From: a virus | Direction: 5' to 3' (one strand) | IMG/VR virus record: IMGVR_UViG_3300021181_000006 | Location: 64,001 to 128,000 of that record | Length of the DNA stretch: 64,000 nucleotides | In this document: positions 1 to 64,000 of the stretch, one piece after another | How positions within the stretch are numbered: position 1 is the stretch's first letter | Layout: every line of letters begins with the position of its first letter | Notes under the pieces: model-generated | Databases searched by the model: none | Told to the model about the DNA's origin: nothing | What the model saw: the letters and a program-made list of their open reading frames with translations, nothing else | Position numbers and translations under genes: made by a program

Positions 1-2
1 AT

Positions 3-401
3 GAACTCGTCGTTGAAGACCTCAACGACGAGGTCGAAAACTTTGGAATCATTACGGCGTTCTTCGAGGATATCGAAGAATACCGTAGCTCTTCTGAAGA
101 ACGTGATGGATATGTGTTCCACTTTACTCAACCCATTGATGTAGATGTCTATATTCACCAATTGAGTAATGTTCTCGATTTTATATGTGATATTCCTGAT
201 CTACCATTTATTACTCGTCTTCTCTTTCGATCTCTCAATCCAGAACAACAGAAGGAACTTATCGATGCTTCAAAGAGGCCGTCTAGCCCACATGTACCAT
301 CTGCAGGCGCAGCTGAACAATCTGACATTCGAGAAGAACAGCATATCAGACGTGAACCTGCGAAACGGAAGAGCACAGACTCTCACGACTCAGTTATTTA
401 G
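3..401 (+). CDS. 5'-truncated hypothetical protein
   Basis: The frame of ORF 114..401 is open back to the window edge; its tail overlaps the dUTPase start. Confidence 0.55.
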   Translation, partial: ELVVEDLNDEVENFGIITAFFEDIEEYRSSSEERDGYVFHFTQPIDVDVYIHQLSNVLDFICDIPDLPFITRLLFRSLNPEQQKELIDASKRPSSPHVPSAGAAEQSDIREEQHIRREPAKRKSTDSHDSVI

Positions 402-1026
402 AGATAATCTCATTACTGGATCATACTCCAATGATCTGGTATCAAACCATGTTATTAACTTTAATGACAAAAATTCTGCCATGCACTGGTGGGGTCAGCA
501 ATATACATTGTGCGCCTTGGTTGAATTACAAGAGCTAGATGACTCTGATAGCGAGCAGAATGACATTATCGAGATTATCGATGTATGGCACTTCTTGCTC
601 TCTATGTTCCAGGTCATGGGTATTCAGTATGAAGATTTGATTCGTATGCTTCCTGGAGATGGAGAGGATCTTGAGGAATTGTTCTATTGGAATGAGCCTC
701 AAATTGCTCCGGGTAATGATGAGTATCAGCAAGAAGTCATTCAACATCTACGCACTGATCTCTTTAAGGTACTGACCTTATTCCCATGGAAACATTGGAG
801 TAAAAAATCAGATTTTAATCATGCTGAAATCATTGATGCTATGTATGCAGTTCTTGGAAGTTGGGTTGATGTAGCGACATGTTGGGAGATCACTCCTGCT
901 CGTCTCTATGAGATCTACCTCAAGAAAAACGCAGTAAATATCGATAGACAAAATTCTGGAACCTATTCCGAAGCGACAAAAGATGAATCCGATAATCAAT
1001 CCATTGATATCGGAGTTGCAGGATAA
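265..1026 (+). CDS. Dimeric (all-alpha) dUTPase, dUTPase_2 family
   Basis: Motifs EIIDVWHFLLS and YLKKNAVNIDRQNSGTY; AAGGA RBS before ATG 265 (ORF track starts at 169). Confidence 0.8.
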   Translation: MLQRGRLAHMYHLQAQLNNLTFEKNSISDVNLRNGRAQTLTTQLFRDNLITGSYSNDLVSNHVINFNDKNSAMHWWGQQYTLCALVELQELDDSDSEQNDIIEIIDVWHFLLSMFQVMGIQYEDLIRMLPGDGEDLEELFYWNEPQIAPGNDEYQQEVIQHLRTDLFKVLTLFPWKHWSKKSDFNHAEIIDAMYAVLGSWVDVATCWEITPARLYEIYLKKNAVNIDRQNSGTYSEATKDESDNQSIDIGVAG

Positions 1027-1672
1027 AGAAATAACCGAGGCTCTGCTTGGAACAAACCCTTTCGATACGAAAGTGTTTGTTCCAAGCTTAGTCAAGGTCA
1101 TTGATTTACATCCTAGTACTCCGAATAAAGACTATACCAGCAGAATACGTTTTCAGGTTGCTATGATGACACATCCATCTATCATCACAGCGGTATCACC
1201 GTACCATGCTGATTTATTAGATATAACGGTACAGACGTTACATACTTTGGTAGCGAAATGCTATTATATGACATGGCCAGACATCGATGCGTCTGTCTAT
1301 TTTATGCCAGTCGATAATTATGGTACAAAATGCATAGAGATGATAGCTGTGCTGCCTGGCCTACTGAGATACCAGTATATGACACTAAAGCTATCACATG
1401 GCCGTCTCATTGACGCGATCTTTAGTATGCTCGGAACTATTATTAAACGCAATGAACTGACATTGAATCATGAAGAGCAATCACTCGCATTTTATCTGAT
1501 TACCCAACATCATGATGATCTAAAGACCGTCTATAAAAATCATACGCTTCATATTATTCAATATATAGCTGAAATATCAAGAAGAACACTATGCCAAATG
1601 CTGCAACTGACGCAAACCCAAGCGGACTCCTCCCAGAGCGCACTGCTCAAAGGAGTACAAGCAAAGATGTAA
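983..1672 (+). CDS. Hypothetical protein
   Basis: 229-aa ORF; TAATG overlap with the helicase start. Confidence 0.6.
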   Translation: MNPIINPLISELQDKEITEALLGTNPFDTKVFVPSLVKVIDLHPSTPNKDYTSRIRFQVAMMTHPSIITAVSPYHADLLDITVQTLHTLVAKCYYMTWPDIDASVYFMPVDNYGTKCIEMIAVLPGLLRYQYMTLKLSHGRLIDAIFSMLGTIIKRNELTLNHEEQSLAFYLITQHHDDLKTVYKNHTLHIIQYIAEISRRTLCQMLQLTQTQADSSQSALLKGVQAKM

Positions 1673-3489
1673 TGGATTTCTTTCCTTATAAAGGTGTAAG
1701 ACCTCAACAAGAGAAAGCTATTCGTGAAGCACTCGCCGCCTATGAAGCCGGTAAGCGCTTTGTTGTCCTCGAAGGTCCATGTGGTTCCGGTAAATCAGCT
1801 ATTATTAAAACATTAGCTGATTACTATGGAACTGCACATATTATTACTCCATTAAAAGTACTTCAGACACAATATATCACCGATTTTCCTGGTGAGATTG
1901 TTGATGTTCGTGGTAAGTCTAACTATGTTTGTGCATATGACGCAGCTCAGAAAGCGAATCAAACCACCATTGATGGGAAACCACATAAAGCCAGATCCTG
2001 TAACCGTGGACCCTGTACCATTAAGGGATTCACAAAAGACAAAAAACTGTGCGAAGTTGAAGAAACTATCATCAATAATGAAGTTATTTCATTTGATGAC
2101 AATACTACCGTGTTACCTGATGGTCGGATTGTGCGATATTCTGGTTGCCCATATCAGGTGGCGAAAGCGATAGCGAAGCAAGCTCCCTTCATCTGTCATA
2201 ACTTTGAGAGTTTTCTCTATCAGAATATGAATCCTAATGGTGGATGGCAGACTCGGCCATTTATGGCTATTGATGAGTGCCATAATATAGAAGGTAAAAT
2301 GCTGGCATTCATGGGGGTTAATATCCCACAGAATGCACTGATGGATGGTGATTCACTGCAAGAATGTCATTCTTTAAGTGAATTTTATGACTTCTTCTGT
2401 ATCGATAAGCCATATACCTTTGATCAGATGATGGATTACTTCGGATATGAGCAGCGCTACTTCACTAAAAAAGGAGAGCCTCTCACTCCGTATTCTATGT
2501 TTACACGTGCACGGTATCTCATGGCACGATTCCAATTCTGGAACGATCAAGATGATGGACGCCTAGCTCATGAAGCGAATGAAATAGCTGAACGTGTGTT
2601 ACGTTTAGCGAATAACTACGAATATGCCCGAGATAAAGGACGACAGTGTGAATATGTCTTTGAGCTTCGTGAAGGACGTGATTACCCCACTCTCAGTGGC
2701 CAGCCACTGTATGCTGGTCTATTTTCAAGTCACTTATTTGGACATGGAGAGAGGATTATGTTGGCGTCGGCGACGATCCTTAATCCTGAGATCTTCTGTA
2801 GAGCGATTGGCGTCTCAATGGACGAAACCGAGTTCGTGTCCCTCGCATCTGATTTCCCAGCTGAAACTCGTCCTATCAAAAAAGTATATGCTGGAAGAAT
2901 GAGCTACGCTCATAAAGAAGCAACGATGCCGAAGTTAATAGACGGTATAGATAAGATTTTATCAGTGCATAGCACTGATAAAGGCTTGATACACACTCAT
3001 ACCTTCGATATCACAAAAAAGATCATCACAGTATTACAGGCCAAGTATCCTGATCGTCTCTTAACTACTGAGTTATTTAAAGATGAACATGGTAACAGAG
3101 CTAAGGATGCCATGTTAGATTTCCATGAGAAATCTCACATACCAACAGTAATACTCGATCCAGCCTGTGATCAAGGCGTTGATCTTCCAGATGATCTCTG
3201 TCGATTCCAGATATTAGCGAAGGTTCCATATCCAAATATGAATAAATGGATGAAGGCAAAGATGGCATTACCTGGTGGTCAGGAGTGGTATACTATGCAG
3301 GCCGCTCTGAAGTTTGTTCAGAGTTATGGACGTGGTAATCGGCATAAGGCCGATCAATGTGTACATTATTTACTCGATGCTGACTTCGATAACTTTCTCA
3401 ATTCATGTCAGCGCTTCGATCTCTTGCCTCGTTGGCTCCTCGATGCGTTTGACAAACCCAAGACGGTAGTTTTAGGCAGAAAATCATGA
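1672..3489 (+). CDS. DinG/XPD-family SF2 helicase
   Basis: Walker A EGPCGSGKS, IDECHN, LASAT, QGVDLPDDLCRFQILAKVPYP, QSYGRGNR; four Cys between motifs I and II fit an Fe-S cluster. Confidence 0.9.
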   Translation: MDFFPYKGVRPQQEKAIREALAAYEAGKRFVVLEGPCGSGKSAIIKTLADYYGTAHIITPLKVLQTQYITDFPGEIVDVRGKSNYVCAYDAAQKANQTTIDGKPHKARSCNRGPCTIKGFTKDKKLCEVEETIINNEVISFDDNTTVLPDGRIVRYSGCPYQVAKAIAKQAPFICHNFESFLYQNMNPNGGWQTRPFMAIDECHNIEGKMLAFMGVNIPQNALMDGDSLQECHSLSEFYDFFCIDKPYTFDQMMDYFGYEQRYFTKKGEPLTPYSMFTRARYLMARFQFWNDQDDGRLAHEANEIAERVLRLANNYEYARDKGRQCEYVFELREGRDYPTLSGQPLYAGLFSSHLFGHGERIMLASATILNPEIFCRAIGVSMDETEFVSLASDFPAETRPIKKVYAGRMSYAHKEATMPKLIDGIDKILSVHSTDKGLIHTHTFDITKKIITVLQAKYPDRLLTTELFKDEHGNRAKDAMLDFHEKSHIPTVILDPACDQGVDLPDDLCRFQILAKVPYPNMNKWMKAKMALPGGQEWYTMQAALKFVQSYGRGNRHKADQCVHYLLDADFDNFLNSCQRFDLLPRWLLDAFDKPKTVVLGRKS

Positions 3490-4616
3490 GTTTCTTTGGC
3501 GTGACGGTAGAAACCTTAGAGTCCATTACTCCCATCACCGGTGCTGACCGCATCGTGATGGGAATGCTGAAAGGCATGGACTATCAATTTATTCTTAAGA
3601 AAGGTGGCATTGCTCCTACACATCAGTGTATATTCTTTCCTATTGATTCTATCATTCCGGTTGAGCTACTGAAGTTCGTTGGTCTTGATGGTAAATTATC
3701 AGGAGGTTCCAAGAACCGAGTTAAAACTATCAAGATGAAGGGACAGATCTCTCAGGGACTGGTACTTTCTGTACCTGAAATTGAGAAATACTTACTCTCT
3801 ATCGGTAAACTGTTAGATACTTCATTAACTGATCTTACTGAGTGTCTTGGAGTGACGAAGTACGATCCTGAAATCATTGGAACCAGTCATGGTAGTAATG
3901 CTGCACGTGGTTCCATTAATCGTCCTCTGCCTGAAGATGTGCATCACTATGATATCGAAGGAACAGATCGCCATAAGGATATCATCGAAGTTCTTATGAA
4001 GACTCCGGTGTATATTACGGAGAAACTCGAAGGCATGAACTTCGCGTTAAAACGCGATCCTGAAGGTAATATCACGATCTGTAGCAGAAACCGTACCGTC
4101 TATGTTGAATCCGGTTCGATGATGAAGAGATTCTTTATGAGAATAAAGAATCTCTTCAAGAAACGTATCGTATCACAGCATGAACAGGCTATTCGTAATA
4201 GCGGACTTATAGAAGCTATTCATACATTGGCTGCGACATGTCACCCATATGATACGATTATATTCCGTGGTGAAGTCCTCGGACCACAAGTACAGAATAA
4301 TATTTATCATTTAGATAAACTCCGTGGCGTCGTATTCGATATCCAAATGGGTGGAGAATACCTCTCTGTCGAGCCATTCTTACGCTATGCAGCAGAACTT
4401 GGACTCAGTACTCCTCCTATGCTCTGGTGTGATGACACGTTAGAGAAGTTTCTTGGATATAAAACCATTGCTGAAATGAGCGATGGTATATCCAAACTCT
4501 TTGAGACGAAAAGAGAGGGTATTGTCATCAAGCCCATGGTTGAAGAGACATGCAAAATTGGTCGCATGTTCCTGAAGAAAAGATCGCCAGAGTATTTAAA
4601 CGAAAGCGATCTGTAA
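3486..4616 (+). CDS. RNA ligase, DRB0094/Rnl2-like family
   Basis: N-terminal domain (RVKTIKMKGQISQGL), adenylation motif TEKLEGMN, GEVLGP, EGIVIKP, FLKKRSPEYL. Confidence 0.9.
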   Translation: MSFFGVTVETLESITPITGADRIVMGMLKGMDYQFILKKGGIAPTHQCIFFPIDSIIPVELLKFVGLDGKLSGGSKNRVKTIKMKGQISQGLVLSVPEIEKYLLSIGKLLDTSLTDLTECLGVTKYDPEIIGTSHGSNAARGSINRPLPEDVHHYDIEGTDRHKDIIEVLMKTPVYITEKLEGMNFALKRDPEGNITICSRNRTVYVESGSMMKRFFMRIKNLFKKRIVSQHEQAIRNSGLIEAIHTLAATCHPYDTIIFRGEVLGPQVQNNIYHLDKLRGVVFDIQMGGEYLSVEPFLRYAAELGLSTPPMLWCDDTLEKFLGYKTIAEMSDGISKLFETKREGIVIKPMVEETCKIGRMFLKKRSPEYLNESDL

Positions 4617-4621
4617 CTCCT

Positions 4622-4668
4622 CATCGGTCTTATCCACCTATAAGGTGAGTAAGACCGATGATTTTTTT
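4622..4668 (+). terminator. Intrinsic terminator
   Basis: catcggtctta...taagaccgatg stem followed by a T run. Confidence 0.8.
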
Positions 4669-4727
4669 GGTATAAAACTCGTACTCAGTAGTTGTACAAC
4701 TACGTATTCACTCCTAGCTAGGATGTT

Positions 4728-5633
4728 ATGTCATCTCTCGTTATTAACGTTGGTGCTCAAGTCACTACGGCACGTGGGCAGAGTCTCACGATTACTATTG
4801 TTTCTAATGGTCGTTTTGGTGTTCGTGAAGTTGGTGGTAGAGCCCATTTCTGGAATGCATCAGGAACTGCTACTTCAGAGCGTACTTTAAACGCTTATGG
4901 CCATATCGTAGCTTCAGTTCCTGCAGCTGCCGATGAGGCAGCCACCGTAGCAGCACCTCGTCCCGCTTATCGCCAGCTCCCCGCCGTTGATATCGATGGT
5001 ATCATCGGCAAGATGGCTGCCGCCTGTGCTAGCGCTAACAAGTTCAAGGCTAAGGGCTATCAGCTCGTTCACGCTCTGCTCGCAGGTCGTGAAACCGTGA
5101 ATGCGTTTGATGTATGGGCGATGTCAGAACTCAGTCTCGATGAGAAGAAGTGGATTCTGCAGTCAACCCATGGCACTCGTTTCTTGCCTGAAACTTTTAG
5201 ACTCACTTCATGGGACAATTTTGTACGTGATCTCGCTCTTTGGCAGGATGCTACTACCTTAGTTATAACTCAAGGTCACTATTATCGCTGTAGTGATGGC
5301 AAGATTATCTTCATGAAGACTCAGCGTTCCGCCCAAGTTCTCTTAGGCACCGATACCCTGCAGTACAATCTCTCCATTGAGCATGATGGTAGCATTGGTT
5401 CGCGCTCATTCCGCGTAACCGAGGATTTGGGTACATCGTACCGAGAGGCCAGACCGCAGAATGGTCAGATCTATAAGTATATCACCGGCGGTCATATCAG
5501 AGTGATCATGGGTGACTATCTGGTCGATCCCACCAATGGATGTCGTGATGCTTGGAATACCCATCTGATTCATTATGATTTCGTCGGTAATCTTCCATCT
5601 TTTGGCATCCTCAAGGAACAGCTCGCTAAGTAA
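4728..5633 (+). CDS. Hypothetical protein with one copy of an approx. 55-aa repeat domain
   Basis: 301-aa ORF; shares a domain with 5636..6682. Confidence 0.75.
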   Translation: MSSLVINVGAQVTTARGQSLTITIVSNGRFGVREVGGRAHFWNASGTATSERTLNAYGHIVASVPAAADEAATVAAPRPAYRQLPAVDIDGIIGKMAAACASANKFKAKGYQLVHALLAGRETVNAFDVWAMSELSLDEKKWILQSTHGTRFLPETFRLTSWDNFVRDLALWQDATTLVITQGHYYRCSDGKIIFMKTQRSAQVLLGTDTLQYNLSIEHDGSIGSRSFRVTEDLGTSYREARPQNGQIYKYITGGHIRVIMGDYLVDPTNGCRDAWNTHLIHYDFVGNLPSFGILKEQLAK

Positions 5634-5635
5634 TC

Positions 5636-6682
5636 ATGGCTAAGAAGATCATTCAAACCACTCCAGCGGAAGCTGGAGTGGTTTTACCTAAAGCAACTAT
5701 TCGTAATGTTATCAACGCTCTTGAGACTGCCTGTGGTCGTGGAGATCGCTATAAAGCTGATGAGTATCATCTACTGCATATTATGTTCGGTTTAAAGACA
5801 GAACTCAATGCGTTAGAGATATTAGGCATGAATAAAGTTCCTCCCGATGATCGTACTTGGATCGTAGATACGCTTCGTGAGACTCTTATTCCTGAACAAT
5901 ACAGGAATAGTCTTGATAGTGAGATTTTCGAAGACTTATTCCGATGTAATAATGTCGCTTATTGCACAAAGATCTTCACTCGATTCCAAAATGGCGATAA
6001 GATCAATCTGCCTAGCCAAGGCGATATCTGGGATATGGATGGCGAAAAAGTATTGGTCATTCATGATGACATCGGTAATGATGGTGAAGATCAAGTCCTC
6101 CTCTTCGGTGATTTTATGTTATCCGATTATCGTATCGTCGATCTTGCCTTCACAGGTCATCGTATTGGTCATATTAGTGACCATTCTGTTCCAGATGGTG
6201 ATATCACCGAGCAGTCTCTCGCGTCTTACTCCTTCGGTGAGCTGAAATACCATATTCGAGAAGCATGTGATCGTGGTATTCCTTATCGCAAGAATAACTA
6301 CGCTTTAGTACGTCAGCTCATGAATGGTCGCAAAACCATCACAGTACTTGATGTACTCAAGCTGCGTATTCCTGTCGAAGACATGCATTGGATCATCCAT
6401 CAGGTTGAGATGGCTGATATTTCAGGCTATAGTATCGACTGCAAGGCAGATCTGGTTCAAGCGGTTGAAGAATCAATCGAGAAAGATACTCCTGATGCCG
6501 CCAATGGGCAGATCTGGGAGTGGGCTGATAACATCTACTTGATGATCGATTCTGACTCTGATACTGTCATCAATCTCGAAACTGGTGAGATGGATACGTG
6601 CTTCGATATCTCTGATGCTGAATATGGCAGTACGCTGACAGCTAAACAATTGGCAGAGTGGAAAGATAGGTTCCAGGCGTAA
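5636..6682 (+). CDS. Hypothetical protein with two copies of the same repeat domain
   Basis: 348-aa ORF; internal repeat AC...Y.L...G..T...WI. Confidence 0.75.
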   Translation: MAKKIIQTTPAEAGVVLPKATIRNVINALETACGRGDRYKADEYHLLHIMFGLKTELNALEILGMNKVPPDDRTWIVDTLRETLIPEQYRNSLDSEIFEDLFRCNNVAYCTKIFTRFQNGDKINLPSQGDIWDMDGEKVLVIHDDIGNDGEDQVLLFGDFMLSDYRIVDLAFTGHRIGHISDHSVPDGDITEQSLASYSFGELKYHIREACDRGIPYRKNNYALVRQLMNGRKTITVLDVLKLRIPVEDMHWIIHQVEMADISGYSIDCKADLVQAVEESIEKDTPDAANGQIWEWADNIYLMIDSDSDTVINLETGEMDTCFDISDAEYGSTLTAKQLAEWKDRFQA

Positions 6683-6717
6683 TAGATATAGGTTCCTTTC
6701 AGGAATATATGTCTATT

Positions 6718-6744
6718 TACACAGCTCTAACCGAGCTGTGTTTT
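6718..6744 (+). terminator. Intrinsic terminator
   Basis: cacagctc-taacc-gagctgtg followed by tttt. Confidence 0.75.
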
Positions 6745-6758
6745 AGGTATAAGACTAG

Positions 6759-6830
6759 AGACAGAGCACGAGCCCAGCCGTTCATGATGTTCATAAAACA
6801 AAGCGTCATGAATTCGTGCTCTGTCTTTTT
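6759..6830 (+). ncRNA. Candidate approx. 70-nt hairpin small RNA
   Basis: 13-bp perfect outer stem (6759-6771/6814-6826), inner stem ttcatga/tcatgaa, T tail; GGTATAA just upstream. Confidence 0.45.
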
Positions 6831-7970
6831 CCACTAAAACAAGGATTTTATGTCTCAGTACCGCTGCCTACGATTACGTGATGATATTACTGCTATTATT
6901 GGAATGCTGGAAAACCATATTGAGCACAAAACTGTTTTATCTATCCATGAGCGCGTAACACTCATCTCGATGTTACAGACGTTGGATGGATCGTTTCATG
7001 AGATGATGATGATTAACGATTTAGGGCGTAATATATGTATGCAAGAAGATAATAAACAGTATAATTTTCTTGCATTGGCGCTTAAGTCCTATTACAAGAA
7101 ACATAAGTTACATGAAGTATCTCCTACTGAAAAGAAAAAACGATTGTCTCCTCGTCCAGAGTGATCTGGTTGAGCGAGTCCTATTTAATGGCGATGGCGT
7201 AGCTATCTATATCAAAGGGTATAAAGAGAGTGCTTGCGTAGACTCAGCAGCTGATATTGTATCATTCGATACATTAGTAGAAGCCGTATCTGCTGCTGGT
7301 ATGCAACATCAGGTGGTAAATTATCCGGCACCTTTAAAAGAAGCTGCAGAAGCAGAAAGGCTTGCTGCTGGACATGCAGCGTCCTCATTCAACCAAGGTA
7401 AACTGTCAAAAATGATGGGGCAAATGTGGAAGCCAACGCATCCTCATGCTCTACCTCCTATGCAAATACCTACACCAGCATATCCCATGCATGGTGATTT
7501 CTCCGATGGTGACATGGATGTTTATGATCTCCGGGAACGTACATTAAGCGAAATAGTAAAGAGCGGATATAAGCAGGTATAAGGTTAGTAAGGAATTACT
7601 ATGCGCGCTTATCGTGTGATATATATCATCCTCCTCTTAAACTTACCAATAGCATTAGTGTTATTTGTACTGCATCCAGATCATCCAGGTGCTGCCATCG
7701 CTATGGTAGCAGCGGTATTCGTAGCTATTCTGATTCTCTTCATATTAAAGCATTATAAGGCATTTAAAGATGACCAAAGAGGAAAAGCGAGCTGAATGGC
7801 TCGCGCTGAAGAAGCAAATCGCTTCTAAAACTTTATCGCGTCAAAAGGCTATTATGCAGTCATTCAACGGTGGACTTATCGATAGAATCCTCGATAGATC
7901 TGCTCTGGAACGTAGGGAAGCCTAAAATAATAGAAGATCATCACTTATGGTGATCTTCTATTAGGTATTT

Positions 7971-8402
7971 ATGAAACAAGACATTAACGAAGCATATACA
8001 TGCGTTAATTATGCCTTAATTTATTACGATGATCCTAACTTTTTGTCTGCTAATAAAACCAATCTACGTAAAGCCCTAGAACATCTTAAAAAATGTCAGA
8101 ATACTATGTCGGTGTCCATCACGACAACAGGGCTCCTCAAACAGATTCGGGATATACTCGATCACGTAGAATTACATGGAAACCTCGGTTTAGCCGAAGC
8201 AGCAGTCATTGCACTCGATCAGCTCCGTGATACGATCATCAAAGAGAATCCAGGATACCGATGGAGTGAGATAGATGACTTTATTCGACAGGGTCAAAAG
8301 ATTATGGCCATCAAGGTCTATCGAGATATCCATGGTGCTGGACTATACGACTCAAAATTAGCAGTGGAAAAACGCGCAGAATACTTAAGAAAAACAATAT
8401 GA
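7971..8402 (+). CDS. Protein with C-terminal ribosomal protein L7/L12-CTD-like domain
   Basis: GQKIMAIKVYRDIHGAGLYDSKLAVE resembles the L7/L12 signature KI.AIK.VR..TG.GL.EAK..VE. Confidence 0.7.
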   Translation: MKQDINEAYTCVNYALIYYDDPNFLSANKTNLRKALEHLKKCQNTMSVSITTTGLLKQIRDILDHVELHGNLGLAEAAVIALDQLRDTIIKENPGYRWSEIDDFIRQGQKIMAIKVYRDIHGAGLYDSKLAVEKRAEYLRKTI

Positions 8403-8803
8403 TCACTACATTTAAAGAATTAAGCCACGATTGGAAAGAAACTCAGTTCACTGAAGCGATCCGAGATGGGATCGCTTCAGTGGGTGGATATAGCTTGAAG
8501 CTCGGTGCGAGCCAGTTTATGGCTAAGGGAACTCCAGATACCATTTATTTTTTAGCTGGCGTTACTTTCTTAATTGAGAGTAAAGTCCATCCATTCAAAG
8601 TATCAGCTATTCAGGTAGAACAACTAAGACGGATACGTGCTGGCACCGGGTGCGCTTGGGCAGCTACATTACGTCCACTTGATGGAGTCATGACTGTCGT
8701 CCTCGATGATGGATGGCAATTTACTTCATTAGAAAACATGGTGAAACACTGTGTGAATATCGCTAAAATACAAGCGAGGGATCGTGAGCTTAGACACGTT
8801 TAG
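8399..8803 (+). CDS. VRR-NUC / PD-(D/E)XK nuclease (junction-resolvase-like)
   Basis: GTPDTI...LIESK...SAIQ..Q...I...G pattern. Confidence 0.75.
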   Translation: MITTFKELSHDWKETQFTEAIRDGIASVGGYSLKLGASQFMAKGTPDTIYFLAGVTFLIESKVHPFKVSAIQVEQLRRIRAGTGCAWAATLRPLDGVMTVVLDDGWQFTSLENMVKHCVNIAKIQARDRELRHV

Positions 8804-9821
8804 TAACGACGGGGACGTTTTTAATACCCCTCCTACATTTATTAAAACCATTCAAAATGAAAAGCATCTCCGCGATCTCCAGTCACAATATAATGGTAAT
8901 CCAACTGGGAAGCCTGAATGTCCATATCGTCGCGGTCCATGGATATCAACGTATCGTGGATTAAACGCTATGATGACCAGCGGTCATGTGGATAGCTACT
9001 GTACCTATTATGATCGTGAATGTACTGGTACTCAACTCAAAGCGCATCATTGCCGTATCTGTGCACGTAATGCAGAGGTGAATGGATATTGTCGTCTTTG
9101 TAATTTCTGTATGAATGATGATATCTTTGAACGTAAGAACCAGTTTGTGACCTTCAGTACTCGAATTAGTAATCTTACCAGACTGATAGGTTATCAGGCC
9201 TATGTAACCGCATTGAGGACGCATCGGGAAGATCTTCTGACGCGGTTTTTAGTTTCTCTGGAAACAAAATACCGTGTACATTTCTTCATCACTCCGAAAA
9301 CATTCTCAACGATGCTTGTTATCTTCACTGATTCATCTTTTAATCCTGAAACCAGTTGGACACCCGTATGGAGAAAGTTTATCCGAGATGTCGTAAACCC
9401 ATCAATTTTAGAAAAAAACACATGGACATTGCCCGTTTCATAGCTCGTATGGAGCGGGCTCCTGTCTTTTATCGACAGGATGTTGATGGCATGAATGATG
9501 TTTATGATCTTAAAAAAGAATGTCTAGACTTTGAAAAAGATTTTGGATGCCTACCTACCGGTCATATATCCCATTATGATTATAATTATAGCAGTAGTAA
9601 TCAATTGCGCGACATCAAGCAATACATGAAAATCTGGATTATAGCTTTTGATGTGAGTAGCTATCTCTATCATGCTGACACTCCTGGTGGAGAACGTTAT
9701 TGCTGGAGTTGTAATACAAGATATAAGAGTACTGAAGAAAACGACTTTAAATACCAACTCCATCTACCACGTCATTGTTATACGTGTGAAAATAGGACGA
9801 TTCGACTGAGGACATATATCA

Positions 9822-10844
9822 ATGCCAACGAGTAGAGAGCGACTCAGCTATTTATGTAATAAGTATAATACTGCATGGTCTATTGATTTTCATACACATT
9901 TAAACGCACATCTACCATACTGTTTTTTCTGTAAACAACCTTATGATGCTGTCGAAATGGCATTAAATCTTTCCCCACAATGTGATTGTCCTCAGATCCA
10001 TGAGGCTATTGCAGAAGTTACGGAGATGACATATGGATCTCACTGAACGTCATGCACGATATCATGCAATTCGAAAAAGATATTATCCAAATAGTATTGT
10101 AGCTATATTCGATTTATTAAATAGGGAATTTAAGGAGACACAATGCTGTCCATTCTGTGAAAAAGAATCTCATAGTATCTATAAAGACTTAAATATTCCT
10201 CTGTATTGTGACTGTAAAAAGTATAGAGCATTATGTAGTGATGTAGCATTTTTTAAGGATCCATTCCATGCAGTGCCCCAAATGTGATCAGGAACTGCCT
10301 GAAGAAGATATCATGAAAGCGAATCTTGGATTAGACTGTAGTAGCTGTAATAGGATGAGAGTAACTCATATCATGGCGCGTCTTATGTCGGGAGCTGATA
10401 TGGTGTTTCCATCAAAATTATTTGACCGTGAATGTGATAAACCTTCATGATTACCTGCCCTAAATGCGGATGGGATCAAGTGCCTGATGAGGAACAGCTC
10501 CATATAGATTTAGGTTTAGACTGTAGTACATGTTTTATTCATAAGTTTATAAGCCATACCATGCGTGAAAAAACCTGTATTGAGCAAATATTCCCTAGCC
10601 TACGAGTAGATCCATGACTACGGTTGAAGAACTCTATGCCATCCAGAAAAAATACTGGAATCATGATATACAATTTGTCTATGACATAGTCGTTTTGGAT
10701 GGAGATACGAATGGGCAATGTCCATTATGTAACCTCTATCAAGATCCACTATTACAAGATTTATCTATACCATTTAGTTGTGATTGTGATAAGTTTCAAG
10801 AACTAGAAAAAGATCTTGCTATAATTAAATCATTTTATCCATGA
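9822..10844 (+). other. Tandem array of five small Cys-rich paralogous ORFs (9822, 10033, 10268, 10447..10617, 10614)
   Basis: Each has CxxC, then a [DN]L[GNS][IL]-like segment, then CxC or CxxC; overlapping start/stop codons. Confidence 0.75.
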
Positions 10845-12229
10845 ATACTCTCTATCCCTATCAAGAAACCACCGTCCAGCAACTCATGCAGTGGCAGTCC
10901 AGTGGACTCATAGCTGACTGCGGAACTGGTAAATGTGCCATGCTCTTAAACTTGTTCCTGCGGAAGAAGTTGAAGAAACTACTTATTATTTGTCCTCGAT
11001 CTGTCATGGAGTCCGCATGGGGTGACGATATACCAAAGTTCGCACCACATCTGACTTTTCAGATGGTATGGCATGCGAATATGGCGAAACGTAAGCTCTT
11101 GTTAGCTCAACCAGCAGATATATATATTATAAATTACCAAGCTGTTGGTAAATGCTTTAATGAACTCGTAGCTAAGCAATTCGATATGTGCATTCTCGAT
11201 GAATCTACTTTTATTAAGAATCCCACGTCGCATCGCTGCAAAGATGTATTAAAACTCCGAAAGTATATACCTTCACGGCATATCGCCACCGGAACTCCAG
11301 GACATGAGCCGTTGCATTACTGGAGTCAGTGGTCATTTATCCATGATACACCGTTCTTAGGGTGTAGATCATGGTATGACTTCCGTAAAAAGTTTTATTA
11401 TGAGATCCCTTTACCGACTGGCATATCATTATGGAAGTTTAATGCTAATTATACACATATGCTTAATGATGCTTTGTATACCAATAGCATCCGTCTTTTC
11501 AAAGCAGAGTGTCAAAAATACCTACCTGCGCGTAACTTTATCAGACGGTACATCGATCTTCCACCCAGTGCGAGATCTATCTATAAGCAAATGGAAAAAG
11601 AGTCCGTTGCTGATATTCCTGGTAACGATGATAAACTGGCTGCCTTCTTCGAAACGACCCGTCGAGGCAAACTTCGCCAAATGGCAAACGGATATGTCAT
11701 ACGAGATGACAGGGGGTATGCTAGGACCGTACATAATATACACACAAGTAAACTCGAAGAATGTCGTGATATCATTGATAACGTTTTAGAGCCAGAAGAA
11801 TCTGTGATCATCTGGTCGAACTTTGTTGAGGAGATACGCCAGTTAGAAAAAGAACTCGGTTATCCATCGATCTGTGGTGGTACGAAGAATGCTAATCAGT
11901 TAATCGCTGATTTCAAAGCAGGAAAGCTAAAAGGTATCATTGCACATCCAGCTTCTGTAGCACATGGAATCACCTGGACAACCTGTCATAACTCTATATA
12001 TTTCGGGCTACCAGAGGATACCGAGTTATTTTGCCAATCTCTTGACAGAACGCACCGTAACGGTCAGATCTATCCTTGTAACTATTTTCTTATACTCGCT
12101 AGAAAAACTATAGACGAAGACATATGGAAGGATCATGAACGTAAGAAGATACGAGAGCTCACTATCAGCTCAGACTCTACGTTTAAGAAACTTATGTTGC
12201 AACGTCTTATCACCCTGAACATGATTTAG
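10841..12229 (+). CDS. SNF2-family helicase
   Basis: DCGTGKC, ILDESTFIKN, TGTP, HPASVAHGIT, QSLDRTHRNGQ. Confidence 0.9.
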   Translation: MNTLYPYQETTVQQLMQWQSSGLIADCGTGKCAMLLNLFLRKKLKKLLIICPRSVMESAWGDDIPKFAPHLTFQMVWHANMAKRKLLLAQPADIYIINYQAVGKCFNELVAKQFDMCILDESTFIKNPTSHRCKDVLKLRKYIPSRHIATGTPGHEPLHYWSQWSFIHDTPFLGCRSWYDFRKKFYYEIPLPTGISLWKFNANYTHMLNDALYTNSIRLFKAECQKYLPARNFIRRYIDLPPSARSIYKQMEKESVADIPGNDDKLAAFFETTRRGKLRQMANGYVIRDDRGYARTVHNIHTSKLEECRDIIDNVLEPEESVIIWSNFVEEIRQLEKELGYPSICGGTKNANQLIADFKAGKLKGIIAHPASVAHGITWTTCHNSIYFGLPEDTELFCQSLDRTHRNGQIYPCNYFLILARKTIDEDIWKDHERKKIRELTISSDSTFKKLMLQRLITLNMI

Positions 12230-12236
12230 GTATAAT

Positions 12237-12848
12237 ATGCCAGTACAGCAACTGAATGAAAATACTCTATCGGCACCTGTGGTGTTTGCCAAAGGTGTTG
12301 ATAGTCCATTACCTCCAGTACGACGTGGAAGGCCACCGAAGGCTAAGGATACAGTAGCTCTCAAGCAACCTGAGGTAGCTGAAACGATTGCGCCACCTCC
12401 TCGGAAGATTAAGCAAGGGGTGAGAGAACAACAGCCAGTCATACAACAGGCTCCTCCTGAGCCCGTTGAAGAACTCAATGATAAGACTGATCCTGAGATA
12501 GATATGGCAGCTATGCTGCTAGATGAAGCGAATGCCGATATGTCAGATAATCAATCCAAAGATGATGGCCAGGCCCTGACAAACGAACAACCAGAATCAT
12601 TTAGTATCGATCAAGTCTATCATGACATCTTCACTGGTGAACTTCGTGAGACGACCAAACAACTGCTTATTCATTCAGTCGAGGGTAAGTCTATCCTCGA
12701 TGAGATTAATAGCGAAAACTATAGTCATTGGGAAAAAGAATGTCTGACACAACTTCGACAAGCAGTGGGCCAGTACCAGGGGAAACTCATTCTGGAGATC
12801 AAGATAACCCAGCAGCCAACCCATTTACTCGTCGAAGTCCAGAAGTAG
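12237..12848 (+). CDS. Hypothetical protein with disordered N-terminus and an AT-hook-like RRGRPPK
   Basis: 203-aa ORF. Confidence 0.6.
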   Translation: MPVQQLNENTLSAPVVFAKGVDSPLPPVRRGRPPKAKDTVALKQPEVAETIAPPPRKIKQGVREQQPVIQQAPPEPVEELNDKTDPEIDMAAMLLDEANADMSDNQSKDDGQALTNEQPESFSIDQVYHDIFTGELRETTKQLLIHSVEGKSILDEINSENYSHWEKECLTQLRQAVGQYQGKLILEIKITQQPTHLLVEVQK

Positions 12849-13534
12849 TCGATCAGTCTAAGATATCTCTCGATATTTTAGATTTATCGACTATTCCTCG
12901 TATTGAGGATATCCCTGCTGCCGAACCTTTCATTGTGCATGACCGTGCACCTGAGGTAGACGCAAAGGGACAGATTCGTGTATTATCACGTGATGAAGAG
13001 CGTGCCCTCATTGCTAAAGCACTGACCGGCGACAAGAATGCACGGAATAAGATTGTTGAACACAATTTGAGGCTTGTAGCCTATGTCGCAAAGTCGTATG
13101 CACGCGATCAGGAGATGTTTAACGAACTCTACGCTGAAGGATATCACGTCCTCTTTCATGCCATAGACCGCTTTGATCTCTCCATGGAGACAAAGTTCTC
13201 AACCTATGGTACCTGGTGGATTCGACAGGCGATGTCGAAGTACCTCCATATGAAGCATGGTAATGGATCGGTCTATGATATTGATATGGAATCGCCAGTG
13301 AACAAAGAGAATTACGAGAATAACGAGGTGACTCGTTTGATTCGTGATTGTCTGTATTTATTAACAGACCGCGAGTCTGATATTATTAAACGTCGCTTTG
13401 GAATCGACTGCTCTGAGGAAACTCTTGATGAGATCGGTAAGGACTACGGCTTATCGAAGGAACGTATCAGACAGATCCAAGAGAAAGCGCTTGAGAAGTT
13501 AAAGCCTATTTTACAAACCTCATTTATGGCGTAA
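12740..13534 (+). CDS. Sigma-70 family RNA polymerase sigma factor (start uncertain)
   Basis: Region 1.2 LSRDEERALI; region 2 NLRLVAYVAKSY and DRFD...KFSTYGTWWIRQAM; region 4 TLDEIGKDYGLSKERIRQIQEKALEKL. Confidence 0.92.
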   Translation: MSDTTSTSSGPVPGETHSGDQDNPAANPFTRRSPEVVDQSKISLDILDLSTIPRIEDIPAAEPFIVHDRAPEVDAKGQIRVLSRDEERALIAKALTGDKNARNKIVEHNLRLVAYVAKSYARDQEMFNELYAEGYHVLFHAIDRFDLSMETKFSTYGTWWIRQAMSKYLHMKHGNGSVYDIDMESPVNKENYENNEVTRLIRDCLYLLTDRESDIIKRRFGIDCSEETLDEIGKDYGLSKERIRQIQEKALEKLKPILQTSFMA

Positions 13535-14653
13535 TGAAATACCACAACATCCTGAATTACAGGTATAAACTTCATAGCATTATTAAAGAAAGCTATACTC
13601 AGTATTATTATCCATGCAAATGGGACGATCATACGACCATAGCACATTACAGCGTTTCTGATATCCAGGCATGGATTCTACGTGAGGCTATTCATCTACG
13701 TATTATTCTTAAGACTTATTTAGATTCTCACCAACTACCGTTTCATCTAGGTCTTATGAATAATAGTGATAACCTGCATACAGAGTGGTTATTTAATAAT
13801 ACTGCATTAAAGATCTCTTTACATAAAAATATGTATCGATTTAATAAAATGCACTATGAATATGGTTTATACTCTAATTTACACATCGGTAGTTCTGTAA
13901 GTGCTAGAGTGATTTTAGATATAACTCGCTATGTGAATAATATGATCGAGACTCCATTACATAACATGCTCTATGATCTCATCGAACAGAGATATCTCAT
14001 GTATCTTTATCAGTACTGTTATGAAAATAATGACGATAGAACTCATTTTATTGATGATATTATGCATAAGCGTCGGAGTAATCTTGCGTTATCATAATCT
14101 CTACCTCAAAAAATATCATCTGAAACAACTCTGTGATAGTACCTATGGCGATAAACGCGTCGTCACGTATCCTCTCAATCATACTGATATTATACAGTAT
14201 GATGATTATCAAATACAATCATGGATTACCTGTGCATCTATTAATATGAGGATCTTATTAGATAAAACTTTAAAACATCTGTCTTTTCTCAACCATTTAA
14301 ACATAGCTCATAAATCACGACAAAAACATCATTTAGATGATGTGACTTATATCAGCACAGGATATCAGGAAGACATCCAGCAGGAACTTACCTTGCATAT
14401 AGAGGTCATAGCAGGACCATTCCATAGTCATATTGAGTCGGTATGGATGAGAAATAAGAATGATACTATTGTTTTTAAAAGTATAAAAAATAATAATTGG
14501 TTGATATGTACATTAGTAGAATCGTATTACAATATGATATTCGCGTATAATGCGCGTGATATGAATATTAAACTGCCATCATTAATCATGAATCATATGC
14601 AAATGTATGCGTGGCAGAATATGGATAATATCTTAAATTCGCAAATAGACTAG
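13534..14653 (+). other. Two paralogous hypothetical ORFs (13534..14097, 13973..14653)
   Basis: Shared segment IQAWILREAIHLRIILKTYL vs IQSWITCASINMRILLDKTL. Confidence 0.6.
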
Positions 14654-15001
14654 ATTATTTGGTATAAATCTCATACAGGAGGTTTCCATGAAGTTGGAAA
14701 AAACTCCACTGGTAGTCCTTGTTTCCCTGCTCCGCTATGGCAGGGTGACTGATAGACAAATCCATGGAATGATCGAAGGCGGTGATCGTGCAGTATCCGC
14801 TGCGAAAACAAAACTATTAGAATTACCTGGTATTTATAGTGTGAGTGGTGATTTAGCCACCTATAACTACCTGAGTACCAATAGAATTTTTACATTCCGA
14901 GACGGAAATAATAAAGCAATATCTCTTAGGGATGTGAAGCATCGGGCTGTTCCTACAGTGCATGTCCCCACTGACTTAGCTGCGATGCAGGAGTTCTTTG
15001 C

Positions 15002-15625
15002 GTGATTGTTGGTATTGGTCATAAAAAGCAGCATGGTAAATCCACTGCTGCAGCTATCATCCAGTCATATCTGCAAAAGAACGGCTACCCGTGTGTAGTC
15101 GATTCTTTTGCAGAAGGTCTGAAGCGAGTTCTGCTAGAACTCTTCCCGAAGCAATTACAATATCGTCATCTGTATGGCACAGATGCTGATAAAAATGAAC
15201 GCTTACCGGATATACGTATTCCGAACTTAAAAGCTGGCGAGTTCGTATGTGGTCGTACTTTGATGCAACACTTCGGAACCGAAGTGTGTCGCAGTATGTA
15301 TGATAAAATTTGGTGCACACAGTTAGCTAATCGAGCTGCTCAGCAGCCTGGTAAAGTGACTATTACGGCTGATGTACGGTTTCCAAATGAAGTAGAGACG
15401 ATTTTAGGGCATAATGGTATTGTTCTGAAGATCCAACGTCCTGTTGAACCTTCAGGCAACGATACACATCCATCCGAAACTGCTTTAGATGGTTTTACAG
15501 GCTGGAGTCATGTCGTTGTGAATGATGGCGATATGTCTGCCTTAGAATCAAAAATTATTAGCATCTGTGATTCCATCATCATCCCCAAACTTGATGTTGA
15601 AAGAAATAACATCAAAAGGTTTTAA
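15002..15625 (+). CDS. Deoxynucleoside monophosphate kinase (T4 gp1-like)
   Basis: GIGHKKQHGKST, SFAEGLK, RTLMQHFGTE, ADVRFPNE, HPSE. Confidence 0.9.
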   Translation: MIVGIGHKKQHGKSTAAAIIQSYLQKNGYPCVVDSFAEGLKRVLLELFPKQLQYRHLYGTDADKNERLPDIRIPNLKAGEFVCGRTLMQHFGTEVCRSMYDKIWCTQLANRAAQQPGKVTITADVRFPNEVETILGHNGIVLKIQRPVEPSGNDTHPSETALDGFTGWSHVVVNDGDMSALESKIISICDSIIIPKLDVERNNIKRF

Positions 15626-15628
15626 TAC

Positions 15629-16813
15629 ATGCATGCAAAAGAGCTGAGGGTATGCCTCCAGACCGGACTTTTCGAGAACTGCGAAGAGGATGGCCGACAA
15701 ATCTTTGTTCCCTATATCATTGGCGAAAAGGGTGACGGTAAGTCCACCATCGTCAAAGAACTATGTGCCGCAAATAATGCGTATATGATCGATATTCGAC
15801 TGGCTCTCGAAGATGTTCCTGATCTTAAAGGCTTCCCTTTCGTGGACAAAGTCCAGGTGAATGGGCAGACGGTCAGCCTCACAAGCTTCGCTACGCCTGA
15901 TTGGATCCCGCATGGTCATAGGCTCCAGGAGATCCTACAAAGTGGCACCAAGAGGACGGTAGGCCCCTTTGCTGGCAAGCCATTCCAGTGGGTGGTCATC
16001 TTCTTCGATGAGATGGCTCGTGCCAAGTTGGACGTGCATCAGATCATCTTCCGTATGGTGCTGGACTTCCAGCATGGCGATATCACCTTCGACAAGTGTG
16101 TTCGCATCGTTTCGGCAGATAATCCTGCTACTAAGGACTATAAGGGGGTTAATAAGTTGGATGCCGCATTGGCAAACCGCTTTACGACTCTCTCGTACTC
16201 AGGTCCGACGTTGGCTGAATGGTCGGAATATGAGGCAGCTCATTCTGACTCGATGATCATCCGTTTCTTGACTGAACAGACATCTATGTTCCGCAAGGGT
16301 AATGCCACTCCTCGAACTCTCTCAAAGATTGGCCGTCGTGTGCTCAAGTCGTCTGCCAAGACGAATGGAGCTATTCTGTTCCAACTGCTCTGCGGTATGT
16401 GTGGCGAGGAATTCGCCGCCGCATTCCTCAGATATTATGAGAGCAGCTACAAGGCCATCAAGGCTAAGACTATCTTCGAGGGAACCAAGAAAGAATTCGA
16501 GAAGGCTGTTGCTCAGATCAAGGACTGGAATGCCAGTCATGGCAAGCAGTCTGATGCCATTGCGGATACCGCTATGGACATGCTGGAGTACATGAAGGAG
16601 CCGTATAACTACGTCAACTTCAATGTGAGTCGCTTCATCGAGGTGCTCAATGCATTTCCTGAGGATAAGACCTGGATGATTGTTCGCATGATCGCGGATA
16701 ATCGTGCCGAGAAGTATCCTGAGGGCTACAAGAAGATCCATCCGATTATCCTGCAGAATGCGGATATCAGGGCGATCATCTCGACGCTCTCTGCCAAGCT
16801 GGGAACACTGTAA
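15629..16813 (+). CDS. MoxR-like AAA+ ATPase
   Basis: GEKGDGKS, DLKGFP, FFDEMARA, LDAALANRF. Confidence 0.88.
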   Translation: MHAKELRVCLQTGLFENCEEDGRQIFVPYIIGEKGDGKSTIVKELCAANNAYMIDIRLALEDVPDLKGFPFVDKVQVNGQTVSLTSFATPDWIPHGHRLQEILQSGTKRTVGPFAGKPFQWVVIFFDEMARAKLDVHQIIFRMVLDFQHGDITFDKCVRIVSADNPATKDYKGVNKLDAALANRFTTLSYSGPTLAEWSEYEAAHSDSMIIRFLTEQTSMFRKGNATPRTLSKIGRRVLKSSAKTNGAILFQLLCGMCGEEFAAAFLRYYESSYKAIKAKTIFEGTKKEFEKAVAQIKDWNASHGKQSDAIADTAMDMLEYMKEPYNYVNFNVSRFIEVLNAFPEDKTWMIVRMIADNRAEKYPEGYKKIHPIILQNADIRAIISTLSAKLGTL

Positions 16814-16829
16814 AATAGCAGTAAACATC

Positions 16830-17415
16830 ATAATTGAGACTAACGTCTCTTTTATGATGTTTACTATTTAGATAGTAAATAATAATGAAAATAAAGGCTC
16901 ACATACACGAGGGTAAGAGCCGATTTAGACTTCATATAAGATATATAATAATATTTTATTATTTTATTTTATTATATATTATTATATATATTTCTATTTA
17001 ACGTAATATGTGTCATAGTTACATATATTATACATAATCCATGTCATTATGACACAGTATTCAGTAAATGACTATATATTGAAATTGAAAGTAAATGTAT
17101 GTCATTATGACACAGTCTGTATGTCATACTGGTCAGTATGACATACAGACGTTTAAATTAATTTAAATATATAATCGTGTCATTATGACATGGTCTTACT
17201 GACAACCATGTCATAATATACTTTTTACATTTAAAGACGATTAAACAGTAAAAGTCATAAGTGCTTGTCAGTACTAAACAGATTTCTCAAAATAAAAAAA
17301 AAAAAATTATTTTTGTACATAAATTTATTGGCACTCTGACCGAGCCGAAAGGCTCCAACCCTTTTCAGGATCTGTCAAAATAATTTTTTTTTTTTATTTT
17401 ATGATATAACATATA
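16830..17415. repeat. AT-rich non-coding region with palindromic repeats (origin-like)
   Basis: TGTCATTATGACA at 17042, 17100 and 17178; 17-bp perfect IR 17115-17150; 13-bp IR 17182-17217; long A and T homopolymers. Confidence 0.75.
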
Positions 17416-17418
17416 TGC

Positions 17419-19848
17419 ATGAATCGGAGGATATCTATGCAAAATGAACATTTGACATTATTTGAAGTTTTACATGAAGTACTAGGATGGGATGATGATG
17501 AGTCATGGGGTAACGTGAATATACCTCGTCGCGGTCCTTCTGATCTCAGGCCAACTGATATGAGTGGTCTATTAATTTCATCCACCAATAAAATGGTCAG
17601 TCCATCTACTATTACCATGGCTGAGTTCATGGAACTGCCATATGGATTTACTATTTGGTTAGGTAAGAATAAAGATTATTATAATATTGTTCCATTTGAG
17701 ATGGAACATAAACATGTGACATTCCATGCAGAAGAACTCATGGTGTATTACTCATGTGGTCATGAAGCGTGTATAAAAATGATGCCCATGATCATTGATA
17801 TTAAACAGAGGTTTCTCGCTAAGCTCATCTATGCGCCCATCAAGAATAATACTGGTAAAAAGCCACTTACTATGGTAAAAGCTAAGAATGGAACATAATG
17901 AATTCTTAACTGGGCCTTATACATGGATTCAGCTCTTCACGAAAGAAGAGATTAAAGCGATATTCGACCAAGCATGGGAGTATCGGCTGAAATCGATGTT
18001 AGCTGATGTTAAGGAGTTACAAGATATTAAGTATTATAATACGATTGATACACCACCTAAAGATGGCGTATCCATACGCTTTAAACAGACCAGCTCACGT
18101 CGTATAGACTGGTTCTTTGTTGTTGGCAAAGAAGAAATACCAGTTGGAGAGGGATTATTCTTAAATTATGCAAATATCACCGAGCCAGATTGAGCGGTTA
18201 GCTAAATACTTTGAAAACAAGTATGATAAGTGGGTGCGAGATTCACAGTTAAAGTTTCAGATGAATCTGAATACCGATGAAATACATCTCTTGAAGACCA
18301 GCTGGATGCATTGTCGTCATGAATATGGATCTACCATGCGTATCTATGTCACGGATATCTGTGATCAACATAAAGATGCTCGTCTCGCCTCAGATAGTCG
18401 CTCAGTAGTAGATACTGTCTATATGAGGATCGATGATATGATGACACATAGTAAATGGAAAGTATTTGCTATCGTATTCAATCACGAACTTCACGGACTT
18501 GAGAAAACGAGTAAAAGTACCCATATCTCATACCTCTACGGAGAATAAATGCGCTGTCCTCAATGCGAGTTCTATATCAATTCCTGTTTAGGACTTTGCG
18601 ATGCACGGTGCTTAATTGGCAATGATGATGTAGACTCAGAACAGTTTAAATCACTACTCACGAGTAGTGTCAATAATTTACCTGCTATTAATGTGTTTCT
18701 TCAACGTAAAGCTTCGACTATGATCGAGTATCTCTATAATCACGAAGATGCGAACATGAAGATGATGGCCGTTGCTGTCTATTATGCCAAGTTGAGTGAT
18801 CATAGGAAGAAATACATCATGTCATTAGATGAGAAACATCCTGCAAGGATTCTTCTTGTCCAAATGGACGCTGGACGACGTCCTAATATTAAGGAGATCA
18901 TTATCCATGCTACCAGAGGAGTATGATCGTATTAAACAAATTCTTGAGGACGTACATCATGAGTATGCCCTCAAGAATATATTAGGGTTACCCACAGAAT
19001 CAGTTCCATTTGCATTAGAGTGGATGGATGATAATAAAATACAGTTTATTATTAAGAACTCTGGTATCGCATCAGGTGAGTTCACTCTCATGATTAAGAG
19101 AATTTATCGTAGCAATCATACCGTTGGGCATTTTGTCGCTTCCTATAAGAAGCTCGAAAATATGGTCAATCCGAGTTCATTACGATCTATCGGTAAAATA
19201 ATGAAGAGGTTATTTCATTGAGCCAAGAAGCTGTAGAAATATTCATACGATTTATTATTGATGGATGTAAACATGAACTTCAAATGTATTTATCTATGGA
19301 TATAGGTAATAGTGCATGGTATACATTTAAGGATGGAACTGCTCTCTATATGCTCTGGGATGGACGTTTTAATCTGATCTTAGTCACAGCCACGGATCTT
19401 GGAGTAGCCTATGAGGCTATAGCATTAGATATCGCGGATATGCCATCATCAACAGATATTATGATTTTATCACGTATTCTGATACAGCGAGGCACCTATG
19501 CCAAAGAAGTGTCCTGATAAGCATTTAGAGACTCATAATAGGATTAAAAATACTATTATGAGTCTTATCGATCAAAAGAAATTCCTACATGACTTAGGTA
19601 TTACATACCTAGGATTTCCAGTATTTGATCGGGATACACATCTTAAAGTTGGTGATATGGATCTATTAGAACATGCAGATACTACTAGTCATCCACCGTT
19701 ATTACTATATAGTCTGTATTATAAACAAGATAAAGATATGTATTGTAACAAGCATTTTGCGAGCCGTTTCAGGCTCGAAGAGATGCTGCAAGGTGATACT
19801 ATATTACGCATCAGAACATACTTGCGGAAGAATAAACTGGTCATATAA
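17419..19848 (+). other. Cluster of about seven small hypothetical ORFs
   Basis: Contiguous, translationally coupled ORFs of 99-159 aa with no recognised motifs. Confidence 0.6.
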
Positions 19849-19872
19849 GGTATAAATTCATAGAGGATCATT

Positions 19873-21171
19873 ATGTCTGATTACGGCAAAGGGCAGCTCT
19901 ATTCGATAGCGCGTACTTATCTTATTAAGTTCCGACCCTTTTATGCATCGTTCATCCAGGACTGTGCGATTAATTTAGAATGGGATAAAAATCCCGTCGA
20001 TTCGTCCATTGTCAATGGACGCATACATTTGTATGTCAACGAAGCGTTTCTCATCGAGCAGGGCACCACTCCAAAAGAGCTGGCACTACTGATTGAGCAA
20101 CAGGTCAATCTGTTAGTGAATAAGCATCAGATCCGTTCTGTGAATCATGAACTCGGTAGATACGTGGCTGCTGCGCATATCGCAACATCACAAGTCTGCT
20201 TCTCGAAAGAGTTCCCTGACTATGCTCAGATTCTGACTCACGATAAAGCGAAAGAGAAGTTTCAGAACTTTCCTGGCCAAGAGAAGGCTGCAGAGATCTA
20301 TTATGACGCGATCCCACCAGATCCGCCGAGTGATAAAGATATGCAGCCGTACATGCAGCCAGAAGGTGGTGGAGATGCTGGTGAAGGTGAAGGTAAAGCA
20401 GGTGATGGAGAAGGTGAGGGACCTCCTGGTCCTAAGCCAATCCAGCATGGTGCTGCATGGCAGGAAACCAATACTAACGAAGAACAGTTCGACTCTATTC
20501 TGCGTGACGTCGTGAAAGATGCTGCTGGTAAGAACCCAGGAAACATTCCAGGGCATCTCAAGGAGCTGATCGATAAGATCTTGCGGCCACCTGAGGTTCC
20601 TTGGGAGGAAGAGCTGAAGGACTTTATCGAGTCTAAAGTGACGACTGATACGGATCCATCATGGAAACGTCGCAATCGTAACTATGCTCACGCTCCTTAC
20701 ATCATGAAGGGTAAGCAGCCTTCCTTCAGAAGCAGATTCGTTGTGTTTATTGATACATCTGGTTCGGTTAGCTCAGATAATCTGAAGCTGTTCCTGGCCG
20801 AGATGGTCGGTATTTACAATGCTTCGCGTCATACACTCATCACCGTTTGTGTCGATCATTCGGTACAGTCAGTAGCTGAGTTCGATGGGGATGCGAAGTT
20901 CGAGTTCGCTGGTCGTGGAGGTACTCAATTCGACGTCACTATTAAGATGTGTAATGGCGATCTGACCGAGTTAAGCGATCCTATTCGTGAGAAGTATCTC
21001 GAATTACTCGAAGCTGATACCGATATCGATGGTGCTATCTACTTCACTGATGGTGAGTGCGGTCTGTCTGAAACGACAAACCTTCCACTGTTATGGGTGA
21101 TTACACCAGATGGCACCGTGCCAAAGAATTTCCCAGGCAAGGTGGTCCAGATGAAGGATAAAAAGAAGTAA
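19873..21171 (+). CDS. vWA domain protein (DUF2201-like), probable MoxR partner
   Basis: MIDAS motif FIDTSGSVS, GRGGTQF, YFTDGE; acidic/Gly linker; N-terminal peptidase-like domain lacking HExxH. Confidence 0.88.
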   Translation: MSDYGKGQLYSIARTYLIKFRPFYASFIQDCAINLEWDKNPVDSSIVNGRIHLYVNEAFLIEQGTTPKELALLIEQQVNLLVNKHQIRSVNHELGRYVAAAHIATSQVCFSKEFPDYAQILTHDKAKEKFQNFPGQEKAAEIYYDAIPPDPPSDKDMQPYMQPEGGGDAGEGEGKAGDGEGEGPPGPKPIQHGAAWQETNTNEEQFDSILRDVVKDAAGKNPGNIPGHLKELIDKILRPPEVPWEEELKDFIESKVTTDTDPSWKRRNRNYAHAPYIMKGKQPSFRSRFVVFIDTSGSVSSDNLKLFLAEMVGIYNASRHTLITVCVDHSVQSVAEFDGDAKFEFAGRGGTQFDVTIKMCNGDLTELSDPIREKYLELLEADTDIDGAIYFTDGECGLSETTNLPLLWVITPDGTVPKNFPGKVVQMKDKKK

Positions 21172-21274
21172 TTCTTCTGGTATAACTTTCTTATAGCGAA
21201 TAGAGGGATATATCATTGTATGATATATCTCTCTAAAATTATTAAACTCCATTTCTCATAGAAATTCATGCATC

Positions 21275-21496
21275 ATGGCTACAACCAAGGTTTATAAGGG
21301 TGCCAACCAGATCGCCGAGTCGAGTCTTGTTGGACGCACCATCACCAGTATCTTCAGCGATGACACCATCGTGGACGTACTGAATCTGTCCGGTGACGAG
21401 ACTATTCGCGTCAACGGTGAGCAGGCAGATCGAAACTATACTATCCGCAGCGGTGACGCTGTTGAGTTCTACAAGCAGCAGGGAACCAAGGGTTAA
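21275..21496 (+). CDS. Ubiquitin-like (beta-grasp) protein with PRTRC protein C-type C-terminus
   Basis: 73 aa; ThiS/MoaD-like IRVNGE...TIRSGDAVEF; ends GTKG with a free C-terminal Gly. Confidence 0.85.
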   Translation: MATTKVYKGANQIAESSLVGRTITSIFSDDTIVDVLNLSGDETIRVNGEQADRNYTIRSGDAVEFYKQQGTKG

Positions 21497-21555
21497 TAAC
21501 CTTTTGTTCTGATGTAGCGTAACGTCTGCAGTGGTAGACGAAGTCGGAGTGACTT

Positions 21556-21587
21556 AAAGAGCCTAATATGTATTAGGCTCTTTTTTT
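21556..21587 (+). terminator. Intrinsic terminator after the Ubl gene
   Basis: aaagagcctaata-tg-tattaggctcttt followed by T run. Confidence 0.85.
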
Positions 21588-21612
21588 AGTTAAAAAGTGG
21601 TAGAAAGTATAT

Positions 21613-22398
21613 ATGGTAATATATAGAACCATGGATACTGGCAATACTACAAGTTTTACGGTTACTACTAATGTCAGTGGAAGTTTTGGGAATATTGGTA
21701 ACTATGTAAATTTTGTCACAGAAGTCCAGCAACCGAAGGAACAACATCCCGTGACCATCGAAATCGATGAATCAGGCAGAGTAACGTTCTTTGAGAAGAG
21801 AATCATCAAAGAAACGAACTTAGAAAATCTGTTAAAGACATTCGAGGAGCAGAAGCCGTTGTCATCAGGCTTACTCCCTCAAAACTGTATCAATTACACG
21901 AGACGTGGTCGGGCTACGATCTATGTGATCGAAGAGTTCCCTGGTGTTCGCAAAATTAATTATCAGACGCAGGCACGTGAACTACTCACTAATATGCCGA
22001 TTAGCGTACCATTCTTATATTGGGTTCTTGTCTTTAATCCTGCATTAACTGCATATGTGCGTTGTTCCAAACGTCGCTTGAAGACCTTGGACGATCCAGT
22101 ATTCCATCCTCCACTTCTGAACGTATACGATCAGGGTTCTGGCAAGATCTGTGCTGGTGATGGTGTTCAAGTAGATGCTCGTTCTAATCTGATAGAGAAG
22201 ATCGAACAGTTTACGAAAACACTCTGGGGATCTAATTGGAATCATGATTTGACTCCTGGATATCCTGCAGAGTTTAATAACTATCCACAATACATTCGTA
22301 TGTCATCCGCTGATCCAACCGTATGGTCCAAGCTCAGTTACAGGAAAAGCGACCTCAGTATTAATCAACTTCTCATGAGATTATCAACGAGTGAGTAA
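21613..22398 (+). CDS. Prokaryotic E2-like protein (Prok-E2_D / PRTRC protein B-like)
   Basis: LLPQNC, VPFLYWVL, FHPPLLNVY...GKICAG with candidate catalytic Cys; operon context. Confidence 0.75.
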   Translation: MVIYRTMDTGNTTSFTVTTNVSGSFGNIGNYVNFVTEVQQPKEQHPVTIEIDESGRVTFFEKRIIKETNLENLLKTFEEQKPLSSGLLPQNCINYTRRGRATIYVIEEFPGVRKINYQTQARELLTNMPISVPFLYWVLVFNPALTAYVRCSKRRLKTLDDPVFHPPLLNVYDQGSGKICAGDGVQVDARSNLIEKIEQFTKTLWGSNWNHDLTPGYPAEFNNYPQYIRMSSADPTVWSKLSYRKSDLSINQLLMRLSTSE

Positions 22399-22714
22399 AA
22401 AAGAGAGCGCGCAAGCCAATCGTGATCTCTATTACATGCTGAATGAGTATACTACTAGTATCAAAACGATCTCTATCGAAGAATATATCGATAAAGATCT
22501 GAAGATATTAACGGTAGAAGAATTAGCGAACACCAAGGTCACTGAAGCCAACTTCGGTGAAGTTATGTTCGTTAAGAAACTCCGTCAGTATGCCATGGAT
22601 AAAAACGTGGTATTTCGTGGCATGTCTATGGCAGATAAAATTGCTTTAGATAAAATTATTAACAAGATCCCCCTTTGTCAAGCTGTCACTACCGTAGAGG
22701 ATACTGACCTGTGA
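22391..22714 (+). CDS. Hypothetical protein within the Ubl operon
   Basis: 107 aa; overlaps both neighbouring genes. Confidence 0.65.
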   Translation: MSKKESAQANRDLYYMLNEYTTSIKTISIEEYIDKDLKILTVEELANTKVTEANFGEVMFVKKLRQYAMDKNVVFRGMSMADKIALDKIINKIPLCQAVTTVEDTDL

Positions 22715-24105
22715 AACTCGTTGGAACGCTGGGCATGCTGCCCCTTTATCATCTCGAAAAAGGAGATGATGTATCACAAATGTGCGATGATATCGAAAAG
22801 ACTTCATATATCCTGGCTCATGATGGGCTGTGGTTACTGAAGAAAACTGACTTTTTCTGGAGTCTTCGCGCTGCGAAGGTTCCTAACGCGGTTGAGAAGA
22901 CCGAAGCACTCATTAATACGCATGGCCTGCCTTTGGTCCCAAAAGAGGAGATGGATACGGCTATCGCCTTTTTTCGTCGCGTGTACGCCATACATAAGTC
23001 CGAAGCCGCGCTCATTCTCTATTGGCTCCCAGGCACGACGCAATTTAAGTGGACCTGTCCCAAGCAAACTGTTGCTCCAGCGTCAGTTAACTACAGCGAT
23101 GTCCCACATCCAGGCGAAGGCTGGATTGTCCTCCTCCACATGCATTCCCATGCATCGATGTCAGCATTCCATTCGGGTACTGACGACCATGATGAAAAAT
23201 TCGTGGATGGCTATAATATCACGATTGGGAAGCTAAACACTCCTGGTTATGAGTTTGAGTGCCGCATCATGATTGGTGGACTTAGCCTGAAGTCGAAGAT
23301 GGAAGATATTGTGGAGAATTGGTTACCTCCGGTTGGAGAGTTCCCTAATGAGTGGTTAAATAATGTGAATACTCCTCCTCCGTATGTGGCTCCTGCATAT
23401 ACGCCATATACTCCACTGGTTGGGTGTTTCCCGCCAGTTTCTCGTCCTTGGGATGATAAATACATGGCGCCTCAAGGCCATGGGTCACATAACTATGTTC
23501 CTCCCGGTCAGCATGGAGAGTGGAAGAGTGATCTGGGAAAATCGAGAGTCCCATTGACTTCGACGATGAAGCAGCAGAACAACGTCGATGGGAAGCGCTC
23601 TCATGGGAATGCTAAGAAGAATAAGAAATATCAGGCGCCCATGTCTGATCTGTATCCGCTCTCAGGGCCATCAAGAAATACATCTGAAACTGTCGCGGTT
23701 CGTAAATGGATCGATGCCAACTTCAAGTTTCTGACAGAACTCGGATATACTGGACAGGATTACGCTGCATTTCTGTCGATGACTCTTGCACAGGCCAAAG
23801 AAGAGCTTGAAGCAGATAATCGTGATTACTTTATTGGTAATGGATTAGCTCTTCCGACACAATGTGATATTTTAGGGTATAAACAGAATGTTATCCCCTT
23901 TAATCAACATGCGAGTGGTCGTGTGATGTTGACTCCTGTCGAACAGGAGAGCGATGGATTTGTTCCTGCTCCGTTCAACAGCAAGACCGATACGACTCCT
24001 GAAGAGGAGACGACGATTATTAGCCGTGAAACCGAACCTGGTAAAGTGGATGAAAATCCATTACAAGGTATTTATCTGACGAAAGCAAATGGCGGAATCA
24101 TCTGA
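22711..24105 (+). CDS. JAB/MPN+ metalloprotease (PRTRC protein A-like) with long low-complexity C-terminal extension
   Basis: KSEAALI (catalytic Glu) and HMHSHASMSAFHSGTDDHDE (HxHx7Sx2D). Confidence 0.88.
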   Translation: MKLVGTLGMLPLYHLEKGDDVSQMCDDIEKTSYILAHDGLWLLKKTDFFWSLRAAKVPNAVEKTEALINTHGLPLVPKEEMDTAIAFFRRVYAIHKSEAALILYWLPGTTQFKWTCPKQTVAPASVNYSDVPHPGEGWIVLLHMHSHASMSAFHSGTDDHDEKFVDGYNITIGKLNTPGYEFECRIMIGGLSLKSKMEDIVENWLPPVGEFPNEWLNNVNTPPPYVAPAYTPYTPLVGCFPPVSRPWDDKYMAPQGHGSHNYVPPGQHGEWKSDLGKSRVPLTSTMKQQNNVDGKRSHGNAKKNKKYQAPMSDLYPLSGPSRNTSETVAVRKWIDANFKFLTELGYTGQDYAAFLSMTLAQAKEELEADNRDYFIGNGLALPTQCDILGYKQNVIPFNQHASGRVMLTPVEQESDGFVPAPFNSKTDTTPEEETTIISRETEPGKVDENPLQGIYLTKANGGII

Positions 24106-25042
24106 GATCCTGACTCTCCCTACTCGGGAGAGTCAGCCCAATATGCAGCATGGCGTGTATGTTATTGGACTTGGTGGAATCGGATCCTGGCTCGTTGAGC
24201 CAGTGATGCGGTTCCTCCATTCCAAGAAGATGCTCGATCATACTGATATCATTCTGGTTGATGGCGATAAATACGAAGCAAGTAATCGTAATCGTCAAAT
24301 CGTTCATCCTAAGCTGATTGGTATGAATAAAGCGGATGCGACTGCGCAACGCATGCGTTCATACTTCCCAGAGTCATCCATTATCGCAGTGCCTCAATTT
24401 ATCTCAACAAAGCATGGGTCCTATTTCAAACAGTATCCTGCCAGGACCTGGATCCTCTCATGCTCAGATAATAATGTGTGTCGTCTCCATCTCAGTCAGA
24501 TTGCTGATGGCATGGATAATGTCACATTATTAACTGGTGGTAATGAGATGACTGATGGCAATTCTCATCTCTTTCATCGTACTGCTCGTAGCCATCAGAA
24601 TGAGACCTTACTGAAGAAGCATCCTGAGATTGCAGAAGCAAACGATGGTGATCGTTCAGCAATGTCATGTGAACAGCTTGCAGCATTACCTAGTGGTGGG
24701 CAGATTATTGTCACCAACTTTGTTTGCGCATCCACTATGTTAATGCATTTTTATCAATCCTGGGAAGCATATGCCAACCACAAGATCCCCGACTACAACG
24801 AATCATTCTTTGATATCAACAAATGCGCTTTCAACAGCATCGAAACTCGCTCCAGATCACGCGAGCAAGAACGTAGTCCAACAGAGCGAAACATTAGAGC
24901 GCGAGTCAATCTCTCAGAAGTCACAGCAGCCAGCGCAGAGCTTGTCTTCAATACCACCGAAGAGCCACCTCGGGTCCGAGATCGAGATCGAGGAGGAGGC
25001 GCTGGTCCTGCAGTTCCCGGACCAGAAGTTGAGGCTCGATAG
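24089..25042 (+). CDS. ThiF/E1-like Ubl-activating enzyme
   Basis: IGLGGIGS, LVDGDKYEASNRNRQ, NKA, CSDN, GGNE, MSCEQ (candidate catalytic Cys), IIVTN. Confidence 0.9.
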   Translation: MAESSEILTLPTRESQPNMQHGVYVIGLGGIGSWLVEPVMRFLHSKKMLDHTDIILVDGDKYEASNRNRQIVHPKLIGMNKADATAQRMRSYFPESSIIAVPQFISTKHGSYFKQYPARTWILSCSDNNVCRLHLSQIADGMDNVTLLTGGNEMTDGNSHLFHRTARSHQNETLLKKHPEIAEANDGDRSAMSCEQLAALPSGGQIIVTNFVCASTMLMHFYQSWEAYANHKIPDYNESFFDINKCAFNSIETRSRSREQERSPTERNIRARVNLSEVTAASAELVFNTTEEPPRVRDRDRGGGAGPAVPGPEVEAR

Positions 25043-25043
25043 G

Positions 25044-25385
25044 ATGAGCAACTGGCCTATTGTCGATATGACCGACAATAGGATCATTTATGGATATGTA
25101 AATATTGATGAATGGTATGCAAATCCTGATGAATTATCGTGTATTCCTCTACCATGTGGTGATAAGTGGTTAGAAATTACTCCAGATATGACATCTGGAG
25201 TATATCTGGCAGAGATGCAGGACTGTCTCGCTGAAGAGCGCGATTATCCAAGAGTCTGCGTGGAATGCGGAACGCTCATTTCTGAGTGTTCAGTCCATAC
25301 CACGCAAGAATGTCCTTCGTGCCGTCAGGAACCAGAACAAGTATTTCCACTCCATGAACTGCTGTCAACACCAAGAGGTCCATAA
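25044..25385 (+). CDS. Small Zn-ribbon protein
   Basis: CVEC...CPSC; AGG before ATG 25044 (track ORF 24771..25385). Confidence 0.65.
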   Translation: MSNWPIVDMTDNRIIYGYVNIDEWYANPDELSCIPLPCGDKWLEITPDMTSGVYLAEMQDCLAEERDYPRVCVECGTLISECSVHTTQECPSCRQEPEQVFPLHELLSTPRGP

Positions 25386-26563
25386 TGTGGCGATATGCCA
25401 TACAACCAGAGCTGGAAGACGCTACTATTTTTAATCAGAAGTTAGCTTCAGTGACAAGTAATCCTGAGACTGACTTTGTTCTTTCTAAATCTTCATGGTC
25501 AGAACGTAGAATGCGTGTGTTGAACGCGTATTTCACCACCAAGTACTTTGGATTGGATGTAAAACTCCTGACCACCATGATCTCAGAATCATGTGGATGG
25601 GATACGAAATGCTTAGTGAAAATATTTGATAGATTTGCTGCTGTCGATATTAAGCCTATTTCACTCTATTTCGATTATCGAGAAGAGTGTAGGGCATGCA
25701 TGCGTTGTCAGAATAGCCATTATATGCTGTCTCCATGGACTATGTGGGTAGGAATTAATTCCGCTCACCTTCCAGAGTCTCAGGGATGTAGAGGTGAATG
25801 GAGTAGTAATTATCCTGGCGTCACTGGTCAGGTGACCTCAGCAAGTAGAAATAGAACACTTATCGGTGGTGATCGTGGAGAGCCATATCCGGTACTTACG
25901 TGGAGTTTTGTAAAACACGAAAATAAGTACCGAATGATCTTTAGCGCACCGATACCTGACGTGTATATGACGACTTTCACTGGTCAGAGGACTATAGAGT
26001 TCGATAACATACGCGATGTTAATCGCTTAATGGTCGGCCTCGTCTATTTTATGCTCAGACAGGGAAGCAGCGGTCCAGGGATCAATATTGGATTATTAGA
26101 TCAAGGTGGCTTCGCTGTTGATTTCTTCAAGTCCGACAAATGGCAGCAGTCGTTGAACAGTTTCGTTTCATCATTCAGTAACGAACTTGATGCTACTACG
26201 TTTGAACGAAAGACTCGTCTGACGGAGTTATCAGCTATTAAGATCGTTCAGGAAAACTATTCTGCTCTTATTACAGAATATACGAGCATTGGTGATTTCA
26301 TGACGGCTACCTTTCCTGGTAAGACGTATATCGAAGTCGCGTCACAATGCTTTAAGCAGAAGATTCCAGAAGCCGAGAAGGCAAAGGAAGTTACAGAAAC
26401 CGCTTTAACCGAAGCTGTTGCTGCAACACCTGCGAAGAAGACACGCAAGAAGAAAGCTGTTCTTACTGGTGTCGAAGAAGATGTAGCAGTTGAAGAAGAA
26501 TCTGTACCAACGGCTATTCGTGCTGAAGTGGCTGTAGTAGCTCCTGCTCCTCAACCAGCATAA
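25385..26563 (+). CDS. Hypothetical protein with CxxCxxC motif and low-complexity C-terminal tail
   Basis: 392 aa; TAATG coupling; last gene before the terminator. Confidence 0.75.
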   Translation: MWRYAIQPELEDATIFNQKLASVTSNPETDFVLSKSSWSERRMRVLNAYFTTKYFGLDVKLLTTMISESCGWDTKCLVKIFDRFAAVDIKPISLYFDYREECRACMRCQNSHYMLSPWTMWVGINSAHLPESQGCRGEWSSNYPGVTGQVTSASRNRTLIGGDRGEPYPVLTWSFVKHENKYRMIFSAPIPDVYMTTFTGQRTIEFDNIRDVNRLMVGLVYFMLRQGSSGPGINIGLLDQGGFAVDFFKSDKWQQSLNSFVSSFSNELDATTFERKTRLTELSAIKIVQENYSALITEYTSIGDFMTATFPGKTYIEVASQCFKQKIPEAEKAKEVTETALTEAVAATPAKKTRKKKAVLTGVEEDVAVEEESVPTAIRAEVAVVAPAPQPA

Positions 26564-26579
26564 CAATTCTTAGTGCACT

Positions 26580-26611
26580 AAGAATAGACCTGAAAGGGTC
26601 TATTCTTTTAG
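26580..26611 (+). terminator. Intrinsic terminator closing the Ubl operon
   Basis: aagaatagacc-tgaaag-ggtctattctt followed by T run. Confidence 0.85.
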
Positions 26612-26672
26612 CTAGTAAGTCGCTGTTGACCATCATGCCTGAACGGCTATGGTGTCTCTCACGAGGTGAGTC

Positions 26673-26840
26673 ATGAGTGAAGAGATGGAGAAGCACGCAG
26701 TCGTTGACTGTCCGAACTGCAAGTGCATTGATTACCTAAAGAAGTCAAAAGATTTATTTAAGTGTACAAACTGTGGATTAACGTTTGGAATTCCTGATGA
26801 GCCTAGGGGCCTGGTTTTTAATACTGGTACTGGCAAATAA
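26673..26840 (+). CDS. Small Zn-ribbon protein (55 aa, below the ORF-track cut-off)
   Basis: MSEEMEKHAVVDCPNC...KCTNCG; GAGG upstream. Confidence 0.6.
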   Translation: MSEEMEKHAVVDCPNCKCIDYLKKSKDLFKCTNCGLTFGIPDEPRGLVFNTGTGK

Positions 26841-27096
26841 CGGGTTAGTAGAACTCCTTCATCACGGTAGAATATTTAAAGATATTAAACTGCGATTAAT
26901 CAGCATAAGCTGGTTAACTGGACTCAACTGCCCTTATTGCCTTTCATATAGGTCATCAGCACTTTTAGTGCTGATGACCTATCGGGAAACTCATCTCGGT
27001 TTACTTGGTATAACGATCTTAGCTCTAGCAACTGCTAGGGGATCAAATTTAGTCAATGACTACTTGGCGATCTATTCAAGAACGCCAAAGGCGTAG
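26785..27096 (+). CDS. Small membrane protein, DUF1360-like
   Basis: Hydrophobic helices around LNCPYCLSY. Confidence 0.5.
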   Translation: MEFLMSLGAWFLILVLANNGLVELLHHGRIFKDIKLRLISISWLTGLNCPYCLSYRSSALLVLMTYRETHLGLLGITILALATARGSNLVNDYLAIYSRTPKA

Positions 27097-27106
27097 AAAT
27101 ATATAT

Positions 27107-28069
27107 ATGACAAAATCAATTTTAGGTCATCGAACCACCTATAAACCATTTGACTATGATTGGACGTTTAAAGCGTTTCAGTCTCAAAATCAGAGCCATT
27201 GGATGGCCCAGGAAGTACCAATTGATAATGATATTAAAGACTTCCATTTTACTTTAACTCCAGCCGAGAAATCATTAGTCACACAAGTGCTGAGATTTTT
27301 TACGCAGGCTGATCTTGCCGTATCTGATAATTACATTAATAGACTTATGCATCATTTTCATCTTCCAGAAGTTAAGATGATGTTATCAGCATTTGCAGCA
27401 ATGGAATCTGTTCATGTAGATGCCTATGCATATCTTTCTGATAGTCTTAATCTAGATTCTAATAATGATTTTTATCAGTCTTTTGTAGACATTAAATCTA
27501 TGAAAGATAAAGATGATTATCTTAATAATATTGAGATTACAGATATAGCCTCATTAGCTAAGTGTTTAGCTATATTTGGTGGATTTGTTGAGGGAGTCCA
27601 GTTATTCAGTTCATTCGCTATTCTTAATAGTTTTCCTCGTAGAGGATTATTGAAAGGTGTTGGACAGATTATCACATGGTCTATTAGAGACGAGAGTTTA
27701 CATGCTCAGTGTATTACTAAACTTTTTAGAGAGATCATCTCCGAAAACCCATCATTATGGAATGATGAACTGAAAAAGAGTTTATACCAGGCATGTCGAG
27801 ATTGCGTTAAACTTGAAGACGCTTTTATTGATGCCTGTTTTGATATGGGCGATATCGAAGGTCTGACGGCAGCTAGCATAAAAAAGTATGTACGATATAT
27901 GGCTGATATCCGACTTGGCGATCTTGGCCTCAAGAGTAATTATCATATTAAGCAAAATCCATTACCGTGGCTTGATGTGTTAGTGAATGGACAAGAAATG
28001 CAAAATTTCTTTGAGGGTAGGTCTACTAACTACTCCAAAGGAACTATTATTAATGACCTTGTAAGATAA
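27107..28069 (+). CDS. nrdB: Ribonucleotide reductase class Ia beta subunit
   Basis: FFTQAD, MESVHVDAY, VEGVQLFSSF, RDESLH, NFFE. Confidence 0.97.
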   Translation: MTKSILGHRTTYKPFDYDWTFKAFQSQNQSHWMAQEVPIDNDIKDFHFTLTPAEKSLVTQVLRFFTQADLAVSDNYINRLMHHFHLPEVKMMLSAFAAMESVHVDAYAYLSDSLNLDSNNDFYQSFVDIKSMKDKDDYLNNIEITDIASLAKCLAIFGGFVEGVQLFSSFAILNSFPRRGLLKGVGQIITWSIRDESLHAQCITKLFREIISENPSLWNDELKKSLYQACRDCVKLEDAFIDACFDMGDIEGLTAASIKKYVRYMADIRLGDLGLKSNYHIKQNPLPWLDVLVNGQEMQNFFEGRSTNYSKGTIINDLVR

Positions 28070-28090
28070 TCTTAGAAAGCACACCAAAGT

Positions 28091-30094
28091 ATGACCATTC
28101 TCGAATGCCTGGATCGACAAGACCTGATTGGTGCAAGAGACCTTTTATTAGCAGATATTAAAGAGCAGACAAAGTCGCTTAACTCGTGGGATAGTCCTCA
28201 GTATACCACGAGTAAAATCGTACAAGAGCATATTAAACTCGACTATAGTCGTGATGCTTTATTTACTTATTTCGGATTAGAGGTTATTAAAGATCGATAT
28301 TTTCTTCGCAATAAAGATCAAATTGTAGAAGACTGCCAGAAGTTCTGGGCGCGTATTGCTACTGGCGTAGCTTATGCAGGACTGAAGTCAGTTATTAAGC
28401 CTGGTGGCATTCAGTTGGTAAATCAGGGAATCTATGAAGTACACGACGTAGATCCATCAGGGAAACCAGTCCTGTTTCAGGATATAGTAACCTATGCACA
28501 AGAGTTATATGAGATTCTGTCGAAGCATTGGTTTACGTTGGCAACTCCTGTGCTCACGAATATCGGATCATCTCGTGGTTTACCTATTAGCTGCTTTCTC
28601 AATACTGTTTCTGATAGCATTGAAGGTATTTACGAGTCGTACTCAGAGAATGCGTTTCTATCGAAGGGAGGAGGAGGCATTGGCACTCATTGGGGCAATG
28701 TGCGGGGCAAAAATGCTCGACTTAGTACTGGTGGTAAGTCTTCTGGTATCATCCCTTTCCTTAAAGTCATGGATGCTTCTACTCTGGCTGTTAGTCAGGG
28801 TAATACCCGTCGAGGTGCTGCGGCAGTGTATCTTAATGTCTGGAACAGCGAGATTGAGGAGTTCATTGAGATACGTAAACCTACTGGGGGTGATCTGGAT
28901 CGTCGATGTCTCAATCTTCACCATGGCATTGTGGTGGACGATGCTTTCATGGTAGCGGTTGAGAACCGTACTTCCTATGCATTGCGCTGTCCTAAAACCA
29001 ATGAAGTAGTTAAAGAAATCGATGCTTTCGAGTTATTCCGTAATATCATGAAGGTCCGTATTGAGACTGGAGAGCCGTATATTCTCTTTATTGATGCAGT
29101 ATTGAAAGATACTCCAGTACATCATGTGGAGAAAAAATTATTTTGTCAGCAAAGTAATTTATGTTCTGAGATTACACTTCCAACGACAGTAGATCGCACT
29201 GCTGTCTGCTGCTTAGGATCATTGAATTTAGAGAACTACGATCAATGGAAAGATGATCCGAATATCATCTATACCGCTGTCCGTGCACTCGATAATGTTC
29301 TGCAAGATTTCATCTATAAAGCCGATGCACAGCAATATAAGAAGTCTATATTCTCAGCGACACAGGAACGATCTGTAGGGCTCGGTGTTATGGGGTACCA
29401 TGGCATGCTCATGCAGAAGGGTATTCCTTTTGAGTCTATTGGTGCACGATCACTCAATCGTCTCGTCTTTAAGAATATCCATACCAAAGCTAAGGCTGCT
29501 TCAGTGCGCCTTGGTCAGGAAAGAGGAGTCTGCCCAGATGGACTTGGAACTGTTTTTAACCAGCGCAATAGCTATGTCCTTTCTATTGCTCCAACAGCTA
29601 ATATCTCGGTTATTGCGGGAAACTCTACTCCGGGTATCGAACCGATTGTAGGACAATGCTACTTACAGAAAACATTATCAGGCTCTTTTCTGGTAAAAAA
29701 TAAGTACTTAGAACAGTATCTTGAATCTATCAATAAGAATACGGCAGAAACTTGGAAGGACATTATAGCCCACGGTGGGTCCATCTTACATCTTCCTTAT
29801 ATGGACGATAAAGCAAAGGCCGTATTCAAGACAGCATTCGAGATCAACCAACGAGAACTCGCCCATCAGGCTGGTGATCGACAACCATTTATTTGCCAAG
29901 CACAGTCGTTAAATCTGTTTTTCGACGTACCTGTATCCATGAAGTATCTTTATGATGTCCACATGGAAGCCTGGAAATCAGGCTGTAAGTCGCTGTATTA
30001 CCTGCGTAGCCAGCCTATCCTGAAGGCTGACTCGACGGAGCGCGAAGCAGTGCGTAAACAAATAGAAAATACAGAGTGTGCTGTTTGTCAATAA
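28091..30094 (+). CDS. nrdA: Ribonucleotide reductase class Ia alpha subunit (no ATP cone)
   Basis: ATPVLTN, ISCF, GGGIG, SNLCSEI, CCLGS, IAPTANIS, SLYYLRS, C-terminal CAVC. Confidence 0.97.
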   Translation: MTILECLDRQDLIGARDLLLADIKEQTKSLNSWDSPQYTTSKIVQEHIKLDYSRDALFTYFGLEVIKDRYFLRNKDQIVEDCQKFWARIATGVAYAGLKSVIKPGGIQLVNQGIYEVHDVDPSGKPVLFQDIVTYAQELYEILSKHWFTLATPVLTNIGSSRGLPISCFLNTVSDSIEGIYESYSENAFLSKGGGGIGTHWGNVRGKNARLSTGGKSSGIIPFLKVMDASTLAVSQGNTRRGAAAVYLNVWNSEIEEFIEIRKPTGGDLDRRCLNLHHGIVVDDAFMVAVENRTSYALRCPKTNEVVKEIDAFELFRNIMKVRIETGEPYILFIDAVLKDTPVHHVEKKLFCQQSNLCSEITLPTTVDRTAVCCLGSLNLENYDQWKDDPNIIYTAVRALDNVLQDFIYKADAQQYKKSIFSATQERSVGLGVMGYHGMLMQKGIPFESIGARSLNRLVFKNIHTKAKAASVRLGQERGVCPDGLGTVFNQRNSYVLSIAPTANISVIAGNSTPGIEPIVGQCYLQKTLSGSFLVKNKYLEQYLESINKNTAETWKDIIAHGGSILHLPYMDDKAKAVFKTAFEINQRELAHQAGDRQPFICQAQSLNLFFDVPVSMKYLYDVHMEAWKSGCKSLYYLRSQPILKADSTEREAVRKQIENTECAVCQ

Positions 30095-30125
30095 TTATCC
30101 ATTAACACTCACCAAGGTTTAAAAC

Positions 30126-31989
30126 ATGCAACTCCGCATCCGCTCCGGCGCTGACACTTCCGACATTGCTCGGATGGGTGTCATCGCTACTCATGCTCGC
30201 AAGCTGGCCCGTTATGCGGCTCAGACTCGCAGCCCATCATTCACTCTGAGTCTCGATAGAAATGAATACAGCGTTACCGTCACTGACCGCGCTGTCATCA
30301 AGCCTGTCGCTACTGTGAAGAGAAAGTCGCCATCTGTCGGCACAGACTCTCTTGGAACCAGCGCAAAGAAGATCATGGCCGCTCTTGATTCGGGTAAGGC
30401 TGCTTATCGCAACCTCACCTCTGAACAACAGTCCATTGCTCGTTCAGAGCGCTCCAAGCGTTCAGCTCGTACCGCAGCCGCGAACAGGGGCTGGTAATAG
30501 TACAAAACAGCCATGGTTATACCTGGCTGTTTTTTTAGATATAGGGAATATATGTCAAAAGTCGAAGAAATATCCGTCGAAGCGATGGAGATTAAGGTCA
30601 CTATCGCTAAAGGACAGGAATTCGTACAGGTTATGGCGAAGGCACTTATCGCTATGCTAGACGCACATAGAGCTGTAAATTACGTGGAAAGCCGCATAGA
30701 GACAGCAGAAGGTGTTCCATTATCAATTACTATACAACGGATTGTGGATGGGAAGTCTCCCCATGATCTTAGGTTAGAAGCTGAACGCCGTGTTCAGATT
30801 CTCACCCTTGAACTTGATGCCTGTCATAGTGTGATCAAAGACTTGCAGTCTGAATGCATCGTGGCAAGATCGCAGACGAATCAGGTATAAAACTCTTGGT
30901 GGTAGGCATCTTAACGATCCAAAGTAAAATCCTGCCAATTTAAAAAGGATAGCCAATGGCTATTAAGCGTAAAGAAGTTGTTGTTGATGTCGTTCATAAT
31001 CAGATCCGCAATCTGGTTGCTCGTCATTTTGATGGAGCTATTTCCAAGAAGGGATATCTTCATATGAATGCTGATGCTCTCTTTTCAGAGGCTCGTGCAC
31101 TGACTGGATCAGTCGATGAAGCTGGTCGAGTCATGAAGATTCTCCGTGAACTGACCCCTGATCATTTGACCTTCGAGGTCTTTTCTGAAGGCGTCTATGA
31201 TGGTAATAACATTGTTATCTATCGTCGTGGAGATCGTCCTGACTATCAGAAGCCGAAGTTGAATAAGCTGACTAATGGGCAGATGGCAAGATTGGCGTTA
31301 GGTTTACTGTATCAATATCCAGTAAAGCCTAATACTCTATTTTGTCAGTATAAGGTTACTCGTGCTAATATTGCTTCAGCTCAGGCTATTGCTGATAGGG
31401 TTAAAAAAACTGGTTATACTTTTTCCGCATCAGCAATTAACCATGCATGGATTCCTGTTATCAGTGATGCTGGTGCTCAAGAGATTATTGCTATCTACTT
31501 GAGATCTGTCGATCATCTTGAGAAGCTATCGATATCTATGCCTAAGAAGGCTAAAGTGAAAGCTAGAGCCATCTATGTCGAAGGTCATTACACTGCTAAA
31601 CAGCTTAAATCGCTATTAGATTCAATGTAGCTATTAAAGCGCAAGTAGAGTAAAAAAACTACTTGCGCTTATTTTTTTACTATTATGATTCCAACTATAA
31701 CAGCCAATACAGGCTGCAAACAATCCAAAGGATTTATCTCATGGCTAAGTACGCTTCTAACAAGCAGATCGCAAGCAAGATGGCTTCGCGTGCTCTCAAT
31801 GGTGTTTTCGATACTCTCTCCGCTGATGCACTGAAGGCTGAGTTCGGCTTCCGTCGTCTGTCGGATGCTAAGGTCGCCAAGATTCAGGCAGTGGGCAATG
31901 CTCTCGTCGGCAAGATTCAGACTCGTCTGAACAAGCTGGCGGCTGGTCGTCAGCCCAAGGCTGCAGTTGCGACTGTTGTCGCAGTTTGA
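30126..31989 (+). other. Four hypothetical ORFs (30126, 30513, 30956, 31741), several basic, each followed or preceded by terminator-like hairpins
   Basis: ORFs plus hairpins such as 31636-31671 and 32015-32048. Confidence 0.6.
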
Positions 31990-32051
31990 TCATTCGTTGA
32001 TGTGTTAGTATAATAGCGCTCTCAGGGACTCAAACTGAGAGCGTTTTTTAT

Positions 32052-32137
32052 TGGTGGATGCGGCGAATGGTAAGCCAGCACGCTGTTAACGTGCCGTTAG
32101 AAATAACATGTAGGTTCGACTCCTACTCCACCAGCCA
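32052..32137 (+). tRNA. tRNA-Asn(GTT) with long variable arm
   Basis: gcacg-ctGTTaa-cgtgc; T arm gtagg-ttcgact-cctac; G73 plus CCA. Confidence 0.88.
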
Positions 32138-32140
32138 CTT

Positions 32141-33088
32141 ATGTTTACACCACAATCCGTCTCTGACACAGAAATAGAGGCCTGGTTTAGATCTCTATTT
32201 ACCATACCAGAGGCTATGCATGTTCATTATGAGTTCAGATTTCTTGTAGCAGAAAATATATATTGTAAATTATTGTATATTTATGCACCTGTTTTTGGCA
32301 CGCAGAAGAATACTATGGGATATTATAAAATCTGCTTTGGAGATCGTGGATCAAACGACTACCAAGAGGCAGTCTATCAGTATATCGATAAAGCTATCAT
32401 GAAGTTTATATATTATATACGTACTTTATCATCACTAGACCGCTCATTCGTCAGGATGTTATGGCAGCACAATCCAGCGTCACAGACGCAGAATTAGAGA
32501 ACTGGTTTAAGACTGAGTTCTCTATACCACTGGCTATGGATGTAACTCACAGCGTGAGACCATTCCGCGTGTCAGAATCGCGTATAATGTCTTTATATTA
32601 TAAAGAAGATTTTTTTGGTTATTTACATTTTGAGATTTTTGCAGCATGTGCGTCGAAGTATAAGGTATCAGTGAGTGCATATAATCTGCAAGATGCATTA
32701 CGTCTGTTTATAGAGACGGTACGATCTTATCATATGCTGAATCCAACATTCATTTCTATGATTAAAAATGTTGCAGTTTAATCATAAAGATATAGAACGT
32801 TGGTTCCTTTGGAAAGCACAGATCTATATTGATCTTCATGTAGATTATGAACTATTCTTTCATATGAATGACAGTATTGGATGTTATGTAAATTATCGAG
32901 AAAGATATAGCGAGGGATATTGGTATGAGGTAGCTTTGCCTAATAAAGTACCATATTATCGTAATAACATCAATAATCTTGCATCTTGTCTCTTCATGAA
33001 TATAAACTGGGATATCGCACTTGATAAAACTTTTGCTAGAGAACTCCACTATGTTAATAAATCTCCCGCTGCTCGGAAGCCGATTTAA
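32141..33088 (+). other. Three tandem paralogous small ORFs (32141, 32461, 32768)
   Basis: N-termini SDTEIEAWF / TDAELENWF / HKDIERWF. Confidence 0.65.
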
Positions 33089-33377
33089 GATTCTTGAACC
33101 ATGGTCTGTCGTTATTCCATATGACAATAGCGCTCTTATTAAACTACTTACTACAGAAAATGAGGTTGGATCAGCATTAAACGTTCATATAGATGTTCCT
33201 ATGATATGGAGAACAGATACTATATTCTTAATAAAACGGTTTGAAATGAGTAGATTTAGTTCATGGGTCTTCCTATCTGTACAGAAAAGTCCAGATCATC
33301 GCTTTGTGAGCAAAATACCATTTCATCTTGATATGTTACAGACACCAGATATACCGTATCAGCTAGTCGTCAAATAA

Positions 33378-33455
33378 CAGTCCGTAGCTCAGCTTAGTTA
33401 GAGCACTTGGTTTGGAACCAAGGGGTCAAAAGTGCGAATCTTTTCGGACTGACCA
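33378..33455 (+). tRNA. tRNA-Pro(TGG)
   Basis: cttgg-ttTGGaa-ccaag; CCA end; T loop TGCGAAT. Confidence 0.9.
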
Positions 33456-34032
33456 TTATTATGAACATCCCACTCGTCATAACTTACGCGGAACTCTGCA
33501 TGCGCCTTGATAGTCAGCATCTTGCTGATTTGGATCGTGTAGAGCGTTTATGGCTTGAAATGACATCGGAAGAAGAAGATATATGCATCAGCATCATGAG
33601 ATCAATCGAGAAGAAATTATCCAAGCGCTTGAAGCTGGATGGACTTTTATTGTCAAATACAATAAATCTGGTTATACTATGTCAGCTACCAAAGAGACAG
33701 AGTCATCCCCTGAAGTGGTTGGGAAGAACGTCGATCTCTTAATGATAGATACTTTAAAATATTTAAATAGATCGGTTATATGATTAATTCTCCGAGAGTC
33801 TGTGGTCTTATTAAGAGTGGTTGGACATTTCATCATTGCATCAAGTGGAATAACTTCAATGAAGCGTATATTCATGCAGTATGGGCTACAAAAGAGATTT
33901 TTAGCACTACTGTCTATGAATCTCTACACTATGACCATCATGCGCTTTCGATGACACTGCATGAGGCTGAGAAGCAAGAGGCGAATGAAGAGACGCGTGT
34001 CTTAGTTACTATTGGCTCTCGTAATGACGAAT

Positions 34033-34073
34033 TGTGAGTATATTGAACCTAAAAAAGGTTCAATATACTCACA
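34033..34073. terminator. 18-bp perfect inverted repeat (hairpin, terminator or processing site)
   Basis: tgtgagtatattgaacct-aaaaa-aggttcaatatactcaca immediately before tRNA-Trp. Confidence 0.6.
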
Positions 34074-34078
34074 TATAT

Positions 34079-34152
34079 GACTCGGTACATCAGTCCGGTA
34101 GATGACTTCCCTCCAAAGGAAGCAGGCGGTGGTTCGAATCCATCCTGGGTCG
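34079..34152 (+). tRNA. tRNA-Trp(CCA), no encoded CCA end
   Basis: cttcc-ctCCAaa-ggaag; T arm ggtgg-ttcgaat-ccatc. Confidence 0.88.
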
Positions 34153-34184
34153 TTGCATTGGCGTGTAATCCTGGTATAAGTCCT

Positions 34185-34430
34185 TCGTATCTCCTGCGGT
34201 GCTCGGACAACCGTAATGAAACACTCATAGACGTCGTCCCGTAAGACTAGGAGAGTGTAGGTGGTTCGTAGGTACAGCTAAAAACATAATAAGGTGAACC
34301 CGACTCCATTGGCCATTGGCGTTAGTAGTGAAAGGTGTTCTTATGCACTGCCATAAAAATAAGAGGCGAGCCTTCAGGTCTTATGAAGGGGGTTTGGCAA
34401 CGTTTCCCGTTATAAACGTCTACTTTTTCT
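34185..34430 (+). ncRNA. Candidate approx. 245-nt structured ncRNA
   Basis: No ORF in the track; GC-richer than flanks; several hairpins; GGTATAA upstream and T run downstream. Confidence 0.4.
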
Positions 34431-34815
34431 CACTTTGTGTGTATATGAAATACAAAGTGATCGCTGGTTGAATAATCTACAGCGTGCTGGCGGGTAAGCC
34501 GCACCTATTCAGAAAGGAACCCATGGCAACATATGCGGCTGGTCGTAAATACAACATAGCTCTTTCTATACTATTCTGTGGGCATCAAACACCCATCCAA
34601 TATATCTTTGGCGGATGCGAAACCGATGATATTGCTAATAAAGCAATGCGTGAAGCCTATAAGAAAGCCAAGGCTGATATCGCAAAAGGCGATAAGGCTA
34701 TTGAGCTATCAGACTTTGATACGTTATTGCCAGTAGAGAATATCTGTTATATTAAGATCATTTGTCAGCTTCGTGATTGACATTACAACTTATAAAGTCA
34801 TGATGTCAATCTTAC

Positions 34816-34889
34816 GTGGGTATAGGTCAGTGGTAGATCAACTTCCTTCCAAGTAGAAGACGCGTGTTCGATTCACGCTACCCGCTCCA
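34816..34889 (+). tRNA. tRNA-Gly(TCC), weak anticodon stem
   Basis: ctTCCaa loop; T arm gcgtg-ttcgatt-cacgc; U73 plus CCA. Confidence 0.8.
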
Positions 34890-35479
34890 ATTATGATAAT
34901 CGATCATTCAGAAGCGCATGGTATTTTTGCTCCTCTTACTGAGGAGGAAACCATGAGTATTGCATTAAAAATGACTATGAATATTAAATTAACAAATCGT
35001 GAATCATACCACCAGTATGGTAGATATGATACTCCTGATTTTATATTTATACACATACCAGGACCAGCACTTTGTAATGCGAGTGCTATAGCTAAGGTTC
35101 TTATCGATGACTCAGGATGAAGAAGACCATATCTTTGCAGCTATACATCTAAAACTAGAGATGGGTATAGCATTAAGTACTGATGAGATCGTGACTCAAT
35201 TCTGTTCCGTCTATTCCGATAACGGTGAACCTCAACCACTTCAGAATTACCTTTATGTCCAAATACAAGACATTAATCGCAAAAAGCGTGGAAGAACATT
35301 CCTCACCCATGATGATGGCAGCGTCACGTGCTTCTCGTCGCCTCAAAGTTGAGATGGGTATACCGCTCACATCGGATGAATATGTTGAATATGTTCAAGA
35401 TCTCAGAAAAAATAATATGTTAACTATTAATAATATTCTGGATGCCATCTAGTATATAAACCTATTTTAGGTTAAAATT

Positions 35480-36058
35480 ATGCCAATCATCGTACCAGTT
35501 ACTCCACGCCTAAAAGCATTGGCCGTGAAGCTAGCTCATATCCGTAATGGTCCAAAAGTAGCGGCTGGACTAAGAAATGGATTTTCCTCGCACTGTTATG
35601 GAGCGCTAGGAGAACTGGTATTTAGTGAGGAATTTGGATGCGATATAGACTGGAAATCATATGGTGGACTAGATGGAGATGGTGGTCATCCTGATTGCCA
35701 TCATAACGGTATTCATAAGTCATTTGAGATTAAGTTTTCTACTCATTTAACTAGTCCTGATCTTAAATTTGATCATGTAAATGAGTTCATCGCAGATTAT
35801 GCTGTTTTATTGTCATTAGGCGATATACGAGCAGACAAAGTATATATTATTGGCTATATAGATCGTTTATCATTTTTAAGTAAAACAAATGGTATTAGGA
35901 CACAGCAAAATTATGGTAATAGGCCACCACGAGAAGTAGTTAAATATGGTAAATTGTTTGATATACAAGATATATTAAATATGATCGGATCACAATGGAT
36001 ATTGAGCTGGAAAAGAAAGATACACCTGCAGCGTTTGATAGTACAGGGAATTCTTTAG
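35480..36058 (+). CDS. Putative PD-(D/E)XK restriction-like endonuclease
   Basis: GALGE...HPD...FEIK pattern. Confidence 0.45.
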   Translation: MPIIVPVTPRLKALAVKLAHIRNGPKVAAGLRNGFSSHCYGALGELVFSEEFGCDIDWKSYGGLDGDGGHPDCHHNGIHKSFEIKFSTHLTSPDLKFDHVNEFIADYAVLLSLGDIRADKVYIIGYIDRLSFLSKTNGIRTQQNYGNRPPREVVKYGKLFDIQDILNMIGSQWILSWKRKIHLQRLIVQGIL

Positions 36059-36490
36059 ATGACTATGCATATGGCAGTACTTTTGATCGTGTCGTACATG
36101 ATCTCGCTAAATGCCAAGAATATGAACGAGCTAAACCACTCAAGCACGATCTCGGAATATGGACTATCTATGATGAAATGTGGTTAACCATATATCGTAA
36201 TCGTCAATTAGAGGCCATGGCACACTATAGTCTCTATTCCTTAGCTCAAGAACATGCGTGTTGTGATCCATGACACCAGAAGAAAAACAATTACGTATAG
36301 ATCTTGGGCTTTGGACAGTATGGGATGCTTCCGAGGATAAGGTTACACAAGATATCAATCGTGAGATAGATAAACTATTTTTACATGAACTGGGGACGAT
36401 GATTTATGATCAATCTCTACGAGAGCGAAAAACAGCTCCGCAAAGAACTCGGCCTGTACGGAATAAAAGACATCATAGAGGAAATACTCA

Positions 36491-36898
36491 ATGAGCAAGC
36501 AAGTTATCGTTATGCGCAAGGATCTCAACATGCGCAAAGGCAAGCTTGTGGCCCAAGGGTCACACGCAACCATGAAGGATTTACTATCCAAATTTCAATC
36601 CCTAGACCAATCGATCATATCGAGATTAAACTTCTTATTTAGACCCCGTAGTATCTTCAGCGAAGATGAAAAGAAATACTACTTTGGTACCTTTAAAAAG
36701 ATTTGTGTCTATGTGCAGTCTGAGCAGCAGCTCGATGCTGTACATGAATTGGCTCTTAAGAAGGGACTCGTTAGCCATTTGATCATCGATAGTGGCCTCA
36801 CTGAGTTTAAGAATGTAGCTACAAAGACCTGTTGCTGTATTGGGCCAGATGATGAAGATTTAATCGATTTCATTACTGGTGATCTACCATTGCTATGA
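36491..36898 (+). CDS. Peptidyl-tRNA hydrolase, Pth2 family
   Basis: KQVIVMRKDLNMRKGKLVAQGSHA, KKIC, IDSGLTE, CIGP, ITGDLPLL. Confidence 0.93.
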   Translation: MSKQVIVMRKDLNMRKGKLVAQGSHATMKDLLSKFQSLDQSIISRLNFLFRPRSIFSEDEKKYYFGTFKKICVYVQSEQQLDAVHELALKKGLVSHLIIDSGLTEFKNVATKTCCCIGPDDEDLIDFITGDLPLL

Positions 36899-38577
36899 TA
36901 GTACCTGAACACGATAAAACTGGCTTCATATCTTATGTAGCTGAAGGCATTGATGAAGCGCTCTTTCGCAAAGAAATGGGATTGCCGCTCTACATGCAGG
37001 ACGTTGACATTATGAAGCTGGCTGAGGTCTATAAAGTTCGTGTCAATCGATATCGTTTATTACAAGGAAAACCACTCTTATGAGAATGTTCGAAGAACTC
37101 AACTGGTCACCAGAAGAGATAGAAATGATTCTCCATAGAGGTGAACTGAAGGCTGATCTCGGTTTAGAGTTATCTCAGATCGAAGCAGGTATGATGAACT
37201 GGAGACATCGCGTGTACTTAGAACAGTTACGTGAAGCTGATAGACAGGCTCCGAAGCATTATGATTGACGAGATCTATGTAAAACAGCTGATGAATATAC
37301 CATTATCATACAATGAAAAAAAAGAGTTATTTGTATATGAGAAGATGCTCCCGCTCAGGCGATATGATCGGCGATATGATCCATTAGGATTCCTGGATGC
37401 AAATCAGGTATCCTATTATGGGTGGCTCTTTGATATGTATAGGAACGAAGCATGATAGATCGTATTGAGTTGAAGAGAATGCTTCGGGTACGGCTCGATG
37501 ATGAAGAAGCTTCATTTATTATGAATCAATCGAAGAATATCCTCGGATGGATTAACCAATATAATATGGGCAGCCACATGATAGAAGGCGAAGAATGGGC
37601 AATACATATGATATCACATGTATTTACAGAAAATCTCACATGTCATGTCAGCGCTCCTTGGTGGTATAGAGAAGTTAATAAGGTACTAGGTTATGATCGA
37701 ATCCATAAAACTTAAGAAACAGATGGGGATTAAACTCTCCTATGATGAAGCCCATTTTATACTACAAAAGTCTATCGATATACGTAAAGACCTGATTAGT
37801 AGATGCGGTAATGATCTAGTCCATAAAGAAAAAATTATGGGTATATATATTAATCATATGATGGATGTATTTCCAATGCGTGACGTAGGCCAAGCTCCTG
37901 TGACTCAGTGGATGTATAGAGTTCTAGATAGACTTGGTATATGAACTGTAAACGAAGTGATGGAAATAAGAATGGAAGAAAAACGTGTGGGACAAAATAT
38001 ATACGAAGAGTCTATTAGACTCAAACAAATCATGAATATACCACTGGAAGCTGATGAGGTACTCCATATGTGTTATCGTGGTCTCGGATCGAAGCCATTA
38101 ACATCAGAATCTAGGCGCTCCCTGATGAACAATGTGAAAAAGTATGGACATAAATACCATTAACATGAAACGTCAGTTACATATTGATCTTGATATCAAT
38201 GAAACCATTTGTCTTATGCAGTCTATCAACACTGATCCGCGCATCATAGCATTTTTAGAAAGAGCCCGTGACAAATACTCAAAAACAGAGCCTAGCGATC
38301 AAGAAGCTCATGAATATCCCAGTCCATCTCCTGGATATACTGGAAGCTGATGATACTATTGAGAAAATTATAGCAGAAGCAGATAGACATGGAATCGAAT
38401 GCCGAAGGCGTGTACTTACACCTACCATCCATACAGATGAAGGAGCATCTAGGCATTCCTCTCACTCTGGATGAATGGTCTTTATTAAGGCATAATTCGC
38501 TTGTAAAAGATCTCATCATCAAGTACGCTCCTGATGAGATCTTAAATATTGATGATATATATTGGGGGAATACGTAG

Positions 38578-38654
38578 TCACCTTTAGCTCAGTTGGTTAG
38601 AGCAATGCCCTGATAAGGCATAGGTCCCTAGTTCGAGTCTAGGAAGGTGAACCA
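38578..38654 (+). tRNA. tRNA-Ile(GAT)
   Basis: atgcc-ctGATaa-ggcat; CCA. Confidence 0.93.
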
Positions 38655-38657
38655 TAT

Positions 38658-38734
38658 GGGCCTGTAGCTTAATTGGCTAAAGCGTCTGCCTTGCACGCAG
38701 AAGAGTTTCGGTTCGATTCCGAACAGGTCCACCA
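38658..38734 (+). tRNA. tRNA-Ala(TGC)
   Basis: tctgc-ctTGCac-gcaga; G3:U70; CCA. Confidence 0.95.
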
Positions 38735-38860
38735 TAGAAATGATTTATGCAGTTAATCACAAAACTTGCCTGGAGCCCAACGTCTATAACGTTGAGCGTG
38801 GCAGTTATCTTAGTCATTATCCTCATTAAGTTAGATCAAAGTAGATAAGACTAAACCCAC

Positions 38861-39166
38861 TCAAGGAGTGGGTTTAGTCTTTATAAAGGCGATTAACTCG
38901 TCTATCTTTTTATTTAGCTTAACGTATTCTTCAGAATGCTCATTCTCTATCGATTCGATAGCGGTCTGAGTATTCCCTAATGCAAGTTTAAAGCGTTCAT
39001 TCTCTTCACTAATCTCATCGCCACGTTTAATAATTGCGTCATTAAGCTTCTTTATTTTCTTCAGGTCGCTTTGAGCGGCATGCAGAGAATCAACCAGCTC
39101 CTTTTTGGAGACAGACGGTTTACGTTTGGACTTAGCTTTGACCATTATTCCCTCCAGCTGACCCAC
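38861..39166 (-). CDS. Hypothetical coiled-coil protein
   Basis: Minus-strand ORF coupled to the phosphoesterase gene. Confidence 0.7.
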   Translation of the reverse strand: MGQLEGIMVKAKSKRKPSVSKKELVDSLHAAQSDLKKIKKLNDAIIKRGDEISEENERFKLALGNTQTAIESIENEHSEEYVKLNKKIDELIAFIKTKPTP

Positions 39167-40179
39167 TTCACTTTCTCAGAGACTGACTGTTGCGACTCAA
39201 GTTTAATGGGCATCCAGTAATTAATGCCGATCTCACGATGCGTCGTCCACAGTGCCTGCTGAGGAAGCTCGAAGTCAAAGTTGTTATCAGCAGCATACTC
39301 ATCATAGCCCTTAATGGAACCATTAACTATGATGCCTTTAAATTGCGCTAATTGATGCCAATGGCCCATTAACATGAAATCATAGCTTTGGTTGACAGCC
39401 GTCTGACGCTTACGCTTCTTGAAATCACCAGTCATGAGAGGTGATAGTAAGCCAGCGATACCTCCACCTCCACGGAACTGATTGCCATGGGTCAGCAGGT
39501 ACCGCGTACCATAGATATTATACTGACAGTCGGTTGACTCGCTGACCTTGAAGACCACGCGCTTGTCTCCTTCGTAGATAGTCTCCAACATGGTATAGAT
39601 AAGCCAGTCATAGTTCTTGAAAACGTAGTTTTTCGACTCGGGTTTAAATGTAGTACGACCATGGTTACCAACGACACATGGTATAAAGAGTCTAGGAAAG
39701 TGCTTCAGGAGTTCATCGATAGCCCACTTGATCTTCCCTACCAGTTCCTTGCACGACTTCAGAGCCGGGTCAGTATTGGTGGCGGTGAGTTCATGGTGGA
39801 TCTCTCCAGAGATCATGTCGCCACCAAGAGCGAGCACGAGGCCATCATACTTCGGGTTCACCATATGCTTGGTCAGCATGAGAATCGTCTTCTCAACGAG
39901 ACGCTGCAGACGGCGGTTAAAAATTTCTTTGTTGAAGGCATTCACATGCCCGATAGCGGTTGGATTTACGACTTCAGAGTAATGCCAATCTGACCAAAAA
40001 GCTGTAGGAATCCCTGGTGAATTGATGTTACTAGGGGTCTTGGTAGTCCACTCAGGTGTCACGATATTGGCCGATGATAGGCCGAAGATTTTCTCACGGA
40101 TATAGTCAGTCTCTAGGTTATTCTCTTTCGCATCTTTCAGTTCGGATTTCAATGCCTTGACCTGTTCTTTAAGATCCAT
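39145..40179 (-). CDS. Calcineurin-like metallophosphoesterase
   Basis: SDWH, GGDMISG, GNHGR, THG, GHWH; likely start ATG 40179 (track start 40269). Confidence 0.88.
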   Translation of the reverse strand: MDLKEQVKALKSELKDAKENNLETDYIREKIFGLSSANIVTPEWTTKTPSNINSPGIPTAFWSDWHYSEVVNPTAIGHVNAFNKEIFNRRLQRLVEKTILMLTKHMVNPKYDGLVLALGGDMISGEIHHELTATNTDPALKSCKELVGKIKWAIDELLKHFPRLFIPCVVGNHGRTTFKPESKNYVFKNYDWLIYTMLETIYEGDKRVVFKVSESTDCQYNIYGTRYLLTHGNQFRGGGGIAGLLSPLMTGDFKKRKRQTAVNQSYDFMLMGHWHQLAQFKGIIVNGSIKGYDEYAADNNFDFELPQQALWTTHREIGINYWMPIKLESQQSVSEKVKWVSWRE

Positions 40180-40288
40180 CTTGCGTATCCTTTTTTCTTG
40201 GGTATGAGTGGGGCAATGCCACGCCACTCGATTATCCCAAAGGATACTGCCCAGAGTGGTGGTCTGCAAGTAGAATCTCGATATACAT

Positions 40289-40365
40289 GCCCGGCTAGCT
40301 CAATTGGCTAGAGCGCTTGCTTTACATGCAAGAGGTTTCAGGATCGTCCCCTGAGCTGGGTACCA
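40289..40365 (+). tRNA. tRNA-Val(TAC)
   Basis: cttgc-ttTACat-gcaag; CCA; atypical T loop ATCGTCC. Confidence 0.9.
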
Positions 40366-41527
40366 TTTTCGGTATAAGATCAGTACACCAAACCAAGGAA
40401 ACATCCCATGAGCGCTGATAATACCGTTGCTGTTTTTTCTACACCAGATGGCAAATCCTATGTCATCGAAGTACAGTGTATTGAGAGTCGGTTCTTACTC
40501 GAAACAGATCAGCTCGATCCTCTCTGGCATGTTGACATGCTGTCGAAGGCCGAGGTCTATACTTCTGAAGATGCGGCAATATGTGCTGCATTCGCACAAG
40601 CTGAGGATCACTATGTTGAGTACGGAGTATGTCGCGTGAAACTACCTCACACTCTCGCAGAATTCATCGAACAGATCGAACCAGTCTATCACAAGCTCCT
40701 GTTAGGAGTGATAGACATCAATGGAACCAAGACTAATACTGCTAAACGTAGGAAGTCGATCTACTTAGAAAACATTCTAAGAAGCTTGACAAGCCTTCAA
40801 GAGCAGTTATTATTGAAATCATGAAATGTATATCGTTCCATCAGACGTATCAAACCACATCAGGTAGTGCCTGAGGTTTCTATACTCTTTTGGTGAGTAC
40901 ATGAACCCTGGCCCGCAAAGCCAGGGTTTTCTTTTATATTTTTTATACACGTAAGGTTAAGGCCCGATACTGTCGGGAGATAGCGGCAACGAAGGTTGGG
41001 GTTGGCCGCATGGGGAATCGATGAAAACATCACATGATGAGTTTTATGTACAAATTATAACTGATAAGTACGCTGGGAATTTTGAACGGGAGATGTGCGC
41101 TTTCATTACTGGTCAGTATGGTGATTGTGGAGTTGGAGAAGAAGAGGCTCAGCTCGTACCGAGTCAGATACAGAGCTTATTTGAAGGAGCCATCGATCAT
41201 AAATCAGATGAAAGTGGGTGTGCAAGGCCATGTGAAGTAGACTACGGCGAACATAATGCATTTAAGATATTTTTCTTGAAAACCCCAACTCAACAGATGA
41301 TGGATATCATCTGTGAGCGTGCTGAAAGATTTTGTATGTCACGACAGAGCGCAGAACTTCGTGAAATTCTTGGTTTACCTAGTGTAAAAAGTTGTCCTAC
41401 TGTAATTAAGGCTATTACTATTTTCCATCAAAAAACTATCATTACAACGGTGATGGTGCTTGCCGAATCAGAATAATCAGTTAAATATACTACTTGAAAC
41501 GTATAGTATACCTCATAATATCATTAT

Positions 41528-42007
41528 ATGAAAATATGTACTATATGTAAAATTCCGAAGCTAGAATCGGAGTTTGATTTCACTAATAAAGCGACTGGTA
41601 CTTTGCATTATTATTGCAAAGAATGCCAACGCCCTAGGTCAAGACAATCATATTTAAGGAATAAGCATAAATATAAAGATAGATGGAAAGTACGTAAAGA
41701 TATAAGAATTATGGCAGCTAGACACTTTATTTACGAATATAAAAAAACTCATCCATGTGGATGTGGAGAGTCGGATCCTAGGGTATTAGATTTTGATCAT
41801 GATATACAAAATACAAAAGTACGGCCAATTTCTCAGATGATACAAACCGGTGTAATTATCAAAAGACTCCAGTTAGAAGTAGATAAATGCACAGTAAGAT
41901 GTGCTAATTGTCATAGAAAACGAACATCAGAACAATTAAACCATTATGCATGGTTGAAAAGTTCTGAGTATATACAGTTTGCATCTAGACTTAATGAGGA
42001 ATCTTAA
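41528..42007 (+). CDS. Free-standing HNH endonuclease
   Basis: CxxC...C..C, CGCGESDPRVLDFDH, KCTVRCANCHRKRT. Confidence 0.88.
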   Translation: MKICTICKIPKLESEFDFTNKATGTLHYYCKECQRPRSRQSYLRNKHKYKDRWKVRKDIRIMAARHFIYEYKKTHPCGCGESDPRVLDFDHDIQNTKVRPISQMIQTGVIIKRLQLEVDKCTVRCANCHRKRTSEQLNHYAWLKSSEYIQFASRLNEES

Positions 42008-42023
42008 TAATATAGTGAGATAT

Positions 42024-42098
42024 AGCGGGATAATTCAGTGGAAGAAAGCGATCCTCATAAGTTCGCAGTCGCTGGTTCGATCCCAGCTCCCGCAACCA
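42024..42098 (+). tRNA. tRNA with CAT anticodon (Met; A1:A72 mismatch, initiator-like)
   Basis: cgatc-ctCATaa-gttcg; A73 plus CCA; lacks the three consecutive G-C pairs of canonical initiators. Confidence 0.85.
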
Positions 42099-42109
42099 CT
42101 TATGGCGAT

Positions 42110-42242
42110 GGCGACGGTGATGGAATAGGCAAACATAATCTGGTGAAACGCACAGTTGCCTGGTCTTAGTACACTAGGAGGCGTGATCCAGATGAGGATG
42201 GTACTCATCTCCTGTCAGTTCGAGTCTGACCTGTCGCCTCCA
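42110..42242 (+). ncRNA. tRNA-like RNA with 8-bp acceptor stem and extended anticodon arm
   Basis: ggcgacgg/ctgtcgcc + TCCA; Leu-like D loop; T arm gtcag-ttcgagt-ctgac; long variable arm; approx. 44-nt structured insert in the anticodon loop. Confidence 0.75.
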
Positions 42243-42255
42243 ATTCAGTTCGTCC

Positions 42256-42324
42256 TGTGCATTAGCTCAGCGTAGAGCACTCGCCTCGTAAGCGATAGGT
42301 CGCAGTGTGATACTGCATGTACTT
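42256..42324 (+). tRNA. Degenerate tRNA-Thr(CGT), possible pseudogene
   Basis: tcgc-ctCGTaa-gcga; aberrant T loop; no CCA. Confidence 0.6.
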
Positions 42325-42328
42325 TTAT

Positions 42329-42401
42329 GGTTTGGTATATCAGTTGGTAGATTACTCGTTTGAAAAGCGAGAGGGCGGCAGTTCGAGTCTGTCCCAAACC
42401 A
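42329..42401 (+). tRNA. tRNA-Phe(GAA), no encoded CCA
   Basis: ctcgt-ttGAAaa-gcgag; canonical T arm. Confidence 0.88.
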
Positions 42402-42436
42402 TTCCTTTTTCTTATTAACGCATTACTAAGGTTTAT

Positions 42437-42769
42437 ATGCAAGTTATAGGTAAGCTGTTGTTCGCATTAGGCAGTATCGACTTCAAAGAAGAAGAGATTA
42501 TTGCTATAGTTAAGTTGGTTCCAGCCAATACCAAAGTATTTATTCATGCTTCAGCCTGTCCAACGCCTGTCTTTAAAGAAGAGACAAAGAAGCGTTTCGG
42601 CAATAACATGATGCTCTCATTGGCTCGTGCTGTGAATGTCACAGACAGACTTATTGCCAATGGTTTAGTCGAAACTCAGATTGTACATGTGCTAGCCGTT
42701 GGAGCTCAGCCGTGTACTCCTGAGCAGTATGAGCAGGCAAGGTCGGTTACGGTGCGTATCCACGATTAA
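42437..42769 (+). CDS. Stand-alone OmpA/MotB C-terminal-like domain protein
   Basis: F..GS...N..LSLARAVNV..RL...G...VG...R.V pattern. Confidence 0.7.
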   Translation: MQVIGKLLFALGSIDFKEEEIIAIVKLVPANTKVFIHASACPTPVFKEETKKRFGNNMMLSLARAVNVTDRLIANGLVETQIVHVLAVGAQPCTPEQYEQARSVTVRIHD

Positions 42770-42772
42770 TCG

Positions 42773-42852
42773 GGGCCTGAGGTATGATTGTGGTAGAGTC
42801 ACTCAGCTTATATCTGAGCATCAAGCAGGTTCGACTCCTGCCAGGCCTACCA
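42773..42852 (+). tRNA. tRNA-Ile(TAT)
   Basis: ctcag-ctTATat-ctgag; T arm gcagg-ttcgact-cctgc; A73 plus CCA; atypical D-arm linker. Confidence 0.8.
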
Positions 42853-42984
42853 TCTATTTATTAGTCCCATCCATATTCTGATAGCCCAATGTAGAGGCTG
42901 TACGCGACCCTTTGAAGTTAGCCTGCAAGTTCTTGGTAGATAATCCAAGTCATGCGAGTACGGGTGGGGCATTTATTATTTCAT

Positions 42985-43059
42985 TCTCCTGTAGTTTAAC
43001 TGATAAAACTAGCGGCTTTGGACCGCTCATTGGTCGTTTGAATCGGCCCGGGAGAACCA
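42985..43059 (+). tRNA. tRNA-Gln(TTG)
   Basis: agcgg-ctTTGga-ccgct; CCA. Confidence 0.88.
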
Positions 43060-43066
43060 GTTTCAT

Positions 43067-43141
43067 GTCCTGTGTAGCTCAATGGGAGAGCGTAGCTCTG
43101 TGGCAGCTAAGACTTGGGTTCAATTCCCAGCATGGGAACCA
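43067..43141 (+). tRNA. tRNA-His(GTG)
   Basis: tagct-ctGTGgc-agcta; G at -1 opposite A73; CCA. Confidence 0.88.
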
Positions 43142-43182
43142 TTTATGTGGTAAAACAACATTACGAAAGGTTTCATTTACTT

Positions 43183-43527
43183 ATGGCTAAGAATTCCATC
43201 ACCTCATTACGCGTCACCTTGGAAAACGGAATCTGGGCGTTTACAGACCCGAATACCGATTTGGTACGCGAAGCATTTGTTGCCGGTGCAGATTCGCTCT
43301 GCGAGGCTCTGGCTGCCAGCGTTGGCAGTGATAACGCAGTGACCATCCTCTTCTCGGCAGGTAAGTTTCCTGACTACCAAGTCAGACTCGACTGGCTTCG
43401 TCCTGAGATGAGTGGCAACCTGTATACCGTGAAGTCGATGGGTAATCATCATGTCTGGCTCTGCCCAGCATTACTCAAGTATTTTGCACGTGCTCCGAGG
43501 CGCATCTACGTGCAGGCAAAACCATAA
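43183..43527 (+). CDS. Conserved hypothetical protein (DUF6717-like)
   Basis: WAFTDP...EAFVAGAD...WLCPALLKYF..AP..IYVQ. Confidence 0.6.
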   Translation: MAKNSITSLRVTLENGIWAFTDPNTDLVREAFVAGADSLCEALAASVGSDNAVTILFSAGKFPDYQVRLDWLRPEMSGNLYTVKSMGNHHVWLCPALLKYFARAPRRIYVQAKP

Positions 43528-43538
43528 CATTTTAGCGT

Positions 43539-43627
43539 GGGAAGTGCAAATAAGGTAGGACGGTCCTACGGTTGACTGTAGATCAACTCTCTGAGAGCAT
43601 TCGGTTCAACTCCGCCGCTTCCCACCA
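43539..43627 (+). tRNA. tRNA-Tyr(GTA) with atypical D and T arms
   Basis: gttga-ctGTAga-tcaac; long variable arm; A73 plus CCA. Confidence 0.75.
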
Positions 43628-44489
43628 TCTTATAAGGATAGCATGTCATCATTCATTAAAATCGGCTCATGTCGATATTTAGTTATTTTTCATTATCCAG
43701 CTATTAGTAACGATGTTGAGCCTACCTTCTCTGTCCCAGTCTATGACAGTCATTCAGAAAAATTAATCATAGATGCCGCTCAGGACCATTTCCGACATCA
43801 GAGACTCTTTAAAGTTAATCTTGATACCGAATCTCATTACCTCAATATGTCACATGTTGAGAGGATATCGACACAAACACAATATTGGGTTCCTGTTGAG
43901 CTTGATCCAAAATATGTGACTTTTCATCGTTTACGCTGGCAAGTTATTGGATCCTATAGATCTATCACCGAGTATCTGAAGCCTATCGAAGAAGAAGTCT
44001 TTAAATACAATGAACTTGGATTATCTCAATGACCAGTAAATATATCGTCGAAGGCATTCCATGTCTGACGCTCAGATACACATTAAATATTACTGAAAAA
44101 CAGGATAATATCGGCAGCGGACCATCAATAGCCATATCTCTGAGCGATAAAAAAGAAATCAAGGCAAAAGCTGATTGTATTATCGCTGCTATTGATACAG
44201 AACTAAAGATGGTTCAAATTATTGATGATCTTTGGCTTGATCCATTCTGTATTAAAATGATACGTATTACCGAAGAAATCTGGTTGCCGCAGGAACAGGT
44301 TTCCTATTGGGACTTTAACCGAGGTTATTGGTTTTCTAAGATGAGTCACAGTGTTAATGAGGATATTCTCGATGCAGAGTACACCAAATGGCAGTTATTA
44401 TCTGCTGAAAACGATAGCTCTGATAAAAAAATCGGTCTGATGGGAACAGACCAAGCTGCTGGTACACGTTTCGCAGGAACATTACGCGT

Positions 44490-45026
44490 ATGAAAATCTT
44501 ACTCGATATGGATGGAGTCCTTGCTGACTTCGAAAACAAAGTATATGATCTCTTTGGCCATCCAAGAGAAAAATTTGATGGTAATAATATGTGTGATATT
44601 GCTCAGTCCTGCGGTGTGAGCAATGAAGCATTCGATACGGCTATGGCAGTAGAAGGATTCTTTTTGAGTATCGAACCGTTGCCGTGGTGCTTCAATCTCG
44701 TAGAGATTTGCGAGAAGCGTGTTGGTCCAGAAAACGTAGCTATCCTGACCAAGCCTTTTAGTGGACAATGTGCTAAAGAGAAGGTCGAATGGGTAGCAAA
44801 GTATCTCCCAAGTTACGCGAAGCGATTACTGATTGGTAAGGCTAAGCATTTCTGTGCCTCACCTGAATCAATCCTGATTGATGATACCTGGAAGAATCTT
44901 GAATCATTCTTGGAACATGGCGGTCAAGCTATTCTTTTCCCAAACCTCTATAATATCCATAGGACCTATTTAACGGATCCTATAAAATTTGTAGAAAGAT
45001 CACTTGATACGCTTATGGCTGGATGA
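44490..45026 (+). CDS. 5'(3')-deoxyribonucleotidase, HAD/NT5C family
   Basis: LLDMDGVLADF, ILTKP, KV.W, LIDD..KN. Confidence 0.9.
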   Translation: MKILLDMDGVLADFENKVYDLFGHPREKFDGNNMCDIAQSCGVSNEAFDTAMAVEGFFLSIEPLPWCFNLVEICEKRVGPENVAILTKPFSGQCAKEKVEWVAKYLPSYAKRLLIGKAKHFCASPESILIDDTWKNLESFLEHGGQAILFPNLYNIHRTYLTDPIKFVERSLDTLMAG

Positions 45027-45357
45027 CAAACGACCAATGCCATGGAATTATAACTATTGGGCGAAGACATCTTCTGATGCGATAAGTGTTATCGCCGGTG
45101 GTCAAGTGGAGGCAATATCACTTGACCACGATCTTGGAGACAAGACGATAACTGGTGATGGCTATGAGGTTGCCAGTTATATCGAAAAGTGTGCCTTTCT
45201 TGAATTGATTCCACGCATACAATGGATATGTCATAGCGCTAATCCAGTTGGCGTACAACGTATGGTTGCAGCACTGAAGAATGCTGATACATTTTGGAGC
45301 GAACATGAACGAAAAAACGGTCTTTGTCTTGTGGTTAAAAATAGCCCAGCTTCCTGA
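45004..45357 (+). CDS. Cyclic-phosphate-processing receiver domain protein
   Basis: LWLDDKRP, ISLDHDLG, GYEV, HSANPVG. Confidence 0.82.
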   Translation: MIRLWLDDKRPMPWNYNYWAKTSSDAISVIAGGQVEAISLDHDLGDKTITGDGYEVASYIEKCAFLELIPRIQWICHSANPVGVQRMVAALKNADTFWSEHERKNGLCLVVKNSPAS

Positions 45358-46006
45358 TGCTCATCCCTATGCCGTATTCTCTATGGCACCGGATATCGAT
45401 GAAGTGCGGATAGCCTTCGAAGCCGTATGCCTGCAGATTACTGACGCTGAATCAGCTCAGTATAATGCAGAGCATATGGGCTTCGATGGTTTTCCAACTA
45501 TCCCTGAGCTCAATGCATTTGATATCGATCAGGCTATTTTCTTTGCTAATCAAGAGCAGACGTTTATTGTTGGGTTCGGTAAATTCAAAGAAGATGACCT
45601 ACCAGAAGAGATACCAGATAGCCAGTGAGTATTACCGGTCAAGCTCAGAATAAAGTCTGGGCGCATGCACTCCTCAAACGAGGAGGATCTATTTGGATCG
45701 TTGGCGATATCCTCCGTGATATGGTCGATGAATGTCAAAGTTTCTTGTTGAAGAAAGAGATGAATATCGATCAGGTCACGCCGAGTGCTCATTTCTATTT
45801 TTTAGGTAATGATCACGGTGTGGTCTATATCATGGTACAAGATGCTGATAATATCATTATCTCTTATTCAGACTTTAGTGACAACGCAACCCTGGAGACA
45901 GAAATCTCAGTAAGTTTTACGCTACTAGAGAGATCTGCAGTGTGTGGTGAGATGTTGTTGAGGTCGCCAGAGGTAATAATAGGATCGATATCGGTAGGAT
46001 AGAATC

Positions 46007-46393
46007 ATGTCTGATGCTATATGTTTAGAATGTTCTGAATCATTTACTTACAGTGGCTCAGTTAAATATAAATATTGTTCCAATAAATGTCAGCAGTGGT
46101 TCCAAACTAAGAAAAAAATAGAGTCTGGCAATTATACTGCTCCAATGGCTAAGAGATATCTTTTAAAGATACGAGGCATTAAATGTGAAATATGTGGAAT
46201 AACTGAATGGTGCGGACAGCCAGTACCACTAGTATTAGATCATATCAATGGTAATTCTGATAATAATGCATTAGATAATTTAAGATTAGTATGTGGGAAC
46301 TGTGATATGCAATTACCGACATATAAAAGTAAAAATCGTGGCAATGGTCGTCATTCTAGGCGTATACGTTATGAGGCAGGCCAGTCATATTAA
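46007..46393 (+). CDS. Free-standing HNH endonuclease
   Basis: CEICG..EW...PLVLDHINGNSDNNALDNLRLVCGNC. Confidence 0.9.
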   Translation: MSDAICLECSESFTYSGSVKYKYCSNKCQQWFQTKKKIESGNYTAPMAKRYLLKIRGIKCEICGITEWCGQPVPLVLDHINGNSDNNALDNLRLVCGNCDMQLPTYKSKNRGNGRHSRRIRYEAGQSY

Positions 46394-46396
46394 CAT

Positions 46397-46472
46397 GCCC
46401 CTAAAGACTTAGATAGCGAAGTTTCGCACTTGTAATGCGAGGAGGTCCGTGCAAGTCGGGCTGGGGGCACCA
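46397..46472 (+). tRNA. tRNA-Thr(TGT)
   Basis: tcgca-ctTGTaa-tgcga; CCA. Confidence 0.9.
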
Positions 46473-47932
46473 TTTATAAATAAGAAGTTCTATGTTACTC
46501 GATGATATTAAAGACTGGTTTAAAGACCGGTATGCACTGCATCATATGATGCGGATTAATGTAGATGAAACATTCCATATTGGTAAGAAACAAATATTGA
46601 CGGTACGTATTACCTATCAGTGGCCTTTATTCGTAGATGAGCATAAGCAATCGGACCATCAATTCATAATACATATGACGCAAAAAGACTGGCATCATCG
46701 TGTTGCGGAGTATGTGTCAGGGATCAAACTGGATCTCATCAACGGAAAACTAGCTATCTACGATCCAAACGGTCATATTCGTTTATCTGGAACTACTGCG
46801 AACAAAATATTTTATTCGCATCAGCAGCCATTAATCTACCAACAACTTGGATGGCAATATTATAAGTTTAGAAATATGCATCGCCTCTGCACACTTGCGC
46901 CAGAAAAGATAGAGTATAAACTCCGTCTCATGCAGATGACTGCTTGGAATCCAGAACCTATCGAGATCTGTTTACACTGAATTTTCGGTATAAGAATCAT
47001 AGAGATCTACTATCTCTCATCTATAAAAAGGCATACATGTTAGCTGATACCATTTTGAGTGAACAAGAGTTTGCTCAACTCCGTAAACTCCTCCGTAAGA
47101 TGGACATCCCAGACCATCGCAGAGGCAATCTCGAAATTCAGGGAGCGCGATGGTTGTATAAACATCTTGCGCTCATGAATGCGAATAAGCCGGAATATCC
47201 TCAGGTCATGGCGTTATTAAAACGTATATCTCTCATAGATGATTGAAAGTTCCGCTTTCAATCATCTATGACCCATAAACTGTTTTAACAACCCATACAG
47301 GGGAGAGGACTATATCGTGTTAAACGAATTAATCGTCTACTCTGATGGTGGGTATCATGAAGAGATCATCTTGACTGATAGTACTGAGCGCTTCTTGAAA
47401 AAGACGCGTGGATACTATTATTCTGACATTTATGAAATCTATATGACGTGTGCGCGCATCAAGCGTGACATGGTTGTAGACTTCATAAAACGATGCAAGG
47501 AACATGAGTTTCCCGTCTCTACCCCCCAGAGAAGATTCTTGCAGATTTACTACATTGGCGGTTACCCAGAATATGTTGAGAAAATAGGTCATCCAGGTGA
47601 GTACGAACTTCTTGATATGACAGATATCAATGACGAACTCAGAGACCTGGAGAATAAACTGGCCAATATGGGAATCAAGCACACCTACGTTTCCATGATT
47701 CGGAAAATGAATGGCATTGAAGAAATATGGAATCACAAGTTCCAAGATGAGCGATCTGAAGCAGCTAAGATGTCGAAAGAAGAACTCCAGTACCAACAAC
47801 AACAGTTGCGAGTTTGGAGAAGTGTGGTAAACCAATACAGAAGATAACCGATGAAAATCGGTTATCTTTAGATAAAAGTAATATCTTTATAAAACATGGC
47901 TTTGTGGGGGAATAGGCAGACCCGTCAGACTT

Positions 47933-48679
47933 CGTGCTTGACATGAGCGGCAGACTCATATCATGAAAGATATGAGTCAACTTACTTGTGCCAAGTGTGG
48001 TCAACCTAGGGATAAAGGACGTAGGATATGCCGAAGCTGTTATCTTTCTGAAAAGAAAATAACAGCCAAAGCACGTCATGCAGTCCAGGGTAGATATATG
48101 TATCACTTAGTGTGTAAGGCTTGTAATGCCAAATACACTGTAGCGAGAAAAAGCTCTCAGTTTTGTCCTGTGTGTAGAGATTTAAGGAATGTTAAACCGA
48201 TTCATATTAATGAATATGTTTATAATTCTGAAATGAGTAAAAAAACAGGTCATACTTGGGAGCATAGATGTATAGCTGAATCAGTAGTTGGAAGAAAGCT
48301 TCATACCAATGAAGTAGTCCATCATATGGATCATAATCCTAAAAATAATCAGCTAGAAAATCTCCTCGTCATATCAAGAGTGATGCATATAAAACTACAT
48401 CGTTATCTAGATGATCATAGAGTCATTATGGAGCAATCCATACATGAGAATTTCGAGAATTGCTGGAATAGCCTCATAACTCCTATAACTACAGCATGGT
48501 TGGAAACAACGGGTGCGAAAGTCATAAAAATATGGGAGATTGGCCAATCAGCAGCCGAGCCTCAAACTATACGAGTAGATGAGGAAGGTTCAGAGACTAT
48601 GCACGAAACATCCCACGTGGATGAAGATATAGTCCAGACTACAACAGCCGTGCTGGCTAGCGAAAGCTAGAGTAGTAAG
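47933..48679 (+). mobile_element. Group I intron (747 nt)
   Basis: P aattgctggaa, Q aatcagcag, R gttcagagacta, S aagatatagtcc; U before the 5' splice site and terminal G. Confidence 0.92.
47963..48670 (+). CDS. Intron-encoded HNH homing endonuclease with Zn fingers
   Basis: EHR.IAE...EVVHHMDHNPKNNQLENL...HIKLH; four CxxC. Confidence 0.9.
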   Translation: MKDMSQLTCAKCGQPRDKGRRICRSCYLSEKKITAKARHAVQGRYMYHLVCKACNAKYTVARKSSQFCPVCRDLRNVKPIHINEYVYNSEMSKKTGHTWEHRCIAESVVGRKLHTNEVVHHMDHNPKNNQLENLLVISRVMHIKLHRYLDDHRVIMEQSIHENFENCWNSLITPITTAWLETTGAKVIKIWEIGQSAAEPQTIRVDEEGSETMHETSHVDEDIVQTTTAVLASES

Positions 48680-49594
48680 AAAATCTGATGTCCGCAAGGA
48701 CGTGTCGGTTCGAGTCCGACCAGAGCTACCAATAAATGGGTATTATCCTCAGCATCACTCTTGCAGTGATGCTTTTTATCTTAAATATTTTCTTTGCTGA
48801 GTATCTCTCTACGAAACATACCTTGAGAAACTTAAAGCTATACAAACAGCTGAATATAGAAACCATTTACACAACAGATGAGATACGTAAGCTCATCGTG
48901 AAATTCCGATGGATTATGGCAGTCATCATCCTGAATATCTTACTTATCATTACTGGAATGGTATTAGATCTCTATGTCTGAAAAACGCCCACTCATCGAC
49001 TCGGAAGTCGCAACACTTATTATTTGGATATTAGGAGTAATACTGATAGTAGGTATTATATGCGATACATTCTGTTTCTTTCGTAAAAAAAGAGCAGAAC
49101 AGTATAATAATTTGGTACAGGCTATCGCTAACGCTAAAACACCAGAAGAACGCGCTACATTTTCACGAGAATTAGAGATTCTTGATATCGATAAGGCTGC
49201 AAGTGATATCACTGAAGAAGCTCTGCTATTGGATCACGCAATTCAGAAAACAGCTACAAAAGAGTAACTATGAACGTATTCGACATCGGAGTCCTGATTC
49301 GGCAAACCTTTGTCGAATATGATCTTCTTTTAGACTTTAACTTTTATATATCTGATGAATATGCGATGATGTGCTATCCTGAAACAAATAGTTACATGAT
49401 ATTTAGACTCGGTGGCACTCTGCCATGGATGAACCTGCGTCCTTGTGCTTATGGACGTTTACTGCAGTTTGATTTCGACTTTCCTCAGACACTCATGACC
49501 CTTGGCCTCCAGACTGACGAAGTCTATCAATATCTCTTGAGAACTGGCAGGAGTAAACCGATCACCGAACAATACCTTTCAGATTTTTTGTAAG

Positions 49595-49964
49595 TACCTA
49601 GGTAGTAGCATTAAAAGTGTGCATCGTAAGAGTGAGAGTCATGACTTTGTTTGAGCGATAAAGGTGCCTAGAAGATAGGGAACGCCCTCAACCCGCAAGG
49701 GAGTCGCTACAGCCTTCTTTCTGGACTGATATCAGCATGCCATATGCCCCTCACCAGGGCTCAGTATACCTTGCAAGGGACAACGCCTGAACAGCGACAG
49801 TCCAAACTGTGGCAGCAGAAAGAATGACCCAACAGATGATGACTGATATGACGTTATGTTTGTTTATCTTTATGATCTCGTTCAGGACCAGATCCACATA
49901 ATAACGTTATATGAGTAGAGTAAGATAATCGAGACTCTCTTTGGTTTAATAACACACCTAGGTA
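49595..49964 (+). ncRNA. Candidate approx. 370-nt structured ncRNA
   Basis: ORF-free; closing helix tacctaggt/acctaggta; several long-range stems; two GCAA tetraloop hairpins. Confidence 0.55.
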
Positions 49965-50034
49965 TTTATATCATTTTTTAGGATATAAGAGATTTGATAC
50001 GCGTCTGTAGCTCAATGGTAGAGCAGTGGACTTT

Positions 50035-50705
50035 TGTAATGGAAGCTTCATGTAGTAATACATGAATGAACATTTCGCTATATGCGGGAACACCCTCAGA
50101 GCCTGAAGTACCGAAAGGTAACAATCTTCAGGATTGGGCAATCCGCAGGAAACTTATAGACCTTATGATTAGTAATCATATACTCTCATTAAAAGGGGAG
50201 TATTATGCATGCAAAATCAAAAGGATTATTAGGAGAGCTAATGATAGCTAAGGATCTGGTTGAGTTCGGTTTTGAAGTTTTCACCGAATTAGGCGATAAC
50301 TCTAAAGTCGATCTTATTGGTTTATATGACTATAAACCATATAAGTTTCAAGTAAAAGCAGCAACTACCACTCAGCATGGAGTTGTTATGCTTGATTCAA
50401 GAAAATCAGGACCTAACTATCATTTCAGGTACGAAGCAAAACATGCAGATATATTCGCAATATATGTCCTAGATAGGAATATTATTGCTTATGTATCTGC
50501 AGAAATGCTATTATCTGGCATCTCTGTGACATTGAGAATCGATCCGGCTGCAAATAACCAAACAGCAAATGTTAGGTATATTGCAGACTATCGAGATCCT
50601 ATGAGGCTCCTCAGAGACTATACGCGAAACACCCAAACTCTGGGTGATGATATAGTCCAGACTACAACAGCAGCAACGCTGGTTCGTGAAAACGAAAGTA
50701 GTAGG
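50035..50705 (+). mobile_element. Group I intron (671 nt)
   Basis: P tatgcgggaa, Q aatccgcagg, R ctcagagacta, S atgatatagtcc; terminal G. Confidence 0.92.
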
Positions 50706-50708
50706 TAA
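50205..50708 (+). CDS. Intron-encoded PD-(D/E)XK homing endonuclease
   Basis: GLLGELMIA..L...GFEVF...VDLI...FQVK. Confidence 0.85.
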   Translation: MHAKSKGLLGELMIAKDLVEFGFEVFTELGDNSKVDLIGLYDYKPYKFQVKAATTTQHGVVMLDSRKSGPNYHFRYEAKHADIFAIYVLDRNIIAYVSAEMLLSGISVTLRIDPAANNQTANVRYIADYRDPMRLLRDYTRNTQTLGDDIVQTTTAATLVRENESSR

Positions 50709-50769
50709 TCCACGGGTTGGCAGTTCAAATCTGCCCAGACGCACCACCCTTATTTCATGAAAGCCATCT

Positions 50770-52188
50770 ATGCCACCTAGAAAACCCATGGGTCTTGGCA
50801 CAATATATACACCTAAGAAAATATCATGGCAAACTATTCTACAACCATTGCTAGATGCACATGAAGCACGCCTTACTGATATAGAGAGAAATCTTGGTCT
50901 TGGTTATCCCTTTACGATAAAACACGAGCATAATGTGATTTTTATCTGTTATAGAGATAGGCTGCACGCTGTGAGGCCTGGACACTCTCCAGACCCAACT
51001 ACGTATTATAGTGAGTCTATTACCTCGTATACGTTGGTCACGGAACAAGGCTTAATGAATAAACATCATGAGTTTACATTACTACCATGGTAAATGGTGG
51101 ACCTATGCTCTATACCTATCAATGGATAGAAATCCATCGACCATTCTTAATGGCTCATATGGCACGTCTTACTGATATAGAAAGACAGCTCGATATTGGA
51201 TTTCCATTCAAGCTTATACATAAGCCATTCGGAAGAATGGAATATAGGCATGAACTCTATAAGAATTACTTTCATATTAAAGGGATTCAGAACTTTATAT
51301 CCTATCATGCTCATGGATCATTCTTATCTGAAGAAGATGGAGATATACTGGATAACATCCGTAAGCAATTTGTAGTCGAGCCATGTTAAATTGGCATGTC
51401 GTTTTTTCTAATACTCTCAGAGTACATGAAGATGGTCTCACTCCCATGGAGAAACAGCTCAATATTGGATACCCTATACTTATCTCTATGATGAACCCTA
51501 AGAACGGATTGCAATATAAGATGCATCTCTATAAGACCTATTTCATCGAAGATATTCGTCTTCACCAAAAGATTTTCTATACCGATAGCTGTCCTTGGGA
51601 CGGATGGGTGATATCCAGTATACGTGAAAGTATTAGGCTATTATGAAAATATTGAAAACAATAAGCTTTGGTGAGGCATTAGCGCCTATTATTAATCAAT
51701 ACCGTGATAAACTCACTGATATAGAGCGAGATCTCAATATTCTCTTTCCTATACGTCTAAAAAACGCCTTCATTTATGAAGATCGTATTACTATATTCTA
51801 TGGACCTCAGTCAGATACGGTGATGTTTCATCAAATCATTATGTATGACACTATGGAGGTTGAAGTACATGATGATGAACTTACATTCCAGCTGCGACAG
51901 AAAAGATCATAAATGGAAAATAGATTGACGTGGGGAGATCTCTTCCATGATGTCATGGAAGAGCGGCTATCGCGGGTGACAGAGATAGAACGGTGTATGA
52001 ATCTTACGTATCCTATTATAGTGAGGCTCCATCATCATATGAAAGTATATCTCTATAAAGATTATTTTACTTCACACTTTCCAGAAGATATTATCTCATA
52101 TCGAGTGTCGTATGCCATTATTCCTCAAATAGATAACGATGATCACTTTCTGGAAGAACTAAAAAAGACACTGACACTCATTACATAA
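50770..52188 (+). other. Five tandem paralogous small ORFs
   Basis: Shared W/F...L..H...LT.IER.L[GND][IL].[YF]P. Confidence 0.8.
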
Positions 52189-52703
52189 GCAACCCAGTCT
52201 CAGGTGGTTGAACATCCCAGGTTTGGGATACCTTTCGCGTTTAAACTGAAGCCTAAAGAACGTTAAAACAGAGACATGGCTTCGTAATTTCAGGAAACAC
52301 ATGGAATTCGCTTCTCATATGCTTACTGGTAGTATACAAACTACTGCATTATTATTTGTATGGCGTAGCTATCGTCAGCAACGGAATAAAGTATTAGATG
52401 GAGAGTTAAAGATCGATCTTGGTATTATTAAACCACCTCCTACGGAAGAGACCAAGCACGCAGATAAGACACTTGATGAAGAAATGTCTGATTATCTCGA
52501 CAGTACTCCTATCACAGACCGTATTGACTGGGAGCTACACTTATTCAGAAAAAAGTGGATGAAGCGTGAAAAACTCTTCGCGTTCACTATGTCATTGCTC
52601 TATATCGTTATTAACATCTTTTCTATTTCCTATACGATACATGAACATCAGCCTATACCGCATCATCCGGTAGTGACTCTTCATAAGAAATAATCTTTAA
52701 AAA

Positions 52704-52780
52704 GCTCCCATGGTGTAATCGGCTAACATACCTGATTTTCAATCAGGTGACTGACGGATCGTACCCGTCTGGGAGTACCA
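52704..52780 (+). tRNA. tRNA-Glu(TTC)
   Basis: cctga-ttTTCaa-tcagg; CCA; atypical T loop ATCGTAC. Confidence 0.9.
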
Positions 52781-53133
52781 CTTCAAAGGATATCTATGTT
52801 AAAATGCCTCGCTTGTGGCGTTGAAAAAGACATGCAAGAAAAAGAACTCTATACCTTCTGCGAACATAGGTTTATAGATGCTCCCATAGATCCATTATTA
52901 GAGTTAGATTGTCAAGGTGGACCATTGAATGATGGTTCTGGATATTGTGATTTCAGACGTGTGCTCGTATGCCATGCATGCTTTAATAAATTAGAGCCTG
53001 ATATGTGGATAGGCCAAGAATGCTGGGAACGCCTCTCTCCTATTACCCCATTTAACGAATTACCACATCTAGAATAGGGTATAATAGCCATAGATTCAAA
53101 CAACCATAAGCCCTAATACGGCAAGGAGGATCT

Positions 53134-54114
53134 ATGCGTTATATCATGCTATTCTCAATACTTGCCGTGTTGGCAGGTTGTGGAGGGGGAGGGGGGTCCT
53201 CATCCAGCCAGACTTCTGGCGTTACACCACCCCCAACATCTGGTCCGACGCCTCCCACCGGAGTGACGTACCAGTTGTCAGACATCAACAGTGAGTGGAA
53301 TATCAAGGATTCCACTGGTGCCGTGACCGAGACGGTATTCTTCAACTCTCAGGGCCTAGAGACGGGTAATACGAATACCCTGTATATCTGGGAGCAGCAA
53401 GGCGTTCCTCAGGTCACGCAAGTGGTCTTGAATGCTTCGAATCAGTATGTGTGGTCTGAAATGATACATACCAAGTATGATCAATTCACTACCACCTATA
53501 CTGGTGTTCTCGATGCAGGTAAGGACCATATTACCGGAACTACGAGCATCGTGGATTTGCATCAGTCATCCACGAGCCCTACGATTACTACGATCACCAC
53601 GAGTAGTACATTCAGTGCTGATATCAATGGCGCAGTGATTGTAGCGCCTCCCCTGAGTGGATTTGTGAATACAGCTACGTCTACCTGGCAGATACCTGTT
53701 CCAATCGATAGCGCTACTGGTGGACCAATTTGGACGGCTACTATCCAATTTGGAGCAACAGTTGGGAATGAAGATCCCATGATTTCTGCGGTGTTGCCAC
53801 CGCTCATGGCTGGTGGTCAGTCGAATGGTACATTCACCTGGCTTTCGAATCAGTCGGAAGAAGGTGTTATGGTAGATGTCTGTGGAACAGTGCATATCAA
53901 GCTGTACTACTCATACACGAATGGAATTAGCCAACCGGCCTGGGATATCATCTATATCACCGGTACGTTATCAGCGAATGGTCAGCTCATTGTGGGTAAC
54001 TGCTATCGTGAGCAGTACAACAATGGCACTGGTCCAGGAACTGGTACTTGGAGTGGTACCACGCAATTCGGCGTCACTACGACCAGTGAACTGCTGTCTT
54101 CAAGCAACGGCTGA
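53134..54114 (+). CDS. Putative lipoprotein, Ser/Thr/Gly-rich
   Basis: Signal peptide with lipobox LAGC followed by a GGGGGSSS linker; AAGGAGG RBS. Confidence 0.85.
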   Translation: MRYIMLFSILAVLAGCGGGGGSSSSQTSGVTPPPTSGPTPPTGVTYQLSDINSEWNIKDSTGAVTETVFFNSQGLETGNTNTLYIWEQQGVPQVTQVVLNASNQYVWSEMIHTKYDQFTTTYTGVLDAGKDHITGTTSIVDLHQSSTSPTITTITTSSTFSADINGAVIVAPPLSGFVNTATSTWQIPVPIDSATGGPIWTATIQFGATVGNEDPMISAVLPPLMAGGQSNGTFTWLSNQSEEGVMVDVCGTVHIKLYYSYTNGISQPAWDIIYITGTLSANGQLIVGNCYREQYNNGTGPGTGTWSGTTQFGVTTTSELLSSSNG

Positions 54115-54176
54115 TACCAGCCACCAACGTCCTTTGTGGACGTTGTCTTACATAACCCTTTTTTTAGAAAGAATAT

Positions 54177-54461
54177 ATGAATAATATTATCGTCGTAACA
54201 ATCTTTGTCCTATTATTTTGTGCTGCTATTATGGTCGGTATTGCCAAATGTTCTAGGACTATCGTCCACGAATATGGTGGCAAGCAAACCATTATCCTCC
54301 CTCCGAACAAGCATCTCATCAATATCTCTTGGAAAGATGGAAATCTCTGGTATCTTACTCGTGACATGGCTATTGGTGAGATTGTACAGACCTATACCTT
54401 CCAGGAAAACTCAGCAGCTGGTATCTTCCAAGGTACCATCATCATTATTGAAACGCATTAA
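54177..54461 (+). CDS. Small membrane-anchored hypothetical protein
   Basis: N-terminal hydrophobic helix; GGKQTIILP...ISWK..NLWYLTR. Confidence 0.6.
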   Translation: MNNIIVVTIFVLLFCAAIMVGIAKCSRTIVHEYGGKQTIILPPNKHLINISWKDGNLWYLTRDMAIGEIVQTYTFQENSAAGIFQGTIIIIETH

Positions 54462-54947
54462 TGCCTGTAAAACAAACCATTAAGACCATTCAAATAGCAG
54501 GCGTTAATAAAAAATGCTGGAAGATGGGCGATCCAGTAGTGGTCGCTCTTTTAGGAGAAAACGAAAATGAAGGACGTTCAGCACGCTGCTGCTGTAGCTG
54601 CAAATACCATAAAGTACTCAAGTCACACCCATGGGTGAATGGTATGTCTATTAAACATACGCTTGGGTATGTCTGTACACAGGATATCTGGTCAGATGGC
54701 AAGGAAGCTGGTATGAACGTCATGGCCAGTGGACCACACGGACTCTGTGAGAGTTGGGAACAAAAATGAATAAGCTATTTATCAACATGGATACATGGAC
54801 CAATGATGTTGTGGCAGGAACCGCTACGCATCTAGAACTATTTAAATTACTAGGGTGTATTTTTGCAATATGTCTCGTATGCGTCACCGTACTGTATATC
54901 TTTGGATACTTCTGGCTCAAAATCTGTGACGAATTGGGAGCACCGTA

Positions 54948-55214
54948 ATGGAACGAGATCAACTGACTAAGAAACAGATCAATGAAGGTGTAGAAGCATT
55001 TCTTGATAAGTTTCATGCTATACGCAAGAAAAAGGGTGTTGGTGCTTGGGTTACTACCCATGAGGCTTTAGGTTTCGTCACTGAAGAGTATCACGAGTTA
55101 AGCGATGCGGTGAGATCGAACAGGCTGAATGATGTAGAGGCTGAACTCATGGATGTTGCTATATGCTCATTGTGGGCAATAGTATCGATTCGAGCAGGAA
55201 GTATTACTAAATAA
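54948..55214 (+). CDS. MazG-like nucleotide pyrophosphohydrolase
   Basis: HEALGFVTEEYHEL...EAELMDVA. Confidence 0.78.
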   Translation: MERDQLTKKQINEGVEAFLDKFHAIRKKKGVGAWVTTHEALGFVTEEYHELSDAVRSNRLNDVEAELMDVAICSLWAIVSIRAGSITK

Positions 55215-55216
55215 CA

Positions 55217-55306
55217 GGAGAGATGGCAGAGCGGTTTATCGCGCTAGTTTTGAAAACTAGAAGGCCTGAAAGGGCTTCGGGGGTTCGAATCCCTCTCTCT
55301 CCGCCA
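55217..55306 (+). tRNA. tRNA-Ser(TGA)
   Basis: ctagt-ttTGAaa-actag; long variable arm; G73 plus CCA. Confidence 0.95.
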
Positions 55307-55509
55307 ATTTAATAGGAATAACATGGATTTCGATTACTACACAGAAGAAGAGCTTAAGCGCGGTGATGATATCAAAGTGTATAAAGCCATTATGCGTCAG
55401 ATAAAGAAAGCATCGCAAGAAGTTAAGAACTGGCCTAAGTCGATGCGAGATAACATTGTTAAAAGAACTACTACCATTGATAGTAATTAATCAAAGATAA
55501 GAATTATAT

Positions 55510-56538
55510 ATGACCACACACCACGAATTTCCTTGTCAGTCTCCTATACGCCGTGTTCTTTTCATCTGCAAGAAGCGCACTACAGAATACGGCGAGCTTA
55601 AAAGCTCGGGATTGCTTAATTCAGCACGCATGACTGCTCAAGCATTAGCTCATCACGGATGTCATACCAGATTGGTTGATGTCTTCGATGGAAATAGTGT
55701 TGATCGTGAAGTCTATGCATTTAAACCTACGCATGTTATTATTGAAGCGTTCTGGCTCACGCCATCTAAGCTCGAAGAGCTTATTAAGCTGCATCCAACC
55801 GTGCAGTGGCAAGTACGTAATCACTCAAAAATTCCTTTTTTAGCAGGCGAAGGAATCGCCATCGACTGGTGTTATCAGTACGCACAGCTACCGCGTTACA
55901 CCTTGTCTTCAAACTCTATTGAAGCGATGACCAACTTTAATAACGTAGGTATTCCCTGTGTCTATGCTCCCAATATCTATGAAGCTCGTATCCAAACTCC
56001 TCCAAAGAGAGTGCATGGACCTGACTTGCATATTGGGTGTTTTGGGGCTATACGACTGCTTAAAAATCATTTACTCCAGGCAGTGGCAGCCATTATGGTG
56101 GCAAATCAAACTGGTAAAAATCTTCGGTTTCATATAAATATTGCTCGGCAAGAGATGCAGGGCAGAGAGCCATTAAAGAATTTAAGGGCTCTCTTTGCTC
56201 ATCAATCAAATCATATTCTTGTAGAACATGATTGGCTTGACCACGATCAGTTCCTGAAGCTGATTGCTACTATGGATATTGGCACTCAAGTTTCTTATAC
56301 AGAAACCTTCAACATCGTCTCAGCTGACTTCGTCTCTATGGGTATTCCCATCATTGTGTCAGACGACATCAACTGGATGCCAGACGCAGCGATTGCTGAC
56401 TGTAACTCAGCTGAGAGTATCTCGAATCATGTGATGCGAGAACTGTCCCGTGATAGAGATCGCATTCAACACGAAAATGTTATTAGCTTAAAGAAATACA
56501 ACGCAAAGGCCATACAGGCATGGATATCGGATCTGTAG
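55510..56538 (+). CDS. GT-B fold glycosyltransferase (GT4-like)
   Basis: IGCFGAIRLLKN...Q; SYTETFNIVSADFVSMGIPIIVS. Confidence 0.8.
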   Translation: MTTHHEFPCQSPIRRVLFICKKRTTEYGELKSSGLLNSARMTAQALAHHGCHTRLVDVFDGNSVDREVYAFKPTHVIIEAFWLTPSKLEELIKLHPTVQWQVRNHSKIPFLAGEGIAIDWCYQYAQLPRYTLSSNSIEAMTNFNNVGIPCVYAPNIYEARIQTPPKRVHGPDLHIGCFGAIRLLKNHLLQAVAAIMVANQTGKNLRFHINIARQEMQGREPLKNLRALFAHQSNHILVEHDWLDHDQFLKLIATMDIGTQVSYTETFNIVSADFVSMGIPIIVSDDINWMPDAAIADCNSAESISNHVMRELSRDRDRIQHENVISLKKYNAKAIQAWISDL

Positions 56539-56989
56539 ACATAGATAAGAAATATGTCACCAATAGATCATTGAGCGAACTGATTTTCGATAATCTTGAA
56601 CAGCGCACTAAGGATCAATGGAGCCTGAATCGTGATCTTGGATTACCCTATGAGGTACTCGTAGGTGATGGTATATTCTTTGGAATCAATGCCAATGGAT
56701 GGGTGTTAGGCGTGTCACATCCATGGGAATACAAAGGTTATTACGTGAATAATTGTCCATCAAAGAATGCGTTTATAACACAGCTTTCTGTGAGCAATGT
56801 TCGCTCTATCTATAGAAATTTATTCCCACAATTCCGGTAGAAGGTTAATGCCCTGGGAAGTGGAGCTTAAGAATCTGAAGGTTTCCAGTCCAGCCAGAAC
56901 GATAATTGATATAAGTATATATCTATATGCACTAGCAATGCATATATATCTATATGAAGGTCATCCCATCTTTCGCAGCTGGTGGTAGT

Positions 56990-57480
56990 GATGCTAACAT
57001 ATTTTGACGCTTATGCTTTACCTTTAAATATTCTGCCGAGAGATTCAGATGGGCGAGAACACTCGTAAAGAGTTGCACTCTTTCAGTATTGGTATATATA
57101 AAATCATGTATATACACGATCAAACTGATAGTAGCTTTTCATTGCTACACTCGTGTAGCAATGGTTTTCTAGAGTTAGTTTCTGGCTTGTCTCATACATC
57201 CAGAAGTCACTAGAATAACAATAGACATTAAATTCTATACCCGCAAGGGAGAGCCACGAGAACGTCGCATCGTGGTTAGTATGAGCGTGGCTCGGTTCAG
57301 TGGGGTCATGGTTTATCAAAGCTTTCCATACGGTTTAACTGAGATCGTATGGCGCAAACTTACCTTCCTGTCGGTGGTGAGCGATAGAGTCCCTTGGTGG
57401 TGATCCCATTAAGAATTCTCACAGTTGCAGGGTATATGGATGTCTAGGCTCCTTGGAGTTCCGACCACACACATATATCT
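56990..57480 (+). ncRNA. Candidate approx. 500-nt structured ncRNA
   Basis: No credible ORF; at least five perfect or near-perfect stems including a GCAA tetraloop. Confidence 0.5.
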
Positions 57481-58607
57481 GAGTGACCAGACAGGAATTT
57501 TTTCCCGCTGCTTTCCGTAGGCAGGCTCAACGGGTTGTGGGGAGTATCTCGGTGAGCGAGATACTCCCCAATACGGAGTTTTTTAGGTATAAAATAATGA
57601 GAACGATCACGCAGTTTGTTAATATCCTTTGGGATGAATTTTACGTTCCATATACTATGGGAATATCGAGTGTTACTATTTTTCCTCATTACGTGCATCA
57701 ACCATTGATGTGTGGGTTTGCATTCAATAACTCATTACTTCCTCATAAAAGTATAAAATCATATGTCACTCGTTGTGAGATTCGATTTGGACACAATGGG
57801 TGGGGATCTATCTGCTATGACTTTCAAACATTTATCCATAGTGTAGAAAATCACGAATACATCAACTCACACCTAGCACGGATGAGAGCCTATGTTAAAA
57901 AACACCATGCCGAGCTATGTTCCAACCAAGGAAAGGATAGCTAAAAATATACTCGATCAGTTATTCCGAGAGTTCGGAGTGCAGATTGTTATGCGCATTG
58001 CCTTTGAGTGTATGCTCAAACCAGGAGTGAGATTTTACTATGAAAGTTATCCATACGATGATCGTAACGAATTCTGTTATCGGTTAGACTTTCAACTGGA
58101 TGGTCGAGCTGGTATCGTAAAGCATCGATGGATGCCTATTGGCATGACGAAGAAAGCACTGCTGAAATCAATGGTCGGCTTTCTCAACACACGCCATGGC
58201 GATGAGTTCTTCATGGACATGCTCTCATTACCAGAGATATATACACAGTTGGATAAATATGGTTACAACTGGTTCACTATCACGGATCGGATACGTGATG
58301 AAAGACTTTAATGCTAGCGAAAAACGAGATATCCATACGATAAACACTATCGTTGATTCATTTTGTAATGAATATGCGATACAAATAAATATGAATATTC
58401 CGTGTGATCGGGAGATGATCGGCAATGTGATATTTGGTTATGATGGCCTCGTACTCTATTGCAGCAGCCCATCTGATATACGTCTCTGCAGCGCAGAGTA
58501 TAAAGAAGTATTTAAGACACAGATTTTTTTTATGAAAAAATATGAAACCATTAGACATATGATAAATATATACAGGATGCTGTACACACTCAACCTAGAA
58601 AGACCTT

Positions 58608-60101
58608 ATGACATCCGACGACCATCTGAAACAATGCATTGATGATTTAATCGAGGATATCAAGAATAATCCTAATGGATGGCAGATGATCAGCAATAAT
58701 ACCACCTTATATAATGTTCACGAAAGTATAACAATATCCTGGAACTCTCATTGGTTCAGAAAGTTCTATAATCAACGTATTGAGATTGAGGATACGCATC
58801 TGAACGCAACATCATATACCATACCAAAATCCATATTCATACCGATGTATGCAGCTATCCAGTCATGGAAAATACAGGAGGAAGATAAACAGCGTATAAG
58901 AAATATGAATATGTTAATAGATCGTACTGCGGGATTAAAAATCAAGTCTGAGATGAACATTACATGACGAGCATACGTACCACATCAGATGAACATATAA
59001 AACGATGCATTGAACAGATTATAGAGAATATAAATCATTTTCCAAATAACTGGAAACAAAAGGTAGATAGTGATGATGAACATCATCTGAAAACATTAGA
59101 TGATATGTTAGGCCTTCGTTGGTATCCACGTAAAGCAGGATGGTTTAATAAGAGTACCACAGAACGATGGAGACTCTCTTATAGAGATCATGATTTTAAT
59201 CATCATAGCTATGATCTGAAGAGTATCTATTGGAAGGATCTTGAAGCCATTATAAAGAAATGGATGGAAACACATGAAGACAGTGAACTGGTAAAACGTA
59301 TGGAACATCTCATAGAAACAACTGCAGCACTAAAAATTAAAGCAGAGATGAACATTACATGAAAAAATGCACTATGACCCCTGATGAACATATCATGCGA
59401 TGCGTAAACCAGATTATCGATAATCTGAATCAATTTCCAAAATACTGGGACATACGTATTGATAATGATAAAGAACATCACCTCAAGTCTAAAGATGGTA
59501 AAATGCGTTTGCACTGGTATCCATCTTGGTTCAGAAAATCAAAAACCTGTAAGTGGAGGCTATCCTATATAGGTCGTGGGATGGATGAGCACACGTATAT
59601 ACTAACGAAGAGGTTCTGGAAACCATTAGCGGATGCATCTAAGGCTTGGATGAAAAATCATGAGGATGAGTTCCTTATTGCACATATGGAAGAACTCATT
59701 GATCATACGGCAGGATTAAAAATAAAAGCAGAAATGAATATTACATGAAGCATGTCTGTGGTGTTGAGACGATCATGAATATAGCTAATAATATGAGATC
59801 ACATCCAGATCATTGGAAGTACAATGAGCGTGATGATGATATTACTGTATATAATAAAAATGAGCAGTTTACTATCAGGTATGAGAAGCATTGGTATGGA
59901 TATATCGATAAAAGATTAGAATTTAGAGATAATTCAGGCCAGTATAGGGTTATGCTCGGTAGAGTTGCATTTAAACCATTAATTTCTGCGATACGCTTTA
60001 TGCAGGATTGGCATGAGAATAAGCAGAGTCGTGATATAGCAGAAAGGGTGTTATTAGCTACTCGTGATCTCACGATCAAATCTGATATGAATATCACATG
60101 A
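58608..60101 (+). other. Four tandem paralogous ORFs all ending (K/T)IK(S/A)(E/D)MNIT-stop
   Basis: 58608, 58964, 59359 and 59745; ATGA-coupled; conserved C-terminus. Confidence 0.85.
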
Positions 60102-62590
60102 GAAAACTCCCTCAGATAGATAACTATACCTATCTTCTTCCTATTCGTGAGAAAACTCTCATGGAGTATCGTGATAAGCTCGCCATAGCTGTATTTGCTG
60201 ATAATATCATCGAGATCGAGATGGGTATAGATTTAGATTACTATATTAATAAGAAACTCTTGTTTTCTAAACGCGGCGATAAAGGTATGCTCAGCACTCC
60301 ACATGGAGGAATTGAGTTTAACTTTGATATCAACGAGTTTAAGAAAGCATTGATGATCTATTATGTATTCAGTAAAGATTATCCAGGATGCCGTATCAAA
60401 CGTCAAAGAACACGCAGGTTTCGCATCTTTCTACGAAAAATACGAAACCTATTCTTTGGGTATAAGAGGAATACTCACTAACAAGGATTCTTCTTATGCC
60501 AACGACGGATAGGATTCGTAAGTCTCTGCTCGCTGAAAAGCAGCCTCCTCGTGTCTATTATGAACCAACAAAAGAGAAGGCGAATCAAAAATCAACTCAG
60601 TTTTTTAAAAATGCCAAGAAGGTTCCTACGGTTGAAACAGCTGCAGAAGCGATGGCTATCTTACGTACAGGATCTTCGGTGATTCTCTGTAACCAAGATA
60701 TATACGATCTCTTCTCAGGTGAAGACCGTGAGCACCATTTGAACCGATGGGATTTATAATCTATACACGAAAGTAGGCTCGGCCTACTTTATTAGCTAGG
60801 ATATATGGATATCAAAGACATCGATACCTTAATCGATTATATTGTCGGTAAAGAAATACGTTTACTGATGAATCTTGAACAAAAAGCTACTGTTACTATT
60901 AAAGATAGTACCTATTCATTACTGGAAGATACGGGTAGATTTACACTCTATATGACGTGTAATAGTCGTACTCATTGTCTGTATAGCGGAGGTACATTCA
61001 ATCAGATGATTGATACGCTCAAAACAGAGTCATTCAGACAATCTATTATTACCAATACTAAGATCTATTCCAGAAAATGAGCACTATCTATGATCTCGTC
61101 CAAAATCATATGCAAATCCAGCACTATCTTGGGCTAAAAGTATCTCTCTATATTCAACTCGGGTGTGATTATTTTCTTATACGTAATGAAAGCGCAGATC
61201 TATTCGCGTTTATAAAAATTACGTATTCGATAAGAAAATATGAAGGCCATAAAATATTACTGTTGACCGGTAAATATGCATGGTATACCAGTCATCTCAA
61301 GAACATCGATCTCTATATCAAAGGTCATGCACCATGCAGTATTGTGCATCAAAACGATATGTGCTTAGATTTTGTACATCGTGTAATACCGAACATACAA
61401 AAGGTATCGCATCTCCACTCTGCTGTCCCATTTAATTTCTATGGATATCCATGTGAATCTCTATTTGTGGCAGTCCACGCCGATAGTGGATATACAGCTA
61501 TACATATGGTAGATATGACCAATGACATACCTGCAAAACCGTGATGTATTTGAGATGCATAAACATCTCAATTTACCATATAAAGTATATATTATCGACA
61601 ATTCTTCAGTACATAGCGTCGAAATACGCGGTGACTTATATGTACTGAGTGTCTATAGCCATGAAATCAACAAAACGGTAGATGGCCAGATTGAGATCAT
61701 CGTTCATCAAATATTTCATAGTAGTCATCATGAACTCGCTCAGTATTGCCATATTTTTATTGGCAGCCATGCTACTGATAATATACATGATATCTATACC
61801 TTCTTCGTGAGGAAACATATACCAGAAGCGGTCTGTATATGGCATGATTTTTACAAAAAGGACTGTAATCCTTCTAACTTCCAACATACGTCTAGAACGA
61901 GGTGTGTTCTCAACATACCAGGTTATCGTATGAATATACTAGTCATAGGGCATATAACATGAGCATTAAACGCGATATGAACATCCCATTGGTATGGGTC
62001 TGTGTTGAATGTGGCAAGAAAGCACGCGCTACATCGGAGCACGGACCCATGACATTTACCTCTACTTTCCATAATGGCATCTGTGATTGCTGTAGTAAGC
62101 CAAAAGCAGTATGCCCAGTACGTGATTTTGGATATCCAAGCTTCGATAAAGTTCAGGTATAATATCTATACATGAACGTAATCGATCTACCATCTCCTTT
62201 TACGAAAAAAGAAGATGATCTGTATACCTGCCTCGGTATAGAGCGGGAAAGATTTTTCCTAGTGTGGCCGTATGGATATCTGATATCACGAGCTACGAGT
62301 TTTGATCCGATCCTCCAGACTGATACGCTAGAATATACCATCACTCGTATTCTAGGAATTAGAGACTATAAGTCTTATTTCAACTTAGTGATGAATAGAG
62401 TTTTGGATAGCGAACAGAAACTCTTGTCAGAACAGTTCCTGCATCCAACGGAAAGATTCAGAGAGTTCATTGACAGTTCTGAATTTTATAATTATTGCAT
62501 AATATATCCACGTAAATCATACCTCGATGTCTACTCTGACGATATGAGCGATAAAGATGTAGGCATGACACTTAAAATAAGATTTCCAAC

Positions 62591-63292
62591 ATGAAAACCA
62601 TTCACGAAGTCAGTACGGAACTCCATATGGAGATCAGCGATCTTGGATCGTTGATCTCCAATGGTCGTATAGCTCGACCTACCAGAGCCAATAACCAATG
62701 GTTGTTCTCTGAAGACAATATTAAAGAAATCAGAAGCATCGCTCCAGATCTTCTTCCTTCCTATCAACGTTTATTCCGTCAGAAAGCCTTCTGGGCTCAT
62801 AAAGTGGATGGCGTGACCATCCATCCCACAGTGATTGCTCTGGCACGAGCAGCCTGTGAAAATAGTACTCTCTTTGAGAATAATAAAACTATTCTTGTCA
62901 GGGACTATCCAGACCAGTTCGTTGCTTACGCGAGAAGCGTGAATCCTGCTGACATCAGCGTCGAAGAGCGACGTGTCTTTAGGGCTATCCAGCTTGCCTG
63001 TGAAGGAGCTGTTGAATTTAATAACGCTTTAGGGCTTGTTCATGAAGATAAGCTCATTTCTACCCATCAACTCGCTGTACTCTGTGGCACGCATGATAGT
63101 ACCATCCGTAATTTGTGGAAAGAGCGTCGCGTAGCCCCTACTACCATGTCTCAATCCAATGCTCTGCTCTGGCGTGTTGACAACACACTTATTACTGCTA
63201 TAAAGCGATTCCTTGCACGCGAAGGAGATCTACCTCCCCAGCAATTTAGTGCACGGAAGGATATCGTTCATTTTCACATCGAATCAACCTGA
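62591..63292 (+). CDS. Putative DNA-binding protein with two HTH-like domains
   Basis: N-terminal MerR/excisionase-like HTH followed by WLFSE.NI; second ISTHQLAVLCGTHDSTIRN segment. Confidence 0.55.
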   Translation: MKTIHEVSTELHMEISDLGSLISNGRIARPTRANNQWLFSEDNIKEIRSIAPDLLPSYQRLFRQKAFWAHKVDGVTIHPTVIALARAACENSTLFENNKTILVRDYPDQFVAYARSVNPADISVEERRVFRAIQLACEGAVEFNNALGLVHEDKLISTHQLAVLCGTHDSTIRNLWKERRVAPTTMSQSNALLWRVDNTLITAIKRFLAREGDLPPQQFSARKDIVHFHIEST

Positions 63293-63303
63293 AGGAGTCA
63301 ACT

Positions 63304-63807
63304 ATGACCACCCCACTCGTTAAGTATGTTTATCATAATATGATCACTGGCCATAATCTGGCCTATGGCTTTACCGTTCCAGACGACAAGTCTAAAGGCG
63401 GAACAATCGCTGTTGGTTTCGCTTTTGGTTCGCCAAAAGACTCTTTCAGCCGTAAAAAGGCGAGAGCTATTATCGCTTCTTTCATGGTATCTCGTCCTAT
63501 TGTCCTGGTGCAGCAACCTGGCCGTCACATCCTGGATGTTATTGGTGACTACATCAATAGCATTGATTTCCACCAGATCATGCCTCCATCATGGCAGGGT
63601 AAGTTCAAGGGCGGATTACGTCAGCGCAAGGTCATTGTTCTGACTGAGGTCAGTGAGGGTTATCCCCGTGTCGATGGATCGGCACAGCGTCTCATGGAAT
63701 GGCCTATTACCGATGTTCCTATCCGTATCCATCGTGATGACTGGGTAGCTGCTACCAAGGTAGACGCTGCTGGCAATGTCATTCCAGAGGCGGTAGCATC
63801 GCAATGA
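63304..63807 (+). CDS. Hypothetical protein
   Basis: 167-aa ORF; AAGGAG RBS. Confidence 0.65.
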   Translation: MTTPLVKYVYHNMITGHNLAYGFTVPDDKSKGGTIAVGFAFGSPKDSFSRKKARAIIASFMVSRPIVLVQQPGRHILDVIGDYINSIDFHQIMPPSWQGKFKGGLRQRKVIVLTEVSEGYPRVDGSAQRLMEWPITDVPIRIHRDDWVAATKVDAAGNVIPEAVASQ

Positions 63808-64000
63808 TATACCCACGCCTAATGGCGGTGGTTATACTCATTTTGGTTTATTTGCCACCAGCAACTTCGTTTTCTAATGAAGATGAGTTCATATCGGTAA
63901 CACCACGTGCTCAACATGTGGCGTTACCGGTACAGATTCAGATTCCTAAGATTACACCTATTATATATACAGTTTTTGATGGAGAAACATTTGCAGTCTT

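Follow-up and report, generated by a model that had tools for sequence, protein, structure and literature searches.

A seven-residue protein motif recurs, far above chance, in the small early proteins encoded on the plus strand of an uncultured 184-kb phage, where it is conserved and selected at the level of the protein. Tiny early ORFans number in the dozens in large phages, and for most of them origin and function are obscure; here one third of the small early proteins are tied together by a single short element, which provides a handle on the whole set. The best reading of this element, to which we would give an even chance of being correct, is a helix C-cap module that has been passed down and retained within a hyper-divergent, lineage-specific set of mini-proteins. 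What can be learned of the set is limited by the phage being uncultured and by the carrier genes, among those tested, being without relatives beyond this phage lineage.

The window analysed is a stretch of 64,000 nucleotides of this genome. Defined strictly as [LIVMFY][KREHNQ]..[LM][GN][ILV], the motif has 39 instances in the window, spread over 38 plus-strand ORFs (including real-looking ORFs omitted by the greedy caller), and 33 of the 39 instances also match the tighter pattern of the original prediction, in which a recurrent motif in small proteins had been proposed from the letters of the window; all of the peptides quoted there lie inside ORFs, with its positions marking their starts. 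Seven looser variants (the G/N site being occupied by D, S or R, or the spacing shifted) exist besides the strict set. Across the 141 greedy-called ORFs, 35 strict matches are found where 1000 within-protein shuffles give 4.9 +/- 2.2 (z = 13.8), the tighter pattern gives 28 matches vs 2.2 in shuffles (z = 18), and the reversed motif shows no enrichment in the same shuffle test. Natural controls lead to the same picture: small plus-strand proteins of the early region hold 2.98 matches per kaa (33 of 105 being carriers), compared with 0.32 per kaa in the remainder of the phage's own genome and, in seventeen loci from other phages (T4 bases 1-50,000 among them), an overall 0.21 per kaa that falls to 0.14 per kaa for the 418 proteins shorter than 200 aa. 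The original prediction had allowed for a frequency no higher than in controls; it is far above both shuffles and other-phage proteins, and the recurrence is real. Furthermore, an unbiased scan of exact tripeptides ranks MNI first (12 vs 1.16 expected, p = 4e-9) and also places LGL, NIP and MGI among the top five, so that the enrichment is no artefact of a pattern chosen post hoc. One further match, MRKDLNM in ORF 36491-36898, was dropped from the counts as the ordinary N-terminus, typical of its family, of a PTH2 peptidyl-tRNA hydrolase (Pfam PF01981 full-length, E = 2e-26, profile positions 2-115 of 115); the gene lies inside the coordinates of array A (see the table) and is not a member of it.

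Since the codons underneath the motif vary (Leu is written with five and Gly with four) and the enrichment is limited to the coding frame, the signal lies in the protein, as originally proposed. Specifically, a six-frame test of the window from 9 to 64 kb gives 33 matches in the coding frame, 7 in the three minus frames and, after removing dropped genes, about 5 true off-frame matches in the two other plus frames. A nucleic-acid signal (promoter, ribosome-binding site, internal start or recombination linker) could be suspected from the ATG that follows purine-rich codons in half of the instances, and from the C-terminal motif copies that overlap the start of the next gene. However, none of the Leu codons used here at position 5 is able to start translation, the enrichment stays within the coding frame, paralogs also keep residues that precede the motif, and shuffles, reversed motif and natural controls do not exceed background; a signal of this kind, or a chance or compositional artefact, is effectively refuted already and its probability is close to negligible.

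Most instances fall into five arrays of small genes, in which 15/17, 6/6, 12/16, 5/5 and 4/5 of the ORFs are carriers. The carrier genes lie on the plus strand, with tRNA and nucleotide-metabolism genes as neighbours.

Arrays and isolated instances of the motif, in positions of the window; all features lie on the plus strand.
Feature	Span	Content	Strict motifs	Loose motifs
Array D	9822..10844	five tandem zinc-knuckle mini-ORFs, starts 9822, 10033, 10268, 10447, 10614	9951-9971, 10313-10333, 10498-10518	10180-10197, 10749-10769
Array F	18168..19848	small ORFs 18168, 18549, 18829, 19498	18249-18269, 18576-18596, 18970-18990	19582-19602
Array A	34893..38577	17 ORFs, tRNA-Gly to tRNA-Ile interval; 15 carry the motif	34965-34985, 35149-35169, 35342-35362, 36139-36159, 36291-36311, 36436-36456, 36964-36984, 37146-37166, 37279-37299, 37711-37731, 38020-38040, 38298-38318, 38437-38457	37470-37490, 38177-38197
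Isolated	41021..41476	one ORF, motif close to C-terminus	41357-41377
Isolated	44029..44493	one ORF, motif close to N-terminus	44071-44091
Isolated	45625..46002	one ORF, predicted beta-rich sequence after motif	45748-45768
Array B	50770..52693	BLAST-detectable paralogs 50770, 51087, 51383, 51643, 51913, plus ORF 52301	50881-50901, 51446-51466, 51721-51741, 51985-52005, 52406-52426	51177-51197 (Asp at G/N site)
Array E	56520..62594	16 ORFs; strict motif in 11, loose variant in one	56625-56645, 58379-58399, 58941-58961, 59336-59356, 59722-59742, 59763-59783, 60075-60095, 60209-60229, 60856-60876, 61116-61136, 61555-61575, 61965-61985	62340-62360

The carriers had been called otherwise dissimilar, and this description stands: BLASTP among them links only four small families, Smith-Waterman comparison with the motif masked makes no further pair stand out, and hhalign comparison of the two paralog families with each of the other carriers never reaches a probability of 8%, leaving about 30 carriers that are independent by sequence. 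Those tested have no Pfam, PHROG or database relatives and are ORFans restricted to this phage lineage. Neither did the varied placement claimed for the motif need revision, as it starts anywhere from residue 7 to residue 125 and is found at N-terminal, internal and C-terminal positions of proteins without other detectable similarity. What the original prediction missed is the arrangement of the carriers in tandem arrays and the decay of flank similarity with gene distance (-0.23 below 1 kb, -0.46 at 1-3 kb and -0.81 beyond 3 kb, BLAST-level paralogs excluded), which was equalled in 0/200 permutations. Because the similarity around the motif decays in this way, the arrays must have expanded by duplication, and common descent explains much of the recurrence inside each of them. 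A sister strain (99.3% identical sequence) has a nonsense change in one paralog, as expected of a redundant, expanding family. No single homologous family or fold emerges from these comparisons, similarity outside the motif being found only between neighbours within arrays and not among all carriers. We infer common descent between arrays as well; one ancestor for all carriers is an assumption, given that homology between arrays is undetectable beyond the motif.

Within the motif, it is L/M, G/N and I/L that do not vary, unlike the Lys often found at position 2. All 39 strict instances have G or N at position 6, and most of the seven loose variants have D or S there, a restriction to residues that favour a left-handed turn and thus support for the helix-cap reading. 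Positions 5, 6 and 7 co-vary, as M-N-I vs L-G-L (odds ratio 7.8, p = 0.015), and position 4 is Asp/Glu in about 40% of instances. Position 2 is Lys in 20/39 (51%) and Arg, Glu, His, Asn or Gln in the other 19; long amphipathic side chains of either charge fit a packing role rather than a chemical one. The composition of position 2 also bears on the suggestion in the original prediction of an acceptor site or degron, here for a putative phage Ubl-E2-JAB-E1 cassette, to which the start of the motif, resembling a SUMO-type consensus, lends some colour (roughly 11 instances read hydrophobic-K-x-D/E). With Lys absent from 19/39 instances, and even Glu accepted as a substitute, with no counterpart of the invariant L/M-G/N-I/L in acceptor consensus sites, with the Lys located within a predicted helix, and with no Pfam UBA/CUE or other Ubl-binding signal at E <= 0.1, this suggestion is disfavoured and we consider it very unlikely.

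The original prediction had itself cautioned that a Gly/Asn-capped helix followed by a hydrophobic residue is a common structure, and according to the AlphaFold models this is precisely the structural identity of the motif. The model of ORF 37693 (pLDDT 85-89 over the first 30 residues) has helices at residues 2-10 and 17-38, joined by a loop (11-16) in which M-G-I-K-L-S lies, and that of ORF 50770, of low confidence (pLDDT 47), has a helix up to L, then G, then strands. DSSP assignments of both models have the helix stop at L/M or immediately ahead of it, one or two residues short of Gly, which places the motif at a modelled helix end with G/N as the turn. A profile of the array A block searched against the PDB has as its nearest matches a helix-loop junction that recurs in a designed helical repeat protein and the end of a helix in IDI1, neither of them significant.

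The element that follows the motif varies (helix, strand, zinc knuckle or free C-terminus). In array A the usual context is a helix, the motif, (P)L, S/T-x-D/E-E and a second helix, with a classic S/T-x-x-E helix N-cap downstream of the motif; in array D the motif is flanked by a CxxC knuckle and a CxC/CxxC knuckle, and the array F instance at 18576-18596 is likewise flanked by Cys knuckles. In the paralog alignment of array B the motif block is the best conserved, followed by G/x-Y/F-P and then beta strands, and four paralogs of array E (58608-60101) terminate as motif, Thr and stop codon, the motif again being their most conserved block, with synonymous codon changes. Given such differing downstream elements, one fold does not explain the motif.

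Under the helix C-cap reading, the motif would be the C-terminal cap, of Schellman or alpha-L type, of an amphipathic alpha-helix. The hydrophobic residue of position 1 and the L/M of position 5, one turn apart, would share the buried face; the L/M would close the helix, the G/N would adopt the left-handed turn conformation that ends it, and the I/L of position 7 would fold back on the helix, probably covered by the long K/R/E of position 2. These packing roles are proposed residue by residue from a sequence pattern (positions 1, 5 and 7 hydrophobic) that is compatible with position 7 packing back on the helix. Helix plus cap would then be the sole element retained in a large, phage-specific and very fast-diverging population of mini-proteins, its five arrays in the early and tRNA region being the product of tandem duplication, and the cap may persist because it fixes the first helix to the following element, nucleating the folding of proteins so tiny that they have little other core. 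Folding, and not partner binding, would thus be the selected property. Against a cap, it must be said that two residues from the C-terminus it has little structural work to do and is yet strongly conserved in that paralog family.

There is a tentative alternative, which we regard as possible and as less probable than the cap: helix end and turn might serve as a portable address, an epitope by which some 40 unrelated early mini-proteins on different scaffolds dock on one putative phage or host hub (a chaperone, protease adaptor, polymerase, clamp-type hub or phage Ubl component), effectors being gathered at one place. About 30 sequence-independent carriers, at least four structural contexts and positions reaching to the extreme C-terminus are what a docking element could produce, as are the conservation of the block, above all others and with synonymous changes in its codons, in the two paralog families with several members, the bias at exposed-type positions (Lys at position 2, Asp/Glu at position 4) and control proteomes at chance level; the M-N-I vs L-G-L covariation looks as if a single pocket were being fitted. 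However, most linear motifs sit in disordered linkers and this one sits in predicted ordered helix-turn structure, helix capping can account for every conserved position, and array clustering with decaying flank similarity shows descent behind much of the recurrence.

The ordered setting argues equally against cleavage by a phage protease before the I/L, for instance by the putative DUF2201 metallopeptidase (19873-21171) whose gene adjoins array F. Zinc endopeptidases typically favour a hydrophobic residue after the cut, but four C-terminal carriers would lose only two residues and the zinc ribbons of array D would be split, and we hold this explanation to be highly improbable.

If the motif is a folding nucleus, as the helix C-cap reading has it, it shows a phage making one minimal helix-cap module the starting point for many new mini-proteins, and it provides a natural setting in which to study how mini-proteins fold. 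If instead it serves docking, it would lead to a hub on which about 40 effectors converge; this would be a modular adaptor system, used in host takeover or counter-defence, of a kind that, to our knowledge, has not been described for phages.

Several known systems resemble the motif in part. The T4 capsid-targeting sequence and other shared phage tags also place one short peptide on many unrelated small proteins of a large phage. The T4 tag, however, is strictly N-terminal, and the prohead protease cuts it off the head-module proteins that bear it, whereas the motif starts at variable positions, is C-terminal in four paralogs, is found in early and tRNA-region genes and has no cleavage site after it; a tag of the T4 type was therefore rejected. 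A SUMO-type acceptor was likewise rejected on its Lys content (20/39, and about 11 with Lys plus D/E). UBA and CUE domains (h-x-x-[LM]-G-[FYI] after helix 1) differ in spacing by one residue and have no Pfam match here, and their three-helix bundle is unlike the ORF 37693 model, with its 22-residue second helix and no Foldseek match; indeed, Foldseek against PDB and BFVD gave no match at E <= 0.001. The canonical helix-turn-helix turn (h-x-x-x-h-G-h) has the same spacing of two hydrophobics, Gly and hydrophobic, but here the second helix begins two residues later, position 2 is K/R/E rather than Ala/Gly, and many carriers go on with strands or stop; as a DNA-binding domain it was rejected (no Pfam HTH at E <= 0.1, noise aside, and no Foldseek match). 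The helix end of the Nudix box (R-E-U-x-E-E-x-G-U) shares the ending in hydrophobic, x3, x, G, hydrophobic, and IDI1 holds a near-perfect copy of the array A block in a match that is not significant (E = 0.8); the carriers, however, are without the upstream G-x5-E-x7 and too small for the fold, and a Pfam search of them gave no Nudix domain. WXG100 and LXG proteins, families of type VII secretion substrates, are also small, mostly helical proteins with a short post-helix turn motif as nearly their sole similarity, but they have a motif of their own, one helical-hairpin fold and a secretion system, whereas the carriers have varied contexts and point to no export machinery, and no membership is claimed.

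The closest comparison is with the Schellman and alpha-L C-capping motifs with a hydrophobic staple, reportedly described by Aurora and Rose in the helix-capping literature. They likewise have Gly/Asn in left-handed position as the first residue beyond the helix, a hydrophobic residue after it and another one turn back, and often Pro and an S/T-x-x-E N-cap next. Generic caps, however, are not restricted to L/M before Gly and show no 20-fold enrichment in one proteome, and so cannot explain the near-obligatory L/M before G/N here or the chance-level motif in other phages and in the rest of this phage's own genome. Both AlphaFold models agree on the placement, and position 6 together with their DSSP assignments puts a predicted positive-phi residue right after the helix, as in a helix C-cap.

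Small plus-strand proteins of the window share a seven-residue motif (hydrophobic, [KRE] or similar, two variable positions, [LM], [GN] and [ILV]). With the loose expression [LIVMFY][KREHNQ]..[LM][GN][ILV], 35 matches are found in a greedily called set of ORFs against 4.9 +/- 2.2 in shuffled sequences, and the tighter pattern of the original prediction, hydrophobic-[KRE]-x-x-[LM]-[GN]-[IL]-x-(L), is enriched as well (28 vs 2.2); the positions quoted there are ORF starts, each with its peptide inside the ORF. Several plausible ORFs dropped by the greedy caller were restored for the final tally, which stands at 39 strict instances in 38 ORFs (hereafter carriers) and seven loose variants, the latter deviating from the expression. 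A further motif-like match (MNIPL) runs into the 3′ end of tRNA-Pro, is probably untranslated and was left out of the counts.

Natural proteins are a better control than shuffled ones. Matches per 1000 residues amount to 2.98 in the small plus-strand proteins of the region (33 carriers out of 105) and 0.32 in the rest of the phage genome. In 17 loci of other phages, among them the first 50 kb of T4, the figure is 0.21, and for the 418 proteins shorter than 200 aa in these loci it is 0.14; the predicted recurrence holds up against these phage proteomes. In an unbiased survey of every exact tripeptide MNI ranks first (12 vs 1.16 expected, p = 4e-9), with LGL, NIP and MGI also within the top five, and the enrichment is thus independent of a pattern drawn after looking. 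The reversed motif occurs at background level only. Taken together, the tripeptide scan, the reversed motif and the natural controls, with the T4 early region among them, rule out post hoc pattern bias. The carriers are neither unusually acidic nor unusually basic.

Conservation acts at the protein level, as originally proposed. Codons within the motif vary (five for Leu, all four for Gly), and enrichment is confined to the coding frame, which holds 33 matches; after removal of dropped genes, about 5 are left in the remaining two plus frames and 7 in the three minus frames. In four paralogs that end in the motif, Thr and a stop codon (the C-terminal family), the peptide is kept while third codon positions change. 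Neither TTG nor CTG ever encodes Leu at position 5, which therefore cannot be a start. Codon variety, non-initiator Leu codons and the six-frame test exclude a DNA or RNA signal, or internal starts, as the explanation.

Instead of being scattered, the carriers are clustered in five tandem arrays of small ORFs (see table), in which most ORFs are carriers; three isolated instances lie elsewhere. Flanks of ten residues on either side of the motif were scored after BLAST-level paralogs had been left out, and similarity per position falls from -0.23 for genes less than 1 kb apart to -0.46 at 1-3 kb and -0.81 beyond 3 kb, a decay reached in 0 of 200 permutations, which argues that the arrays grew through local duplication followed by fast divergence. 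Between arrays, flanks are only marginally more similar than those of random anchors and, on sequence comparison, the motif is the sole element shared.

Arrays and neighbouring features (positions in window coordinates)
Feature	Position	Strand	Remark
Array D	9.8-10.8 kb	+	carrier cluster
Array F	18.2-19.8 kb	+	carrier cluster
Array A	34.9-38.6 kb	+	carrier cluster
Array B	50.8-52.7 kb	+	carrier cluster
Array E	56.5-62.6 kb	+	carrier cluster
Knuckle mini-proteins	9822-10844, 18549-18926	+	56-125 aa
DUF2201 protein	19873-21171	+	putative metallopeptidase, VWA-like domain
tRNA genes (13)	32052-55306	+	interspersed with small ORFs
tRNA-Pro	33378-33455	+	
Excluded ORF	33407-33742		MNIPL match
Promoter-like site	34777-34804		TTGACA-16-CATGAT
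tRNA-Gly	34816-34889	+	
Overlapping ORFs	35107-35452, 36270-36898, 38144-38577	+	array A
PTH2 gene	36491-36898	+	peptidyl-tRNA hydrolase, inside array A
tRNA-Ile	38578-38654	+	
Hairpin	38847-38881		perfect, 16 bp
C-terminal family	58608-60101	+	four paralogs, array E
Interrupted paralog	59745-60101	+	nonsense change in sister strain
Missing in sister contig	64434-65072		~640 bp, just past window end
Unaligned in sister contig	68761-71575		~2.8 kb, beyond window end

The source phage is uncultured (a record of 184,466 bp, about 94% complete, of which the window covers bases 64,001-128,000) and no close DNA relative was found among deposited phages. On its plus strand, the window has tRNA genes and extended stretches of small ORFs, and also encodes early/middle functions: two helicases, an RNA ligase, both ribonucleotide reductase subunits, the PTH2 hydrolase, HNH nucleases and the DUF2201 protein, which is flanked by array F on one side and by a Ubl-E2-JAB-E1 cassette on the other. 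Array A exactly fills the gap between tRNA-Gly and tRNA-Ile; with the promoter-like site immediately 5′ of tRNA-Gly and the hairpin separating the array/tRNA block from converging minus-strand genes, it looks like a single transcription unit. Some of its neighbouring ORFs overlap by 80-150 nt in different frames (35107/35225, 36270/36406 and 38144/38268/38389), each with its own copy or loose variant of the motif, and about 150 nt are likewise common to ORF 36406 and the PTH2 gene. Genuine gene overlap, decay of duplicates and frameshifts in the assembly are all possible sources.

The carriers had been described as otherwise dissimilar. This is true beyond four small families, the only ones linked by BLASTP: no further pair stands out once the motif is masked, and when the two multi-member families are compared with all other carriers by hhalign, probabilities stay below 8%. 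It does not fully extend to neighbours within arrays, whose flanks are more alike than those of distant genes. No match was obtained for the 20 carriers searched against each of Pfam and PHROGs, nor for the array-A model with Foldseek against PDB and BFVD or in the ESM Atlas. In IMG/VR, no relatives were recovered with a 192-aa array-A ORF, two paralog alignments, a 326-aa neighbour or the terminase, and two other neighbour genes led only to unrelated phages, where the motif is at chance level. For the families tested, a set of 5.8 billion proteins returned self hits only, and full HMMER of the C-terminal family against 1.84 billion representatives returned itself and one 1567-aa protein (E = 1.5e-4) aligned outside the motif region; neither set holds relatives beyond this phage lineage. 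Nothing pertinent came up in word searches of the literature.

A 99.3%-identical sister contig (145 kb, JGI) has 1 substitution in 420 motif nucleotides, at a variable position, vs 52 in 7049 other carrier nucleotides, consistent with constraint on the motif in numbers too small for a test. One C-terminal paralog has a nonsense change at codon 59 there (loci L029/L030), and is called as two pieces of 58 and 49 aa; this motif-bearing paralog thus appears dispensable. The stretch missing from this contig and the unaligned one are indel or replacement polymorphisms between the strains.

Residue pattern, AlphaFold models and a profile of array A lead us to read the motif as what looks like a helix C-cap. 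Hydrophobic residues occupy positions 1, 5 and 7, and at position 2 there is a long residue that is polar or carries a charge of either sign; position 6 is exclusively G or N in strict copies and D or S in most of the seven loose ones, all of which favour a left-handed turn. MAFFT, unaided, lines up eleven array-A proteins on the motif, in a 17-residue block with an S/T-x-D/E-E helix N-cap at its end. Among PDB sequences, a profile of this block comes closest to the helix-loop junction that recurs in a designed helical repeat protein and to the end of a helix in isopentenyl-diphosphate isomerase, neither match being significant. In array A, ORF 37693 is modelled as helix 2-10, loop 11-16 (containing M-G-I-K-L-S) and helix 17-38 (pLDDT 74 overall, 85-89 over the first 30 residues); in the weak model of ORF 50770 from array B (pLDDT 47), the helix stops at L and two strands follow G. 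What comes after the motif differs, being a helix in array A, strands in array B and much of E, a zinc knuckle in array D and ORF 18549 (array F), and Thr plus stop in the C-terminal family. The knuckle proteins, with CxxC, the motif and then CxC/CxxC, resemble mini zinc ribbons whose knuckles are separated by a short helix. Protease cleavage at the motif is unlikely, because a cut would split such a ribbon or, elsewhere, remove just two residues.

Our preferred reading, at about even odds, is that the motif is a structural module kept through common descent. A short amphipathic helix, with the cap at its end, would nucleate the folding of very small proteins and be the sole part to outlast rapid divergence in a lineage-specific population of early mini-proteins expanding in tandem. 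A docking function, also suggested originally and not exclusive of a structural module, is possible but less likely; in its favour, and at odds with the structural reading, no block is better conserved than the motif even where only two residues separate it from the C-terminus, capping needs less restriction than is seen (L/M before the turn, Lys at 2, acidic at 4), and other proteomes use the cap no more than chance. Residues 5, 6 and 7 co-vary, M-N-I vs L-G-L (odds ratio 7.8, p = 0.015, families collapsed), which fits mutual packing and a common pocket alike. The further suggestion of a Ubl acceptor site is unlikely, since half of the motif copies have no Lys.

In form, judging from residues and models, the motif would be an ordinary Schellman or alpha-L cap, and its spacing is that of the HTH turn and the Nudix helix end. 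The carriers were found not to belong to the HTH, UBA/CUE or Nudix groups, nor the motif to SUMO sites or T4 capsid tags. Nearest in concept are WXG100-like families, whose members are united by a turn motif, and shared tags on phage accessory proteins. What is unusual is that in a single phage such a cap recurs in about 30 ORFans independent of each other in sequence, across four contexts and at 20 times the natural background.

Follow-up and report, generated by a model that had tools for sequence, protein, structure and literature searches.

A soil phage cassette resembling a ubiquitin-like protein conjugation and deconjugation system

A Ubl, E2, JAB and E1 gene set in an uncultured soil phage

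The window analysed here, a stretch of 64,000 nucleotides, is part of the 184-kb record of an uncultured soil phage. Seven co-oriented plus-strand genes at 21275-26563 code for a ubiquitin-like modifier (Ubl), an E2-like protein, a protein X, a JAB metallopeptidase, an E1, a zinc-ribbon protein and a protein Y. The genes and the features around them are as follows.

21201..21235, plus strand: hairpin with a 16-bp perfect stem in the VWA-Ubl intergenic region, without a U-run after it; fold z-score -3.9
21275..21496, plus strand: Ubl modifier, 73 aa, beta-grasp, ending ...QQGTKG and then stop
21556..21590, plus strand: terminator-like hairpin (hairpin 21556-21583), 12-bp stem and U7, directly 3' of the Ubl gene
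21613..22398, plus strand: E2-like (UBC-fold) carrier, motif FHPPLLNVY...KICAG; candidate catalytic Cys180, with Asn170 ten residues upstream
22391..22714, plus strand: protein X, 107 aa, its gene translationally coupled to E2 and JAB
22711..24105, plus strand: JAB/JAMM metallopeptidase, 464 aa; N-terminal domain and JAMM core form residues 1-245
24089..25042, plus strand: ThiF-type E1, 317 aa, intact adenylation site; C-terminal 60 aa of low complexity
25044..25385, plus strand: zinc-ribbon protein, 113 aa; N-terminal beta-rich part, then CxxC...CPxC
25385..26563, plus strand: protein Y, 392 aa; CxxCxxC, two more Cys, a PWT motif and a C-terminal QPA conserved
26580..26611, plus strand: terminator-like hairpin, 12-bp stem and short U-tract, closing the E2-to-Y unit
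26673..26840, plus strand: double-CxxC zinc-ribbon ORF, 55 aa, just past the terminator; weak zinc-ribbon Pfam matches only

The open reading frames described in a first-pass annotation of this DNA were recovered on the plus strand where it had placed them, with the exception of the E2 and zinc-ribbon starts. Its proposal that the phage carries a complete Ubl/E2/JAB/E1 set is supported by family matches (Pfam and NCBIfam), motifs, fold models (searched with Foldseek and VIA-align), synteny and purifying selection, and the expected catalytic residues are intact across the cassette. The downstream genes overlap as described (E2/X by 8 nt, X/JAB by 4 nt, JAB/E1 by 17 nt and Zn/Y by 1 nt), with a 1-nt spacer between the E1 and zinc-ribbon genes, and the closing terminator noted there corresponds to a 12-bp terminator-like hairpin at 26580-26607 after the Y stop codon. 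The cassette is real; the analysis shows its genes, with their motifs and folds, and shows that they are conserved, under purifying selection and represented in RNA libraries.

The modifier and its flanking hairpins

The 73-aa beta-grasp protein ending in GTKG was found as annotated, its AF2 model (pLDDT 89, pTM 0.74) adopting a beta-grasp fold with Foldseek matches to MoaD, SAMP1, Urm1, SUMO, ubiquitin and ThiS. Seven Ubl homologues are invariant through Q-G-[TR]-K-G, beyond which three of the seven stop and four carry unrelated tails. Such constancy up to G[TR]KG, followed by a stop or by divergence, is characteristic of a processed modifier. The same ending is found in Vibrio phage D69 (in three repeats), Salmonella phage Arash and Dina PRTRC_C. 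Judging from these sequences, the Ubl encoded here is made in its mature, ready-to-use form with a free C-terminal Gly73. Its C-terminus is KG and not GG, a point against a role in conjugation.

A further correction is that a strong terminator-like hairpin (21556-21583) lies between the Ubl gene and those for the enzymes. Hairpins of differing sequence followed by a U-run occupy the same post-Ubl position in two related metagenome loci (L002 and L003), and RNA contigs from two runs end nearby, at 21549 and 21563, which is a weak hint. This element probably terminates transcription in part, leaving more Ubl mRNA than enzyme mRNA. The hairpin upstream of the Ubl gene may serve in processing or regulation, or may mark where the preceding unit ends; a single RNA contig (run X5) starts within it, at 21220.

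The enzymes

The identification of the second gene as E2-like held, with Pfam Prok-E2_D scoring above its cut-off (34.3 bits against 25; 2.5e-8) and the motif FHPPLLNVY...KICAG present, while NCBIfam PRTRC_B matched at 4.6e-7, below its cut-off. We identified 240 E2 homologues, in 84 of which N170 and C180 never vary, whereas the classical HPN motif has lost conservation of its His. The annotated start at 21613 was rejected: the first 46 codons have no counterpart in any homologue and are modelled as disordered. Translation probably begins instead at the GTG at 21751, 10 nt 3' of an AAGGA, giving a predicted product of 215 aa that matches its relatives. In the AF2 model (pLDDT 85.5) the expected fold was recovered by VIA-align, almost all of whose top rows were UBC, UEV or RWD folds (Z 4-5.3; rmsd 3-5 A over 77-127 aligned residues), including bacterial Cap2, CdnG-E2 and Bub chains. 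With Z at most 5.3, this model-based match is modest, and Foldseek returned nothing for the E2 model at E <= 0.001.

The JAB protein retains the HxHx7Sx2D motif reported for it (H145-x-H147-x7-S155-x2-D158) together with E98, and all of these residues are invariant in relatives. Matches to PRTRC_A (1.7e-9) and Prok-JAB (0.0045) both fall below cut-off. The core is followed by a low-complexity insert of about 200 aa and then by a conserved C-terminal motif, GIYLTKxxGG[IL]x, common to relatives of 256-260 aa. That the active site is intact although the Ubl here needs no trimming argues for a deconjugating role.

The nucleotide-binding motifs and the cysteine noted in the E1 are likewise intact (GxGGxG 27-32, R41, D58/D60, N66, R69, Q70, K81, D127 and C194), and relatives, the ThiF of Ralstonia phage Dina among them, keep every one of these residues; Cys194 is the candidate thioester cysteine. 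The protein matches Pfam ThiF above cut-off (67.4 bits against 28.1; 1.4e-18) and NCBIfam PRTRC_ThiF below it (9e-13), and aligns in the PDB with SUMO E1 and TcdA. A model of E1(1-256) in complex with the Ubl reached an ipSAE of 0.70, against 0.00 for the best control. Of 80 solved complexes 58 attain this mark, as do 2 of 110 mismatched pairs; because E1-Ubl complexes have already been solved, the pass may reflect structures that the predictor had learned. Runs agreed in at least 89% of contacts with partner pLDDT of at least 87, and Ubl residues 67-73 touch E1 residues 27-32, 125-129 and 149-158, placing the modelled tail in the adenylation site.

Accessory proteins and the 3' end

Protein X has no family match in the Pfam, NCBIfam and PADLOC searches; its slot in L002 and L003 holds a 92-aa ORF with 27% identity to X (pN 0.24 and pS 0.79 between the two loci). 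For the zinc-ribbon gene the annotated start at 24771 was rejected in favour of ATG 25044, which lies 1 nt past the E1 stop, and the ESM Atlas contains exactly this 113-aa form. Its C72, C75, C90 and C93 are invariant in three sequences, and the protein could be an adaptor or E3-like factor. Family and fold searches gave no lead for Y, at the position of which L002 and L003 encode relatives of 288-293 aa (pN 0.39, pS 0.72). RNA contigs from two runs end at 26571 and 26574, near the hairpin at 26580, again a weak hint. The 55-aa ORF beyond it has a 52-aa homologue at the same position in L003 (E 3e-4); whether it is a member of the cassette is uncertain.

Conservation and expression

The seven-gene order is kept in the two metagenome loci. 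Across all genes non-synonymous change lies far below synonymous change (pN 0.14-0.39 against pS 0.57-0.79), and of the differences that set apart a strain at 99.5% identity, 19 are synonymous and 5 non-synonymous. The cassette is moreover retained in phages that have just 20-22 of 241 large ORFs in common, at 25-41% identity. Contigs from three soil metatranscriptome runs span parts of the locus, so that the cassette is apparently transcribed, allowing that DNA carry-over is possible and that contigs carry no expression levels. In Salmonella phage Arash, the E1 and E2 homologues (Gp246 and Gp248) were found by LC-MS/MS in a particle preparation that also held RNR, RNA ligases and a helicase (PMC10585845); the detection thus shows that the two proteins are made but does not establish them as virion parts. 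We judge that the cassette is probably active.

A proposed mechanism and its alternatives

The reading we favour, which we hold to be somewhat better than even, is that the cassette is a working Ubl conjugation and deconjugation set in a large virulent-type phage. We infer every chemical step, and the biological purpose, from the observations above. The cassette would be expressed alongside phage replication and nucleotide-metabolism genes, with the 73-aa Ubl made ready to use with a free Gly73 and, given the terminator after its gene, probably in excess at the transcript level. The ThiF-type E1 would adenylate Gly73, the Ubl probably then passing onto Cys194 as a thioester, from there to Cys180 of the E2-like protein, and finally to lysines of target proteins of host or phage. 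The JAB metallopeptidase would reverse or edit these conjugates and, in relatives with a tailed Ubl or poly-Ubl, may also trim the precursor. X, the zinc-ribbon protein and Y would act as lineage-specific partners, possibly as specificity factors. No recognisable E3 or target was found for the cassette, and roles in tagging host proteins, in anti-defence or in assembly control are guesses.

A chiefly counter-defensive cassette, in which JAB strips the conjugates of host Bil, type II CBASS or Bub systems and/or the E1, E2 and Ubl compete with or mis-load them, with no substrates of its own, would fit the finding that all tested bacterial E1/E2/JAB systems are antiphage defences (PMC10557695, PMC11601596, PMC11601603), the retention of JAB beside a Ubl that needs no processing, and the location among early and middle genes. 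We nevertheless think it unlikely: PADLOC gives no match for the Ubl, the E2 or the JAB, which thus show no close likeness to Bil/Cap3 parts, and stripping needs a deconjugase alone, whereas here purifying selection maintains the writer set in full. A little less likely still is that the Ubl is a sulfur carrier like ThiS, MoaD, CysO or Urm1, adenylated and thiocarboxylated to feed a nucleotide, tRNA or cofactor. The E1 is indeed of a minimal ThiF/MoeB type, the Ubl model is best matched by MoaD, SAMP1, Urm1 and ThiS, sets of JAB, E1 and Ubl exist in sulfur pathways (Iyer 2006, rows 4a-4e), and ribonucleotide reductase (RNR) genes adjoin the cassette, a placement that such sulfur delivery would fit. 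However, the absence of sulfur-metabolism partners noted around the locus extends to the whole 184-kb record, which has no rhodanese domain, on the E1 or elsewhere, and lacks MoaE and ThiG; the set always contains an E2-like protein whose Asn/Cys pair is invariant, whereas sulfur pathways have no E2; the Ubl ends in G[TR]KG and not GG; and the poly-Ubl and tailed precursors of relatives are typical of protein modifiers.

The E2-like protein might instead be a Ubl-binding adaptor of UEV/RWD type, with conjugation proceeding straight from the E1 as in archaeal SAMP, Urm1 and E2-independent routes. The top structural rows do include the non-catalytic UEV/RWD proteins VPS37A, Tsg101 and FANCL at the Z of true E2s, and the classical His is not conserved. 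We regard this as improbable, given that 84 diverse homologues all preserve Cys180 and Asn170 while inactive UEV/RWD domains keep no such pair, and that P-x-x-N...C-x-G is also kept in the PRTRC_B proteins of D69, Arash and Dina. Most improbable of all is a single tag-and-remodel machine uniting the cassette with a MoxR-type AAA+ ATPase (15629-16813) and a VWA/DUF2201 protein (19873-21171). AAA, VWA and cassette are neighbours in the window and L003, as is the VWA gene in L002, but the three loci belong to one phage lineage, making shared order weak evidence, and in L002 and L003 extra small ORFs separate the VWA and Ubl genes. Some 300 cultured phages carry the AAA/VWA pair (examples are N4 gp25 and PA5oct), most of them without a cassette match (8 records match the E1), and D69 and Dina carry a cassette without DUF2201.

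Kinship with PRTRC, cultured-phage and host-encoded systems

PRTRC, the ParB-Related, ThiF-Related Cassette (NCBIfam TIGR03734-03742), is operon type 6d in Iyer, Burroughs & Aravind 2006 (PMC1779556) and the home of Pfam Prok-E2_D; the cassette described here is its divergent sister. The resemblance had been pointed out in the first-pass annotation, and the best NCBIfam matches are PRTRC_B, PRTRC_A and PRTRC_ThiF, all three far under their curated cut-offs; PRTRC C, D, E and F gave no match in the cassette. ParB, which had not been recognised in the window, has no counterpart in the whole 184-kb record. Novelty was overrated: the cassette is not the first of its kind in phages, as RefSeq already lists a complete PRTRC cassette for Ralstonia phage Dina and related ones are found in cultured Vibrio and Salmonella phages. 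The first-pass annotation knew of no such phage system with a characterised function; this agrees with the literature covered, since open-access papers and bioRxiv yielded no biochemical test of any PRTRC/6d member. Dina (gp07-gp02) likewise encodes separate Ubl, E2-like, JAB and ThiF-type E1 proteins, and PRTRC and the cassette have in common the core order Ubl ... E2 - JAB - E1, the E2 motif P-x-x-N...C-x-G, the E1 cysteine C194 and a Ubl ending in G-[TR]-K-G. X, the zinc-ribbon protein and Y are, however, unrelated to PRTRC_F and Dina gp01, and the His noted after the E2 cysteine in 6d is not conserved in this clade.

Vibrio phages D69, D181 and D148 (OZ195729 and relatives) and Salmonella phage Arash (OQ632216) resemble this phage in size (181-187 kb) and have a distant backbone in common with it. 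The cassettes of D69 and Arash have the same Ubl, E2, JAB and E1 core order, a Ubl ending in TGTKG, a JAB with a long C-terminal extension as seen here, and E2 proteins matched by an E2 profile from this analysis (3e-15 for Arash, 3e-11 for D69). Unlike the single Ubl of this cassette, that of D69 is a three-repeat poly-Ubl. In both phages the Ubl and E2 genes flank a small ORF and a gene for a protein of 233-320 aa, and no zinc-ribbon or Y gene lies past the E1; no similarity to Y was found in their accessory proteins.

Bil (BilABCD), type II CBASS Cap2/Cap3 and Bub are the sole bacterial relatives for which conjugation to proteins has been demonstrated (PMC10557695, PMC11601596, 10.1101/2023.09.04.556158). 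They follow the same enzyme logic of Ubl, E1, E2 and peptidase; the E1 weakly matches PADLOC 'E1-E2' (Cap2), and the E2 model aligns with Cap2, CdnG-E2 and Bub chains at Z 4.1-4.5. These systems are host-encoded, whereas the cassette is encoded by a phage; E1 and E2 are separate genes here, unlike in Cap2; and Bub uses oxyester chemistry, whereas the candidate catalytic residues of the cassette are cysteines.

Gene layout and RNA elements

All of the open reading frames (ORFs) claimed for the cassette in the first-pass annotation were found in the window, as seven plus-strand genes (21275-26563) for a ubiquitin-like protein (Ubl), an E2-like protein, protein X, a JAB protein, an E1, a zinc-ribbon protein and protein Y. 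Families named PRTRC belong to the ParB-Related, ThiF-Related Cassette.

Core features of the cassette, in window coordinates
21275-21496, plus strand: Ubl gene; 73 aa, C-terminal end QQGTKG, then stop
21556-21590, plus strand: strong hairpin with a U7 run, directly 3' of the Ubl gene
21613-22398, plus strand: E2-like ORF; Pfam Prok-E2_D, with PRTRC_B as best NCBIfam match
22711-24105, plus strand: JAB gene; PRTRC_A best match; E98 and H145-x-H147-x7-S155-x2-D158
24089-25042, plus strand: E1 gene; Pfam ThiF, with PRTRC_ThiF as best match

As had been proposed, the genes from E2 to Y mostly overlap one another (overlaps of 8, 4 and 17 nt, a 1-nt spacer and a 1-nt overlap), and the unit closes with a terminator-like 12-bp hairpin 3' of the Y stop codon. 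Two gene starts were revised. The E2 ORF at 21613-22398 was upheld but not its start, which is probably the GTG at 21751; this codon lies 10 nt 3' of AAGGA and would give a product of 215 aa, as in relatives, while codons 1-46 of the ORF are without counterpart in any homologue and are disordered in the structural model. The zinc-ribbon start as first called was corrected to the ATG at 25044, for a product of 113 aa. A 10-bp hairpin inside this gene (25056-25082), 12 nt 3' of its ATG, could tune how its translation is coupled to that of the E1 gene.

Residues 7-66 of the E2 ORF gave summed 11-15-bit matches to cadherin-like repeats in giant proteins (29 stretches in P0002, of 4021 aa). These were rejected as a probable artefact, since they fall within the 46-codon extension (21613-21750), which would be a leader that is in frame but not translated.

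A hairpin and U-run immediately 3' of the Ubl gene is present in all three syntenic loci, namely the window and two metagenome contigs (L002 and L003), with a different sequence in each. We read it as a partial terminator, which would leave more mRNA for the modifier than for the enzymes.

The E1 and E2-like proteins

The E1 scores above threshold against Pfam ThiF (PF00899; 67.4 bits, cut-off 28.1) and keeps GxGGxG, R41, D58, N66, R69, Q70, K81 and D127, leaving the ATP/Mg site intact. Its C194 has a counterpart cysteine in the ThiF protein of Dina, a Ralstonia phage with a PRTRC set.

The E2-like protein matches Pfam Prok-E2_D (PF14460) at 34.3 bits against a gathering cut-off of 25 (E 2.5e-8). 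A full HMMER search returned 240 relatives, the best at 40% identity, and an Asn170/Cys180 pair is invariant in 84 E2 sequences. The E2 profile matches proteins of Salmonella phage Arash, Vibrio phage D69 and Dina at 3e-15, 3e-11 and 3e-10, respectively. Further searches were empty: a word-seeded protein search with the E2 returned only the query itself, IMG/VR scans with the E2 and alignments A2 and A3 gave zero relatives, cultured phages gave no DNA match and, for the E2, no tblastn match, and a PDB sequence search with the E2 profile found nothing.

An AlphaFold 2 (AF2) model of the E2 was built on the 84 homologues (pLDDT 85.5). Foldseek returned nothing for it at E <= 0.001. In an exhaustive VIA-align search the top rows were almost all UBC, UEV and RWD folds, bacterial Cap2, CdnG-E2 and Bub chains among them, at modest Z values (5.3-4.0; rmsd 3-5 A over 77-127 aligned residues). 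The putative E2 assignment rests on the Pfam match and on the Asn170/Cys180 pair invariant across 84 sequences.

When the E1 (residues 1-256) was modelled together with the Ubl, the complex reached an ipSAE of 0.70 against 0.00 for the best control, a mark that 58 of 80 solved complexes and 2 of 110 mismatched pairs attained. Contact agreement between runs was at least 89% and partner pLDDT at least 87. Ubl residues 67-73 were placed against E1 residues 27-32, 125-129 and 149-158, the adenylation site. Since E1-Ubl complexes are textbook structures, we take this predicted complex as a likeness and not as proof of binding.

The Ubl, the JAB protein and the accessory proteins

The AF2 model of the Ubl is a beta-grasp fold (pLDDT 89, pTM 0.74) with Foldseek matches to MoaD, SAMP1, Urm1, SUMO, ubiquitin and ThiS. 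Its C-terminus, which ends in Lys-Gly and not Gly-Gly, is the most telling comparative detail. In seven Ubl homologues the sequence is invariant as far as Q-G-[TR]-K-G. Three of the seven, the window copy included, end at this point, and the other four run on into unrelated tails, some of them acidic. Such a pattern is that of a modifier with a working terminal glycine from which the tail is clipped off. The JAB motif (E98 plus H145-x-H147-x7-S155-x2-D158) is complete and invariant. Because the window Ubl needs no clipping, yet the JAB protein is intact and constrained, the latter probably also removes conjugates. The JAB protein scores below threshold against Pfam Prok-JAB (PF14464; 17.3 bits, cut-off 25), gave one weak match among cultured phages and none, as a profile, in a PDB sequence search.

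Relatives of X, the zinc-ribbon protein and Y were detected only in L002 and L003. Y showed no similarity to PRTRC_F, to a 320-aa protein of the Arash locus or to a 233-aa protein of the D69 locus, and ESM Atlas searches with Y and the zinc-ribbon protein returned nothing useful. Alignment of the Ubl with the PRTRC_C of Dina by hhalign covered only a 10-residue tail (E 0.36), and the Ubl profile was not significant against either that protein or the poly-Ubl of D69, the terminal motif alone being common to them. The accessory genes differ among lineages.

In comparison with L002 and L003, JAB, E1 and Y of the window each have a long low-complexity insert or tail (23446-24060, 24850-25039 and 26360-26550), with terminal motifs retained in JAB (GIYLTKxxGG[IL]x) and Y (QPA). 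The JAB tail contains a diglycine and might serve as a recognition peptide.

Conservation and expression

Gene order in L002 and L003 is that of the window (VWA ... Ubl-E2-X-JAB-E1-Zn-Y), and L003 has one further small zinc ribbon. Between these two contigs every gene, including X, the zinc-ribbon gene and Y, is near saturation at synonymous sites (pS 0.57-0.79) with pN of 0.13-0.39. In a 99.5%-identical strain from another soil run, the cassette shows 19 synonymous and 5 non-synonymous differences. Over larger distances, only 20-22 of the 241 larger ORFs of the window phage have counterparts in Arash or D69, with identities of 25-41%; the module has therefore persisted through a long divergence.

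The public runs that hold the locus are labelled soil metagenome, and contigs from three soil metatranscriptome runs cover it in part. In two of these, RNA contigs end at 21549/21563 and 26571/26574, beside the two hairpins, where a DNA contig continues through. This is a weak hint, as transcription cannot be proved from contigs, nor its level read from them, and the gaps and contig depths at the locus are not informative on expression levels. At the protein level, the E1 and E2 homologues of Arash (gp246c and gp248c, labelled structural proteins in its GenBank record) were detected by LC-MS/MS in particle preparations, with 5 and 2 unique peptides for Gp246 and Gp248, respectively (PMC10585845). 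Since the same preparation also contained ribonucleotide reductase, RNA ligases and a helicase (PMC10585845), these data indicate that the homologues are made and do not imply packaging.

Genomic setting

The window spans bases 64001-128000 of a virus record that has 184,466 bp and an estimated completeness of 94%, and nearly all genes lie on the plus strand. Surrounding the cassette are two helicases, an RNA ligase, a sigma factor, a MoxR-type AAA+ ATPase and a VWA/DUF2201 protein (19873-21171), with both ribonucleotide reductase subunits encoded directly downstream; from this gene content, the locus is placed within a replication and nucleotide-metabolism region of a large phage. An ARAGORN search of the whole record located 13 tRNA genes (Asn, Pro, Trp, Gly, Ile, Ala, Val, Met, Phe, Gln, His, Glu and Ser) at 32052-55306, scattered through a stretch of about 23 kb that lies 3' of the cassette.

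The MoxR-type ATPase (15629-16813) and the DUF2201_N/VWA protein (19873-21171) form a pair already known in N4 (gp25) and in many large phages; the PHROGs label of the VWA family, 'HNH endonuclease', looks mislabelled. About 300 cultured phages, N4 for example, have the pair, the cassette E1 is matched in only eight phage records, and DUF2201 is absent from both D69 and Dina, which carry cassettes. For these reasons the pair is not counted in the cassette system.

Proposed mechanism and alternatives

We consider a true conjugation cascade to be the best-supported reading, and a reasonably probable one. In such a cascade, the Ubl would be adenylated by the E1 and held as a thioester at E1 Cys194, then transferred as a thioester to E2 Cys180 and from there to a target lysine, with the JAB protein acting as eraser and, in relatives, also as precursor trimmer.

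That the Ubl instead serves as a sulfur carrier is unlikely. ThiS and MoaD carriers end in Gly-Gly, whereas the window Ubl ends in Lys-Gly; a Cys/Asn E2 is constantly present; and relatives have poly-Ubl and tailed precursors. Furthermore, the first-pass annotation had reported no ThiS-dependent sulfur-metabolism genes nearby, and rhodanese, MoaE and ThiG are indeed absent from the phage record, although host enzymes could still supply such functions. A non-catalytic E2 is quite improbable given the invariant Cys/Asn pair. Coupling of the cassette to the AAA/VWA pair appears very improbable: only eight records match the E1 as against some 300 cultured phages with the pair, and D69 and Dina carry the cassette without DUF2201. 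Counter-defence by stripping or competition concerns the purpose of the cassette and not its chemistry; its judgement depends on the host, and we regard it as rather unlikely.

Returning to conjugation, the cassette is real, intact and probably active. More tentatively, and with less confidence than we would need to favour it, the phage may run its own complete writer-and-eraser Ubl cascade in infection, tagging host proteins (for takeover or counter-defence) or its own, as a viral mirror of Bil, CBASS and Bub and as a long-retained core module of a clade of ~180-kb phages. The prokaryotic E1/E2/Ubl systems tested so far are all host-borne and antiphage (PMC10557695, PMC11601596, PMC11601603); here, a full E1/E2/Ubl/JAB set, apparently active and conserved, is carried by a virus. 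That large phages so far apart have kept it implies a real role in fitness. As cultured relatives exist (Arash, on S. Typhimurium ATCC 14028, D69 and Dina), the question of phage Ubl targets is directly testable.

Relation to known systems

According to recent work, characterised sets comprise CBASS, Bil and Bub only, other operon families being called uncharacterised (PMC10557695, PMC11601596, PMC11601603). The first-pass annotation had known of no functionally characterised phage system of this type, in agreement with our search of open-access papers and bioRxiv, which found no functional study of the PRTRC/Prok-E2/phage Ubl-E1-E2-JAB class. Among PADLOC models, only the E1 gave matches, weak ones to 'E1-E2' (3.9e-8 and weaker), and the Ubl, E2 and JAB gave none, so that the Bil and CBASS Cap2-Cap3 parts are not matched. 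Cap2 is, moreover, an E1-E2 fusion, and the window E1 and E2 are separate genes.

Arash and the Vibrio phages carry related cassettes. That of Arash (L006; OQ632216) has a 66-aa Ubl ending in RTGTKG, then the 320-aa protein, a small ORF, E2, JAB and E1. Its Ubl gene (L006:107-307) is unannotated, gp251c (L006:102-320) having been called over the same DNA in another frame. Vibrio phages D69, D181 and D148 have a poly-Ubl of three repeats, each ending in TGTKG, then the 233-aa protein, a 95-aa protein, E2, JAB and E1. In D69 (L004; OZ195729), the poly-Ubl (L004:1385-2176) has 263 aa and three beta-grasp-sized repeats, each ending in [KR]TGTKG; a short spacer joins repeats 1 and 2 and a long acidic one repeats 2 and 3, an arrangement that resembles a polyubiquitin precursor. 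The D69 E1 is annotated from an internal Met, with the Rossmann GxGGxG part upstream in the same open frame (L004:4929-5186) and no ATG, GTG or TTG start there, a layout that suggests a non-canonical start or another way of production.

With respect to PRTRC (NCBIfam TIGR03734-03742), the E1, E2 and JAB all fall far below the curated cut-offs (TIGR03736, 48.1 bits against 144.75; TIGR03737, 29.4 against 131.45; TIGR03735, 37.5 against 101.8), yet PRTRC families are their best matches. PRTRC_B is matched by only 34 of 84 E2 relatives (best E-value 5.5e-16), and the Ubl, X, zinc-ribbon protein and Y were without match to PRTRC C (Ubl), D, E or F at E <= 0.1. ParB had not been recognised in the first pass, and across the whole 184-kb record neither ParB_N (PF02195) nor TIGR03734 was matched at E <= 0.01. 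The window cassette is therefore not a canonical PRTRC, having no ParB, no C/D/E/F and core scores below cut-off; Dina, by comparison, has a fully annotated set in the order E-C-F-B-A-ThiF.

Type 6d operons, as described by Iyer, Burroughs and Aravind in 2006, are those in which the Ubl, the JAB, the E1-like and the E2-like protein each have a stand-alone gene (PMC1779556). The window cassette has these stand-alone genes, and the NCBI name for the type is PRTRC. In the 6d E2 the classical His is missing and a His on the C-terminal side of the Cys is absolutely conserved; the E2 is accompanied by a fast-evolving alpha-helical partner protein (PMC1779556). The window E2 has H166 and H211, neither of them at a column that is conserved in the alignments of 24 and of 84 sequences, and X or Y could be a candidate for the partner. 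In summary, the cassette is not a first, as its operon type has been on record since 2006 and RefSeq names it in a phage; what is new in the window are the accessory genes, the absence of ParB and a mature Ubl with its own putative terminator.

Follow-up and report, generated by a model that had tools for sequence, protein, structure and literature searches.

A tRNA-Leu(UAG) gene possibly turned into a non-decoding, tRNA-shaped RNA within a phage tRNA cluster

Whether a tRNA-shaped gene whose anticodon arm runs out into a long structured hairpin still reads codons, is spliced, is decaying or has become a different kind of RNA is the question raised by a 133-nt tRNA-derived element at positions 42110-42242 of the window, the 64,000-nt stretch of viral DNA (positions 64,001 to 128,000 of IMG/VR record IMGVR_UViG_3300021181_000006) analysed here. 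All features discussed below lie on the plus strand. Read directly from the sequence, the element begins 11 nt after the end of tRNA-Met(CAT) (42024-42098) and is followed after 13 nt by an aberrant tRNA-Thr(CGT) (42256-42324), which scores 40.8 bits in Rfam and receives no default ARAGORN call. It thus sits inside the phage tRNA cluster, on the same strand as its neighbours and with tRNA-like spacing, in the order Asn-..-Gly-Ile-Ala-Val-Met-element-Thr-..-Leu(UAA)-Lys-Glu-Ser. Two further tRNA genes of the window harbour group I introns, and a phage RNA ligase (PF09414) is encoded at 3486-4616.

The element combines an intact tRNA body with a markedly altered anticodon region. Its 8-bp acceptor stem is stacked on a 5-bp T stem to form a 13-bp branch; the 5' strand GGCGACGG (42110-42117) pairs with 42231-42238 through eight pairs, one of them G-U; in the Boltzmann ensemble, pairs 1-6 form with a probability of 0.99 and pairs 7-8 with one of about 0.5. 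Next come T8-G9, a class-II D arm with a 3-bp stem (ATG/CAT) and the 11-nt loop GAATAGGCAAA, and A26 (42118-42137). The outer "anticodon" stem consists of ATCTGG (42138-42143) joined by six Watson-Crick pairs to CCAGAT (42188-42193), and it encloses an extension of 44 nt (42144-42187). Constrained and free folds arrange this extension as an internal loop TGAA/GAT, a 4-bp helix ACGC/GCGT, a second internal loop ACAGTTG/AG and a tip hairpin, CCTGGT-CTTAGTAC-ACTAGG (42159-42178), taken here as a vestigial Leu(UAG) anticodon stem-loop. The 6-bp helix of this hairpin is capped by the 8-nt loop CUUAGUAC, with T (U) at position 37, and the anticodon-like loop is carried some 10 bp and two internal loops farther out than in a normal tRNA. 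Tandem G-A pairs are possible in the first internal loop, but a k-turn there was rejected from the sequence, the strand arrangement being wrong.

The 3' half comprises a long variable region of 20 nt (42194-42213), a T arm GTCAG-TTCGAGT-CTGAC (42214-42230) stacked directly on the acceptor stem, and the acceptor 3' strand CTGTCGCC with discriminator T73 (U73 in the RNA) and an encoded CCA (42231-42242). A CCA is likewise encoded in 13 of the window's 16 other tRNA genes. The universal elbow residues are complete (T8, A14, G18 G19, A21, G53, T54 T55 C56, A58 and C61), and the helices of 8, 3, 6, 4, 6 and 5 pairs are unbroken, with two G-U pairs in total. A register giving a 7/5 tRNA and a His-like G-1:C73 pair was discarded, as its 3' tail would become UCCA instead of CCA. 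Every element named in the preliminary description of the locus is present at its place: the 133-nt gene behind tRNA(CAT), the 8/5 acceptor/T-stem with U73-CCA, the Leu-like D loop and the stem atctgg/ccagat around 44 nt containing both inner helices were all recovered in sequence and folds. Such an assembly of tRNA features goes well beyond coincidence.

One part of that description needs amendment. The bases of the proposed variable arm, gatgag/ctcatc, do exist, but three of them (GAT, 42191-42193) are shared with the 3' strand of the outer stem, so that the two helices compete and cannot both form in full. Each state takes up about 40-45% of the Boltzmann ensemble: the outer stem, with the extended variable hairpin as its competitor, has a probability of about 0.45, and the cloverleaf with the long arm accounts for only about 45% of the predicted ensemble. 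Within the variable region the alternatives are a GAG/CTC hairpin, the GATGAG/CTCATC hairpin and a 7-bp bulged stem. As a whole, the molecule is not predicted to be unusually stable (z = -1.3); the 56-nt arm alone is modestly so (z = -2.3 against mononucleotide shuffles).

The tRNA finders suggested in the preliminary description gave a divided answer. Run in intron mode, ARAGORN places a tRNA precisely on 42110-42242 and reads it as Phe (GAA), interrupted at the canonical position 37/38 by an intron of 39 nt, while default ARAGORN makes no call at the element and nothing there reaches an Rfam gathering score; the canonical tRNA model RF00005 has no match at the element even at E<=10. The sole Rfam match is a mis-registered alignment to tRNA-Sec (RF01852), and apart from it no Rfam family, group I included, matches the element at E<=10, in agreement with the earlier statement that group I elements are missing. 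A group I intron or small ribozyme was accordingly rejected, the 39-44 nt insert also being too short for the RF00028 core, as was tmRNA, for which ARAGORN -m returned nothing and the third acceptor pair is C-G instead of G3-U70. Measured against a canonical elongator, the elbow and core residues agree, whereas the outer stem encloses 44 nt instead of a 7-nt loop and the branch has 13 bp instead of 12.

The Rfam match, albeit weak, makes tRNA-Sec the best-scoring family and bears on the idea of an unusual charged, decoding tRNA of the Sec or allo-tRNA type, which SerRS would aminoacylate by way of the long variable arm and U73 and which would serve in recoding. Like the element, tRNA-Sec and allo-tRNAs have a lengthened acceptor, a long variable arm and possible recognition by SerRS, and 8/5 geometry, a long variable region and U73 are features tied to such recognition (PMC5389517). 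Yet the score of 20.4 bits falls well short of the gathering score of 47, and no 7-nt anticodon loop is placed at the proper distance from the elbow. The G73, UCA anticodon, 6-bp D stem and normal anticodon arm of tRNA-Sec find no counterpart in an element with U73 and a 3-bp D stem; the likeness to tRNA-Sec drawn in the preliminary description is therefore one of geometry only. Allo-tRNAs, some of which share U73, have a 12-bp branch in an 8/4 or 9/3 arrangement (Mukai et al. 2017, PMC5389517), unlike the 13-bp branch and abnormal anticodon arm found here along with the shared long variable region. Of all the readings weighed in this work, a recoding tRNA of this type is the least probable.

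The intron-mode call supports a second reading, already raised in the preliminary description, in which a tRNA carries a small intron: a hairpin of 39-44 nt would be cut out by a protein endonuclease, with RNase III or a phage nuclease as candidates, and the phage ligase would rejoin the ends to give a decoding tRNA of about 94 nt. The residual loop after splicing, G-U-GAA-A-C, possesses U33 and A37, the spliced form folds into a clean cloverleaf, the phage does encode an RNA ligase, and it tolerates introns in two other tRNA genes. The product, however, would place a Phe anticodon on a class-II body of Leu/Ser type with U73 and an 8-bp acceptor, and since a canonical tRNA-Phe(GAA) (42328-42402) lies 86 nt downstream, a spliced GAA tRNA would be either redundant or mistranslating. 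Moreover, the slot belongs to a tRNA-Leu(UAG), as set out below, and the Leu(UAG) loop motif falls within the supposed intron. The bulge-helix-bulge, with 3-nt bulges 4 bp apart, is absent (the internal loops measure 4x3 and 7x2 nt), the predicted 5' cut site is within a helix, and no ribozyme family in Rfam matches the element. To our knowledge, protein-dependent tRNA splicing has not been established in bacteria or phages.

Published precedent for such insertions comes from the tRNA genes of Lak megaphages, where "enigmatic", unclassified short insertions in the anticodon region came to light only when intron-aware settings were used (Devoto et al. 2019, PMC6784885). Those insertions are read as introns of otherwise ordinary tRNAs, whereas the spliced product of the present element makes little sense. 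Taken together, these points leave the intron-bearing tRNA an improbable explanation. Its boldest version, in which proteins alone, a double-strand-specific or phage nuclease together with the RNA ligase, excise the hairpin as a true intron and a class-II GAA tRNA with an 8/5 branch and U73, charged with Ser or Leu, recodes some Phe codons, is highly improbable; if true, it would mean protein-dependent tRNA splicing together with deliberate missense decoding in a bacterial virus.

The ancestry of the element can be read from its slot and its parts. The relative compared at this locus is one IMG/VR contig, IMGVR_UViG_3300002026_000069, whose large terminase subunit (TerL) is 69% identical. Its tRNAs follow the order Asn-Gly-Ala-Val-Leu(UAG)-Thr-Leu(UAA)-Glu-...-Ser, and the slot is Val-Leu(UAG)-Thr there versus Val-Met-element-Thr here. 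Within the same genome, the best paralogue for both halves of the element is tRNA-Leu(UAA), split into a 5' exon (47898-47932), which is followed by the group I intron, and a 3' exon (48680-48732) with A73, CCA and 7/5 geometry. Identity to this gene extends over 10 of the 11 D-loop positions, 15 of 18 positions in the D-arm region and 17 of 19 in the T arm, where the two mismatches make up a single compensated pair (A-T for G-C). The tip hairpin and the anticodon arm of the relative's tRNA-Leu(UAG) have GGUCUUAG in common, an 8-mer (GGTCTTAG in the gene), the relative's loop being CTTAGAA. When the covariance model of the element is run on the relative, the top scores go to its two Leu tRNAs, and the model detects no long-armed RNA in the relative's tRNA region.

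The relative's gene is a canonical tRNA-Leu(UAG) of 84 nt that shares with the element the cluster slot, the class-II D arm, the common 8-mer and an encoded CCA. It differs in its 7/5 branch and A73 (8/5 and U73 in the element), its 5-bp anticodon stem with a 7-nt loop borne directly on the body (a stalked hairpin with an 8-nt loop in the element) and its variable region of 13 nt (20 nt in the element). The slot, the Leu-type D loop and the shared tip motif together argue that the element descends from tRNA-Leu(UAG). On this sequence evidence, it is a descendant in which the anticodon stem was lengthened, A73 was replaced by U73 and one acceptor pair was gained. A73 is the Leu identity discriminator for bacterial LeuRS, and both Leu tRNAs compared carry it, in contrast to the element. 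A role of A73 in LeuRS recognition is reported for the Aquifex enzyme (PMC2377443). No second Leu(NAG) tRNA is present in the 184-kb genome of this uncultured phage. CUN codons account for 63% of its Leu codons, with CUA used least (6.4%), a usage that gives no decisive signal.

Searches for a homologue that keeps the insert returned none in the collections covered. Megablast and blastn against 50,697 phage records recovered no such homologue, and neither did exact and gapped DNA patterns in IMG/VR, whose single match is a chance one lacking tRNA features; a pattern spanning the D loop to the T loop gave nine matches in JGI metagenomes, all of them chance hits or ordinary bacterial tRNA-Leu. 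The 44-nt extension is unmatched in phage records, IMG/VR and Rfam. Its 20-nt tip hairpin has one exact match, on a cyanobacterial MAG contig with unrelated flanks, where about one is expected by chance. Protein-anchored searches of IMG/VR with the helicase and TerL as single queries yielded no relatives, and an exonuclease-like gene used in the same way brought up relatives at only 36-40% identity. This exonuclease-like gene appears to be mobile and common in Burkholderiales. A TerL alignment search reached 80 loci, of whose records 49 were scanned with the covariance model of the element, with no match at E<=0.01; in Salmonella phage Arash and Vibrio phage D69 this model found ordinary tRNAs only. 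The TerL protein relatives comprise P0121, 95% identical and located on a 183,593-bp contig, and P0122-P0126 at 63-69%.

These searches bear on a third reading, a dying tRNA-Leu(UAG) that received insertions or a palindrome-extending replication error and is now a recently inactivated, functionless pseudogene. The insert is kept by no homologue among the records searched, the relative compared has an ordinary tRNA-Leu(UAG) in the same slot, the tip loop has diverged to a length of 8 nt and carries U37, and the adjoining tRNA-Thr(CGT) is likewise aberrant. In addition, the outer and tip stems both contain CUGG/C(C or U)AG, which on reading the sequence hints at a duplication-type origin. Against decay, however, the elbow residues and the encoded CCA are all preserved, and so is every helix, despite heavy divergence from the relative's orthologue. 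Several of the changes are also constructive ones: an acceptor pair was added, ten extra complementary pairs surround the old hairpin and the variable region became longer. No further copy of the insert exists in the genome, and a repeated mobile mini-element was rejected on that ground. Finally, the same design recurs in conserved, covarying and annotated stable RNAs of T5-like phages. A functionless pseudogene is thus unlikely, though less so than an intron-bearing tRNA, and both are weaker rivals than a stable RNA.

The explanation that we favour, with moderate confidence, is that a tRNA-Leu(UAG) gene was turned into a non-decoding, tRNA-shaped stable RNA of which one sequence is known. The "repurposed tRNA mimic" of the preliminary description fits best in this respect, given the Leu(UAG) slot, the Leu-type body, the loss of decoding features and an architecture like that of T5 and T4 RNAs. 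With the old anticodon hairpin on a long stalk, codon reading is probably impossible, and the element probably does not decode by its anticodon. The features lost for decoding or Leu charging are several: the loop is too far from the body, it has 8 nt, it carries U at 37, and the discriminator is U73. The predicted RNA would be co-transcribed with the adjoining tRNAs and excised by RNase P and the 3' tRNA-processing enzymes. These enzymes rely on nothing more than the acceptor/T-arm helix and the elbow, and both are intact here. It would then accumulate as a stable RNA of about 133 nt, unable to put an anticodon into the ribosomal decoding centre and no longer a substrate of LeuRS, and would work like T5 RNA1 and RNA2 and T4 rnaC, as a tRNA chassis bearing a rod-like arm.

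As to what such an RNA might do, our guess is a putative mimic or decoy that occupies a tRNA-binding protein, for example a tRNA enzyme or a defence nuclease of the host that targets tRNAs. The preliminary description named as candidate roles a decoy for anticodon nucleases or tRNA sensors and an amino-acid donor. The degenerate tip loop weakens the idea that the hairpin is presented to an anticodon-reading protein. A secondary possibility is a putative role as aminoacyl donor, conceivable since a long variable arm and U73 would permit charging by SerRS, which accepts 8/5 geometry and recognises a long variable arm with G73 or U73 (PMC5389517). A function in evading defence or in sequestering a tRNA enzyme, if confirmed, would matter for the relation between phage tRNAs and tRNA-cleaving immunity.

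Stable, tRNA-shaped, non-decoding RNAs of T4 and T5 have been known for decades, and the element would add to them a case whose origin is readable from the genome: a genuine tRNA-Leu(UAG) gene that has kept its slot and is caught in conversion, with the old anticodon hairpin left at the tip. This suggests that tRNA-like stable RNAs may arise repeatedly from Leu-type tRNAs, and need not be one ancient family. The element and the relative's gene also form a natural before-and-after pair for asking what the long arm binds.

Among known systems the closest counterparts are found in T5, where RNA1 (misc_RNA T5s03, NC_005859 30501-30644) and RNA2 (T5s06) are annotated as "tRNA-like stable RNA with unknown functions" within a cluster of tRNA and HNH endonuclease genes. 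RNA1 resembles the element in lying inside a tRNA cluster, in its case interspersed with HNH endonuclease genes, and in its tRNA-like acceptor helix, its T arm and a D arm of Leu type (UG-CCG-GAAUUGGUAGA-CGG). Where a tRNA has its anticodon arm, RNA1 stacks three helices of 6, 4-5 and 5-6 bp separated by two internal loops, the whole arm measuring 59 nt against 56 nt in the element and ending, as there, in an 8-nt apical loop. A hairpin occupies the variable position, and its loop (AATGGTC) and that of the element (GATGGTA) share AUGGU. Unlike the element, RNA1 has an acceptor of 6-7 bp, lacks an encoded CCA and carries a strongly conserved apical loop that does not resemble an anticodon loop; it also coexists in T5 with a normal tRNA-Leu(UAG), whereas the element takes the place of its own. 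RNA1 is matched at 74-100% identity in 487 phage records, with 11 covarying pairs among the eight records aligned. In an alignment to the model of the element, each helix of RNA1 finds its counterpart. In the reverse direction the RNA1 model gives the element 29.2 bits, the best in the 15-kb tRNA region, and gives a normal tRNA-Leu(UAA) 45 bits; as it favours the normal tRNA-Leu, what RNA1 and the element have in common is their architecture and a chassis of Leu type. BLAST detects no sequence similarity between the insert and T5 RNA1 or RNA2.

T5 RNA2 and the T4 species 1 RNA (rnaC) lie, like the element, among phage tRNA genes and combine a tRNA-type T arm and acceptor helix with a long irregular arm instead of an anticodon arm. 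RNA2 even shares the 8/5 geometry, with eight acceptor positions (seven or eight paired) on a 5-bp T stem, and rnaC folds into an acceptor-like stem, a long arm, a variable-like hairpin and a T arm. They depart from the element in that RNA2 has a 5-bp D-like hairpin and rnaC no D arm, and neither encodes CCA after the discriminator or is similar to it in sequence. A man-made parallel to this natural design is provided by engineered tRNA scaffolds in which a hairpin replaces the anticodon arm, reported to allow efficient recombinant RNA expression in E. coli (PMC3753655). The tRNA-like stable RNAs of T5 and T4, a class set by architecture and not a curated family, are most likely what the element resembles most, and this resemblance lies in its architecture: a tRNA body that has exchanged its anticodon arm for a long rod.

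The tRNA cluster of the source virus, whose IMG/VR record totals 184,466 bp and includes the window, spans positions ~32 to 56 kb of the window. The element (42110-42242, plus strand) lies in it 11 nt 3' of tRNA-Met(CAT) and 13 nt 5' of an aberrant tRNA-Thr(CGU), itself followed by a normal tRNA-Phe(GAA). Sequence reading and folding located there every part listed in the preliminary description. The acceptor stem has 8 bp, one of them G-U, and a 5-bp T stem (loop UUCGAGU) is stacked straight on top of it; U8-G9 is present, and the class-II D arm has a 3-bp stem and the loop GAAUAGGCAAA. The 6-bp “anticodon” stem AUCUGG/CCAGAU encloses 44 nt, within which ACGC/GCGU pair as a helix of 4 bp and CCUGGU/ACUAGG as one of 6 bp with the 8-nt loop CUUAGUAC at its end; the variable region is 20 nt long. 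At the 3' end a discriminator U precedes a CCA encoded in the gene, and the reading as 8-bp stem, U73 and CCA is supported by the window's other tRNA genes, 13 of 16 of which likewise encode CCA. The proposed variable hairpin gatgag/ctcatc fared less well: its sequence is present, but three bases are shared with the ccagat strand, so that the two compete and cannot both form in full. The predicted ensemble comprises a long-arm cloverleaf (~40-45%, at -41 to -43 kcal/mol; MFE -43.8) and an alternative (~40-45%), and the arm, folded by itself, exceeds shuffles in stability by a modest margin (z = -2.3).

Standard tRNA finders do not call the element. Its sole Rfam match at E<=10 is tRNA-Sec, at 20.4 bits versus a gathering score of 47 and with a mis-registered alignment; a Sec- or allo-type decoding tRNA is highly improbable, as a usable anticodon arm is missing. 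The intron mode of ARAGORN reports a tRNA(GAA) with an 8-bp acceptor, a long variable arm and a 39-nt intron at 37/38, and its gene ends coincide exactly with those originally proposed.

Comparison with other phages points to the ancestry of the element. A protein search with TerL of the source phage (G000:C1:165743-167281, minus strand) found one relative at 95% identity and several at 63-69%. The 95% match, P0121, is encoded on a 183,593-bp contig present in JGI, Logan and ENA, which is a near relative. An alignment-based TerL scan of IMG/VR recovered one such relative, a 100-kb contig (IMGVR_UViG_3300002026_000069, hereafter the relative) with a 69% identical TerL. The window has the tRNA order Asn, Pro, Trp, Gly, Ile, Ala, Val, Met, element, Thr(CGU), Phe, Ile(UAU), Gln, His, Leu(UAA), Lys, Glu, Ser, and the relative Gln, Asn, Gly, Ala, Val, Leu(UAG), Thr, Leu(UAA), Glu, Ile(UAU), Ser, Lys, Arg, so that the element holds the slot of an ordinary 84-nt tRNA-Leu(UAG). 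No other Leu(NAG) tRNA was found in the whole 184-kb genome. Synteny thus suggests that the element was not imported as a family member but arose locally from the Leu(UAG) gene of the phage itself.

The body of the element is also of Leu type. Both its halves match the intron-split tRNA-Leu(UAA) better than any other tRNA of the phage, with identity at 10 of 11 D-loop positions and at 17 of 19 in the T arm, where the two differences form one compensated pair; when a covariance model of the element is run on the relative, the two Leu tRNAs score highest. The apical hairpin has the 8-mer GGUCUUAG in common with tRNA-Leu(UAG) of the relative, where it lies in the anticodon arm (loop CUUAGAA); from this we conclude that the apical hairpin is the former Leu(UAG) anticodon stem-loop. 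Compared with this orthologue, the hairpin is flanked by mutually complementary additions of ~21 nt (5') and 15 nt (3'), the tip loop has gained one nucleotide and carries U at position 37, the acceptor has gained one pair (an extra 5' G facing C in place of A73), the discriminator U is new and the variable region measures 20 nt versus 13 nt. The order of these changes is not datable because the two genomes are far apart, orthologous tRNAs being 65-83% identical.

Two further alternatives were weighed. An intron-bearing tRNA would agree with the ARAGORN call and with the RNA ligase encoded by the phage, but is improbable: splicing would place a Phe anticodon on a Leu/Ser body beside a normal tRNA-Phe, the bulge-helix-bulge motif is absent, and the ancestral anticodon falls inside the supposed “intron”. 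Somewhat less improbable, though still unlikely, is a pseudogene, which would agree with the drift of the loop and with the relative having a normal gene; against decay stand six intact helices, an intact elbow and CCA, and the constructive character of the changes.

Searches for a homologue keeping the insert returned none in phage records, none by pattern search in IMG/VR or in JGI metagenomes, none in 49 TerL relatives (~40% identity), Salmonella phage Arash and Vibrio phage D69, and none in the relative's tRNA region with filters off. Species genomes likewise held no insert-bearing homologue and gave a single match to a 20-mer of the tip, an exact copy of the tip hairpin in an intergenic part of the Elainellaceae cyanobacterium MAG contig JBHJHJ010000241.1 (912-931, minus strand). 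This copy is lengthened by AA/UU, its flanks are unrelated to the element, and the match is at chance level, the expectation being about one in 596 Gb.

The element is a real tRNA-derived gene, and we favour, with evenly balanced confidence, its reading as a non-decoding, tRNA-processed stable RNA. Since tRNA geometry is fixed, the extra 6-bp helix, the 4-bp helix and two internal loops would keep the anticodon loop from reaching the decoding centre while the CCA end occupies the peptidyl-transferase centre. In bacteria generally A73 is regarded as decisive for LeuRS, and the element has lost it. A73 is a reported recognition element of Aquifex LeuRS (PMC2377443). The acceptor/T helix and elbow are intact, and these are the only parts read by the CCA enzyme, by RNase P and by the enzymes of 3' processing. 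The phage devotes much to tRNA biology: it carries ~20 tRNA genes, an RNA ligase and two group I introns that interrupt tRNAs. As to function, our first guess is that the RNA would engage a tRNA-binding protein as a mimic or decoy. A seryl-charged, non-ribosomal role may be a secondary possibility, because the combination of U73, a long variable arm and an 8/5 branch is described as SerRS-compatible (PMC5389517).

The surroundings of the element add several observations. A strong terminator-like hairpin (40903-40929, plus strand; 10 pairs and a T-run) 3' of the ORF 40408-40824, together with promoter-like sites at 41494-41521 and 41908-41936, which precede the HNH gene and the Met-element-Thr-Phe group, suggests that this group may form a separate transcription unit. 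The adjoining tRNA-Thr(CGU) (42256-42324, plus strand; Rfam 40.8 bits), missed by default ARAGORN, lacks CCA; its first acceptor pairs are mismatched, and its T arm (GCAG-UGUGAUA-CUGC) departs from the standard form. With the T-rich tail after it, this T arm is terminator-like in a consensus scan. An additional tRNA missed by ARAGORN (42773-42849, plus strand; Rfam 32 bits), Ile(UAU) by its loop CUUAUAU, encodes CCA; an Ile(UAU) is present in the relative too. The only sizeable minus-strand gene in the cluster (39145-40269), a PHROG “exonuclease” match, has homologues numbering in the thousands (~45-52% identity). Several of these are named from genomes of Burkholderiales and other proteobacteria, an HTH_8 domain occurs in some, and one bears the name “transposase-like”. 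The gene resembles a mobile one that has entered between tRNA-Ala and tRNA-Val, and it says little about kinship among phages. In the early region, domain matches to prokaryotic E2 family D (PF14460) and ThiF/E1 (PF00899) in adjoining genes (21613-25042, plus strand) indicate a putative ubiquitin-like conjugation pair.

The design of the element is that of RNAs already annotated in the cultured phages T5 and T4. T5 RNA1 and RNA2, annotated as “tRNA-like stable RNA with unknown functions”, are sited among tRNA and HNH endonuclease genes, and rnaC and rnaD within the T4 tRNA cluster. Like the element, T5 RNA1 has a Leu-type D arm, a variable-position hairpin and a T arm, and its arm of 59 nt (56 nt in the element) comprises three helices, two internal loops and an 8-nt loop. 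It has matches of 74-100% identity in 487 phage records, and among eight of these that were aligned 11 pairs covary, with pairs in all three arm helices among them. An element-based model aligns T5 RNA1 helix for helix, and a model built from T5 RNA1 homologues alone finds the element as the best match in the 15-kb tRNA region (29.2 bits); as it scores a normal tRNA-Leu(UAA) higher (45 bits), the feature common to both RNAs is the Leu-type chassis. Their arms have no common sequence, and the likeness is architectural. T5 RNA2 (4960-5084, minus strand, of the T5 sequence L114; homologues L123-L127) keeps in six T5-like phages an acceptor stem of eight positions stacked on a T stem of 5 bp, together with a D-like hairpin of 5 bp and a ~67-nt arm, with eight covarying pairs; it has matches in 436 phage records, among them a partial match in Acinetobacter phage Acj9. 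T4 rnaC folds into an acceptor-like stem, a long arm, a variable-like hairpin and a T arm (z = -4.6). On this reading the element would be a novel form within a known, unexplained class of phage tRNA-like stable RNAs, particular in its origin traceable to a Leu(UAG) gene, its retained anticodon-type tip and its 8/5 branch with a U73-CCA end, and together with the relative's Leu(UAG) gene it offers a useful evolutionary before-and-after pair.
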